Counted from the stretch's first letter, positions 1 to 64,000 are shown. The stretch: DNA of 64,000 nt from Ginglymostoma cirratum (GCA_024137785.1 JAHRHZ010000249.1:49128746-49192745); one strand, 5' to 3'. A program made the numbers and translations. Notes: generated from the sequence alone by a model not told the origin.

Positions 1-1479
1 CCTGTCTACAATGCAGGGAACTGATTTTCCCTCATCTACCATGTCTGGAGCAAATATTAGGAACCATGCAGGACAGTTCCAGACTAACAAGTTATGTTAG
101 CAAACCTTCTTACAGTGAAAAGGTTTATCATTCAAGACACTAACATGAAGGGCATTTCAACCCGAGGTCACTAAAGACAGTGGAAAGCCACAAGTTTGGA
201 GGGAGAAACCAGAAACAAAATGAAACAGTTGGTATTTTTATTCTAGCCCTGAAGAATATATTATTACATTGCAACTTTAGATTGTGCAGTTTTATATGTG
301 GGTTGAGGTAAAAAAAAAACAATTAAAGTTATTAATCATGCAAAATCTCACATTTTAGTTAACTATAGGATTGCCTTTCCTATGAAAATGACACCAAAAA
401 ACACTCAGTAATACTGTCTTCTGTGAGTGACTAGCACAACCTCTCTGCACACTTAGACTTCAAGTCTAAAATACAAAGATGTGGTCAGATAAGTACTGGT
501 GATATTTAGTCATCACTGTAATGGCAACCACGTGGCAGAAGTATGTTAGCATAGAAATGCTACATATTTTAATTTTTGAAAGAGATCCAAAAGAAGACCT
601 AAAGCTGAAAGGACAATTCCCGTCAGTGGCAGTGGAAAACACCACAAGGGAGGAGTTCACACTCTTGAAGTATTTGAGTGAATTGGAGCAAAGGTCATTG
701 TTTATATTACTAGCAATCACTCAAATGATTGAGCCTTTTGTACAAAGGCATTTTATACAGTTCTTCTATGCTGATGCAACTTTAGATTTTTCTGTTATGA
801 GTAAAAACATGTCTGAGAACAAACTCAGTAAGTACCACATTACTACACACTAAAATCACTAAAATATCCTTTGTTGAAGGCATAGGGACTGATGAACACT
901 TCCAGCATGATCTGTACTTATCCCTAAATATAAGTATGTTGATGCAGACTGCTGATCCAGTTCATGCAAAAGGCTTATATGAAAGACACTTCTATGAAAG
1001 CCCCAACAAATATGAAGTATTTCGACCCAAATCCCAGTAGATCACACAATATTTTTGTGTGAGCCTCAGCAAATTGCTTACCATTATCATATAAAACCCT
1101 AGAGCCTAGGGGATATTGCATAAACACCAGCATACTAAAGACAGACTTTTCAGCTGAAGAGAAGATTGTTGAATTACTACAGAAAGCCATCAATAAATTA
1201 GCTGAAAAACAAGCTGTCCTCAGTACGATTCCTCTTATCTAGTGTGTATGGACAGTTTCTCATCAAGGAGCAGAATAAACCACTTATCTGGTAAATGCTT
1301 TTAACTCCCTTTCTAATCAAATATCATTGTGTATATGTGATTGTGGCTCAGTACTTATCTGAATCCTTTCGTAATCAGTGAAATTGTCATTAAACTCGTG
1401 AGAGTATGGGATATGAAATGCTAAGTGTGACATGCTCATGATGATCAGGAGATGTTGAGTTGATTATTTTCAAAGCTGT

Positions 1480-1850
1480 CTGGACTTTTCCTCATGCTCT
1501 CGATGTGTTGTAGGGCCAAAAAATTCCTCTTTCTGCTCTGGGGCAGAAAATTCTAAAGGTTCAGCACCTTCTGAGTGAAGAGATTTCTTTTCATCCCAGT
1601 CCTTACTGACCTGAACCCTATTCTGAGACTGTGTCCCTGATCTCGAGAAATTCCCTCCCAAGCAGGAGAACATCTTTCCCACAATAACCATACGAATTCT
1701 TGTCAGAATTTTGTATGTTTAAACACAAGTGCATATTTTTGATCATTCCGAAGAACATAGGTCCAATCTGTTTAATCTTTCCTCAGAGGATAATCCGTCC
1801 ATCCCAAGAGTTAATTTGGTGTTTTTATAGTTTATTCCCTCTATGATATG
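1480..1850 (-). mobile_element. CR1 LINE 3' end fragment (decayed)
   Basis: Reverse complement resembles the CR1 ORF2 C-terminus (ERLNRLDL..., ..KILTRI..V.V.KMFS..G.SRSGT.S) seen in better-preserved copies in this window. Confidence 0.7.
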
Positions 1851-2019
1851 TATTTCAGAAAAATTGCCAGTTTTAATGCAATTCCCTCTCTCCCTATTCT
1901 CACCACTTGTTTGTAAGCAGATTGTAATTTAATTTTCCACTTAATTTTAACAGTCAGGGGATATTTCCCCCGATCCCCCGTTCACATTTTCTAACTTTGC
2001 AAGAACCACAGCAGCAGCT

Positions 2020-2440
2020 ATGAAGACAAGCTGGATAGGCTCAGGTTATTTCCTCCAAAGCAGAGTAAGCTGAGGGGGAACGTGATTGAGGTGTGGGCAT
2101 CGAGAGAGTGGATAGGAAGAAGCTATTCCTCTTAGCTGAAGGGTCAATAACAAGGGGATATAATTTAAGGTGAAGGGGAGGAGATTTGGGGGGGATTTGA
2201 GGTAAATGTTTTTCACCCAGAGGCTGATGGGAATCTGGAATGTACTGTATGAGAGGGTAGCAGAGATGGGAAACCTCACAACCTTTAAAACATACATGTA
2301 TGAGCACTTGAAATGTTGCAACATTCAAAACTATGGGCCAAGTGCTGGAAAGTAGGAATTGTGTAGATAAATCAGTGCAGGCTCATTAGACTGAAGGGCT
2401 TCTTCTGTGCTGTATGACCCTGTGAATCTATGACTCTGGA
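2020..2440 (+). mobile_element. CR1 LINE 3' end with tail
   Basis: Encodes RVDRKKLFLLAEGSITRGYNLR...FFTQRLMGIWN-like C-terminus; tail gaagggcttcttctgtgctgtatgac...ctatgactct. Confidence 0.8.
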
Positions 2441-2519
2441 ATACTGTGGTCACCTTAAACTTAACATAGGTTTAATTTTAAAGAGTCCCGGGCCCGGAGC
2501 ATCCTTTTCCCCTTTCTAT

Positions 2520-4900
2520 TAGCTGTTTATTAATCCATGCCAGTGCACTACTTCCCATCCCATGTGCTTTAATTTTCTAGCCAGCCTTTTATGGGACTTT
2601 ATCGAAAGCCTTCTGAAGTATACTATGACCACACTAATACTGTTACTACATCTCTCCCATATCATTACTGTTAGTGACAATGACAAGAAGAACTCTATCA
2701 AGTTCATCAAATACAATTTTCCATTTGCAAATCCATACTGACTTTTCCCAATCAAATTATTAACAACCAAGTGTCTATTTATCACATCGTTTATAACAGA
2801 TTCTACTACTTCTCCTACTACTGATATAAGGATAACAGGTCTGTAGTACACTGGTTTCTCTCTCAATCCCTTCTTAAATATTCGGGTGACATTTGGTGCC
2901 TACTAATCTGCAAGAATCATTACACAATCTATAGCGTTTTGAAAGAAAAGCACCAATGCATCAATTATCTCTATTATGAACTCCTTCAATACTCTTGGAC
3001 GAAGACAATCACTTCCTTAAAATTAACACCCTTGTTTTAAAATAAACAACCTCACTTTCCAACATAATGTTAATTCCTATCATATTGTGATCACTCTTCC
3101 TTAAAGATTCTTTTACAATAATGTAGTTAATCAGTCCTTTTTCATTGCATAATACTAAATCTAAAATAACATATCCTGTAGTTAGTTTATCAACACACTG
3201 CTCTTGAAAACCAAACCTGACATGTTTCAGAAAGGCACCCTCAACAGTTATAATGCTCAATGTTTTCACCCAGTCTATACACAGATTGATGGCAGCACAG
3301 TGACTTGGTGTTTTCGTCACTGCTGCCTCACAGCGCCAGGGACCCAGATTTGATTTTCCCCATCGGGTGGCTGTCTGCGTGGAGTTTGCACGTTCTCCCC
3401 ATGTCTGCGTGGGTTTCCTCCAGGTGCTCAGGTTTCCTCCCACAGTCCAAAGATGTCCAGGCTAGGTGGATTGGCCATGCTAAATCGTCCGTAGTGTTCA
3501 GGGATGTGTAGATTAGGTGTGTTATAGGAGGATGGGTCTGGGTGGGATGTTCTGAGGTTGGTGTGGACTTGTTGGGCCGAAGGGCCTGTTTCCACACTCT
3601 AGGGATTCTATGGATATCACCCATGCTACACACGTCTCTCATCTCCTGATTAATACCTTGCCCCACACTATCACTACTATTTGGTGGCCTGTAAATACTC
3701 CAAACAATATTTGCTGCACCTGCTGCTTCTTAGCTACACCCAAAATAGATTCCACATATTGTTCTTCTGTTCTGATCCTCCTCTACTAATATACTGATCT
3801 CATCCCTTAGAATTAGCATAACACCACCTCCTTTTCTTTTAGCCTGTACTTCTTAAAAGTTGAATATCCTTGAATATTCAGCTCCTCGTCCTGGACTCCA
3901 GGCAACCATTTTCTGTAATGGCAATTTGATCATACTCAGTATTTCTATTTCTACCTTTCGATCATCTACTTTGTTGTGAATGCTGTGCACCCAGGTAGGG
4001 AGCCATTAATTTTGTCTTTTTGCCATCATTCTGCTTTTGAAGCATATTCAATACTTGGCCTTGTAGCTCTTGTTCGAGTGTCCCTTGCATTGTTTCAACT
4101 TCCTATTACGAATTTTACTTCCTGCCAATTTAGGACACTTCTCAGATTCCCATCTCTGTGAAAAGCTAGTTTAAATGCAGCCCAACAGTACTTGCAAATC
4201 TCTCTACAAGGATATCATTTCCAATCCCACTAAGGTGCACTCTGTCCTGTTTATACAGGTCCACTTGTCCCAGACCAGTCCTAATTCATCAGAAATCTGA
4301 TGTTCTCCCTCCTACACCAGTTCTCCAAAAATTAATTTAAATAATCTATTCTCCTATTCTTATGTACACAAATGCATCCCACTGGAGGTAATGCTGAGAT
4401 TATTGCTTTCAATTACCTCCTTGATCTGTGCCTTCAAGCCCTCATCCCTATTCCAACCTTTGACATTGGTACCAATTTGGACAACAACTTCTGGATGATC
4501 TCCTTTCCCTAGAATGATGTCCTGCAGCCACTCTGTGACGTTCTTGGCCCCGGCATTCGCAAGGTAACACACCATCCTAGACTCACGGTTATTGTCACTA
4601 AATAAGGAATCCCCTATGACTTTTGCTCTTCCGTTCTTCTTCCCTCTTGCTTGTACAGCTGCGTCATCCATGGTGCCATGGGCTTGACTCTAGCTATGCT
4701 CTACTGAGGAATCATCATCCTCAGTCATTGCCAAAATGAAGAAACAATGAGCAAGTGCAATAGACTCAGGCAACTCTTGTGTTACCTGCCTGACTGTCTT
4801 AAACTATTTGGTAATCACCCATTCCCTCTCTGCCTGTATGCTTCTAACCTGTGGTGTTATCATCTCCGTATATGTGCTATCTATATAATCCTCTGCTTTG
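2520..4900 (-). mobile_element. CR1 LINE body (ORF1 esterase, APE and RT remnants), interrupted by an HE1 SINE
   Basis: ORF 4360-4671 VIGDSL...RESRMVCYL..AGAKNVTEWLQDII.GKGDHPEVVVQIGTN matches the SGNH esterase of CR1 ORF1; ILDLVLCNEKGLI...SDHNMI (APE end); YRPVILISVVG.VVES...SQYGFANGK.YL.NLIEFF (RT start). Confidence 0.85.
3291..3612 (+). mobile_element. HE1-type V-SINE (tRNA head, V domain, CR1-derived tail)
   Basis: ggcagcacagtg..cactgctgcctcacagcgccaggga head; tggagtttgcacgttctccccatgtctgcgtgggtttcctcc V domain; gggccgaagggcctgtttccacact..ggattctatg tail. Confidence 0.9.
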
Positions 4901-6914
4901 TGGATCATAACAAAGACTCCAGCTCTTACTAAAGTTCTGAAACCTCAATCAGTGACACTTCCTGCAGATATGTTTGTCTGGTACATGTGGTACGTCTGTG
5001 ACTTCACACACACCACAAGATTTACACTCTGCTTGGCCCTTTTGACCTGCCATCCTGTAACTCTAAAAACTATTTACTACTCTTAGAATAAGTAAGCTCT
5101 TTCTGAGAAAAAGGGAGAATATCATCCAAAAACTTAACTGCAAATTAAATGCCTAAGTTTCCCTTTAAAAATTGGAAAAACTGACTAAACTGATTCACCA
5201 ACTGATTCAGCTGCTTTCCATGCTGTTATGAATTCATGTCTCTATTGGTATCAGTACAGGTAAGCCTCTCAATTCATGTCTTATTTCTTCTCCCCCCATT
5301 ACCCGCCCACCACCACCCCCATCCCCCCCAACACCTGTCACTCTGGAGACTTTGTTCCTTTCAGAAAACTTTAGTGAAAGCACCTCTTTCCTCTTCTGCC
5401 CCGAATTTCTACATTGCCCCAAATTTTCAGTTACTCACTGCGTCTCATTCTTACTCTTATAAAGTTTCCCTCACTCTGACCTTCCTCTCTGTGCGATATT
5501 TGCCTGTATTAGTCAAGCAACTGAATACGAGAGCCTTTTCAATTGAGAGCAAAAGAAAGGCTGAGTAAAAACCTTGCAGCTCATACAATACAATCCAGAA
5601 TTGCTATAGGCTTTGACATGACTGTGTGAGGTAAATCAGTATCCATCATTCTAATGATTCAGGATATGTGAAACAAAATAGTTTTGCCATGTCCTTTCAA
5701 TGACCCCAATTCTCCTTTTCCGAAAGTTAATGCTTGAACACTGTTAAATGCCATTAACCTTAACCTACACATGATTTTAATGCCACATTAAAGTAAATAA
5801 TTAATCTTAACTGACTTAGAAGGATGACTGAATTAAATATGCAAAAAATAATGACAGTGAAATGCAGCCAGGACCATCTCACTATTGAAAGGGACGATAA
5901 TGAATTGTAGAACAGCAAAAAAGGAACTTAATACAGTATTCAGGGACATGGCATTGTTTGTCTGAGTGCTAACATTTGGATTGGGTTATGTAACTGTCTA
6001 GCAGTTTTAAACAGTAATATAATAGAAATACAAGAACGGGTTTTGACGTGATTCATTCCTTATATCCTGGTGTTCTGTGAAGAGAAAAAATGCATTTATT
6101 ATCCCTTTTCGAAAAAAGGTATGTTTGCCCTTCCTAAATTTCCTGAAGGTGTTGACTCCTGGTTGTATTTACCATTTATTGAATACCTGTCACCCTCTGC
6201 AATTTTTTCAAACAGCCCATAATTCTTGTATGAGACAGTGAGTATGCGATATCAGGCATTTTTCAGTGTAGTTGACAGTACAGCTAAGCACAAAAACAGA
6301 ATTCTGCACTGTTATTAATAATATTACAATTAAAATGACATAGGTTTGTCAAAACATCAGAACTGATTTGTCTGTGTTTTCTGTTTATTTTCATTATTTA
6401 CAACATTTACAGTGATTGTGGCTTTCAATAGATTTGTGCTGTGACTATCACAGTTACTGAGCTTGAGTCACATTATCTCTCACATGTGTCATAGATTTTT
6501 TACTTTTCTTTCCTTGTAAATGTAAAAACTACTTGGATGTTGAAAGCAAGCAGTCTCAGAAAGTAATTCTGAAGCTATATTTGGGTTAGCCAGTTATTAA
6601 ACTTACAAAAGTTCTTGTTTTACATACAATTGTAAAAATTAAACTGTAGGTGTTGTGAAAGCAGGCTTTTCTGGGCCAAACTGAGTGAACCAAAACCATA
6701 AATTTAGTACAGTAACGTATGTAATTCAGTGGGACTTCTGGCATTCTAGTAGGTAATATTCAGTAACTTCCAAAGACCTCTTAAAAAGAATATTTTTGAT
6801 GGCTCCAACTTGATTTTAATGACAGATTAGTTAAATGCCACAGTTTGAAGCTAACTCTGATTTCCTGTCATTTACCTATTCAAAATAATCCATTGCATTT
6901 TGAAGCGAAATACC

Positions 6915-7100
6915 ATTCTGACTTGGCATTCCTTTACTGTCAGAATCCTGGAATTCCCTCCTTAACAGCATAGCAGGCAAAACCTACATCCCATGGATGA
7001 TACTGATTTTTAAGGCAGTTCATCAAAACCATCTCAAGGGCAATTGTGAATGGGCAATAAATGCTGGCCTTGTCAGCACAGCCCACATCCATCAATTTCT
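6915..7100 (+). mobile_element. 3' tail of CR1/L2-group LINE (family 2)
   Basis: cagaatcctggaattccctcc...ctcaagggcaatt...gggcaataaatgctggcc tail, as in 20570-20740. Confidence 0.75.
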
Positions 7101-7410
7101 GCACATAGGAAAATGCCAGAAGTTGTGTCAGTTTTACCATCCGGCCAATCTGCTAATCACCCCTCCAACCTGATCCTCACCCCAGCACCACCCACGCCCC
7201 CGGCCCACTCCACAACTAAACCCCTTCTAAACACACCTCTGCTTTTGGATCCTATGATGTTAGACAGGAATAATAATCCCTCAACAAGATCTCTGAGGTT
7301 CAGCACTTCTTTCACAAGGGCACTTACGGATGAATACTAAATACTCGTCTTGCTAACAACACTCAAGTCCCAAGAACAAATTTAATAAAAGTAAACATCC
7401 CAATGACCTA

Positions 7411-7594
7411 GAGATAATAGGTACTGCAGAGCTGGAGAATCCGAGATAACAAGGTGTGGAGCTGGATGAACACAACAGGCCAAGCAGAATCAGAAATGCT
7501 TCTGATGAAGGGTCTAGGCCCGAAACGTCAAGCTTTCCTGCTCCTAAGATGCTGCTTGGCCTGCTGTGTTCATCCAGCTCCACACCTTGTTATC
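7411..7594. mobile_element. Fold-back Penelope-derived mini-element with hammerhead motif, 14-bp TSD
   Basis: Inverted arms gataacaaggtgtggagctggatgaacac... / ...gtgttcatccagctccacaccttgttatc; ATCCCAATGACCTA repeated at 7397-7410 and 7592-7605. Confidence 0.85.
7498..7533 (+). ncRNA. Minimal type I hammerhead ribozyme motif (intact core)
   Basis: gctt-CTGATGA-a-GGGTC ta GGCCC-GAAAC-GTC-aagc: core boxes, stem II, palindromic ACGT stem III, GUC triplet, gctt/aagc stem I. Confidence 0.8.
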
Positions 7595-7954
7595 CCAATG
7601 ACCTAATTTTGAAACATGAGTGTACACCCTTTTGGAGACTTATTTCTATCAAGTGATCAATAAAGCATCACAGCATAATACAAGTCAAAATATGTTTTGT
7701 GAAAAATTGAGTTTTTTTCTTGACAAGAAGCAAAAAATCTATCAACGATTCTGCTAAAAATGTGATTCTAAATGCTAGTCTGAGATTTACAACTTTGAAA
7801 AGATTAATCAGTGGTGATATACTTCAGAAAATAAATTCTTTAGTTTCAACACTTGATTAAACCAAATCCAATCTAACTTGGATATTGTTATCACCCAGGT
7901 TCAACAACTTCACCAGATGTTTTCTGAACTCACTCCATGGGCAAAAGCTAAATG

Positions 7955-8222
7955 GGACGGTGGCTCAGTGGTTAGCACTGCTACCTCATAGCACCAGGCA
8001 CCTAGGTTCTAACTCCAGACTTGGGTGACTGTCTGTGTAGAGTTTGCTCTGGTTTCCTCCCAGGGTCTAAAGATGTGCAGACGAGGTGGATTGGCCACGC
8101 TAATAGTGTTCAGGGATGTGTAGATTAGGTTATAAGGGGATGGGTCTGGGTGGAATGCTCTGAGGGTCGGTGCGGACTTATGGGGCCAAAGGGCCTTTTC
8201 CCTCACTGTAGAGATTCTGTGA
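7955..8222 (+). mobile_element. HE1-type V-SINE with internal deletion
   Basis: ggtggctcagtggttagcactgct A-box head, shortened V domain, CR1-type tail. Confidence 0.85.
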
Positions 8223-8694
8223 TCTTAAATTTTACCAGAACGATGATGATAATGCAAATTATATAGGTTTTATTCTATATTTGTTTTAGTGTCAGAAACA
8301 AATTTGTCAGGTATTTTTAGTGAGAAAATAAATAGCTTATTACAAGCAAAACTTACTTAAGCAAACATGCAAACATTATCGACCAAGAAAAGGTTTAGAT
8401 TGTGTATAGACATAAATTATGTTCTAACATGCAAAAATTAGCATGAGGCAAATATTAATGACAAGCAATCTATAGGTGAACAGCCTCCAGAAATCATCAA
8501 AAGGCAAACGTGATACAGACAGATTCAACTAATCTCTCAGAAATTCAGTCCAGACATAGTGACACTTTCAAGAAATCTTGTTAGGGATTCTAATTGTACC
8601 CTTTAACAAGCTGGCCTTGAAACTCTCTCAAAAGCTGCAGTGAAATCAGGTGCTTTAATGGTTATTCTTGTTCTGGTGGTTTGTCCTCCTTTGA

Positions 8695-9490
8695 ACAAAT
8701 GAACAAATGAAAAAGTACTGCACAGGAACAGGCCCTTCGGCCCTCCAATTCTGTGCTGACCATCATACCCTAATTAATCCAAAAACGAACCTGCCGTTTT
8801 TTTGATTCCTATTCCTCTATTCCCTCCCTATTTGTGTACCCATCTAGGTGGCTCTTAAATGTCTTCAATGTGCCCGCTTCCACCACCTCTTCTGGTAGTG
8901 CATTCCAGGCTGCCACCACTCTCTGCGTGAAAATCTTCCCTTGCACATCTCCCTTAAACTTTCCCCCTCTGACCTTGAACCTGTGCCCCCTTGTAATTGA
9001 AACTTCAACCTGGGAAATGGCCTCTGACTATCCACCCTATCTATGCCTCTCATAATTTTGTAGACCTCTATCAGGTTTCTTCTCAGCCGCCGTCTTTCCA
9101 GTGAAAACAATCCTAGTCTTTTTAACCTTTCCTCATAGTCAATGCCCTGGAGACCAGGCAACATCCTGGTGAATCTTCTCTGTTCTCTCTCCAAAGCTTC
9201 CCCATCCTTCTTGGTAGTGTGGTGACCAAAACTGCACACAATACTCCAAATGCAGCCTAACAAGGGTTTTATTTAGCTGCAACATGTTTTGCCAACTCTT
9301 GTACTCCACATCCCGGGTGATGAAGGCAAGCATGCCACATGTCTTCTCAATCGCCTTGGCTACTTGTGTTGCCACTTTCAGGGAACTGTGGACCTGCACA
9401 CCCAGATCCGTCTGAATGTTAGTGTTCACAAGGGTTCTGCCATTTACAATATAATTCACACCTAAATTTGATCCTCCAAAATGCACCCTG
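8695..9490 (-). mobile_element. CR1 LINE 3' portion
   Basis: KTLVRLHLEYCVQFWSPHY, ALEREQRRFTRMLPGL..IDYEERLKRLGLFSLERRRLR..LIEVYKIMRGIDRVD; ttcatttg-type tail near 8695-8710. Confidence 0.92.
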
Positions 9491-10059
9491 CCCCATTTGT
9501 CTGGAAAAATGCAAGGTGCAAGGCAGAACATCAGTTTTGATCTATTTGAGTTAGGGGCCCAGCACACTCCCACTGTACCAGTACTGCTTACTTGGACAGA
9601 TGCTCCCCCTAAATTCAGGATCCTGTACTCCAACACTTATTTGGAGATATAACTCTGGCTGATCACAAACAGAAGGTCTCACCAAGCTAATGCTGTCCTC
9701 TCATTTTCTCAAGATCTATACTTGCTCAATTGCACAAAGCAAATGTTGCTTATGTGAATCCTGCACCATTGTTCACAACTGCATTGAACTATTAATGGCA
9801 CATAGCTTCTTCTGGGCACTAATTCTAACACTTGGCTCCAGAGTTTTGACAGCATAAGAGCTATCCAACTAGTTGTGATTTCTCACTGAGTCTCCATTCT
9901 GTGTAGTTCAGGTTACCTTCTCAGAAGGACAGCTCAATAGGTGTTTTCTACTTGGGCCTGCCTCCATATTAACCTGTCATCTTCGCCAACTAACTGTGAC
10001 CCCAGAATTTATCGTCAGTGATCTCAGAACTATTCTGAGAAACCTACTGAGAATTTTCT

Positions 10060-10430
10060 TTTTGTATTCAGTCACGGGATGTGGCCATCCCTGACTAGAC
10101 CAGCATTTATTGCCCAACCCTAATTGTACAGAGGGCAGTTAAGATTCAACCACATTGCTGTGGAACTGGAATCAAATGTAGGCCAAATCAGGTAAAAATG
10201 GCAGTTTTCCCCCACTAAAGGACATTACTGAACTATGGGGGTCTTTTTTTCCCAACAATCAACAATGGTTTAATGTTCATCATTAGACTCTTAATTCCAG
10301 ATTGTTTTTCTATCATTGAACTCAAACTTCACTATCTTCCACAATGGGATTTGAACTCAAGTCCACAGAACATTACCCAGGTCTCTGGATTAATAGTCTA
10401 GCAATAATATCACTAGGCCAAATGACTCCC
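10060..10430 (-). mobile_element. tRNA-derived SINE sharing the family-2 LINE tail
   Basis: Reverse complement of the 58178-58520 element (tggcctagtgatattattgctagact head; gggcaataaatgctgg tail). Confidence 0.8.
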
Positions 10431-11439
10431 CTTCTTGCAATTTCAACATGTCTCACTCTTGTTCCTTGGCAGCATTGTGTATAACATATTTCAGAACAGT
10501 CAAAAGTAGCCACTGTCTGATCACTGAATGTTACATTTTTCACTGAGTGCTGACTCTGCCAACATAAATTACATACAAAATTAAAAGAATTAATCACAAT
10601 AGCCCTGAACAATTGGGCACAGACATTGTGAAGCACTGTTTAACCTGACCAGCACACAACTTCTGTGCTGACCATTCATCTCTGTGATTTCAATGTGTAG
10701 CCAGCACAAAATATGTTGTCGATTGCCTGTAAGCGTAGAAAGTAGTCCAAAATTGGTAATTACTAATGTTATTTAAGTGTGCTGGCAGTACTTAAACTCA
10801 CTTACTTGTTAAACGGAAGGTATAATATGGCTGAAACAGATGTTGGGTGTCCTGTGTGAGCTGCATCGGACACAGGAAAAGCAGAAAAAGAGTTGAAGGT
10901 GGCAAGCACAGGCAGAGTGCTCAACAGATTACCAGGATTGCTGAAACACCCCAGGTGGAGAGCTAATAGTTCCATGGACCACCAAAGATGACATCAGCTC
11001 TCCTACTTCTGCCAGTCATCAGCATCCTTGCAGTTGTCTGTCAACCAGCCACTCAAATTGCTGCTGCCTATGTCAAGACAGTGCAGTCCAAAGCCTGGAC
11101 TTCCAGATTGAAAACTGCTTGAGGGCATGCACCAGAATCATCTTTCACCGGTAATGCTAGAACCACTTACTTTTAACTAACCAGAGCTAATCAGAGCACT
11201 GGGACCAACAAAGGACTAAGAAATGTGAACAAAGAACAAAGAACAATACAGCACAGGAACAGGCCCTTTGGCTCTCCAAGCCTGCGCCGACACATTTTGC
11301 CCTTCCTCATCCTAAAAATAAAAATACTAGAATTTGGATAGTCATGGAGTATGCAAGGTGAATAGTTTAGGTTGATATGAAATATGACAGATTTATTTTG
11401 TAAGTTTGATTTTTGAAGGCTTTTCTGCCTCTTCTAACG

Positions 11440-12190
11440 TGGTTTAATGTGAGTTTTTTTTCAAATTTATTTGAGTTTTTTGAAGATGTAATTAGTCGGA
11501 ACCGTTAGATACAGCATACTCAGATTTCAAAAAGGCATTCGATAAGGTGCTGTATGAAGTTAATAGGCAAGGTGAAGGCTTATGGAGTTGGGGTAATATA
11601 TTAGCATGAGTAGAGGATTGGCTAACAGACAGGAAGCAAAGAGTAGATATTAATCTACTCAGAGATGATATTGCACACCTCTAGAGCAAGTGAGACTTGA
11701 ACCCAGGCCTACTGGTTACAGGTAGGGACACTACCACTGTGCCATTATATTAGCATGGCTAAAGGATTGATTAACAGTCAAGAAGCAAAGACTAAACATA
11801 AACAGAGTATCTCCAAATTAGCAGGGTACAACTAGTGGAGTACTGTAAAGATCAATGCTGGGACCTCAGCTATTTATAGTTTCTAGTAATAACTTAGATG
11901 CAGAGACAGGCATTATTGTACATAAGTATGTTGACAAAGCAAAGCCACATGGAAATATAAATTGTGAGTAGCACATAGAGAGGCTTCAAATATATATAGG
12001 CGGGTTAAGTGAGTGGGCAATAAGGTGTCAGGTGGAGTATTCACTTTGATCTTTAGAACGGAAAAGCAGAACGCCTTTTAAAAAGTGTGAAATTTCCTTC
12101 AGGCAGATTTGAGTGTGCTTGTACAAGGAACTGGTAAACTTAACATGTAAGCATTTCAAGCAACTGGGAAGACTAATATCACATTGACCT
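11440..12190 (+). mobile_element. Decayed CR1 RT fragment with a short tRNA-like insert (about 11655-11745, minus)
   Basis: DFKKAFDKV, GNILA.VEDWLTDRKQRV, SMLGPQLF motifs; insert gacttgaacccaggcct...agggacactaccactgtgcc. Confidence 0.75.
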
Positions 12191-13304
12191 TTGGTATAAG
12201 AGAATATTTTCCTTCGGATACTAATTGACATTATAATCTGCCTATCCTGCATTATTCTGGTCGATGTTCACTTTGCATGCTTTAATGTCAACTTCAAAAT
12301 GATAGTCCTGCACTTCATGCATTTTCCGAAACCATTTTATGACACTTTAAAGCTCTAAGGGAATTTAAACTTCCGAAAAAGCAGACACTATCAAGGCAAT
12401 TTTCCTGTCCTTTGACAAACACAAAACTATTAGGATACACCAATGGGGTGGCTTGTATGGATTCAACGTATGGTAACGGAGAAGTAGATCTGGGTGGTCG
12501 ATGAGGTTTTGTCAGTTCCTGTTCCTAAATATTGTCATAGCAACATCAGAAACTTGTAACTTAGAGATCTGTTTGACCTCTCTTGTGTATGCAGACTCTT
12601 TGGCAAAACAATCATAATGTAACTGGGGAAAGAATTTATCCTAAACATATTGTTTTCAAATGTATGTATGATGTTGCTATACAGAACAACCAGAGTAATT
12701 CTCCTGCTCCCCAATATATATCAAAATGTTGTGACAGTCTCCAGCTTCTAACAATATGGCTGTGGACAGAAGAATATCATTGCTTCACTTGTTTACACTC
12801 TATGTTGAGTTGAGCAATGATATTTCCCATTACTGATTGCAAATCAAATTATGAAATATTAGTGGGCCTCTCCCAAACCACAGCCACCACTGCAGTGATT
12901 CCCTTGCCAATGATCAGTGAGTCATACTGTGATTTCTGATCAACACCACATTTCTTCCCTTGTCTATGAATTTGTTTTGATGCAAGCTTCAATGAGGCAC
13001 AGGAATTATGTTTAATAGTGAGCTGAGCTTCTGTGTTTCATTTGAGTACCACTTGTTTGTGTTTGGAGCATGAAAAGAGTACCTGGTGACCCTTAAGTAT
13101 ACTTTACACATTTAGGCTTTGCATTACCATTATCATTATCAGAATGTGGTGGAATCGATTCATTTATCTAGGCACTTTGAGTTAACATATGAAGCAAGAC
13201 ATAAAAATCCTTGGATCAGAAGGCCAAATTAATAAAATTCACTTCAGAACGCAGGAGCTTCACTTAGAATCCCTTTTCCTCCAGCTGCGGCAATTTAAAA
13301 AATA

Positions 13305-13593
13305 AGGCCAAAAACAGAACTTGCTGGAAAAGCTCAGCCATTCCGGCAACATCTGTGAACAGAAACCAGAATTAACTTTTCAGGTCCGGTGGCCCTCCCT
13401 CAGAAGTTCTGAGGAATGAGGATTCTAAGTGAAGATACTATGTTCTGAAGTGAATTTTAATTCTGAGGAAGGGTCACCGGACCCGAAACATTAACTCTGA
13501 TTTCTGTTCACAGATGCTGCCAGACCTGCTGAGCTTGTCCAGCAACTTCAGTTTTTGTTCCTGATTTACACCATCCACAGTTCTTTCAGTTTT
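13305..13593. mobile_element. Fold-back Penelope-derived mini-element with two opposed hammerhead-like motifs
   Basis: Inverted arms aaaacagaacttgctggaaaagctcagc / gctgagcttgtccagcaacttcagttttt; plus core CTGAGGA-a-GGGTC accg GACCC-GAAAC at 13463-13489; degenerate minus core at about 13375-13404. Confidence 0.8.
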
Positions 13594-14524
13594 TAGCTGT
13601 ATTAACATTTGTTTTCTCCACACAGCTGCTGAGCAGCCTATTCTGTGTTTTCAGGATTCTTTGCATTTCTCTCAGTTTTCAGGTTTGTACATTTGAGACT
13701 GATAAAGTTTTAAGATATGTTTTTATTTATTCCAAAATAAGAATAATAATCCTCTTTCCATTAATTGATTGATTTAACATGTGGTGTATTTTGTGCTCTT
13801 GCAGCATATAATACTTCGAAATATGACTTTATTCCCAGAATTAAAGAGGTTTTGTTTCTGATTTACAGCATCTGGAGTTCTTTCAGTTTTTTTTTAAATA
13901 GGGTCTTGGGCAGACAGAAATTTCATCTGTCCCAAACATAGCCCCTACCATGGGAAATGGGGAAGGGTTGCCAGGCCTGAAACGTTAACTCTGATTTTTC
14001 TTCATTAAGACAGCTATATTTGCAGAGTCAGCGTGACACCAAATTCCTGGGCCACTTTATTTCCCCTTTCCAGTCTCATCATTGACCTTTCATTCGTCTT
14101 CAAAGAAACTCAGACAAAGCTTGTTGGATAATTGGAATCATTGGACAACCACATGGAAAATTCTGAGCTGGGGATAGCAACTCTTTTTAGTAGATTCTCT
14201 AGACGGTGAGATGATCTTCAGAGTGGGGTGGAAGTGGGGTGGAATCCAGCAAACCACATACCCCCAGTAAACAAATTTTCAATTTATCAACAGACTTAGA
14301 AAAGTGTGGGTAAACAAATGAGCATGATAGAGTACAACTCTCAGGACTAATCTCTCAGAACTACAGTGGGAGCCAGGAGAGGGCGTGGCTTGCCTGGCGT
14401 TTGAGAAATGTAAGATCTAAAGTTAAATCCTCATTCACTGGCACAGAGCTGCCATTGCTGGTATAGTTAGCCTAGCAGTTGTGAGGTGTGTTTGTTTAGG
14501 TTCTTGAGAGGGTAAGTCTGCCAA

Positions 14525-15385
14525 GGTTACCTCAGATTACAATGGGGTCTTGATCAAATGGGCCAATCGGCCTAGGAGTGGCAGAGGGAGTTTAATTTAA
14601 ATAAATGTGAGGTGCTGCATTTTGGAAAGGCAAATCAGGGCAGGATTTATACACTTAATGCTAAGGCCCTGGGGACTGTTGCTGAACAAAGAGACCTTGG
14701 AGTGCACCTTCATAGTTCCTTGAAAGTGGAGTCACGGGTAGATATGACAATGAAGAAAGCATTTGGTATACTTGTCTTTATTGGTCAATGCATTGAGTAT
14801 AGGAGTTGAGAAGTCATGTTGTGGCTGTACAGGACATTGGTTAAGCCACTTTTGGAATACTGCATGCAATTCTGATCTCCCTGCTACAGGAAGGATGCCG
14901 TAAAACTTGAAGGGGTTCGGAAAAGATTTACAAGGATGTTGCTAGGGTTGATGGATTTGAACTATAGGGAAAGGCTGAATAGGCTGGGTCTACTTTCCCT
15001 GGAGTGTCAGAGGCTGAGCGGTGACCTTATAGAAGTTTATAAAATCATGAGGGGCATAGATAGGGTAAATAGACAAGGTCATTTCCCCAGTGTGGGGGAG
15101 TCCAAAACTAAAGGACATAGATTTTAGGTGAGAGCAGAAGAAATTAAAAGGGACTTAAGGGACAACATTTTCATTCAGAGAGTGGTGCATGTATGGAATG
15201 AGCTGCCAGAGGAAGTGGTGGAGGCTGGTACAATTACAATATTTAATGGAAAGAGTTTAGAGGAATATGGGCCAAATGCTGGCAAATGGGACTTGTTTAA
15301 TTTTGGATATCTGGATGGCATGGACAAGTTGGACCGAAGGGGCTGTTTCTGTGCTGCACATCTCCAAGACTCTATAACTGTATAA
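14525..15385 (+). mobile_element. CR1 LINE 3' portion
   Basis: LHFGKANQGR.YTLN...EQRDLGV; YRERLNRLGLLSLE..RL.GDLIEVYKIMRGIDRV; RVVHVWNELPEEVVEAGT. Confidence 0.92.
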
Positions 15386-16059
15386 CTTGAGCATCGGAGC
15401 TGGTACAAGGAGGCTGAGTGTACAAACAATCAGCAGCTGTGGGAGTAAAGGTGGAAACAGGCAACTCTGACATTTGACAGACTAATGAGGAAGATCTTCA
15501 GTAGAGGCAGCCTCTGGTCAGGAAGAGAACAGAGGAATACAATAATGGGTTTCAAGGAGAAGAAGATGGTCCCAAATATATACCATTTATTGTGAATTTA
15601 GATTGGTAATATTTGGCTTTTCAGTGTGTCTGAAGTTAATAATTAACTTGTAAGTATTTCTGTAGTCATAATGTGTTCTTTTGAGCATTTTGGAGGTCTA
15701 AATTTAAAATAAATGTTATTTGCATGCATTGGTAAGGTTTGTAATTGAATAGGAGACCTAGCTCTGGTTTAAAAGTTCAGGAGAGCTTTTGTTTAGTTTA
15801 AGGGAAACACCCATAACTTAGGGCGAAAGGCTTCCTTTATTTTCTTGCAATTAGTGGATCCACTTACATTCAAAAGCTCATCACCATCAACAGTAGTCTT
15901 CAATGTTGTAATAAGCATCATTGGACTGTTTGTGTAACTTTGCTACATTCCTTACCATAGCCTACATTGTTCAAACACCTATAAGCTTCCAGCTGTGATC
16001 TTTATACCCTCCATATTCAACACCCAAGACTCCTCAGCATCTTCTATGTTTCAATGGAA

Positions 16060-17545
16060 CTACAGAGTCTGACATCAGGTATGGATAGGTTGTTGGAGTG
16101 GATTCTGGGAGAGATAAGATTCACATGCATTTGGAGAGGCAAGGACTGAGTAAGGATAGTCAGCATGGCTTTGTGCATGGGAAATCATGTGTCACAAAGT
16201 TGATTGGGTTTTTTGATTATGTAACCAAAGCATTGACTATCTGGACTTTAACAAGGCCTTTGACAATGTTCCACATAGTAGACTGGTTAGTAAAGTGACA
16301 CCACATGTGATACAGGAAGAGCTTGCCAATTGGATACAAAATTGGCTTGACAATAATAAACAGAGGATGGTGGTGGAGGAGTGTTTTTCAGACTGGAGGC
16401 CTGTAACAAATGATGTTTCACAGGGTCCGCTGTTGTTTGTCATGTATATAAGCGATTTGAATCATAGTATCAGAAGTATGGTTAGTAAGTTTGCAGAGGA
16501 CACCAACATTGGTGGTATAATGGACAGTGAAGAACGTTATCCAAGAGTATAAAGGGATCTTGGTCAATTGGGCCAATGAAGTGAGGTGTGACAGATGGAG
16601 TTTCATTTAGATAAATGTGAGGTATGGCATTTGGGTAGACGAACAACGGTAGGACTTACAGCTAAGAGCGTTGTCGAACAGAGAGACCTAGGAGTTCAGG
16701 TGTATATTTCCTTGAAAGTTGCATCACAGGTAGACAGGGTGGTAAAGAAGTGTGAACAAAAACAGAAGTTGCTGGAAAAGCATGGTGTTCTGAGGAAGGG
16801 TCACCAAACCCGAAACATTAACTCTGATTTTTTTCTTCACAGATGCTGCCAGACCTGCTGAGCTTTTCCAGTGACTTCTGTTTTTGTTCCTGATTTACAG
16901 CATCTTTTGGTTTTTATTTGGTAAAGAAGGGTGGTTTGGCGCACTTGTGTTCATTGCTGAGACCATTGAGTATGGGAGTTGGGATGTCATGGTGCAGTTG
17001 TATAGGATGTTGGTGAGGCCATTTTTGGCGTAATCCCTATTGTTCTAGTTGCCCTGCTATTGGAAGGATATTATTAAATTGGAGAACATTTACAAGATGA
17101 TGCGCGGACTAGCAGGCTTGGGTTATAGGGAGAGGTTGGATAGGCTGGGACATCTTTCGCTAGAGCAGAGGGGTGACCGGATAGAGGAGTATAAAATCAT
17201 CAGGGGCATTGATAAGGTAAATAGCAAAGATCTTTTCCCTGGGGTAGGAGAGTTCAAAACTAGAGGGCATATTTTTAAGGTGAGAGGAACAAAATTTAAA
17301 AAGGACCTGGGGGGCTTTTTTTTTCACACAGGGTACTTCACACTGTCAGAGAACTGTCAGAGGAAGTGGTAGATGCTGATGCAGTTACAACATTTGAAAG
17401 ACATTTGAGTAGGTATGTGACTAGAAAAGGTTTAGAGGGATATGGGCCAAATGCAGACAAATGGGAATAGTTCAAGTTGGGAAACCTGGTCGGTGTGGAC
17501 AAATAGATCAAAGAATCTGTTTCCGTGTTGTATGACTCCATGACC
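16060..17545 (+). mobile_element. CR1 LINE RT and 3' end, interrupted by a hammerhead mini-element
   Basis: SQHGFVHGKSC.T.LI.FFD, WRPVT..V.QG, SKFAEDT.IGG, ERLDRLG..SLE motifs. Confidence 0.92.
16751..16918 (+). mobile_element. Penelope-derived hammerhead mini-element inserted in CR1, 11-bp TSD
   Basis: TGGTAAAGAAG at 16740-16750 and 16919-16929; CTGAGGA..GAAAC at 16790-16816; short inverted arm at the left end. Confidence 0.8.
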
Positions 17546-17549
17546 CTAA

Positions 17550-18070
17550 TCAAGTCATCTCTTGCTCCTAAACCCCAGCAGATGTAAGTCTAGCCTATCT
17601 GACCTTTCCTCATAAGACAACCTACCCATTACAGGTATTAGTCTTGTAAACCTTCACTCAACTGCCTCCAATGTACTTAAATCCTTCCTTAAATATGGTA
17701 ACCAATGATGTACAAATTTCTCTTGGGATGGCCTCATTAGTGGCCTGTATAACTGAGGCATCACCTCTCTATTTTTGTGTTAAATTTCTCTCACAATAAA
17801 TGGTAGCATTCTATCAGCTTTACTAATTATTGCTGTGCCTATAAAGTAAACTCTTGAGATTCATACACTAGGACATCTGGATCATATTACATCTCAGACC
17901 TCTGCCATCTCTTGATATTTAGATAATATGCTTCTTTTTATTCTTTATGCCAAAATGAACAATTCCACATTTTCCCACATTATGGTCTATTTGCCAGATA
18001 TTTGTCAACTCACTTACCCAAACTATATGTCTTTGTAACTTCCTAATGTCATCTTCTTAATTTATTTTAC
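17550..18070 (-). mobile_element. Older CR1 LINE fragment
   Basis: Reverse complement shows W...YNVGKC.IVHFG.KNKK, RDLD..V.ESQ, YRPL.RP..EICTS, YEERSDRL motifs. Confidence 0.7.
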
Positions 18071-20129
18071 TACCTAGATTCATTGATTTTATAATTGCCA
18101 CCAACTTGGTTTTGTTTCCACTACCAACTTAGACAGCAAATTCCAGGTCATTACCGCTCAATGCATATTAATAAGGATAACTTTGATTTGAGTGTAAATA
18201 TAAGTTGAGAATCACTTGATTTAATGCTATGATTAGTATCACATTAGGTTATTGTGAATCAGATTTTATCAGGAGAAATGGATGATGCACCCAATAATTT
18301 TCTAGTGCAAAATTCTCTGAGGAAGAACAGGGTGTTCACTCACGTTAACCTTGCTGCAAACAATCCTACATACAAACATTGTCAACTTCATGAAATGCTT
18401 TCTTCAATATTTCATTTATTACATGTGGCTATTTCAATATAAATGAGTTGAGATTTAATTTACGCTGTTCACTTTGTTTTGATGTTGAATTGATTGCATG
18501 ACATATGCCATTATGAAGCATCTTTGTTCCAAAATGTTAATGTTATGCAAATTTACTGGTGCAGCATGATCTAATTCAAAAAAAAAACTGTACTCTTGGT
18601 TGATTTATGCCTGCCAATTCTGAATGAGGCAGGAGACTTACAGAAAAGGGATTAACTGCATGCTGACTGCTTGAAAAACATTCACTTTGGATCTCAGACA
18701 CCATTTTCTAATTTTTTTTAGAAGCAGCAAACCTTGATAATCTCTGGTTGAAGCCACAGGCAGTGACGCCAGCCTCACAGAGTTGCATACTGAAGCACAA
18801 GAACAACAACAACCACCACCAGCTAATTTTTCACCTATTACTGACATTCCATTCTCCTGCCCGATCTGGTGTAAGGCCAAAGCAAAGAATATTTCAGCTT
18901 CTCACTGACAAAAGGTTATGAGACAGATCCTATCAGGCCAGCACCTGTAGGCAATAGACACACCATAAGGAGAGTCATACAGTGTCCGTTTGGCATCTTA
19001 AAGAGGAGATTTTCATGTTTTCATACCACAGGGTGCAGATTGCAAAATCATTCCATATTTTGTTTCTCCTATTTACCAACTTATTCCACTTTTCAAATGC
19101 TTTTGATGCTTTTCATAGCCATTCCAAAATGTGAAAGATTGAGTCAAACAGCAATTACATATGAAGCTATATTGAGATTATTTATGGCTAGTATGAAAGT
19201 CTTTTCAGTCTTTCTGGCTCTGGTACTCCTACTTTGGCAAAAACTATTATTTCCAATTGTATTGTATTTGTTAGAATGTATGCCTGGCTACCCAGACTCT
19301 TAGTGTTGAAATGTACTTCTTCCTTTTGGGAAGGTCACTGGCATGACTATAGTTGATTGTGTTAATTTTATAGCGCAGTTCTCCAACGCCTAGTGCATCC
19401 TCTTTTGCGCATGGCAGACGTTGATCTATTTTTTGGTTGCTGCCACATTTAGATAGTCTGTTAAGCACAGTTGGATAAAGCAAAAGCAGATTTTCTAGAT
19501 GCATGGAAAGTTGCCTGTTTATCTTTGCATACCAGGCCCTGTGCAATCACAATGGAATTAATCTGAATTATACCAATAAAAACATCTCTTTGCACTGTAC
19601 ACAGTAAAGCAAGATCGATAAGCCAGAAATGCTTGCGTGCATGTGTCTTCTTATAAACATTTCAATTTATAAACTGAATATCAATCAATGTAGATCATCC
19701 AGGTCAAAACTCAAAACAATTTAGATTGAAAAACCAGTCAACTTCGAAATAACTTGCACTGATCAACGTTGAAGTTTCATTTAATGGGTAGAAAATCAGA
19801 CTGAACCAGCACTAGCCATTTTGTATTGTTGTATTGTTTCTTCTTTCTGGGTAATGCCCTGTAGTATTGTGTGGCTTTGCTTTGCAAAATTATCAAATTT
19901 TCAATAAGAACTACACGACCCTGCTTGCGAGAAAGTAGCTATTCTGTAGGGCAAGGATAATTCAGGAGATAATGAGCTTATGTAAAAAAGACAGTATACT
20001 AAGGGTGACTTTAATCTTCATGTAGATTGGAAAAATCAAATTAAGAAAATGGTGATGGAGAAAAATTCATAGAATATACTTGGGGCCATTTCCTGCAACT
20101 AAATGTTCTAGATCCAACCAGAAGCTCAA

Positions 20130-20740
20130 CAGGACTCACCACATAAACCAATGGCTACAAGAGCAGGTCAGAAGCTAGGAATACTGCAGCAAGGAGCTCA
20201 CTTCCTGACTCTCAAAGCCTTCCCATTATTTACAAGGCATAAGTCAGGAGTGTGATGGAATATTCCCAACTTGCCTGGCTGACTGCAGCTCCAAAAACAC
20301 TCAAGAAGCTCGATACTATCCAGGACAAAGCAGCCTCCTTGATTGCCACCACATCCACAAGCATTCACTCCCTCCACCACCGATGCTCAGTAGCAGTAGT
20401 GTGTACAATCTACAAAATACACTGCATAAAATCACCAAAGAACCTTGGACAGCACTTCCAATCCCATGACCATTTCCATCTAGACCGTCAAAGGCAGCAG
20501 GTACCACCTGCACGTTCCCCTCCAAGCCATTCACCATCATGATGTGGAAACATATTGCCATTCTTTCACTGTCACTAGGTCAGAATCCTGGAATTCTCTC
20601 CCTAACTGCATTGTGGGTTACCCCATAGCAGGTAGACCACAGCAATTCAAGAAGGCAGCTCACTACCACCTTCTCAAGGGCAGCTAGGGACGGACAATAA
20701 ATACTGGTCGGCCTGCGATGCTCACATCCCACACATGAAT
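20130..20740 (+). mobile_element. CR1/L2-group LINE (family 2) 3' end
   Basis: YKA.VRSVMEYSQLAWLTAAPKTLKKLDTIQDKAASLI...IHSLHHRCSVAVVCTIYKIH; tail ctcaagggcagctaggga...cacatcccacacatgaat. Confidence 0.85.
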
Positions 20741-21036
20741 GGTTTTTTTGAAAAAGGCCAAATTATTATTGATTTGGTAAATGATCTGCAGTGTACTGGA
20801 AAAGGTATTCAGCAGGAATTATGAGGAATATTGGCAAATTATTAAGAAAATTATGAATGACTGTTATCCATGCTTTGGACACTTTGACCAGTTTATGTGT
20901 TTAAACTACTTTACTCTTATGGATGAGGTGGACAAAGGGGCTCAGAATTCCATTTAGAGTTCAATTGATTTTGTTAGCAAAATATTCCTTATTAAAAATA
21001 TCATGTGAGGATTTCCAAAATTCCCACAATACTTAC

Positions 21037-21390
21037 TGTCTCTCCAGCTCTATCCAATAGAGAAAGGATAATATCCACAACGATCTACATGTTTGAGCTA
21101 AGCCGCTGCAACCTCCTTCCTGTGTGACGTCGGGCTCACTCACTTCCACTAGGGTGGGCTTCACAAGTCAGAGCAGATCTTCTCCTGGGTCTTCCTGGCT
21201 TACTGCACAGTCTTCCACTATGAGTCTTGCTGCAAGTCTTCACTGATGAGGTGGCTTCTAAATGTGTGTTTTTATCCCCCTCTACCTGGCCCTTGTTGGA
21301 AGGTCCCATGGCCATTGGCCAATGGGATAATGCACAGAGTTCAACGTCCAAAGGGGTTGCACCAACATCCTTCACTGGGGCCACGCCAGT
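21037..21390 (-). promoter_or_regulatory. Candidate promoter and short first exon
   Basis: CRE-like TGACGTC 21125-21131 next to ETS core CTTCCTG 21116-21122; palindromic CCATTGGCCAATGG 21312-21325; GCCACGCC 21380-21387; minus-strand donor ACA|GTAAGTA at 21036. Confidence 0.35.
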
Positions 21391-22279
21391 GAGGGGCAAA
21401 GTGCATGTCCTCAGGCACATTGCCAGAAAGGCTGATCACTACATTTCCAAGAACAGAAACCCTCAGGCATGGTGTAATTGGTTCCTACTGAACTTTAATG
21501 ACCTCTTTGACCTAAATTTCTATTGTTCTCCATAACAGATAGCTGCTATATGCTTTAACACCACTGGAACCAATTGGTGGTGTATGTTACCTTAAATGGT
21601 CTTGAATATGTGTTTAAAAACACCTCATTTTGTGGTCTTGAGGTAGTCCTTGGACAAACATCTAGGGCTACACTTCTGGCTGGTTTTAGCCCATTTATAA
21701 TTTTGTACAGAACTTGGCTTCCCCCATGACTTTCCTGCAGCATCATTGCCTAATTTCTCTGGGGCAGTAGCCAAATGTCACTTTTCTGTATATCTATTTG
21801 TGGAAAAAATCCTACCAGTCACCTGTCAGGTAGCAATAATCTGAGCTCCTATTTGTCTTCCTGCACACAATCTAATGATTGTTACACCCAAACATCACAG
21901 ATTTGTTAGGATGGACCCACAAAACATCATCCTCACATTCAGCTGCTTCCAGTGGATCAAATCATAAAGACCCAGGGTAATTAACACTTCCAACAATCAC
22001 ATCCTCGTAATCTAGCCAACAATGTAGACCAACAGGCTGTATGTTGTCATCCTGGAGAGGGGATCAAGATGGTATCTGTTATTATCCCTGTATAATATCT
22101 GACCAAGTTTAGATTCCTCCTATCCTTCTCTACCTTCAGAGATTTTTTTCTAACTCTGCCTGGTTTTGGTCTGCACTCAGCCAAATTCCTCCCACAATTT
22201 CCTTTCATCAATTTCTCCCATTTCCCCTTTTGTCAGTCAGTTGTGTGTGCATCGGGCCTCACTACAGCCTGACATTAAT

Positions 22280-22440
22280 CCACTAATGTCCTTTAGGGAA
22301 GGAAATCTGCCATCCATACTGGGTCTGGACTACCTGTGACTCCAAACCCACAGCAATATGTTTGACTCTTAACTGCTGTCTGAGCAATTCAAGATTGGCA
22401 ATAAATGTTGGCCTAGCTAATGACACTCTCATCCAATAAA
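22280..22440 (+). mobile_element. 3' half of tRNA-SINE (family-2 tail)
   Basis: cactaatgtcctttagggaaggaaatctgcc...ggcaataaatgttggcctagc. Confidence 0.75.
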
Positions 22441-22999
22441 TTATAAAACAAAATGAGAAAGAAGGTCTCCAAGAAGGGGATAAGCCAATGCTAACCAAGT
22501 TAAGGATAGTATCAATTGAAAGATAGATTATTAAGGATAGTATCCATTTGAAAGAAATAAATATATTTGAAGATTAAAGGTAAACCAGAGGATTCAGAAA
22601 ATTTCAAAAGCAATCAAAAGATGACTAAAAGAAATAGGCCATGAATCAACAACTGCCAAACATTAAGTCAGCAGCCATACCGCTTGTGAAAAATGTAAAA
22701 GATGGCACAAGGTGACCACGATGTCGAGATGCCCCTCACTGAACTTTTCATCCAATTCTTTCACACCTCGCCATAAGCCACATCACCCAGGCCCTTTTTA
22801 GATTAGAGTCCTGTGGCTTGTATTTTGAATGCCAAAATCCTTTCTTTCTCATTGGATAGTGCTGTGTATAAGACAAACATCTCTGGATCAGCATTTTGAT
22901 GCACCATATCTTGATTCGTTGAAACATGATTTCTGTGATGTGAGTACTTGTTATATGGTTTCATTTTTCTAGGGTTGATTTGGGAACCACATTGGTTTA

Positions 23000-23490
23000 T
23001 GCCATCATTACAGTTGGCTGCCATTTGATTTAGGGATGATGTCTATGTATGTTCGTGGACTTCTGTCAGGGGTAATGATGAGACTGAACAGCTAATTCTT
23101 GACCTACAGATCTCTGGCACTTACAGCATAGTGATTCACCTGCAGTGGGGTCCACAGTGCATGATCTCTCACTTTGCTTTCCCTGTCTGCCACCACTCTG
23201 ACAAATCATTAAGTCATTTGGACTCAAAACTGATGCAGCTTGGCAGACAAGTTGTCACTATTTTGAACAATTGATAGCAAGTTCTTCCCAGTCATTAATA
23301 TCAATGCTTCGTGCTTCAAAGATTGTCTTGTGGCATTTTCTGTGCCTCCCCCTGGAGCTCAATCTATATGTGACTTGATAAAACAAGGTCTGGCAAGGGT
23401 GACACTTTCTTGACCATCCACACAAAAAATCCATTCCGTTGCATTGACTTACAGGAGTTTTGCCCAAACGTTTCAAGAAAGACATTAGCT
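23000..23490 (-). mobile_element. RTE-clade LINE 3' end relic
   Basis: ORF 23258-23485 ..PCQTLFYQV..RLSSRGRHRK...IDINDWEELAIN resembles the RTE C-terminus (RLPKQLLY.EL..G.R..G..WE.LA.DR). Confidence 0.6.
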
Positions 23491-23499
23491 TTTAATCAT

Positions 23500-23858
23500 A
23501 GGATTATAGAACCCTTATGGTGTGGAAGGAGGCCATCTGGCTAATTGAGTCCATACCGATCCTGTGAAGTGCTTCCCACCCAGACCCACCCCCTTACTGT
23601 ATTCCATAACCCCATATTTACAATGGTTAATCCGAACAGCCTACACACCCCTGGACACTATGGACAATTTTAGTATGACCAATTCACTGAACCTGCACAT
23701 CTTTAGACCGTGGGAGGAAACCAGAGCACCCAGGAGAAATCCACACAGGCACAGGGAGAACGTGCAAACTCCACACTGACAGTCACCTGAGGCTGGAATC
23801 AAACCCTTGTCCCGGTCACTGCAAGGCAGCAGTGCCAACCGCTGAACAAACGTGCCAC
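23500..23858 (-). mobile_element. HE1-type V-SINE
   Basis: gtgggaggaaaccagagcacccaggagaaatccacacaggcacagggagaacgtgcaaactccacac is the reverse-complement V domain. Confidence 0.88.
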
Positions 23859-24019
23859 TCCAATTCAATTGCCTTCCCTTTGAATCCGGATAATGCAACA
23901 GAGACATTACTGATCGAATATCTCTAGCACTCTTACATGTTGTACATATACAATTGAGGTAATTTCATTGGGTTGGAGGATTATTGTATTCAGGACTAAT
24001 TTGACAAAGACAATGCCGA

Positions 24020-24800
24020 AATCTGAGACCTTAATGTGTCACAAAAATGTGCAATCTTCGCTGTTTGCCAGAAAAGCCCACCGTCACAAGTTGAAGAATA
24101 CAGACAGCATTGCATCCGGCTGAAGGCTGATGCCCACAGGCAAACTCATACTATAAAGGGCAAGTGGTGGGCAGAGTGCCATCAAATCCAACAATTCGAG
24201 TAGCGTGCTGACCATCACAACACACAAAGTTTTACGAAGTTACCAGGCCATTTAGAGAACCAGGATAAATGGACAAAATCGTCTTCTCTCCCAGGGAGTT
24301 GTCGATGATAATGCTATCCCTCAACACTGAGGAAAAAACCACTCCCAATGACTCCTCAACCGTGAACACACACTGTCTACAGATACTCGCCAGACAATCC
24401 CACAGGATAACGTGATAGAGTCCTTTGGTGAATCAGCATATGTTGGGAGAGTTGCAACAAGCAATCAGATTTTTTTATAAAAACAAAGCCTGTGGCCCTA
24501 ATGAGGTCTTCAAAGCTGGTGGAACTTTCCTCATGCCAAGATGTCATGCACTTTCTGAGGAAGAAGAATTTCCTTTAGGTTCGGGAACACGACAATTCCA
24601 AGTATCTTCAAGAGGGAGATAAATCATGCTGTGAAAAACTGTTGAGGTCTCTCCCTCTTGTCCATACCAAGAAAAAATCCTGACATGCATTCTCCTGTTG
24701 CTACTTTCTAAACCTGAAGAAATCCTGCTGGAGACAGTGCGGCATCAGATTCTCCAGAGGACCATCTGACATGGACTTCGTTGCCACATATGGTCTGCTG
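24020..24800 (+). mobile_element. RTE-clade LINE RT relic
   Basis: ELQQAI...KNKACGP..EVFKAGG..L...CHAL; IFKRGDKSCCENC*GLSLLSIPRKIL motifs with frameshifts. Confidence 0.7.
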
Positions 24801-25423
24801 TATCTGGAGTGCCACGTCAATTATTGTTACGCTTCAGCCAGTATACCAAAACAACAGTGTTTCATTTCCCCTGCCCCGCCTGCCTACCCCCCTCCCCCCA
24901 ACATGGGGAGAGCCAGAAAGATTACCTTGACTTGAGCTCCAGCATTTGTACTCTAAAAGTGTGGTTAGTTCACACTCTTTGGATGCACAGACATAACATT
25001 GAGGCATCTCTTGCAAGACCAACTTAATTTACTATCCTTGCCTGCCTGGGGGTATTTCATATAACTGTGAGGTTTGCTAAAATACTTCAAAGGGGAGCAC
25101 GTCAATGACAACAGGTAGGGACCAGAATCACTGAGGTCAGATCAAGTAGAGACATCAGTTTACCTTCCCTTGAGTGAGACAGTATATATGTTCTAATCAT
25201 GACATTGGCTTTCCAAATTCCATTTTCTTTTCAAAAGCAGAATTCAAATTCATCAGTTGCCTCTTGGTGGTATTTGAATTTTCAAGCTCTGGATGATCTG
25301 AAACAGCATAGATTGCATCCATTGGGATTACCACAGTGTTATTTTACCTTCCCTACTGAAAGAATCAAATATATATACAAAATGACTTGCAGACAGAGTA
25401 AACAAGTGAAGATGAAAACTCAC

Positions 25424-25504
25424 CTGCTGTTTCTGCAATACTAACAGCAGAATTCCTCAACTGAAACCTACCAATGAAACCTTTGTTCAGATAAATTGCT
25501 GCAG
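25424..25504 (-). other. Candidate 81-nt exon (phase 1-1)
   Basis: tatttctgatag| ... CAG|GTGAGT; single open frame AAAIYLNKGFIGRFQLRNSAVSIAETA; no homolog recognised. Confidence 0.3.
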
Positions 25505-25922
25505 CTATCAGAAATATACAGCTAGAATGTCCCCAAAGTACAAGAAAATAAACGCATTTGAAATATTGTGTATTTGTGCAACTGCATTTACTGATCATTG
25601 TATGTTGTGTGATTATCCTAATTTACAGAATTCCTTTTTATTAAACAAATTGGAATAAATGTAAAATTTTAAAACTAACACATGCAATATCAATGCTGGC
25701 ATTGTTTGAAAATTACTTTTATTTGTTGGAAACAATTGCCTTCTGGTTATTCAAAGACAATTGAATAGTCTTACCACTGAAAACTGCTGCAACTTTTGAG
25801 GGTTTTTTTTAAAACCTGTTATGGTGAGTGCATATTTGAAATGAAGACAGGAGTGCAAGTTATGCACTAATCAAAAAAAGGCTATCTCAAAGATTTGTAC
25901 AGACTGTACTTCACAGTGCATG

Positions 25923-25936
25923 GTTGTTATGGAAAC
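25923..25936. promoter_or_regulatory. RFX X-box-like motif
   Basis: GTTGTTATGGAAAC matches the X-box consensus GTHNYYATRRNAAC, in non-repeat sequence. Confidence 0.35.
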
Positions 25937-26999
25937 GAGTAAAGTCTGAAAAGGGGTATCACATTTCACAGATAAGCACAAGCAAATATTACAAGCAGGT
26001 CACAATGTAATGCACTCAGCTGTACCTGCGTACTTGAATTAAAGGCGCTTAACAATTGTATAACATTATCTTACTGGCAATGTAGGGACTGAACCATTTT
26101 AAGATTCGCTGGACTCAGTTCAAATTAAATTGTGAGTTGCCCGTCTCAATGAAGTGCTAAATGTATGACAACCGATTCAGTCTGAGATAACACCAAGCAA
26201 ATTGATTGCTGGTCAGCCTGCAGTAAGTTCACTGTAATGGCTGTTGTGAGTGTGGAGGAAAGGGGAGTCTTTGCCAGTAGCAGCTTTCAGCACATGGCCT
26301 GCAGCAGTTCAAGAATGTGGCTCCCCACCAGCTGCTCAGGATGGGCAACAGCTGCTGGCTTAGCCAACATTGCCAACATCACTCGGAAGGATGAAATAAT
26401 GCTCTTGTATATTTTATACTTTAGATCAATGATCTCCAACCGCACAAGATCACTTTTATGAATTGCAACCAGGAGAAAATACAGCATAAACTGTTTTTAA
26501 TTATATAAATCTAAAACCAGATATATACATAATTATTGCTTTTGTCCTCTACTCACCAAGTCTCAGTGTGATACCTGTGACTGCACATTTTCAGCCAGTC
26601 TTGAATTCTGGTCTGTAGTTTGAGACTGCTAGTTGTATAGTGTTCATTAAATGGGTATGTGTGAGGGGATGCAATACCTGGACTTGATTATCTTCATTTC
26701 GGAGAACATTGTCTCACAGAGGGATGTGGAGTCAAAGTAAGCTTTCACTTTAAAAGCACAGAATGATAGCAGTTGATATTTTCTTATGCCTACAAGTCCC
26801 CAAAGTCACTGCTCTTTGATTTGAGTTTCAGCGCAGTACTGTGCATTTTGCACAGTAATTATCTCCATATCAACTTCACTGCTTTATAAATCAACAGCTA
26901 ATGGAATGTAGTAGCTAACCTACCTATGTCAACTTGAAGGAATGGATATGAGGCAAACGTGCTGAATTGTTTCCTTTTATATAACCTATTTTTCTAATC

Positions 27000-27095
27000 A
27001 ACCTGTGCAGTGATGTTATTACATACCTGTGGAGCCAGCGGGACTTAAACCTGAGCCTCCCAGTAGAGGGGTAGGGACACTATCACTGCTTCACA
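27000..27095 (-). mobile_element. Short tRNA-like SINE head (same family as the 11655-11745 insert)
   Basis: gatgttattacatacctgtggagccagcgggacttaaacctg...agggacactatcactg. Confidence 0.55.
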
Positions 27096-27179
27096 AAACA
27101 GTCTGAAAGTTTGTGTTTATAGCAAAGATTTGAACCCAAGTCTTGGAACTATCCTCTGGATTATTAACAACCATCCTAC

Positions 27180-27780
27180 CACATCACAACTTGTTCTGTT
27201 ATCTATGACAACTTGTTCCATTTTATCTAATTACTGAAGTTGCCTGTTGAATTCCTCTGCTAAATTCCTCAGGTGTGCACAATCTTCTTCTGGGTGGCAC
27301 CATTTTTCTTTGCCTTCGATTTTTTTTCTAACATTCTTTCCAGTCTGAGGAAGTGTTTCAGGGTTTTATACTTTAGTCGGGAGGACCACAGACCCAATTT
27401 CAATTTGGGTGCAATCACAGCACTGATCATATGTGCTAAGTCTCTGTCCTTTCCCCACAGTTTACCTTTCAGCTCATTCAGTTTTGACATTGTATGTGTG
27501 AGGAACCTGAACTTGAGCAATGATACATTCTCTGACATCTCATTTTATGCTTCATTTTTTTGATTTGAGCAAAATGACGATTTCAGGCATTCAAGGTAAA
27601 GATCTTTGCAGCTCCTTCCATCAACTTAACCATCTCTCAACAGCATGGAGGATACGTTCACTATATGCAGCATCAACTTTGTGCTACAAATCTTTGCTAA
27701 AACTTTAAAGCATCAACTTTGTTGAGGAAAGTTCGAACCAAATAGTTTCTGAAGGCTTCAACTAATCATGTCAGACATGT
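27180..27780 (-). mobile_element. hAT (Charlie/SPIN, GTF2IRD2-like) transposase relic
   Basis: ERWLS*W upstream of ORF 27269-27538 FLTHTMSKLNELKGKLWGKDRDLAHMISAVIAPKLKLGLW, matching (AFLTD..HLNELN..LQGK...M...V.AF..KL.LW). Confidence 0.75.
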
Positions 27781-28284
27781 AAGCGTGTGAGATACATGAG
27801 CTTAATTTTGCGTGAATGAAGATGATCTGACCATCTGATGATATGAAAAGACGTGATGACCAGACTCTGATGTGTTTAGCAATGTAATGAGCAGTTGGTG
27901 ATCATAGTGAACTTGCTACCATAGAGTTGCATGCGCCAATGTCCATAAAGGTAGATGCAGGCTACTGCTTCCCACTCTCCAGTAGAATATTTGTATTCAC
28001 TGTCCGGCAGTAGGTGCTGTATATAAGCAATTGATTGTTCGCTTCCTTTAATAAACTGTGAACTACAGCTAAAATCACATTTCTGTTTTCCTGTTGTGAC
28101 GTATGTTTCCACATGAGTCGAAATGCATAGCATCTGGCAGAGATTTGTGCTATTTTCACTTTCAAGATATAAAAATATTCTTTGCTGTATGCCCATTTCT
28201 ATTGTACATTTTTGCATAGTAGCATTGAAATAAGATATATGATCTACACATATGTAGGGAAAATTTTGTGATAAAAGTTGATGT

Positions 28285-29395
28285 TGATGTTAATTTATTT
28301 ATTGTCACGTGTACTGAAATACAGTGATAAGCTTTGTTTACCAGCAGTTCAGGCAGATCATAGCAAGCAAAGGATATACAGATCAAAAAGAATTGGAGGC
28401 ACATAGGTTACATTGCAGGTTATATTATTTGAGGCTAGAATCCATTCAACAGCCTGATAACGGCCAGAAAGAAGCTGTTCTGAACCTGCTTGTGCGTGTG
28501 TTCAGGCTTCTGTATCTTCCACCTTATGAAAGAGGTTGTAAAAGGTCATTACCAAGGTGCGATGGGTCTTTGATGATGCTGGCAGCCTTTCCACAGCAGC
28601 GAGCCATGTAAATAGAGTCCATGGATGGAAGGTTGGCTCCTGTGGTGGTCTGGGCTGTGCACACCACCTTCTGTAGTTTCTTGTGGTTCTAGGCAGAGTA
28701 GTTGCCATACCACGCTGTTATGCACCCGGACAGTATGCTTTCAATGGTGCATCTGTAGGAGTTGGTGAGGGACCTTATGGACATGTCACATTTCTTGAGC
28801 TGCCTGAGGAAGAAGGGGCATTGTTGTGCATTCTTGACTGTCACATTTATGTGGAAAATCCAGGACAGGTCGTCGGTTATCGTCACTCCGAGGAGCTTGA
28901 TGCTCTTCGTTCTTTCAGCCTCAGGTCCATTGATCTAGATGGGGCTGTGTTCTCCTCCTTTATTTCTGAAGTTGATGATCAGTTCTTTAGTTTTGCTGAT
29001 GTTGAGAGACAGATTGTTTTTATCGTACCATGTCACCAAGCCCTCTACCTCCCTTCTGTATTTTGACTCGTCATTGTTAGGTATCCTTCCCACTACGGTG
29101 GTGTCGTCAGCAAATTTGTAGATGGCATTCATTTGGAATTTGACAACTCAGTTGTAGACGTACATGGAGTACAGTAGGGGAGATGAGGTCACATCCTTGT
29201 GGGGCTCCAGTGTTGAGTGTTATTGTGGAGGAGGTACAGTTACCCATCCTCACCGATTGCGGCCTGTGGGTCAGAAAGCTGAGGATCCAAATGCAGAGGG
29301 TGGGGCCGAGGCCAAGGTCACACAGTTTTGTGATCAGTCTGGAGGGGATAATAGCGTTGAAGTTGGAGCTGTAGTCAACGAGCAGTATGAAGGAA
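28285..29395 (-). mobile_element. Rex1/Babar LINE 3' portion
   Basis: YKFADDTTVVGRIPNNDESKYRREVEGLVTW..KNNLSLNISKTKELI; AQQCPFFLRQLKK; YRCTIESILSGCITAWYG; tail gtacacgtgacaataaataaa. Confidence 0.9.
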
Positions 29396-30269
29396 AGTAC
29401 TAACTCTTATTTTAGACTGGGTTGGAGAAACCTGAAATACTTCAATATCGTTTACATCAGCTGTTATCACTGTATACTCTTGTAAGTGAATCTTGATTAT
29501 CACAAATGTGTATTTGTCCTTGAAGAATATTGAGTTGTATTGTATACATCAAATGAGGGCCCTGATCATGTCCTGCTTTGTCCCTTCCATGGGCAATAAG
29601 GTCATCAAGCAGGTTACGCAGCCCCTAAATATCTGACAAGATTTAAGAACAAATCTAGGATGCTGTAGGTGCTGAACTCAATCCAAAGGACATGTTGCAG
29701 TACTGGAACATACCTTAATGTGTCGCAACAAATGCTGTGAGATATCAGCTTTGTTCTGTTGGTATCTGAAAATACCTCTGTCTCACGCCAAGCTTCATGA
29801 AGACCTTGATATCATGAAATGGTATTGATAGATTTCAGATGGTAGGAAGTGGAAACTCACTTGGAATAAGTGTTTTGATGGCCTCATTGCCCACGTTCGG
29901 ATTGTGGCATATTCTAGGTGAATCATTTTTATATTGTGAAATGACTAGGTTCAATATTCATGGTGATGTGGTAATTCTTTCAATGATACTGTCTGCTTCG
30001 AGTTGACTCAGCTTCTGTCACACTTCAGCACAGATTACAAGTGGTAACTTAAAATTTGAAAACCTGGCAGAATTGATATGTTGGCATGATGACCATGACT
30101 AATCACCTGATCTGACTAAATTTGGTAAATAAGGAAAGATACTGGTGTATATGGTCTGTATTATTGATCATTATAATGTGTCCTGCAGTGCAGTCATTGC
30201 AGGTTCGTTTTAAGCCTATTTAAGTTTTACCCTCAAAAGATGTCTGCGTTTAGTACCATTGAGTATCAC

Positions 30270-31110
30270 TACTTAACGGGGCAAAGGTCTGGCAGATGGA
30301 ATTCAATCTTGATAAATAGGAAGTCACCAATTTTGGTAGGAATGACAGTAAAAAGGGACAATGACTTGAATGGTAAAAAATTACAGCATGCTGCTGTGCA
30401 GAGGGACCTGGGTCTCCTTGTGCGTGAATCGCAGATGGTTGGTTTGCAGGTACAACAGGTAATTAAGAAGGCAAGAAGAATTTTGTCCTTCATTGCTAGA
30501 CAGATTGAGTTTAAAAGCAGGGAAGTTATGTAGCAGCTGTGTAGCATGCTGATGAGGCCACACCTGGAGTACAGTGTACAGTTTTGGTCTCCTATCTTGA
30601 GAAAGGATGTATTGGTACTGGGGCAGGTACAGAGGCTCACTAGGTTGATTCCAGAATTGAGAGGGTTGGCTTATGAGGAGAGGCTGAATAGACTGGGATT
30701 ATATTCGTTGGAATTTAGAAGAATGAGGGGAGATCTTATTGAAACATATAAAATTCTGAAGGGAATAGATAAGGTGGAGGCAGGGAGGTTGTTTCCACTA
30801 GCAGGTGAAACTAGAACAAGAGGACATAGCCTCAAAATTCGGGGGACCAGATTTAGGACTGAATTAAGGAGGAACTTCTTCAACCAAAGGCTTGTGAATC
30901 TGTGGAATTCCCTGTCCGGTGAAGTAGTTGAGGCTTCCTCATTGAATGTTTTTAAAGCTAAGGTAGATAATTTTTTGAAGAGTACAGGAATTATTATGGT
31001 GAGAGGGTGGGTAAGACCATGAAAAAATCAGCCATGATCTTACTGAATGGCGGAACAGGCTCGAAGGGCCAGATGGCCTACTCCTGCTCCTGGTTCTTAC
31101 ATTCTTACAT
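30270..31110 (+). mobile_element. CR1 LINE 3' portion inserted in the Gypsy relic
   Basis: ORF 30546-31022 RPHLEYSVQFWSP.LRKD...YEERLNRLGLYSLEFRRMRGDLIETYKILKG; tail cctactcctgctcctggttcttacattcttaca. Confidence 0.93.
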
Positions 31111-33532
31111 TAACATTATGTTTTTGTGGCATACTGAAACTCTGATCATTCCCAATCCTGGAAAAACTCAGACATCATAAGATTAAACAATGTCTGTCGT
31201 GCAAGTTAGAGAAAGTTGTAACAGCTATCGATGGTGAGGTTTGTAGTTCAGAGTGGATCGTTTTGCATCAACTTCGATAAGAAGAGACACTGAAACTTCA
31301 ACTAAGCAACCATGAGCAGATGACTTTCATGATTCTGTGCCTCATTCTCAGGCAGAGACTCATCCATGTGTGAGACTGATTGTATTCTCTTCTGTGCACC
31401 TTAAAAATGCTTTGACTTTAAACATGAGTTCTACTTTGTTTTCCTTGAGCTGTATACAGCACTGTTAATAAATTAACATTTTCACAACTTAAGGATTGAT
31501 TCAACAATACTTAACGAAGGATTGCTTTTTTGTCTATAATTCTTGTACTGTTTGGACAGATCATATCTGAAACCTGATCTGATGATGTGCTTCTGTGTAA
31601 TGTCTTTGAATCACACAATATTTCTACCAAAGTTGTATCATTGTCCTCCATGAGAAGATGTTATCTTGTGTGCGGAATTGAAATCTTTTCAACTAATTGG
31701 TTATAAGTTAACTTGTTGGTTAGTACGCCGAATGTGCATATGGAGGCCAATTCACCACAGTGCTATCACATTTTGTTTAATAGGCTCACCGTTTCCTGGG
31801 TATCTCTGACACAATGTATATCATTCAATCATCACACATTTCTTTGGTTGTAAGCAATTATCAAGGGTATTTATCACTGTGTCAAGTGTAGACATGTCTT
31901 CTGTGAGCTTCTCAAACTTTTGCTGGCCCTCAAGTACAAATGTTCTCTCTTTGTGCATGATTGCTACATCTGGACTGTAGCAAGCAATTGGGAATGGAAC
32001 TCTGAAATTCATTGATCCCATAACATGGGTGGATATCCAGGGGAAAGAGAGAAAAAATGCAATAATTATTTATGTAAAATTATTTCCATCATCCTCATAG
32101 CTGCTTTGTTGTATATTTAATATCTCAGAGCCATGCAGAGAAGGCATCAGCTTCAATATGTGCAACCGGTTTGTACACAGTGTTTTAGGATGTCTACTCC
32201 ATACTTTTGTCTCTTGGTTCCTGCTGTTTCCACAGCTCCTGAACAAAAGGTATAATTTTATACTTAACTTTCTGGGGCCTCTTTCCAGTGAGACTGGCTA
32301 GAAAGTGCACAGAGCATAATAATCATAAAATAATTGCAGGGCTTGCAGATAAGGTCTGTTTGTTTTGTTGATAATCTAATGTTAACTGGAGTTAATGTAA
32401 AAGTCAGTTTCTATTTTTAGCTATTATATTCACATAGCCGACCTATTCTACCTTATTTCCAAAACAAAAACCTAGTCAAAATAAAATTTAAAGAATGTTT
32501 TTTTTTCAAATTAATGAACAAAAAAATCAACAACAAATAGATGGTTCTTCCATTTTATATCCAGAAATAAGCACATTCGACCATCAGAAAATAAACCTTT
32601 TGTTGATGCACAGAATGAGGAATATCCTACATAGTCTTGCATTCTGTCAACAGGCTGGAATTGAAATGACCAATTGACGGACAGAACAGAGTACAAATTA
32701 GAAATAAATACATCATACAGAGGTCTCTTTTCAGTTGCTAAATATATGAGGAATGGATGAGCATAAAATAGGTCGTTGTTATTCCTGTTAGTTACACCTA
32801 ACTCAAGAATCTTTAACAATACATATGTCTTGTTGCAATCTCCAATTTACTCAACATATCTGAATTACCCCAGTTCCAGTTATTTTAAAATCAATGCTGG
32901 GAGTAGCAACAGATGAAATTATATATTCTGAATGCTATTAAATAATACGTGCACTATAATTAGACAAGTGCATGCATAGAGCACTTTAATTTTCCAGCAA
33001 TCCCATGACGTAGCCAATGTTTCCATCCTCTAGGATTACCCAGTACTCTAAATTCTTTTAATTATCTATAAAGGATATGCTTGTGTTTTTACTAATGTGG
33101 AGGAGAAGTACACTTAAATTTATTCTAACTTTCTCAATTGAACTGGATGATGTGCCTTTATCTATGTTATAAAATTGCCCTTAAATAAACTGAACCGTAT
33201 AATAATACTCAATCATCAATGTTGAAGCTTGTTTCCTTTGAACAGTAATAGAGAGAAGTACATAAACTAAATAATTATTACCACGCCTTGAATAAGAAAT
33301 TTCTTTTGCCCATTTTGTAACGAGTGAGAACTCGGGAAATGTTGATATTCAGAGAAATCTGATGCTCCTTGTAACACCTAATGTGTTAGGTGTCAACAAA
33401 GTGTCAACAAAGTGTAAAGTGTCAACAATCATTTACTGAATTCTCAAAGCTAGTATTGTGACATTTCTGTAAAAAAAAACTGCCGATAAAGGTACAGCAA
33501 ACAATTCAAGGAGCAAATAATATGATAGTCTT

Positions 33533-33653
33533 AATAAAAACAGAACAAACTGCGGATGCTGTAAATCAGAGACGAAAACAAAGTTGCTGGGAAAGCTCAG
33601 CAGGTCTGGCAGCATCTGTGAAGTTAAAAACAGAGTTAACATTTCCTCAGAAC
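33533..33653 (-). mobile_element. Penelope-derived mini-element with a deleted hammerhead stem II
   Basis: Same arm as 13490-13590; core collapsed to taacatttc-ctcagaac. Confidence 0.7.
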
Positions 33654-33799
33654 GGCTATGATAGCCTTATTGCAAAGCAATTGTAGCACCAGAGTAAAAG
33701 AAGTCTAACTGAATTAAACAAAGCCTTGGCAAAATCAGATTTTGAGGACTGTTCTTCTTGCCTAAAGAAGAGGTTAGTTTTCTTTTTTTTACTTTTTTT

Positions 33800-34482
33800 T
33801 TCTACTAACTTCCCTCCTGGAGAGTGGCAGTAGTGGTTGATGACAGTATTGGGCTCGCTGAATTTGGCAATCAGCTAAATCTCCAGTCTTAGGCAGTGGC
33901 TGGGGGCCTGACCCAGGATGCTCGGTGAGTTCCCAATGCCCGGCACATGGATTGAAGGCAAGATCGAAGATCGGCGATGGACTGAAGGCAAAGTTGAGCC
34001 CCTGCACAGACAGCGCCTGAATCAGGACTTTGACAGTGTGTGTACAAAGTGTGTGGCAGCTGCTGAAAGCCTGGATTGGGACTTTGGTGGTCTGAGAGCT
34101 CGGGAATGAGGCCTATGCCGCAATGGAGGTTGCCCCTATATCTGCAGCAGTGATGAGAGCAGAGGAGATCGAACCAGTGTGGGGAAAGTATGCCAAAGTG
34201 GAGAAGATTGAGCCCTTGTAGGAAGTGCTGCCCCAGTACGGCGAACTATTTAAGGAAGACTGCAACGGTTGAACTTGTAGCTTTTTTTCTTTATTTTTTG
34301 AATTAACATTCAGAAGGACTGTAATGTTTAACTTTTAACTTGGTTCCTTATTTCTTTCGACCTTGTTCTTGAGCTTTTTACATAACATGATGTTGTGTGT
34401 GGTGACATTGAAACTTTTTCACTGTACTCCTGTACTTTTGTACTTGACTACATGTGCCAATAAAGTCTAAATTTAAATCTAA
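33800..34482 (+). mobile_element. Probable non-autonomous retroelement with a Rex1-like tail
   Basis: Ends in cttttcactgtactcc..gtacttgactacatgtgccaataaagtctaaatttaaatctaaa, resembling the tails of the 28285 and 60868 elements; GC-richer body. Confidence 0.5.
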
Positions 34483-35589
34483 AGAATATAGTTGCCATCA
34501 AGGAAGTGTAACAAACATTAATGTAACTGATTGCTGAGGTGAGCACATTGATCTATTGTAATATATCCACATTTTTGAAGTATTTCAAGTGTGTAATGAT
34601 ATCGCTTTAGATATGATGTGGCCATCTTGGTGTATGTCTTTATAAATTCCTCCAAATTTGGTGAAATATATATTGAATGGCACAACTTGAAATTGAGATC
34701 ATCTTGCCTTTTGAGATTTACACTTTCACATGCCATTTTACAGCAATTGATTTTAGTTTAGTTCATTGTTGATGGTGCAGCCTACCTCATTAATATTCCT
34801 GTTGCAATCCTACCAAACGTGCCCAACAAACAAGACATCAGGAAAACCCAACATGGGGCTCAGAGCAGATACCTGGTGGATTGCTCCAAATGACCTCCAT
34901 GGTGGGCATTAAACACCAGCAGCACAGGGCAAGCTAAATAGCCACCAGCCATCCCCACACTGCACATTCACAAAATTTGGCAAATCTGTGCCAACCTCTA
35001 AGAACCCTCATGGCACATCTCTGATCCACTAACAAGCTGCTTCTGTACTTCCATGCTGCACTTTGAGCTGCACTGGTTCCTACCATTGTAACGCTGCTGC
35101 AAGGCCACTGTGCACTCAGTCCAAGGACCTAGCTCACTGACAGGACCAGGCTGCACTCCCAACTTATTGCCTGCTGTCACCGTGCTCAATCACTCTGAGC
35201 CTGCCTGATGTTGACTACATCCCTGCCTTATATTGCTTTTCCTTGCCCCCTCAACAATCAATACAAGGCTCATATTACTACTGTCTTGCTGTGATGTTTA
35301 GTGCAGTCAAAAAAAATCCAGGAATCTTGTCATAGTTGTCATTGTCTCTGTCAGCTCATGGGGGATAGTTCGTGGGCTGCAGAAATGCAAGTGCAGCGTC
35401 TAACTCCAGGCCAGAGCTTGCTCAGGATGGCCAGAGTCAGGGTCCTCTGCTCAGGATGGATGAGGAGCTGAATGATAGGCTGCACACCATCTGTCTCAAG
35501 ACGTTCTGTTCTCTTGTTGTGGGGCTGGATGAACACAGCAGGCCAAGCAGCATCATAGGAGCAGGAAAGCTTGACGTTTCGGGCCTCGA

Positions 35590-35989
35590 NNNNNNNNNNN
35601 NNNNNNNNNNNNNNNNNNNNNNNNNNNNNNNNNNNNNNNNNNNNNNNNNNNNNNNNNNNNNNNNNNNNNNNNNNNNNNNNNNNNNNNNNNNNNNNNNNNN
35701 NNNNNNNNNNNNNNNNNNNNNNNNNNNNNNNNNNNNNNNNNNNNNNNNNNNNNNNNNNNNNNNNNNNNNNNNNNNNNNNNNNNNNNNNNNNNNNNNNNNN
35801 NNNNNNNNNNNNNNNNNNNNNNNNNNNNNNNNNNNNNNNNNNNNNNNNNNNNNNNNNNNNNNNNNNNNNNNNNNNNNNNNNNNNNNNNNNNNNNNNNNNN
35901 NNNNNNNNNNNNNNNNNNNNNNNNNNNNNNNNNNNNNNNNNNNNNNNNNNNNNNNNNNNNNNNNNNNNNNNNNNNNNNNNNNNNNNNNN
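35590..35989. other. Assembly gap (400 N)
   Basis: Run of N. Confidence 1.
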
Positions 35990-36090
35990 GACTTGTCTGC
36001 CTCCTCTCCACCTATCCTCTCCTCTATCCATCTTCTATCCGCCTCCCCCTCTCTCCCTATTTATTTCAGAACCCTCTTCCCCTCCCCCAT

Positions 36091-36122
36091 TTCTGATGAA
36101 GGGTCTAGGCCCGAAACGTCAA
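36091..36122 (+). ncRNA. Minimal hammerhead ribozyme motif (intact core)
   Basis: CTGATGAAGGGTCTAGGCCCGAAACGTC at 36093-36120, identical to 7502-7529. Confidence 0.8.
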
Positions 36123-36532
36123 GCTTTCCTGCTCCTATGATGCTGCTTGGCCTGCTGTGTTCATCCAGCCCCCACATCTTGTTATCTCGGATTCTCCAGC
36201 ATCTGCAGTACCTTTTATCTCTGTTCTCTTGTTGGTTGTTTTACTCTTAGAGTCTGAGTGAGGCAGGTATTAAAAGAGATGAAAATAGGTCGCACTTCTA
36301 TAATTGCAGATGCAGTTTGTGAGGTGGGCAGAACCAAAGAGTAGGAAGACCAGATGGCATGGAGAGCTGGAGGCATCAAGGGCTGGAGCATGCAATTGGG
36401 GATGATGTTGCACGTAATAATGTGAGTGGTAAACATTGAGGCTTATTGGGAGGTGAGTGCAAAAGCATAGCGAGAGTCAGTGTAAAGAATCAGAGAGAAG
36501 ATTACGCCACTTATGATTACAGAGCAGAAAGG

Positions 36533-36728
36533 TCAGAAGCCACACGACACTAGGTTATAGTCCACCAGATTACTTGAAATCACAAGCTTTCAGAGCACTG
36601 CTCCTCCACCTGACAAAGGAGCAGCGCTCCGAAACCTTGGGATTTCAAATAAATCTGTTGAACTATAACCTGGTGTCATGTGACTTCTAACTTTGTCCAC
36701 CCGAGACCAACACTGGCATCTCTACATC
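36533..36728. mobile_element. Fold-back mini-element of a third hammerhead-bearing family
   Basis: Arms agaagccacacgacactaggttatagtccaccagatt..ttgaaatc / gatttcaaataaatctgttgaactataacctggtgtcatgtgacttct; core CTGACAA-a-GGAGC agc GCTCC-GAAA at 36610-36634 (G8 mutated). Confidence 0.75.
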
Positions 36729-37009
36729 AGAGGAGAGAAGATCATTGATCATCTTCCTATAATGCCAGTCATGCTTCCACACAGCTGCAACTGTTTTAAC
36801 CTGGATGCTAACCTAGACCAGGCTGGCATGGTCTGATGTTACAGCCTCCACTGCTGGTCCTATGTGAAGGAGACCCTCTGCACCACCCAGGTCAACAGAA
36901 GCTCCAGGATCCTGCCGACAGAGTGGGGTGCTTATTTCCCCATTCCTGCATTTCCAGGGAAAATGTCAGGAACTGTGCAGGGCAGCTCCACGTCGACAGT
37001 GTTTGTTCG

Positions 37010-38120
37010 AAGGCACAAAGTCCTAATTGCCCATTCCATCCCTAATTGCCCTTCAGAAGGTGGTATTGAGCTGTCTTCTTGCACCGCTGCAGTCCACCTG
37101 GTGTGGGTTGATCCACAGTGCCAATAAGGTGGAAATTCCAGAATTTTGATCCAGTGACAGTGAAGGAATGGCAATATATTTCCAAGTCAAGATGGCAATT
37201 AGCTTGGAGAGAAATCTGCAGGTGGTAGTGTTCCCATGTATCTGTTGCCCTCATCCTTCTAGATGGAAGTGGTCATGGGTTGGAAGGTGCTGTCCGAGGA
37301 TCTTTGGCGATTTTCTGCAGTGCATCTAATACACACTGCTGCTACAGAGCATCAGTGGTGGAAGGAGTAGATGTTTGTGGATGTGGTGCCAATCAAGTGA
37401 GCTGCTTCGTCCTGGATAGTGTCAAGCTTTTTGAGTGTTGTCGGGGCCCCACTCATCTAGGCAAGTGGGGAGTATTCCATCACACTCCTGACTTGTGCCT
37501 TGTAGATGGTGGACAGGCTTTGAGGAGTCAGAAGGTGAGTTACTCGTCGCAGTATTCCTAGCTTCTGGCCTGCTCTTATAGCCACTGTGTGTTTGTGGTG
37601 AGTCTAGTTAAGTTTCTGTTCAATGCAATCTCAATGATGTTGATAGTGGAGCATTCAGTAATGGTAATGTGATTAAATGTCAATGGTTAGATTGTCTGTA
37701 ATTTGACAAGGTGATTGCCAGACATTTGTGTGGCATGAATGTTCATTACACTTGTCAGCTCAAGCCTGGATATTGTCCAGATCTCGTTGCATCTGAACGT
37801 GGACTGCTTCAGTATCTGAGGAGTCGGAAATGGTGCTGAACATTGTACAATCATTGGTGAACATCCCCATTTCTAACCTCAATGTGGACGAAGGTCATGA
37901 TGAAGCAGCTGAAGATGGTTGGACCTGGGACATTACCCTGACGAACTCCTGCAGAGATGTCCTAGACCTGAGATGACTGACCTCCAATAAGCACAACCAT
38001 CTTCTGATGTGCCCAGAGCCTTTACAGCATCCAGTGCTTCAAACTATTGTTTGATATCATGTGGAATGACGTGAATAACCTGAAGACTGGCATCGGTGAT
38101 GCTGGAGACCACTGGAGGAG
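37010..38120 (-). mobile_element. CR1/L2-group LINE (family 2) RT to 3' end
   Basis: Reverse complement of the 53550-54830 family, including the QGNVPGPTIFSCFI and MFT.DCTMFS regions and the tail. Confidence 0.85.
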
Positions 38121-38593
38121 ATCCTTTTGAAGATAGTACTTGCAGTAGTTATGCTGATGAATTGTGGGATATCTGCTGAGGGCAAGTTATTTTGTGAATG
38201 GTGCTTGGTAAGACGGGGCAGAAATCAGGTGTGAGAGACACCATAGGGGCATGGTAGGCAACTAAACAGGGTAGTTTGGTAAGATATGGCCAGAAAACCT
38301 GCTTAAGCACATTGTAAGAGTCCCTCAGTACAGTTTGATCTTGGCTACAAAACCATAAGATTCTGTCTTTAGACTCAACATGATGGACCTTCTTCAATAT
38401 TTTTCTTGCAATACTTTATGTGGCTGGCTGCTCAGTACATTTGTTCAGATACTGTGATGGCTTGATAGTCACTGCAGCAATGTTAGCTGGATTTGCACTT
38501 TGGGGTCATGCAGCAATCCTGAGGCTGCCAACTCCAAGGAAATTGAAAATTCAGAGGAGCACATTCCCTGCAATCACAACTCTCAGAAAAAGT

Positions 38594-38958
38594 CCATAGG
38601 ATCCCTTCAGTGTGGAAACAGGCCATTCAGTCCAACAAGTCCACACCACCCCTCTGAAGAGCATCCCTCCCAGACCTATCCCCTTACCCTATACCAGTAA
38701 CTTTGCATTCCCCATGGCTAATGCACCTACCCGACACATCCCTGGATACTATGGGCAATTTAGCATGGCCAATTCACCTAATTTGCACATCTTCGGCCTG
38801 TGTGAGGAAACTGGAGCACCTGGCAGAAACCCTTGCAAACACACGAGCAATGTGCAAAACTCCACACGAACAGTCTCCCAAGTCTGGAATTGAACCTGGA
38901 TTGCTGGCACTATGAAGCAGCAGTGTTAACCACTAAGCCACTAAGCCACCATGCCACC
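38594..38958 (-). mobile_element. HE1-type V-SINE
   Basis: Reverse complement of head, V domain and CR1 tail; short cactaagc duplication in the head. Confidence 0.88.
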
Positions 38959-39357
38959 CTTTAAAGCCAGAGAACTTGGAGAGTTTCAGTTCATTTACCC
39001 TTCATAGTTACCTGCGAAAAGTTAGAGATTAAAAATCTACTCTAACTCCTGACAAACCAGTGTAGCTAGCCTGTATTATACCAAACCTAACACTATCATT
39101 CCCCAAATCATCTTCCCCTTCCTTTGCTGAACCTGATATCTCAGCACTGAACTCTATCACTGTTCCTGATAACTGATACCCCTGATCCCACTGGACCTTT
39201 CAAACAAACCTGCACTCCCCACAGCCCAGCCAACATCCCTCTTTGAGAACTGGCATTTCTCTCTTGCCAAAGCCCACATTTCCTCACATAACTTGATCTC
39301 AAGCATGCCCCCAACACAACCAAACATCATCTCCTACCCCAAGACAGCTCAAACCTA

Positions 39358-40618
39358 CAGATAGCAAGAACTGCAGATGCTGGAGTCAGAGAAAGCACAG
39401 TGCGGAGCTGGAGGGACACAGCAGGCCAGGCAGCATCAGAGGAACAGGAAAGCTGACATTTCGGGTCAGGACGCTTCTTCAGAAATTGGAGGAGCTCCGA
39501 AATAAATTGAGAGAGGAGGGGTGGGGCTGGGGAAGGTAGGTGGGATGGTGATAGGTGAGTACAGGTAGGGAGTGGTGGGGATTGGTCAGTGAGGTGGGAG
39601 GAGCATATAGGTAGGAGAGAAGATGGACAGGTTGTGTCAGGCCAAGGAGGTGGGGGTGAGAGGGAGGGTTGGTCATGGGATGAGGCCAGGGGTGGGGTGA
39701 TTTTAAAACTGGTTAATTCCATGTTTAGGCCATTGGGCTGTAGGCTCCCGAGGTGGAAAATGAGGTGCTGCTCCTGCAGTTTGCAGGTGGCGTCATTGTG
39801 ATGCTGGAGGAGGCCCAGGATGGACATGTCATCCAGGGAGTGGGAGGGGGCGTTGAAATGGTTCGCACCTGGAAGGTGTTGTCATTTGTCATGAACAGAG
39901 CACAGGTGCTCTACAAAGTGGTCAGCAAGCCTCCATTTGGTCACTCTGATGGAGAGGAGGCCACCTCGGGAGCAGCAAATGAAGTTGACCACATTGATGG
40001 ATGTGCAGGTGAACCTCTGTATGATGTGAATGGTTTGTTTGGTGCCTGGAATCGGGGTGACGGGGGAGGTGTAGGGGCAGGTGTCGCACTTCCTGCGGTT
40101 GCAGGGAAAGGTGCTAGGGGTGATGGGGCTAGTGGGGAGTGTGGAGCAGACGAGGGATTTGCAAAGAGAGCGATCCCAATGGAAGACAGATAGGAGTGGG
40201 GAGGGAAATATATCTTTTGTTGTGGGGTCAGATTGTAGGTGGTGGAAGTGGAGGAGAATGATACGTTGGATACGAAGGTTGGTGGGGTGATACGTGAGGA
40301 CAAGGGGATTCTGTCTTTATTTTTGTTAGGGGGAGGGGATGTGAAGACAGAGGTGCAGGAATCGCAAGATATGCGGTCGAGAGCATTTTCGACTACCGAA
40401 GTGGGGATGTTGCAGTGTTTGAAATATGAGGACATCTGGGATGTTCGGGAGTGGAACACCCATCTTGGGAACGGACACGGCGGAGGCAGAGGAATTGGGG
40501 GTAGGGGATTGCATTCTTGCAGGAGGATGGGTGAGAGGAGGTATATTCACAGAATCACGGAATCCCTCAAGGTAGCTGTGGGAATTGGTGGGCTTGAAAT
40601 AGATGTCCCACTCCCTGG
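39358..40618 (-). mobile_element. Penelope-like element: RT C-terminus, GIY-YIG endonuclease, 3' pLTR with hammerhead
   Basis: FHSRTSQMSSYF...ALDRIS...KNKDRIPL; GTFPCNRRKCDTCPY; FTCTSINVV.FICCSR; LQEQHLIFHLGSLQPNGLN; minus core CTGAAGA..GAAATGTC at 39455-39482; frameshifted. Confidence 0.88.
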
Positions 40619-41030
40619 GTGACATGTCTCCTCCAGTGTCACAATGACGCCACCCGGAAACTGGAGGAGCAGCACCTCACATTCCACCTTGGGAGCCTAC
40701 AGCCTGAGGGCCTAAATGTAGACCTTACCAGTTTCAAAATCTCCCCACCCCCGGCCTCATCCCATATCAACCCTCCTTCTCATCCCTGCCACCTTGACCT
40801 GACACAACTTGTCCATCTTCTCTCCCACCTATCCAGTCCTCCCACCTCACTGATCAATTCCTACCACTCCCTACCTGCACTCATCTATCACCATCCCACC
40901 TACTTTCCCCAGTCCCACCCCTCCTCTCTTTACTTAATTCGGAGCTCCCTTCCCCGTCCCCCATTTCTGAAGAAAGGTTCTGACCCGAAACGTCAACCTT
41001 CCTGCTCCTTTGATGTTGCCTGGCCAGCTC
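40619..41030 (+). mobile_element. Inverted pseudo-LTR of the Penelope-like element, with hammerhead
   Basis: Inverted copy of about 39420-39825 (KLEEQHLTFHLGSLQPEGLN); core CTGAAGA-aaggttctgaccc-GAAACGTC at 40967-40994. Confidence 0.85.
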
Positions 41031-41501
41031 AAACCTAGCTGTCAGACTGAGTGACCACCCCCAGCTCTCATCTACTTGTCTGGTACTCAATACCACCCAT
41101 CCACCTAACTCCCACACTTCACTTACATACTTACCCTCTCAATGTGGCTATCAAAATGGCTGACTGTACTGCTGGGCATTTAACCTCAGCCTACCATGCG
41201 CTAACTGCTATAAAAGAAGATGTTTGTTTTGATGACTGTCTGCTGGTGCTGATGTTTCCTGGACAGGTCTCAGTTATTTTGTAGCTGGATGAATTGCTTG
41301 GGCAGAACAAATCTAAAGGTTTCTTTTCTAAATCTGACCAGTGTTCAGAAATGGGGTTCCTAGCCTGGCTGGAATTTCTGGGTCACTGTTTCATTGTATC
41401 TGACTCCTGTGCTGCAGTAACTGCGGCACCCTGAATGCACACTGGCATAACAATTGTTGTGTAACACTTTCTGAATTATAAACTAACATGATATCATTTC
41501 T

Positions 41502-41722
41502 GAGATAGCAAGAACTGCAGATACTGGAGTCAGAGATAACACAGTGTAGAGCTGGAAGAACACAGCAGTCAGGCAGCATCAGAAGAGCAGGAAAGATGAT
41601 GTTTTGGCCCGGGACCCTTCTTCAGAAAATGCAAATTCTTTCTGAAGAAGGGTCCCAACCTGAAATGTCAGCTTTCCTGCTCCTCTGATGCTGCCTGGCC
41701 TGCTGTGTTCCTCCAGCTCGAC
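41502..41722. mobile_element. Fold-back mini-element with two opposed hammerhead-like motifs
   Basis: ...ggacccttcttcagaaa atgcaaattc tttctgaagaagggtcc...; ATGATATCATT repeated at 41488-41498 and 41736-41746. Confidence 0.8.
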
Positions 41723-41799
41723 AACTTTCTAATTTATGATATCATTCTTTTTTTTTTAAAGAAAATCTTCTATTTCAATATAACTGTATCAATCATAAT

Positions 41800-42700
41800 C
41801 CTTTTCTTTTCACATTCTTGGTATTTCTCATCCCTTTTCCACAGGAGAATGTCCTGGCTCACTTGAAGGCTAAAGGGTAGACTAAGGAATTACTATAAAA
41901 GAAAAGGATGTGTTGAATGGTGACGAGAAGATTGCTTGCCAAGTTTCACATTCCATTAGCTATTGCTGCAAGGAAGTTTGTTGAAAACCTTTGACTCTGC
42001 CAAGGCTGGCGTGATCGCTTCCAACATTGGACTAGGTTAGCAATTCCTCTTTGTTGCTCGATCAAGCTCTTTCGAGTCCTGGCTAATTCCTAGCTGCCCA
42101 TTTAGCTTTTCTCTCACCATGATGGAATTTAACCAATCTATAGGCTCTGTGCTTCCGGCAATCAATTTCGTTTCTTTCATCTCTTGAAGCTCTCTTTCAA
42201 GCTTTCCTTTCAGCTTTGTTAATACTTTACACAGGGATGGATCACTGATTTCTTCACTGTTTCAACCATGCTGTGATACTCAAAATCTTCAAAGCACCCA
42301 ATAGTTTAGTGGATAAACCCCTGGATAAACCGGCACTAGATCTCCCTGATGCTGAATAGAGATTACTTTTAATTAGCCATACCCATTTTCTATTGTATAC
42401 TTGGTCTGGTTATGTTGTGAAATAATGTTTGCAGAATCAGCTGAGCTTACTGAAACACTAACTTCATTTAATAAACATTTTACTATGGTTTCATCTTGCT
42501 ATGGGACTTCAAGGAAGACATGCATCTCTTGATAATGCACACTGTGTTTCATGAACATATCACACAGTCAGACCTAAGCCCTGTACTATATTTCTCCTCA
42601 AGTCTATGATTTTACCCATTATACTACATCTCTGACCAAATTCCTGACTTCAATTTTATTTTTTAGGGAAAAGCACTGGTGGTTTCATTAGACATTCAAG
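41800..42700 (-). mobile_element. Second decayed Gypsy (Mag-like) RT relic
   Basis: Minus strand reads EPIDWLNSIMVREKLNGQLGISQDSKELDRATKR.C*PSPMLEAITPALAESKVFNKL, then TIQH/FNT and LPFSL..SQD. Confidence 0.75.
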
Positions 42701-42849
42701 TTAAACATGTTCTCGGCATCAGAGAAGAATTAATCCACAATGTGGTCCCTTAGACTGTGCTGGAAAGAAGGAAAATTGATGGATGACATTCAGCAGTCAG
42801 GTTGGCATCTTGTTCTCTCAATGAACACTGCATTTCTGGTCTTCCTGAT

Positions 42850-43720
42850 AGTTGAGAATGAGTTTCACTGAGAAGATTGTTTATGTACATAGGTTAGAGC
42901 ACATTTGTTTGATTTAATGAGGTAGACCCATGCCAAGTACCTGGGTTCAGGACATCTACTCAGGACTTGAGAGGAACTTATAGTGAGAGTGTGAGAATCT
43001 AGTCATCATGGGTCATGCAGGTACCAATGACATAGTAAGGATAAAAAAGGGAGTTCTACATATTCTGTATGACGAGCTTTGTGCCAAATTAAGAAGTAGA
43101 CCATCAAAGATCAGAATATCTGCATCATTACCTGTGCAATGTACAAACTGAATAAGAAAACTGATTAGAGGGACGGATGCATGACCCATGATTGCTGTGG
43201 GAGAAGTAAGCTTGGGTTATGGAGCACTGCCACTTGTACTGGGGAAAGTGGGATCTGTACCAATGGGACACTCTCCACTTCAAACCAGCTGGAGCCTGCA
43301 TTCATGTAAATCACTTAACAAGGGAAATAGAGAGGATTTTAAGATAGTAAGAAAAGGAATCTAACGTAGGAAGATGTAGAGAATTAAAGAATAGAGTCAA
43401 GCCAAGACAGAAAGATATGGAAAAATATAGTAAATGATAAACAGCTAAGTGAAAAGACTATATATTACAAATAGAATAATGAGATAAAAGTAAAGCCTCT
43501 GTATCTCAATGAACACTACATTCAAAGAAAGACACATGAACTGAGAGCACAAATAGAAATGATTAGGTATGATATGGTCGCCATTATAGAGACATGGATT
43601 GGGACCTGAATCGTGAAGGAGACTGAGAATTTAACAAGAGCAGGGGTAAGGATAAAGGAAGGCGCCATAGGAGCTTGTTTGAAATGTATGATAATAATCG
43701 TGGGAGATTTAAATCTACTG
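42850..43720 (+). mobile_element. CR1 ORF1 esterase and start of ORF2, decayed
   Basis: LERNL..ESV..LVIMGHAGTNDIV, CHLYWGKWDLYQWDTLHF, LKPLYLN.H.IQRK.HELRAQI....YDMVAI.ETW motifs. Confidence 0.7.
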
Positions 43721-44373
43721 TCTGTTCTCTGCGCTATTGGATTTGGTGACGAGATGATGTGATAGGTGTTGAGGAGTTGGGGAAATGGGACCAGTCTTCT
43801 GAGGAGGTCAAGGATATTATGGAGGAGGAAATCTCCTTGTGCATGAGAAAGGTCAGCTGTGTTGGGTGCTGCAAGCTAAACAGAGAATGAGGTTGTCTGT
43901 GTGAGGGATTGTCAGCATGCCGATCGTGTGCCATGAGTAGTGTGGATTTGTGACTGCTCTGCCATTAAGTTGCTGATGGGTCCAATGCCACATTGCCAAT
44001 GCTTATCTGGATGCCCAGTAATCTACTAAAGATGGCACAAGGGATGCCAGACTTTCAGATATCTGCCGAGTGGTGAGTTCATCTGCTGGTGAAATGGACT
44101 AGAATTAGATGAAATCAGAGGTGGGTAGATTCTTGGTAAGAAAGGAGTAGAAAGGTTATTAAACACAACAAGAATTTGAATTTGGAGTTATAATCAGATA
44201 AGCTGCAATCTTATCAAATTGCGGAGCAGACTTGAGGGGCTGAATGCCTTACTCCTGCTCCTTGTTCATTCATTTGTTAAAAATTTTGAGCAGAAGACAG
44301 GTCCCAATTACACAGGATGGTGTATGTAATTTTGTTGCTGTTTCACTGCTGCCTTTCTTTTGACTTAAGTGTA

Positions 44374-44725
44374 GGGGAGGCAGTAACATTGTAGTAATGG
44401 ACATGTTATCCAGATCCTACAGGTTAGTGTTCCAGGGATATGGGTTTGAATCCCACCATGATAGATGGCGAAATTTGCATTGAATTAAATCTGGGGTCAC
44501 CAGTAATGGTGAGTATGAAAACATTGGCGATTGTCATAAAAATCCATCTGATTTTGGTAAGGAAATCTGGTCTCCTTGCCTGCTCTAGCAATGCGGTTGA
44601 CTCAATGACTCATTGTAGTTGACTCTTACCCATTGTCTGGAATAAGCCAGCAAGCCAATCAGTTTGAAGGCAATTAAGGATGAACATGAAATGCTGCTGT
44701 AATTGGCAATGTTCATATCCCGCAA
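44374..44725 (+). mobile_element. Older copy of the tRNA-SINE with family-2 tail
   Basis: ggggaggcagtaacattgtag head, gggtttgaatccc B box, aaggcaattaaggatgaa tail. Confidence 0.7.
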
Positions 44726-44987
44726 ATCTGCAAAAACAATTAGACACAATGTAAGTTGCTGTTGTTAAACTCTACCTGAATAACATTTCCCTGTCTCATT
44801 CTAATCTTTCCTGAGTGGATGTTAAATTCTAGAATTATTTTGTTCTATTAGATTGATGTTAACAATGGATGTAGTTGTAACTGCTAATATGTATTTCGGA
44901 AATGACCCTGTGCGGATCTAGTGCAGAGAACATTGTTGGCAAATTAAATTTCATTCATCTCAAGCAGAGTGCCAAAAGGTAAAAAAG

Positions 44988-45001
44988 CTGTCAATAAATC
45001 A
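44988..45001 (-). promoter_or_regulatory. Composite Pbx-Hox and Meis motif
   Basis: Minus strand TGATTTATTGACAG = TGATNNATKR directly fused to TGACAG, in unique AT-rich DNA. Confidence 0.3.
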
Positions 45002-48000
45002 ACTTGCGCCATTCAGTAATGATATAAATCCTATGGTCTTCATAATATTTCATTAGCAGTGTTGGGGTTAATGTTTTAATATTCTGTTACGCGGAAATGA
45101 CCAAGTTAGAATTACAGGCATATATGGTCTTTCTAAAAGCTGTAGCATTTTATAATTGCACATTTTATAATATAATTATATGATTGGATCACACAATATT
45201 ATAGAGCAGAAGAAGGCCATTTGACCCATCTTGTTTATACCAAGCCTTTCAAAATAAAGTATTGTGTTTATCTAACATGCTTTTGAATATTATGACTGAG
45301 GTTACTTTCTCCTTATCAGACAATACATTCCAGACCTGGCCGCACAAAAGAAATTCTCCTCATTCTTTACTGGATTTTTGTTGAATTATTTTGTGTCTGG
45401 TATTCTTTAGTTAACAGTATTCCCACCAGTGGAATTTATCCTTATCAAATCCACTTACTATTTTGAGGGCTGCATTAAATTTCCAGTTGAGAATAATCCC
45501 ACATTCTCGACTCCCTATTTTAACTGAAATCTCTCAACTCTGGTACTATTCCAGTAAATTTCCTCCGCAGCCTCTCCATTTGCTAACTCAAACATATTAG
45601 CACCATTTGGAACTACTTGTAAAGCACCCTGGACAGAGTACAGCAATTAGGGGGCATAAAGTATATGCAGATTAATACTGACATAGGCCTTTGATGATAG
45701 ATTCTATTCAATCACACCATGTAATACAACACTGATTTTATTTGGGCTCATTCCACATTCTACATCATTAGATTATTTGTCAGGACTGGGACAGAATGTT
45801 TTAAATGGGTATCCTAAATTTGGGGATTGGGAGTCAACGTACTTTGTTAAAGACACAAATCATAGCTGACCAGGGGTTGGCGGCAGAATGATCCATAATG
45901 TTTATGAAATGTGGAGCTCAAAAGCCTGCCCTGCAGGACATCATCGATGGTGGCATTGTTATATATGAAAGTTTCAGAGCAGCTGGGCCTTATGTGATGT
46001 TATGGAAGTGAACATTTTGAAAATATGGGCTGAATTTAATGCCTGTGACATTGTCTCCATCCACCAGCCAGAAAGCCAGAGGCAACTCATTTGTCACCAT
46101 TTCATGAAGCTTTGATTCAAGGCTTTGACCATCAAATCTTTGTTGATTGTCTGATTTTGCTATTTCCACCCCTTTAAGCATGGAAATCTTACCTCCATGA
46201 GGTGCCACTGACCATTCAGAAAGATAGCATCTCTTCAGATGCAGCAGTACCAAAGCAGGTTTGCAGTAGGCCAGGGACAGTTACAGCAGAGGAGGCTGAA
46301 GAATGGAGGGAAAGGTGTCATGGTTATCAAAGCTGGGCTGGAGGCATCCCCCCCTCCCCCGTGGAAGATTGTGGATCATCATTGAGGAAAGGAAGAGGTT
46401 ATTAGAATAGGTGGCCTGAGCCACTTGGGTTGGAGGAGGCCTTCCAGATATCAAGTCAGGAGGGTACTCTGGTAGACTATCATTGCCAATCAGATGGTCT
46501 GAAAGGCCTAAATTAAAGGCACTTTAGGCATATTCCATCATACTTCTGACATGTGCCTTTAGGGAGTCAGGAGGAGAATTGCACGCTATGGTATTCCTAG
46601 CCTATGGTTTGCTTAAGACAAGTGCTCAGAAAGTACATGCTCAAGCCCTGCCTGTCACTGCGGGAGGAGACTGTTTGGTGATAAGATGTAAAAACACACA
46701 GGGCAAATGTTCTTGAATGCTTCTTTTATCTTTGGTCACAAGCCCCCATCTTTTCATTAATGCCCATTTACGCAATGTCTATCCATCCCTTTAAGAACTG
46801 CTTTAAATATTAAATTTGCTATCCTTTAATAGAAACCAGGATAAATTCCCATCTTAAATACTGAATTGCAAGCTGCAAGAATCATTGTCTTCTGATTCTC
46901 GTCCTCTAACTTTGGGTATCACAGCCTGAAATGCTGATACGATGTATATAATGCCATTCAATAAGTCCCTGAAGAACACACACCTTTAAGGCATTCAGTG
47001 CCGAGCTGTCCAAATCCATTCTGTGCCCTCGCTCCATAGCATTCATGTCATTGCTGTGTCTGTTCTACGGATACTGGAAATAAAGCCACTGAAGGAAAGC
47101 AAAAGCCTCTTTATCTCTGTACTATCTCTATTACCTTACAAACATGAGTTTTATCAACTATGTTCTGGATATACTATTCACCTCTGAAACAATCACCTGC
47201 TTTCTAGCTTTTTGTTCAACTACTCAACCTTGACTTTCTATGATCTATGATCTGTCTCCCTGGAAGAACATTTAATTGATTCCTGGAATGCATTCTCCAA
47301 TGCCTGTCTGAGACCTTTGTTTTCCTTCTAATCCTATTTCAACAATTGGTTTAACCTCCTGCAATTATAAAGTCATAATGTTGTGTTACTGTAACACCAC
47401 TGATGAATGTGTCACTTCCCTTGCTAAATTCTGCACTGTTTTTAGTTTCTCATTCTCCTCTTTCACCCCTCAACAGTGCACTTCACCCCCTTCTACACAA
47501 TAATAAGATGCATGTGGAATCACCCTTGTCTGTTCTAATTTATCCTTGGTCCAACTGTTTCTGAATAAACTGCATTACTTACGCTAAGGGTTCTCAAGTC
47601 TACTTCCTTTAGCGTTTCGTTATGTAATCCTTGGATCTCTCTGTGTCTGCTTTGCTAATTCTTCTAATTTAGGATATCCATTATCCATGCCGGATTGCAC
47701 CTACCATCAGTTCTAATTAACCATGTCAACTCATCTTAATGATGTCTAGGTCCATGAAATGTCCAGTGTCTAAGCTTTTACATTACTATCACACAAACTG
47801 GTTTAACTTGCTGTTTTCCATGCCTCATCCCTGAGCGAAGGCTGATGATCAGGCAAAACTCAAAACAAAACTATCTTTTTTTTATTTTTCAACTTGCCCT
47901 TGAAGAAACTGTCCCTTTTATTTCTCATCCTGTTGTGTTTTCTTCTGACTTGTGAGATTTAGACTATATGCTATATTCCAGAGTAAGAAATATTTTGCCA

Positions 48001-48229
48001 ACGAGTAACCATATTGGCAAAAAGGAAAAATCCCTAATTTTAGATTGCAAACTAACAAGATACTAAAGTTTGGTAATTTAGGTTTCATGAGTCAAGGCGT
48101 GGCATACTGCCTAAGTTCAACATATGTTTTGCCTTTCTTGTGAGTTCTTGTAGTCAAGGGGACATCTCTTCTTGGTTCCTTGTATCTAATCTCTCAGCCA
48201 ATTCAAATCTAACATAGAAACAGAATCAA

Positions 48230-49320
48230 AAATCATAGAAGCCTACAGCACAGAAAAAGGCCGTTGAGTCCATCAAGTATACCTCAGTCAAAAAGAAACC
48301 CTGAACCATTTTGATCCCATTTTCCAGCACTTGGCTCACACTCTTGTGTGTCTTGGCATTGCAAGTGTACATTTAAATATTTCTTAAATGTTATGAGGGT
48401 TTCTACCTCTGCCACCCTTTCAGACTGTGAGTTCCAGATTCCAGATTTGTCCTCACGTCCCTTCCAAACCTGTTGCCCATTACCTTAAATCTAAGCCCCT
48501 TGTCATTAAACCCTCACTAACAGAAAAAGTTCCTTTCTGTCGATATTTATCCATGTCCCGATCTATGTCCCTCATAATTTTATACACCTCAATCATGTCC
48601 TCCCTCGCCTCATCTCCATTGCTCCAAGGAAAACAGCACCAGTCTATCCAAACTCTCTGCTAAATCTTCACTGCTCCCCCTCCAGTGTGATTACATCCCT
48701 CCTATAATGTGGATTCCAGAACTGCACAGAATACAATCTAACAATTTACACAGTTCCAGAATAACCTCCCTATTCTTAAACTCTATGCCTCTATCAAGAA
48801 AGGGAATAGCCCATATGCCTTCTGAACCACTAGATCTACCTGTCCCACGACCTTAAGGGACCAGTGGACGTACACACCAAAGTCTCTTTGATCCCGGTGC
48901 TTCCCAGGATCCTTCCATTCATCAGATATTTTCTTGCCTTGTTTGTCCTGGTCAAGTGCGTCACCTCGCACTTATCTGGATTTACCTCCATGCATCACTA
49001 ATCAGCCCATCTGACAAGCCCATCTATCTCACTTATTGTGATCTAATGCTATCCACCTATTAACTGTGCAATCAATTTTCATATAATATATGAATTAACT
49101 GATCAACCCCCCTACATTCAAGTCTACATCATTGACAAATATCACAAATAGCAAAAGCCCCATCACTGATCCCTGTGGCAGCCCACTAGAAATCGGCTTC
49201 TAGTCACAAAAACACCATGACTCTCTGCTTCCTGATACGAACCAATTCTGGGTCCAATTAGCCAAAATTCCTTGGATCACATGGTCTCTTGCATTTGCTA
49301 TCAGTCTCGATGTGGGATTT
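48230..49320 (-). mobile_element. CR1 LINE RT to 3' end
   Basis: QRDFGVYVHWSLKVVGQVD.VVQKAYG; LPQGSVMG region; ctgtgctgtaggcttctatga tail. Confidence 0.8.
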
Positions 49321-49324
49321 TAAA

Positions 49325-49683
49325 CCAAAAGGGGCAGTCACGTTACAGGAGTTGTATAATGGACTCGCTAACAGTCAGATAGAAATAGAAAAGCAGATAC
49401 GGTGACAAATTTCAGAGAAGTGTAGAAGTAACAGGCTGGTGGTAGTGGGATATTTAAATTTCTCAAATATTAATTTGAGTAGTCATAGTGTGAGAAATTT
49501 AGATGAAGCTGAATTTGTAATGCATTTAGGAGAGCTTTTCAAATACGTATGTAGAAGGTCCTATAAGAGAGGGGGTAGTTCTGGGCTTCATTTTAGGTCA
49601 GGAAGACAAGTAAATGGTTGAAGTATCAATGGGAGAGCATTTTGCAAACAGCGATCATAACTCCATCAGACTCACAATTGTTG
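49325..49683 (+). mobile_element. CR1 APE fragment
   Basis: NRLVVVGYLNFSNIN...LDEAEFV; GEHFANSDHNSI. Confidence 0.7.
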
Positions 49684-49717
49684 TAAGAACCCAATATTAC
49701 AGACCAGAATCTCAATT

Positions 49718-49821
49718 CAGAAATATAAATAGAAATTGCTGGAAAAGCTCAGCACGTCTGGCAGCATCTATGGAGAAAAATAAGACTTAATGTTTCGGGT
49801 CGATTGACCCTTTATCAGAAC
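49718..49821 (-). mobile_element. Penelope-derived mini-element with hammerhead-like motif
   Basis: Minus strand CTGATAA-a-GGGTC aatc GACCC-GAAACATT followed by the family arm. Confidence 0.7.
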
Positions 49822-49963
49822 TTGTTATTGAAAAGGGCAAGGATGGGCCTGAATCAAAAATGCAATCATCTTTACATCTTTAGGACATTAACCATAGCGG
49901 ATCCTTCTCCCATTCACAATTACACAATCCACCTTAGCTGTTGAAATTTCCATTCTGCCTTAC

Positions 49964-50047
49964 CTGCTGAAGCTGCAAACGTCAAAGCTGCCTGCTGAGA
50001 ATCCCTCTTCTGGTTAAAAGAGATTTCAAACCAAGACCGGAGCTTTC
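49964..50047 (-). other. Candidate 84-nt exon (phase 1-1)
   Basis: ttattttag| ... CAG|GTAAGG; single open frame GKLRSWFEISFNQKRDSQQAALTFAASA; no homolog recognised, and it may lie within an LTR-like repeat. Confidence 0.3.
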
Positions 50048-50831
50048 CTAAAATAACTATGATTGTAGTTCAATACTGATTCTCCCAAGCTAGATTATCA
50101 CTGACTGAAGGATTCTTCAGGGGCTAAGCAGCTCTACGTTTTCTATTCATTCACCGTTAAGACCATTACTTTAGCCCTGGCAATCCTGCTTGTATTAGAT
50201 TCACTGAACTCTAATACTGGATTCTTCCATCAATTCTTAATCCTGTGACAATTGCTTTAGTCACTAACTAGGGTTAATAATCAACTTTTATAACAACCCC
50301 TTCCATGAAATTTAGTTATTGACTAGCAATGTCTGATGCAAATACTAATTTCCAAACAAGTGCCTTGCTCCTGATAAGCATACCTCAGCATGTGTCCCTT
50401 GACAGATGTAGAGTCTTCAGTGATGCAGAGCTATTTTTATATCCTTTCTGCAGGTAGTTTTGCAACATTTAGCCTCAGTATGTGTACCTGGGTGAAGACA
50501 ACTAGTGATTGATTGATTTATTGTTTAATTCATTGATTTATTGTTGTCACATGTACAAAGGTACAGAGAAAAGTGTTGTTTTGCATGCTATACAGGCAGA
50601 TTGTACCTTAATCTGTATTCTCAAATTGGAGGTTCTCAGAATATTCAAATCATTCCTCCCACCAATCAGCTTTGCAACCTCGGTATTTTTTGCCAGACCT
50701 ACTGATTTTCTCCAACACTTTCTGTTTTTATTTCAGATTTCCAGCATCTGAAGTATTTTGCTTTTATTATATTGCAGTGAAAGGTTATCCAGGGCATGCA
50801 AGGACATGGAGTAATTAGATCAGCCATGATC

Positions 50832-51217
50832 TTTTTTTTAAATTCATTCACACGATGTGGCATTACTGGCTAGGCTAGTATTTTTATGTGCGTCCCTGAT
50901 TGCCTAGAGGGCATTTCAGAGTCAACCACGTTGTTGTGGGTTTGGGGAGACCACTCCAGGTGAGGAAGGCAGATTGTGTTCCTAAAGGACATTAGTGAAC
51001 CGGATGAGATTTCCCTGACAATCAACAATGGTTTCACGGTCAGCATTTGACTTTCACGGTCAGCATTCGACTTTCACTTCAAGATTTGTTTCATTTTTCT
51101 TCTTGAATTCAAATTGCACTGTCTGCCATGGCAAGATTCAAGCCCAGGTTGCCAAAACATTACTTGAGTCTCCAGATTAATAGTCCAGTGATAATACCAC
51201 TAGGCCATCGCCTCTCC
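50832..51217 (-). mobile_element. tRNA-SINE with family-2 tail; internal 20-bp tandem duplication
   Basis: Reverse complement of the 58178-58520 family; tttcacggtcagcattygac repeated twice at about 51032-51071. Confidence 0.8.
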
Positions 51218-53549
51218 TTACTGATGTGTGTAGGCTTGAGACCATCACCCCTCCTTATTGATGCATGCAGGCTTGAGTCCCAACTCCTGCTCCCCATTTG
51301 TTTGTACATATAAGTGATCCACAAGATATATTTCAGTCAATCTTGCATGTACTAAATCAATTTTTTTTAAAAAACAGGGCAAGTTTCCAGATCATGACAC
51401 ATACAATGACTCAAAAAATTACCCCTAATACCTTAATGTGTTATTTATGTAATGCTTGTCGAAATTGCTACCACATACATAAAGCATGTATGCATAAAAC
51501 ACAAATGAATTTATACTGTATTTATGTGAAGTGATTCATTTTATGTACCTAGTTATGTAATAAAAATGAAAATATAACTTTAAATATCATTGAACACTAA
51601 TCATAAATCCTAAAACCTGAATGTTCAAGGTGCTGCAGTGAAATGGCCAAGGCCAGATTTATTGCCAGCAGTGAGAATGATTGATATCATTGTCAATTTG
51701 TCTATTTTTCCAGTGAACTGTGAGGGTGTGCTCACAGAATGGAATAAAGTGAATTTGTACAACACGTCTTTCTGATCCACAGTCAGAGGTGATGATGACA
51801 TACTTGAGTGTTGGTGCATTTGCAATGCTAATACAATTTCATTGCACATAAAAATATAGAAATCATGCAGACCTCATGTTAAGCACATTAGGCAATAAAA
51901 AGTACTGAACAGAAACAAGTGCAGTAGTCATCTCCTCAGGCAAATGAAAAACTGCTCTTCTGCTGCGGCATGTATTTGAAAACTTAATGATGCACATCAG
52001 AGATTCAATAAGATCAATTCTAAAGCACCACTACATTTCTGTGTTTTTTTAACCCATCAAAGAGTCAAAATATTGGCTGCAGATGTCGACAACTTCAGGA
52101 TTTACCATCATCAACACTAATAACTGTTTCCTCCATCAATGATTACTTGTAAATCACATCTATTTTGACACTGAAGGGCTACAGGAATCCCAAGCGACCC
52201 GTTCAGCTATCTGTCATGACGGGCTGTTAATATGATAGAAAGAAGAGATGGGATTACAAATTGCCTGCGGATGGTGTGTACCAGGCCTCATTAAATTTTA
52301 AGCACTTCATGAATTTAATCTTCATATCTGAAAGATAAATATATCCAAGTCATGTATGATTAATAACAGCTGGGATTCAATTAAGGCACAGATTCTATTA
52401 AAAACACAATAATGATAACAAATAAAGTATCAAGAAAGATGAGGAAGGGCCAAATGTGTCATTAGTCAAATCATTACAGTAAGGGCCATGGTCATTCAGG
52501 CAACATCTGGCAATATAAGCCCCTGCACATGAGAGACATGGAAAATAGCTGAAAAAGGAAACATTTTCAAACATCTAATTCAAGTAAACAGGCTTTTGCT
52601 GATATACAAAGGCAAGTGGTGGAAAGTATCAACTGTTGTACCATTCATACAATGTTTTAAGTTGAGATACGTGTCACAAGGCATCCTGAGCACAGTGGAG
52701 TCTGACCTATTTGCTTAGGCCAAGATGTATCAAATGAGGACTGTGCTTTCTTGGCAGGGTTCCATGCACCATGGAGATGCTAGTACTGACCAGCAGGAAA
52801 ATTAGGTCATTCCATTGTGGGCCAATGACATCCTACCTCCAGAAGGAGGGGCAATCATTGAATGAGGCAGAAATGCTCAACAGATTTTGGAAATTGATTT
52901 TACAAAATGATCTTCAAACTGTGGCTACATTTAAAGGGGGAGGTGTAGAACAAGAGAAGAGACGCTTGTAACTGGGCCCATTTCTTGTTTTTCAATTAGC
53001 AAAGCTGCCCAATGAGTGCTGACATTTCAGTACAGATCCCACCAGCTAAAGTTGATATCATGGCCAGAGGATGACAAAAATTGTAGAGCATTCAAGAGTA
53101 AGCAAGGGACAACTAACAAAAATGCTTAATAAAGTGTGGAAGACGATACAAGCTACCATTCTAAGGGGTATAGATGCAATAGTCACTGGCCCATTCGCTA
53201 ATATTCCATTGAATTCCAGGCAGTGTGAGTCATTAAGTATATTCAAGATTAAGAGAGAGAGATTTTTATTCATTAAGAGAAACAAAGGTTATGGGGAAAT
53301 GACAAGAAAGTGATTTGGGGGTTATCAGATCAGCATGAACTCATTCATCTTTGGTTAGATTTAATGGGCTGAATTTTGCCCTTACTTCTTATGATCTTAA
53401 GGTCTTGGTGTGGTACGCTGAAAACTAACTTAGACATAGGTGTACCATTCACAATGTTAAGAGGCCCATCCTTCATAGCTGTTTTTCCCTATTGAATGGC
53501 TTAAATTTATATCTTTCTATTCTTCATCCTTGAAGTTCTTCATCCTTCA

Positions 53550-54833
53550 CCCTCCATCTTCAGCTGCTTCATCAATGAACTTCCTGCCATCATAAGGTTA
53601 GAAGTGGAGATGTTTGCTATTGATTGTACAATGTTCAGCGCCATTTGTGACTCCTCAGAATCTCAAGCAGTCCATGTTCAAGTGCAACAAGATCTGGACA
53701 ACATCTGACAAGTTGCAAGTAACATTCACGTAACACAACCGCCAGGCAATGACCATCACCAATAAGCGACAATCTAACCATTGCCCTTAGGCATTGAATG
53801 ATGTTACAATTACAAAACCTCCCACTGTCAACATTCTGGGGGTTATTAATTGACCAGAAATTCAACTGGACTCATCACATTAACACAGTGTCTACAAGAG
53901 CAGATCAGAAGCTAGGAATACTGCGGCAAGTAACTCACTTCCTGATACCCCAAAGCCTGTCCAACATCTACAAGGCACAAGTCAGGAGTGTAATGAAATA
54001 CTCCCCACTTGCCTGGATGGGTGCAGCTCCAATAACACTCAAGAAGCTTGACACTATCCAAGACAAAGCAGCCCTTTGTATTGGCACTACATCCACAAGC
54101 ATCCACTCGCTCCATCACCGACGCTCAGTAGCAGCAGTGTATACGATTTACAAGATGCACTGCAGAAATTCACCAAAGATCCTTAGACAGCAATTTCAAA
54201 TTCACAACCACTTCTAACTAGAAGGACAAGGGCAGCACGGTGGCTCAGTGGTTTACACTGCTACTTCACAGCACCAGGGAACTGCGTTCGATGCCAACCT
54301 CAGACAACTGTCTGTGTGGAGTTTGCACATTCTCCCCGTGTCTGCGTGGGTTTCCTCCGGGTGCTCCGGTTTCCTCCCACAGTTCAAAGATGTGCAGGGT
54401 AAGTGGATTGGCCATGCTAAATTGCCCGTAGTATCCAGGCATGTGTAGCTGAGGTGGGTTATGCGGGGATGGGTCTGGGTGGAATGCTCCAAGGGTCAGT
54501 GTGGACTTGTTGGGCCAAAGGGCCTGTTTCCACACTGTAGGGATTCTATGATTCTATTTCAAATTCTGTGACAAGGGCAGCAGATGAATGGAAGTACCTG
54601 CAAGCTCTCCTCCAAGCCCTTCACTTTCCTGACTTGGAAATATATCACTATTCCTTCACTGTCGCTCAGCCAAAATCCCAAAATCCCCTCCCAAATGTCA
54701 TTATGGGTCAACCCACCACACGTGGACCACAATGGTTCAAGAGGCAGCTCACCACTACCTTCTGAAGGGCAACTAGGGATGGGCAATAAATGCTCGCCAG
54801 CCAGCAATGCCCACATCACACAAATGAATTAAA
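53550..54833 (+). mobile_element. CR1/L2-group LINE (family 2) RT and 3' end, interrupted by HE1
   Basis: ORF 53798-54217 LIDQKFNWTHHIN...YKAQVRSVMKYSPLAWMGAAPITLKKLDTIQDKAA; tail agggcaactagggatgggcaataaatgct...cccacatcacacaaatgaat. Confidence 0.9.
54231..54556 (+). mobile_element. HE1-type V-SINE
   Basis: Full head, V domain and tail; GACAAGGGCAGCA duplicated at 54225-54237 and 54570-54582. Confidence 0.92.
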
Positions 54834-55104
54834 AATGCCAAGTGCCTTGCTTCAATACAAAAGAAAACTAAAGGTTTATCTTGAAGTAGAAAAGGAATAA
54901 CTCCTGCTTTAATTAGTAGTGCTAGATTGACAATCTTTTGTCTGTAATTAAGCACACATTAACTTAACTGTAGTTTCAGAAATTGTGAAGGCAAGTTTGT
55001 TCTCTGTCCTGCTCCATTTTCCAGCATGAAAGACGCATCCATGACATGAAAGTCATGGTCATTACTATCTTTGAGATGATCGCAAAATAGATAGTGAGAG
55101 TTAA

Positions 55105-55450
55105 CATAGAACATAGAACAGTACAGCACAGTACAGGCTCTTCGGCCCATGATGTTGTGCCAACCTATTATCCTACTAAGATCAAAGTACCCCCCAGACC
55201 CTACATTTTACCATCATCCATGCGCCTATCCAAGAGTTGCTTAAATGTCCCTAATGTATCTGACTCCACTACCACTGCCGGCATCGCATTTCACACACCC
55301 ACCAGTCTCTGTGTAAAGAACCTACCTCTGACATCTCCCCTATACCTTCCTCCAATCATCTTAAAATTATCATCCCTTGTATAATAATCATTTCTGCCCT
55401 GGGAAAAAGTCTCTGGGTATCCACTCTATTTATGCCTGTCATCACCTTGT
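55105..55450 (-). mobile_element. CR1 LINE 3' end
   Basis: (aacatag)n tail and FFTQRLVGV*NAMPAVVVE motif on the minus strand. Confidence 0.8.
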
Positions 55451-55639
55451 AATTTTGCTGGAAAAACTAGTGACTCTTAGACTATCAAAAGTCGCTGTTC
55501 GTTAAGTACCATCTAAACGAGCAGTCAGTCAGTTAGCCATTGCACAAAAACTGCCATAAGGGCCTGTGCTAACATTCATCCCCAGTTAGACAGGCAATGC
55601 CATTCAGTTGTCAATGTCAAGATATTTATTTTATTAATT

Positions 55640-57820
55640 AATTGTTGGGATATGAGCCTCACTGTCAAAGCCAAAGTCTATTGCTTATCTCTAATTTCCC
55701 TAAAGAAACCAGAAGGGTAGGGGGTTTTAATTGTGATGGGTAATATGTCGGTGCAGGCTTGGAGGGTCGAAGGGCCTGTTCCTGTACTGTAATTTTCTTT
55801 GAAACTAGTACACAGCCAATTTTTTGGAACCAATCATGTCTGTAGAGTGAAGATGCTTGCACTGTGCTGTCAGACACAAAATTCCAGAATTTGGACATGG
55901 CACTGATGAAAGAATGACAATTCAATGCTAACTCAGACTGCATGCGGCTTCAGGGGGAATCTTGCAGGTGGTGCTGGTTTCTTCATTCATCTTCTAAATG
56001 ATAGAGCTTGTGAGCTCAGGAGGTATCATCAACAGTTCCAAGGTGATCGACCTCCAACAACCACAACTACCTTCCTTTGTACGAGGCACTCACTGTCCTG
56101 ACCTGGAAATTGCTTCGCCATCCCTTCAGGGTCACTGGGTCAAAAACCTGCAACTCCTTTCTGAAAAGCACTCTGGGTGTGCTTGCACCAAATGGACTGC
56201 TGTATTTCAAAATGGCAGCTCACCACTACCTTCTCCAGGTCAATTAGGGATGGCCAATAAATGCTGGCCAGTCAGCAATGCTCACATGTCATGAACAATT
56301 TAAAAAAGATACTTCAACTAGTGGAAAGTACCCACCCCCTCCTAACCCCAATGATTTTCATTAAATTCAATTTCCCCATGGCTTCTCAATGTCAACCTTG
56401 GTCAAGAGCTGCTTTGAAAACCATGACAATAAACATCACCTCACTTCTAGAATGCAGCTCTTTAATTTGAACGAAGGTTGTGATGAATTCTGGAGCTATT
56501 TTATCACAATGGGACCCAAACTACGCTTCTGTGTCAAGGTTATTATTGAATGTGTGTTGCTTGAGATCATTGTCAACATCAGCTTAGATCACTCAGATGG
56601 TGAGTGAGACCAGACTATTAAGATACTAATGGGCCAGATTGCATTTGTTCTATTCTTGTGAACGTGACAAACTTGGGCATTTTTCCATAGATCAGTGCTG
56701 TAGCTGAACTGGAACATCTTGACTAAGGGTGTATCTAGTTCAGAGTTCCAGTTTGATCACTGAGATGCTGTTAGATCCCATGAACGTTGCACGGTGCTGT
56801 GCTCTCAGTCATTTTGTCATATCATTTGAAGTTAATTGAATTATCTGAAGCCTGGCATTTGTAATGGTGGGACATCAGGAAGAGGCGAATATGGATCTTG
56901 TGCTCAGCAATTCTGGACAAAGGTGGTTTCAGATTCTTTGTTCAGCTATATTATTTATAATCACTTTTTGGACTCTGCCATCACAGTAAATAAAGTGTTT
57001 TGTGAGCTACTAGTTCTATTCTGAACCTATCACATTTGGTACAATAGCAGTGACGTCATACAACACAAAGGAGAGTCTCCCAAAGGACTTGCAGTGGGTC
57101 ACTCCTCCCAATGCTTTCGTGCAGAAATATTACTGAAGGTAAGCTGGTGACAGTGAGGTGAAATAGGTTTATATTTGTCCTTTTACCATCTACTGCAGAC
57201 CCAGCCTGGCAATTAAGTCAGTAGTGGCAATACTAAGCCAAGCTTCCTAAAGTACATTGAGGTTCTACATATAAAGCACGTTTTTGCTTTCTTCAGTACT
57301 CCTTTCATGTGGTTTCCCAACTGATCCCTCTGCTGATGACTGTGGGCATGGAGGTGGTAATCAGCCAAGAGATTTGTTGCCAGGTCATGGGGTTCAGAGT
57401 TAATGTTAAGAAGTCCCAGAGCCACTCCCTGTGGAATGCATACCATTGTATTTCCACATCTGTGAGTATAACTAGGTTGTTGTTTAATTAGTCTTCGTCA
57501 ATGGGGAAACATTCTTAATTGTGACTTAGATCCCCAGATGTCAGTCAAGAGGGCTATTTTTGCTGACTGGGCTTTTTACGTCCACTGTCTACGTTAATAA
57601 GGGTTAATGTCGCTGTTAAGGAGGGAGTTCCAGGGTTTTGGCCCAATGAGAGTGAAGGAATGCTGATATAGTTCCATGTTAGGATGGTGTCTGACATGGA
57701 GGAGAATCTACAAGTGGTAGTGGTCACTGGCATCAGCTGCCTTTGTTTCTCTATTTAAATTTAGTTGTGAATTTGGTAGATGCTGATGAAGGACCCCAGT
57801 AAGTTGTTGCAATACATTTT
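55640..57820. mobile_element. Cluster of old family-2 LINE fragments in both orientations
   Basis: Minus tail at about 55640-55995, plus tail at about 56030-56295, decayed minus body 56390-57480 and 57605-57820. Confidence 0.55.
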
Positions 57821-57826
57821 GTCAGT

Positions 57827-59230
57827 CAAAATGTCAGCCTAGACTATTTGCCCAAGTCTAATAACTCAATCTGACTACACGTGGTCATTTAGTAATTGCC
57901 TATCTCGTCTTTTACTGTACTCTAAGAGAATATGCAGACTTCCCTGAGTATTTGATTATTCTGTATATTTCTAATTCTCAATGTCCATTTTTAAATTAAA
58001 GTGTTGAATTGGACTATTTTGAAAAAAATTGGCCTGAGGTCACGAAACCTAGACTGAACTGCTATTCCTTCCCTATCATCCAGATAAACACCAAAAAGTT
58101 TCTGGTTAAAACACTGCTGCCAGTATGATATGATCTGAGTATTCCTATATGTGATCTTTGTAACATTTGTAACAACAGGGGAGGCAATGGCCTAGTGGTA
58201 TTATCGCTAGACTGCTAATCCAGAGACCCAGATAAAGTTCTGGGTTTGAATCCTGCCACAGCAGATGCTGGAATTTGAATTCAATAAGTATCTGGCATTA
58301 AGAATCTAATGACGACCATGAATCCATTGCTGATTGTTGGGAAAAACCCATCTGGTTCACTAATGTCCTTTAGGGAAGGAAACTGCCATCCTCACCTGGC
58401 CTCACCTATATGTGACTCCAGACCCACAGCAATGTGGTTGACTCTTAACTGCCCTGTGGGCAATTAGGGATGGGCAATAAATGCTGCTCAAAGTGATGCC
58501 CTCATCCCATGAATGGATAAAGGAAAAGATTATTTATACCAGTGATTGGATTCCTATTGAGACAAGTGTCTTAATGTTTATTAACGATGCTGTTGATTTA
58601 CACTACTATAAATCTCAGACTTGCACATGGTCTGTATTTTGTGCTACATATAGAAAGACATGGTAATTGCAAACAGGTTGTTACCATCAGCACTGTCACT
58701 ATTGCTGCTAATAAGTTGAGGCATGTACATTTATACTAGAACATCATAATTTGTGATGTCAACCAACTGTCTTCAAGGCACATTGCCAACCTGGACTGAG
58801 ATCTTCCTAATAATACAGCGAACACTATGTATGGTGATGGAGGGAGTGAATGGTGAAGGTGTTAGATGGGGTGCCAATCAAGCAGTTATCCATCCCCTTA
58901 GGATGAGAATTAAAGGGAACCACTGAGGAAACATTTTCCTCCAGCATTATTATAGTTCCTGACCACTGCACCAAAATGTCAACCTAGAATATTTGTCCAA
59001 GTCTAATAACTCAATCTGACGACACGCGGTCATTTAATAATTGCCTATCTCATCTTTTACTGTGCTCTGAGTGAATATGCAGACTTCCCTGAATATTTGA
59101 TTATTCTGTATATTTCTAATTATCAATGTCCACTTTTAATTAAAGTGTTGTATTAGACTATTTGGAAAAATTGGCCTGAGGTCATAAAACCTGGACTGAA
59201 CTGCTACTCCTTTCCTATCATCCAGATAAA
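57827..59230 (+). repeat. Direct duplication of about 260 bp (57827-58088 and 58972-59230)
   Basis: Both copies read caaaatgtc..ctaga.tatttg.ccaagtctaataactcaatctgac...cctatcatccagataaa with scattered substitutions. Confidence 0.92.
58178..58520 (+). mobile_element. tRNA-derived SINE sharing the family-2 LINE tail (best copy)
   Basis: A box tggcctagtgg, B box ggtttgaatcc, body aaaacccatctggttcactaatgtcctttagggaaggaaa, tail gggcaattagggatgggcaataaatgctg..catcccatgaatg. Confidence 0.88.
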
Positions 59231-59939
59231 AACAACAACAAAAAATGACCACCTTACCATTGTATTTTCAAATTACATCTGAGCAATGATTTAACAAAAT
59301 GGCATGACCTTGAATTATTTTCATCAGAAAGATTGTTGCTAAATTGTAGTAATGTTTTGCTTTTATTGCACCATGGAACTGTAGAAAAAAAAATCATTTG
59401 ATCATGTGAAATATAATTGAAATCCAATCTGATATGTTAGTCTACAAAAATGCAACAAATTCCATTCTACAGCCCCCAAAATGAAAATAGTGCAGTAAAT
59501 CTAGTGGACAATTTGCACCTGCATTCTTCCAATGAGTCAATATATTAAAAATGTCACAAATAAATCATTCAGAGCATTTAAATTACCAACAGAGTGGGTA
59601 TACAAGAGACCACAGTGCACTATGCTGTTTTTATTCATGCCAAATTAAAGGCAGGAGTACATGGTGAGCAGTCCGTTGATTGAACAAATCGAAGCTTGGC
59701 AGCAGGAAACTGAAAGGTTGCAATCCCCTCAGTAAATTCCATTTGGACACTACTGAGCCATAGGGTAGGGCACAGACTGGGTTGGACGTATAGCAGACAT
59801 AGTTATTTGTTTCAAACTCACCATGCAGAACTAAGATGGGTCTGCAGTTGATGTTTACCTCCAGTGGGGATTGCAACGAGCTTAGAAAAAGATTGTAAAT
59901 TCCACCAACTGTGTTCTAATTGCATATTCTGCTCCTGTT

Positions 59940-60480
59940 TTTGTAATTCATTCGCAAGATGTGGGAATGACCAGCTGGGCCAGCTTTCATATTGCCCTTA
60001 AGAAGGTGGTGGTGAGTTGCATTCTTAAACAGTGGCAGTCCTTGGGATGTAGTTACATTCTCAGTGCTGTTCGGATGGCTGTTCCAGGATTGACGCCCAG
60101 CAAATGAATGGCACCATGTTCAGATGGTGTGTGGGCTGGGAAAGGAATTTGCATGTGACAGTGTCCCCATATATCTGCTGCCCTTATCCTTCTAGGCTAT
60201 AGAGTTTGTGAGTTTGGAAATTGCTGTCTCAGGAGTCTTGGTTCTTCCTTTGTAATGCACCTTGCTGCCACTGTGTGTCAGTGATGGAGGGAGTAGTTGT
60301 TTAAGGATGTGGTGCCAATCGATCCAACTGCTTTGTGCTGGATGACATCAAGCTTTTTGAGTGTTGTCAGAGAGCTGCACTCATCCAAGCAACTTAAGAA
60401 CATTTCATTACACTCCTGATTTGTACCTTGTAGGTGGGTGAACAGGTTTTGGGGAGAAAGGAGATGAGATACGCAGCGCA
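59940..60480 (-). mobile_element. Family-2 LINE 3' end
   Basis: Reverse complement of the KAQIRSVMK..LAWMSAA..LKKLD region and the tail. Confidence 0.75.
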
Positions 60481-60496
60481 GAAGATTGCTTCAGGG

Positions 60497-60800
60497 TAAG
60501 CGAGTTCAAAACTAGGGGGCATATTTTTAAGGTGAGAAGAGAAAGATTGAAAAGGGACCTGAGAGGCAACCTTTTCACTCGGAGAGTGTTTAAATGTTGG
60601 ATGAACTGCCAGATGAAGCAGTAGATGCAGGTACAGTTACAACATCTAAAAGATATTTGGATAGGTACATGAATAGGAAAGATTTAGAGGGATATTGGCC
60701 TAACTCACTCCAGTGGGACTGATTTACTTTGGGAAACTTGGTTGGCTTGGATGAGTTGGAACAAAAGGCCTGTTTCCGTTCTGTAAAACTTTATGACTGT
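60497..60800 (+). mobile_element. CR1 LINE 3' end
   Basis: EFKTRGHIFKVRRERLKRDLRGNLFT; closely similar to 17240-17545. Confidence 0.85.
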
Positions 60801-60867
60801 ATAAGTTCAGTTAAGCTTGTAGTCAGTGGCCCCACAGGATGTTGCTGGTGGGGGATTCAGTGATGGT

Positions 60868-63645
60868 ATTGATTGATTGATTGTCACATCTACTGAAATA
60901 CAGTGTAAAGCTTTGTTTGTGAGTAGTACAGACAGATCATTGTGAGCAAGGATATACAGATCAAAAAGACTTAGATAGAGACATACAGATTACATTGCAC
61001 AGGGCGTGTGCTAGGCAAGATCAATGTTAATAAGATCAGCATTATTTGAGGCTAGAGGGTTTATTCATCAATCTTATAATGGCCGGGAAGATGCTGTTCC
61101 TGAATCTGCTCGAGTGTGTATGGTTAGGCTTCTGTATCTTCTGCCTGATGGAAGAGGTTGTAGAAGATCATTACTAGAGTGCAATGGGACTTTGATGATG
61201 TTGGCAGCCTTTCTGCAGCAGCAAGCCATACAAAAGAGTCTGTGGATATAAGGTTGGCTTCCATGATGGTTGGGCTTGTGCACACCACCTTCTGTAGTTT
61301 CTTACAGTCCTGGGCAAAGCAGGTGCCATATCAGGCTGATATGCACCAGGACAGTATGCTTTCAATGGCGCATCTGTAGAAGTTGGTGAGGGACCTTATG
61401 GGCATGCCAAATTTCCCGAGCTGCCTGAGGAAGAAGAGGCATTGTTGTGCCTTCTTGACTGTCACATTTACATGGGCAATCCAGGACAGGTCGTCAGATA
61501 TCTTCACTCCAAGGAACCTGACGCCCTCTACCTTCTCAACCTCACCTCCATTGATGTAGATGGGGACGTGCTCTCCTCCCTTTATTCTGAAGTCGATGAT
61601 GTTGAGAGACAGATTGTTTTCATTGTACCACATCGCCAAGCCCTCTATCTCGCTTCTGTATTTTGACTATCATTGATAGATATTCATCCCGCTATGGTTT
61701 AGTGTCATCAGCGAACTTATAGATGGCATTCGTTTGGAATTTGGCAACACAGTCGTGATTGTACAGGGAGTACAGTAGGGGGCTGAAGACACATCCTTGG
61801 GGGGCTCCAGTGTTGAGTGTTATTGTGGAGGAGGTACAGTTACCTATTCTCACCGATTGCAACCTATGGCTTAGAAAGCGGAGGATGCAGAGGGAGACAA
61901 GACCAAGGTCACACAGTTTGGAGATCAGTCTGGAGGGGATAGTAGTGTTGAAGGTGGAACTGTAGTCAATGAGCGGGAGTCTGACATAAGTCCTTGTTGT
62001 CCAGATGTTCCAGGGATGTATTCACTGTTACATCGGTCGGCAAATTGAAGGAGATCGAGACATGCTGGGACAACACAGAGTGGAACTCAAGGAACACAGC
62101 AGGTCAGGCAGCATCAGAGGAGCAGGAAAGTTGACGTTTCGGGTTGGGGCCCTTCTTCAGACAATTTGGGAAACTGGAGTTGATGTGAGGCATCACCAGC
62201 CTCTCAAAGCACTTCTGATTGAGGTCAGAGCCACTTGGCGGTAGTCATTAAGGTATATTGCATGTGCTTTGTTAGGTACGTGGATGATGGTCGTCTTCGT
62301 GAAGCAGGTAGGAACTTCAGCTTGTAGGAGGGAGAGTCTGAAGATGTTAGTGACCTCCACCAGCTAGTCTGCACAGGATCTGAGTGCTCAGTCGGGGACA
62401 CTGTCCAGGCCCATAGCTTTCCTTGGACTGACTTCCAGGAAGATTGATCTGACATCTGAAGCAGTGACAGAGGGAACAGGTGTGTCTGGAGCCTGTCGGG
62501 GCGGGTGTTACTGCACCGCTGGTATTCTGCTCAAACTGAGCATAGAAAGCATTGAGCATGTCAGGGAGGGATGTCATTGTCCACTATCTTGCTCTGCCTC
62601 ATTTTTTTATCCCATAATGTCACTTAGGCCTTGCCACAGGCGGTGGGAATCTGTTTAGTAGGTTTGGGCCTCTAATTTGGTCCGGTACTGCCTCATGGCC
62701 TCCCTGATGCTTTTGCGGAGATCATTTCTGGATTTTCTGTATTAGTCCAGGTCACCCAACTTGAATGCTGCATGTTTGGTTTTCAGTAGGGAGTGGATTT
62801 CCTGGTTCATCCAAGGTTTATGGTTGGGGAACATTCGGTTTGACGTCTTTGGCACACAGTCCTCCACGCATTTGCTAATGAAGTTTGTGACGATAGTGGT
62901 GTACCTATCTAGGTTTTCCGCTGTGTACCTGAATAGGGCCCAGTCCACCGATCCCAAGCAGTCCCGGGGACGGTCTTCCGCTGTCTCGGACCAGCACTGT
63001 ACTTCCTTTTATGAAGGATCCTCCCATTAAAGCTTCTGCTAGTAAGCTAGGCGGAGGAACACAGCGCTGTGATAGGATTTTCTGATGTGTCAGTAGGAGT
63101 TAGAGCAGAAGGTGTCTTTGATAGTTGTGTAGCAGTGGTCCAGAAAGTTCGGTCTCCTGCTGGGGCAGGAGATGTGCACTTTTGCAGCATCCTCTTAAGG
63201 TTAGCTTCGTTGAAGTCACTGGCCATGATGAATAGGGCTCAAGAGTGTTTGCGGCGGTGTATCTCGTCTGGGGCATTCTCCACATCCACATGGGGTAGTA
63301 TGTAGACTGCTGTCAGGATGGCGGAGGTGAACTCTCATGGTACGTAGTAGGGATGGCATTTTACTGTGAGGTATTCTAAGTTTGGAGAGGAGGAGCTTTC
63401 TAGGATTGCTACATCTGAGCACCAGGAGATGTTGAACAGGAAGCATACCCCACTGCCCTTCGCCTTACCTGAGGATGCCGTGCATTTTATGTGATGTATG
63501 GAGAACCCATCAGCTTGTAGGGCACAGTCAGGAATGGCAGAGGTGAGCCAAGTCTCTGTGAAGCAGAGCACACAACAGTCTCTCAGTTCCCTCTGGAATG
63601 TAAGTTTAGATCTGAGTTTGTCCATTTTATTTTGTAATGTCATAG
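60868..63645 (-). mobile_element. Near-full-length decayed Rex1/Babar LINE (APE and RT)
   Basis: LQNKMDKLRSKLTFQRELRDCCVLCFTETWL...SGKAKGSGVC...LEYLTVKCHPYY (APE); NHKPWMNQEI; NNLSLN; AQQCLFFLRQLGKF; (atca)n tail. Confidence 0.92.
62073..62161 (-). mobile_element. Hammerhead-bearing Penelope-derived fragment inside Rex1
   Basis: Minus strand CTGAAGA-a-GGG ccccaa CCC-GAAACGTC at 62133-62160, followed by the family arm. Confidence 0.75.
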
Positions 63646-64000
63646 AATTAGAAGAGGCAAAAAAGACTTGAAAAGCAAAAAATTTTGGAGAGCTATGAAA
63701 GAAGAGCAGCTGAGTGGGATTAATTGTAAATGGTCCTTTATGAGTTGACAGACCTCTTTCTCTGCAGTTTGACTTAGTATCAAGATTTTCAGTGAATTAA
63801 ATGAAGTTATAATTCAAGCGATATGGATCCCCTGGAGGATTATACTGGCTCATATGTTTGCCTGAAAAATATCCTGGCAATGAACAGCAGATAATGTTAG
63901 TGCCATGCCACATCCTGTACACGTTTGGCTGCAGCACTGGACCACGACCTAGGCCCCACTTAAGGAATAATGAAAAAAACTAATGAACCTCTGTGGTCTT

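Follow-up and report, generated by a model that had tools for sequence, protein, structure and literature searches.

Minimal hammerhead ribozymes in Penelope-like insertions of Ginglymostoma cirratum and a likely transcript-start origin of their short copies

Introduction

A 64,000-nt stretch of Ginglymostoma cirratum DNA, here called the window, carries scattered hammerhead-like motifs, raising the question of which elements brought them there and what part the ribozyme plays in those elements. The motif class is already published (PMC4209133), so that the motifs alone are ordinary. PMC8557442 describes the role of the hammerhead in Penelope-like elements (PLEs) as unclear, and PMC3846280, where it deals with head-to-head pseudo-LTRs (pLTRs), leaves their origin open.

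Results

Hammerhead motifs of the window

About a dozen hammerhead motifs in at least three families had been claimed in a first-pass annotation of the window; all 13 that it named were found, and they fall into families A, B and C. A descriptor scan, with 30 dinucleotide shuffles as control, gave seven exact-core matches in the window (shuffle mean 0.63), six with exact core and UH (0.13) and two fully folded hammerheads (0), while an Rfam scan of the window returned no hammerhead family match and just four weak unrelated ones. The core CUGANGA...GAAA...UH closed by stems I and II is full in 2 of the 13 motifs and present as core letters in four. These four were the copies (7502, 36093, 40967 and, on the minus strand, 62133) said to retain all core nucleotides, which holds for the letters, but full intactness is confined to 7502 and 36093 because the other two have stem losses: at 40967 the G10.1-C11.1 pair is gone, and the motif with C3 at 62160 is down to a single base pair in stem I and three in stem II. 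The minus-strand coordinates first given mark approximately the H17 base, C3 lying at 13403, 39482, 41625, 49818 and 62160.

Covariation between families was confirmed in 23 aligned natural copies (12 from the window and 11 from other loci), in which 7 of 10 stem pairs changed on both sides; the covariation score of 0.432, inflated by related sequences, compared with 0.179 after shuffling (0/500) and at most 0.127 in slid controls. The 10.1-11.1 pair is G-C or G-U in 22 of the 23, and an extra bulged base between 9 and 10.1 occurs in 44/44 family A copies. Stem II of family A, earlier drawn as 5 bp with a 2-nt loop, actually has 4 bp and a 4-nt loop. The proposed minimal palindromic helix III was recovered, as ACGT in A, B and a fourth family, D, found outside the window, but as AGCT in C, and many copies have lost it by CpG decay. 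The GUC expected at the cleavage site, with C at H17, does not hold for families B and C, where H17 is U. For 7498-7533, predicted energies were -13.1 kcal/mol for a double-hammerhead dimer and -36.2 kcal/mol for a non-catalytic dimer.

Insertions carrying the motifs

The 13 motifs belong to nine insertions of three PLE families; TSDs of 11-15 bp were identified at six of the nine, as well as at one further remnant, and were not found at 13233..13595, 49714..49821 and 62066..62161. In family A, the hairpin insertion at 7411..7594, with a 14-bp TSD at 7397-7410 and 7592-7605, has a tailed minus arm without a core and a plus arm with an intact minimal type I hammerhead at 7498..7533 (+), comprising C3 at 7502, a bulged A, a 4-bp stem II, GAAA, the ACGT palindrome and a 4-bp stem I partly derived from the flank, with a predicted cut after 7529. 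The motifs previously listed apart at 35573(-) and 36093(+) lie in one head-to-head insertion, 35520..36219, split by a 400-N gap (35590-35989) and sharing a 15-bp TSD at 35505 and 36220; the 5' core of its minus arm (35589-35518) falls in the gap, and the plus arm has a native TATA-like box and initiator, an intact hammerhead (C3 36093, predicted cut after 36120) and a tail. The longer insertion at 39358..41024 (TSD of about 13 bp) contains a minus-strand RT-thumb/Zn-linker/GIY-YIG remnant, a 3' UTR, a decayed hammerhead (C3 39482) and a tail, together with an inverted arm (40606-41029) whose hammerhead (C3 40967) has an intact core and has lost the first stem II pair. Its broken PLE reading frame (39690..40613, minus strand) aligned by tblastn at 55% identity with the family A RT + GIY-YIG protein encoded at locus L027, over its residues 278-579. 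A head-to-head hairpin at 41499..41735 (11-bp TSD at 41488 and 41736) has a tailed minus arm with C3 41625 and a mutated G12, and a plus arm with C3 41642 and the palindrome lost, and the solo stub at 62066..62161 (-; C3 62160, H17 62133) has an intact core with weakened stems I and II.

Family B is represented by a head-to-head insertion at 13233..13595, in which the palindrome is lost from both the minus arm (C3 13403, A9 mutated) and the plus arm (C3 13463) and the spacer 13411-13459 is repeated inverted at 13233-13281; by a stub at 16755..16918 (+; C3 16790, palindrome lost) with a short inverted tail piece at 16754-16781 and a 15-bp TSD with one mismatch at 16740 and 16919; and by a solo stub at 49714..49821 (-) beginning at about -3, with C3 49818 and G8 mutated. 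Three family B remnants were absent from the earlier annotation: 33535..33656 (-), with stem II deleted and a 13-bp TSD (one mismatch) at 33521 and 33657; 13958..14004 (+), with a damaged core; and 50691..50749 (+), a tail without ribozyme. The family C head-to-head insertion at 36505..36732, flanked by a 12-bp TSD (one mismatch) at 36493 and 36733, has a plus arm with C3 36610, G8 mutated and the palindrome broken, and a minus arm without the core start.

Penelope origin and family structure

A Penelope origin, already suspected, was substantiated by tracing the ribozymes to sites downstream of GIY-YIG-type frames in all three window families. Pfam gave no GIY-YIG match in 11 window frames because the remnants are too broken, so the identity came from relatives; the GIY-YIG remnant of the window had 91,322 first-look candidates. 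An apparent open frame of 1,889 aa proved to be a run of N. The family A hammerhead lies about 280 nt 3' of RT + GIY-YIG frames, in which Pfam detected RVT_1 in 6/6 and GIY-YIG in 3/6, several below Pfam cut-offs, and the family B ribozyme lies 262-266 nt 3' of such a frame in 12 of 25 loci by tblastn; in C and D it follows GIY-YIG-like remnants only. At locus L032, family A ribozymes are directly repeated 3,567 nt apart around the frame within a direct repeat of 386 nt, and this arrangement, a pLTR as a direct partial tandem holding the ribozyme, was seen in family A only. A CX2-5CxxC zinc-finger-like linker between RT and EN is present in A, B and C and was not seen in D. A, B and C are provisionally placed among Neptune-clade EN+ PLEs, Nematis being the alternative, and D in the Penelope/Poseidon clade. 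Both a one-sided 30-40-nt tail and inverted 5'-truncated copies are present, and in head-to-head pairs usually one arm is tailed. Family A has two fixed 3' ends, 28 of 92 matches ending at +88-94 and 25 at +125-128, which match the "tail" known from PLEs and the pair of internal RT starts described in PMC11167929.

Abundance, arrangement and decay

The very high genome-wide density proposed earlier was evident from the core descriptor, with 155,224 core-intact matches against 4,735 in the control, and the window is ordinary in this respect (63 descriptor matches/Mb compared with 70/Mb in 80 random stretches). In a random sample of 91 family A matches, 52 were head-to-head, 35 solo and 4 in direct repeats <1 kb, and 0/40 family B matches were in such repeats. 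The arms of head-to-head pairs lie on opposite strands and are predicted to fold into long hairpins that bury the ribozyme. Cores ≤30 nt apart defined 7,742 head-to-head junctions, almost all different by eye among the first 50. Gaps of 400 N also sit at hairpin centres, where they may duplicate or hide junctions, and they account for an apparent 430-bp periodicity of ribozyme pairs in one contig.

Most copies are decaying, the palindrome CpG being lost in 12/44 family A copies. No selection on single copies was seen (5/440 substitutions at non-CpG core positions, the tail being similar by inspection), and individual genomic copies are likely inert.

A sharp 5' edge at a fixed distance from a TATA-like box

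The 5' ends were counted in a random genome sample of copies anchored on the tail, with positions relative to the core. Among 78 family A copies, 22 began at -8..0, 2 at -55..-9 and 4 at the cut site; the corresponding values for 40 family B copies were 15, 4 and 2. The excess at the edge was significant relative to upstream positions (p 7e-16 for A and 2e-9 for B) and to the cut site (0.003 and 0.007, respectively). By eye, the first 100 of 26,944 genome matches comprised 53 native copies, 31 beginning at -7..0, none at -16..-8, 13 at +1..+20 and 3 at +24..+28. Of the 78 family A copies, 23 start inside the ribozyme, so that end-trimming is needed under a transcript-start model. The native C at -5 is retained at about 5/31 family A edges, and the start is thus possibly ragged. 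The edge was also considered as the product of a 3' splice acceptor near -25 of family A, an explanation rejected because no ends pile up there.

TATA-like boxes and initiators occur at -35/-4 in A, -33/-4 in B (by inspection), -37/-7 in C and -48/-18 in D, 29-31 nt apart in all four families, and the 5' edge tracks the TATA box, not stem I, lying at about -4 in A and B, -7 in C and -18 in D. Specifically, 26 of the first 50 of 79 family D junctions examined by eye have a spacer of 31-37 nt, 13 of them exactly 34 nt, which places both arm ends at -17/-18. In one D subfamily the regex finds no initiator at -18, and truncation within 55 nt was seen by eye in only about 10 of 100 listed D copies. 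The dinucleotides at the edge are self-complementary (AT in A, GC in D) and could favour fold-back. Contigs that may derive from RNA hold the element; although silent on start, strand and level, they show loose ends past the -4 edge, and no pile-up of begin or end positions was listed for them.

A non-native G at -5, immediately before the edge, was counted by eye in 52/86 junction copies among the first listed, against a background of 0.25-0.29. It is possibly templated in 17 of the 52; setting these and 7 templated A cases aside leaves 35/62. Family B showed no such excess by eye, with A before the edge in about five copies and G in one, and in family C the G preceding the edge was left out of the count, since the same letter results when an inverted arm extends to the native C. 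Cap copying leaves such a G in L1/SVA insertions (PMC3287187).

Discussion

The core-proximal 5' ends, the edge that tracks the TATA box and the extra G suggest that the stubs are likely run-off copies of capped, uncleaved RNA. The motifs are minimal type I hammerheads in the pLTRs of EN+ PLEs, mostly in decayed, 5'-truncated copies, and we consider it probable that the short ones derive from transcripts starting just 5' of the ribozyme. A TATA-less internal promoter in D. virilis Penelope (PMC2377424) counts against this model.

Other origins of the edge were weighed. The same PLEs could have acquired it in DNA-level events, either by the endonuclease nicking the element's pLTR where it is AT-rich or by microhomology joining at the first patch of AT. 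The endonuclease of an Anolis PLE has a preference for ATT and is able to cleave the junction of its own pLTR (PMC11167929), an endonuclease-type ATT stands at -4..-2 in family A, and the junctions hold templated filler typical of end-joining; this origin is nevertheless unlikely, as ATT is absent from the edges of B, C and D, almost no ends fall at the two ATT motifs that A has at -35..-27 (those 2/78 at -55..-9) and the spacing from the TATA box is kept in four families. That stem I ends exactly at -4 in A2 and B would fit an RT stalling at the front edge of the folded ribozyme, the edge then reflecting RNA structure and not an RNA end. We regard this as very unlikely: stem I of D ends near -5, yet 26 of the 50 junctions examined end at about -17/-18, many family C copies begin by eye at -7/-8 although stem I ends at -4, and a polymerase moving 3' to 5' would open stem I before reaching its 5' strand.

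The first-pass annotation had mentioned non-autonomous retrozymes beside PLEs, with hammerheads thought to cleave as dimers; neither a retrozyme nor a tandem-dimer reading is supported here. Short copies might propagate themselves as non-autonomous, retrozyme- or MITE-like elements via circular or dimeric RNA cut by the ribozyme. Vertebrates, one chondrichthyan among them, do have tandem retrozymes that derive from pLTRs (bioRxiv 10.64898/2026.07.22.740005), and a few short same-strand duplications occur here (the 4/91 family A matches and another at locus L131). We give this reading little credence, because the window has no ribozyme-bearing tandem, its pairs are head-to-head, junctions vary from copy to copy, ends rarely fall at the cut site and the subfamily letters of stubs match long autonomous copies. 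As put forward for rotifer PLEs in the relevant part of PMC3846280, head-to-head palindromes could arise by self-priming on an antisense transcript of a bidirectional pLTR promoter, and junction centres are often short palindromes; this is the least probable origin, since it leaves unexplained the solo copies with the same edge, the ending of both arms 30 nt past the sense-strand TATA box, and the G excess.

In the run-off model, RNA polymerase II would start at the initiator, at -4 (A, B), -7 (C) or -18 (D). Having nicked both target strands, the element protein would begin reverse transcription inside the RNA at two fixed sites. Priming in the 5' copy of the pLTR would yield 95-130-nt cDNAs that run off at the cap, and priming in the 3' copy long 5'-truncated cDNAs; hairpins would be two cDNAs end-joined by microhomology-type repair. 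Judging by the 5' ends, most of the RNA templates had not been cut; uncut RNA is also what an Anolis PLE uses in vitro (PMC11167929). Cleavage by the ribozyme is likely only conditional, requiring either a dimer formed via the ACGT/AGCT palindrome, dimer cleavage having been reported by Lunse et al. (via the review PMC6765202), or the element protein, and a cut in the leader would take off the cap and about 32 nt. On balance we favour, with less assurance, the fuller proposal that a capped transcript driven by the TATA box and initiator has the hammerhead at its very beginning, that tens of thousands of stubs and hairpins form a fossil 5' RACE record of "strong-stop" cDNAs from uncleaved RNA, joined in twos, that the ribozyme is a conditional decapping or leader-removal switch and not a template maker, and that this is perhaps the largest PLE hammerhead set yet counted.

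The motifs resemble the metazoan PLE hammerheads of Cervera and De la Pena 2014 (PMC4209133), as described in the sections drawn on here, in the core CUGANGA/GAAA/UH, the extra base between 9 and 10.1, the G10.1-C11.1 pair, the missing loop 3 with palindromic 15.2-16.2, the several families per genome and the prevalence of single motifs or close opposite-strand pairs, with few in full elements. Counts there were about 4,000 in coelacanth and 9,000 in Xenopus against some 150,000 core-intact here, with differing descriptors, and the abstract, results and discussion of that paper do not place the ribozyme at the transcription start. Neptune and Penelope/Poseidon PLEs, as covered in the corresponding parts of PMC8557442 and PMC3846280, likewise have RT followed by a C-terminal GIY-YIG, the linker found in A, B and C, partial tandems, inverted 5'-truncated copies, a one-sided 30-40-nt tail and TSDs, and a putative TATA box and initiator were noted in a rotifer pLTR; unlike the elements described there, a large share of copies here are 95-130-nt stubs with one sharp 5' edge. 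PAc, a Poseidon element of Anolis (Frangieh et al. 2024, PMC11167929), similarly has a tail defined by two internal RT starts, and its dominant uncut RNA template, with no RNA reads at the cut site, is comparable to the model proposed here; its reading frame starts inside the ribozyme, whereas at L032 the first ATG past the tail lies at +165, and PAc was tested biochemically whereas the present element is known from sequence. Animal non-LTR retrozymes share type I hammerheads and a relation to pLTRs and reach 120,000 copies in axolotl, according to the passages concerned in PMC7229834 and bioRxiv 10.64898/2026.07.22.740005, but are direct tandem repeats yielding circular RNA, whereas copies here are solo or head-to-head.

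In this one vertebrate-type genome about 150,000 ribozyme-like motifs escape Rfam, and hairpin insertions account for many of the assembly gaps. For PLEs, this very large natural sample would locate the likely start of transcription in four families with single-base precision and bears on the state of the template, which may have been mostly uncut RNA.

Hammerhead motifs in the window and across the genome

Positions within a motif are numbered from C3 of CUGANGA (position 0), with the predicted cut after +27 in family A and +29 in family B; the family letters A–D are labels of this analysis. Stem II is GGGT/GCCC in A, GGGTC/GACCC in B, GGAGC/GCTCC in C and longer in D, which is absent from the window. 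The window motifs are real: all 13 hammerheads of the first-pass annotation were found in the sequence, its "at least three families" were told apart as A, B and C by stem II, and the descriptor scan it proposed gave 7 exact-core matches, 6 with UH and 2 full folds (0.63, 0.13 and 0, respectively, in 30 dinucleotide shuffles of the window). An Rfam scan of the window gave no hammerhead match. Fully intact hammerheads lie at 7502 and 36093. The annotation had all core letters kept at 7502, 36093, 40967 and 62133 (minus strand, C3 at 62160), which holds, but the stems of 40967 and 62160 are weakened. The palindrome was lost at its CpG in 13463, 16790, 41642 and 39482, the core was mutated in 13403, 41625, 49818 and 36610, and the 5' half of 35573 is hidden in an assembly gap. 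The suggested stem II covariation between families was borne out in 23 aligned natural copies, with two-sided change in 7 of 10 pairs and a score higher than in every slid control and each of 500 shuffles; the relatedness of the copies inflates this score, and its signal is drawn mainly from between-family differences.

Genome-wide, exact patterns matched 62,840 times for A, 8,593 for B, 160 for C (720 with a looser pattern plus a flank condition) and 7,002 for D, with 0 matches in reversed controls. The very high density claimed was likewise seen with a sequence-only hammerhead descriptor (155,224 matches vs. 4,735 in the control), compared with reports of ~4,000 minimal hammerheads in coelacanth and ~9,000 in Xenopus using a different descriptor (PMC4209133) and up to 120,000 retrozymes in axolotl (PMC7229834). 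Across 80 random stretches of 10 kb (34% N), family A accounted for 4.8% of the 528,127 non-N bases, and the window is typical, with a descriptor density of 63 per Mb vs. 70 per Mb in random stretches. Among 44 family A copies spanning the core, 34 kept it, 23 of them with the palindrome, and 12 of the 44 had lost the palindrome CpG; the copies look as if decaying neutrally.

Penelope-like elements carrying the ribozymes

The motifs almost certainly belong to Penelope-like elements (PLEs), the origin proposed at first pass, as ribozymes of families A and B lie downstream of frames of reverse transcriptase (RT) plus GIY-YIG type. Among 20 retrieved loci, long frames precede the family A ribozyme by ~280 nt, and of those tested 6/6 matched RVT_1 and 3/6 GIY-YIG, several under curated cut-offs; in locus L032 the frame is flanked on both sides by a 386-nt direct repeat holding the ribozyme. 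The family B ribozyme lies 262–266 nt past a related frame in 12/25 loci and 442 nt past it in one more, the remaining 12 giving no match to the motif pattern used for the frame. In family C it follows a GIY-YIG-like remnant in 2/12 loci, with a displaced remnant in a third, and in family D a Poseidon-like GIY-YIG remnant (for example L030 5867–7327 and L153–L160, with long stem II). Families A, B and C share the CX2-5CxxC linker described for the Neptune and Nematis clades (PMC8557442). A first-look search of the 4.36-Gb genome with the broken frame of window insertion 39358–41024, which has 55% identity to an RT plus GIY-YIG protein, gave 91,322 candidates. The repeats point to a shark as the probable host; a PLE expansion is reported in whale shark (10.1101/443036). 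Nested insertions occur, as in L052 840–1000 (minus strand), a family A stub within a family B element. L023 115–5553 holds two same-strand family A ribozymes 5.3 kb apart, of which only the second is joined to a frame, whereas the first sits in a truncated copy of its own.

The 13 window motifs fall into 9 insertions, of which 7 have an inverted arm and 6 show target-site duplications (TSDs) of 11–15 bp; TSDs were searched for and not found in the other 3. Motifs 35573 and 36093 share one TSD spanning a 400-N gap, and four inverted-arm insertions are predicted to fold as long hairpins. An inverted copy of the spacer that separates two family B arms (13411–13459) lies beyond the left arm (13233–13281), as if flanking DNA had been copied into the junction. 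A large part of the rest of the window consists of repeated, LINE-like debris, at 2111–3614 (including a weak RVT_1 match at 2519–2899), 8855–10432, 14523–17548, 20117–20740, 28282–31022, 37035–38941, 53554–56306, 58177–61974 and 63335–63796.

Copy ends and arrangement

Family A 3' ends in a random sample lay at +88–94 in 28/92 and +125–128 in 25/92, in agreement with the tail and the pair of internal RT start sites demonstrated in an Anolis PLE (PMC11167929); paired copies typically have one tailed arm. The 5' ends of randomly sampled tail-anchored copies, excluding those of <80% identity or adjoining gaps, lay in family A (n = 78) beyond −55 in 20, at −55 to −9 in 2, −8 to 0 in 22, +1 to +24 in 23, +25 to +31 in 4 and later in 7, and in family B (n = 40) in 3, 4, 15, 10, 2 and 6, respectively. 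By eye, the first 100 of 26,944 genome matches comprised 53 native through −17, none starting at −16 to −8, 31 at −7 to 0, 13 at +1 to +20 and 3 at +24 to +28.

A retrozyme or tandem-dimer origin did not fit the arrangement of family A: in a random sample of 91 matches only 4 lay in direct repeats <1 kb, 35 were solo and 52 were head-to-head. Head-to-head junctions with cores ≤30 nt apart numbered 7,742 genome-wide, and since the first 50 were almost all distinct, with frequent templated filler, they formed independently. Gaps of 400 N occupy the centres of hairpin insertions (window 35590–35989, L130 5133–5532, L131 5347–5746, L136 4504–4903, L138 5228–5627 and L140 4308–4707), where the palindrome centre is frequently duplicated on either side, which can push counts up and give the false impression of a 430-bp period. 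Beside its gap, L131 has short same-strand stub duplications (5103–5327 and 5760–5979, ~94 and 144 nt apart), which are rare candidates for a tandem dimer, or else assembly products.

Promoter-like geometry at the edge

Long copies carry a TATA-like box and an initiator-like site at −35/−4 in A, −37/−7 in C, −48/−18 in D and −33/−4 in B, the last read from the sequences as the TATA pattern missed it; in one family D subfamily the initiator pattern gave no match at −18. A rotifer pseudo-LTR likewise has a putative TATA plus initiator (PMC3846280), whereas the D. virilis Penelope promoter is described as TATA-less (PMC2377424). The sharp 5' edge of short copies could reflect a transcript start or a structural stop, which subfamily A2 and family B cannot separate because stem I also ends at −4. 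Family D can, with stem I ending near −5 vs. an edge at −17/−18: junction spacers in the first 50 of 79 were 31–37 nt in 26 (exactly 34 in 13), so that both arms end at −17/−18, the others including 8 of ≤13 nt and 6 of >37 nt. A/B spacers were ≤13 nt in 33/50 (search limited to 30 nt), and many family C copies start at −7/−8 by eye. At −5, the first 100 of 3,035 family A copies non-native there, less 14 long-copy point mutants, had G in 52, A in 26 and T in 8 (background G share 0.25–0.29), and G in 35/62 once 17 G and 7 A possibly templated cases were removed; an untemplated G in full-length L1/SVA insertions has been attributed to cap copying (PMC3287187). A handful of family B copies showed no G excess at the edge.

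The PLE identity, copy ends, TSDs and promoter-like geometry are features of the sequences themselves, and a transcript start at the initiator is a probable reading of them. Transcription would begin at the initiator, reverse transcription would prime internally at two sites, the cDNA would run off at the RNA cap, and two cDNAs primed from both nicks would be end-joined. Ribozyme cleavage, as a dimer or with protein, may apply by analogy with the literature, where weak dimer cleavage of minimal hammerheads (PMC4209133; PMC6765202) and protein-assisted cleavage, dispensable for insertion in vitro (PMC11167929), are reported. A cut in the leader would take off the cap and ~32 nt; in L032, the first ATG beyond the tail lies at +165. 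The window's own copies are unlikely to cleave because head-to-head copies cannot form a same-strand dimer.

Earlier publications already describe hammerheads in PLEs, as well as inverted copies, tails and opposite-strand pairs. A full-text literature search, judged by titles and opening abstracts and with subscription journals mostly outside it, listed no paper that deals with PLE hammerheads in sharks or that places a ribozyme at the transcript start; the preprint bioRxiv 10.64898/2026.07.22.740005 analyses one chondrichthyan. The significance of these elements rests on their copy number and on a testable record of putative start sites.
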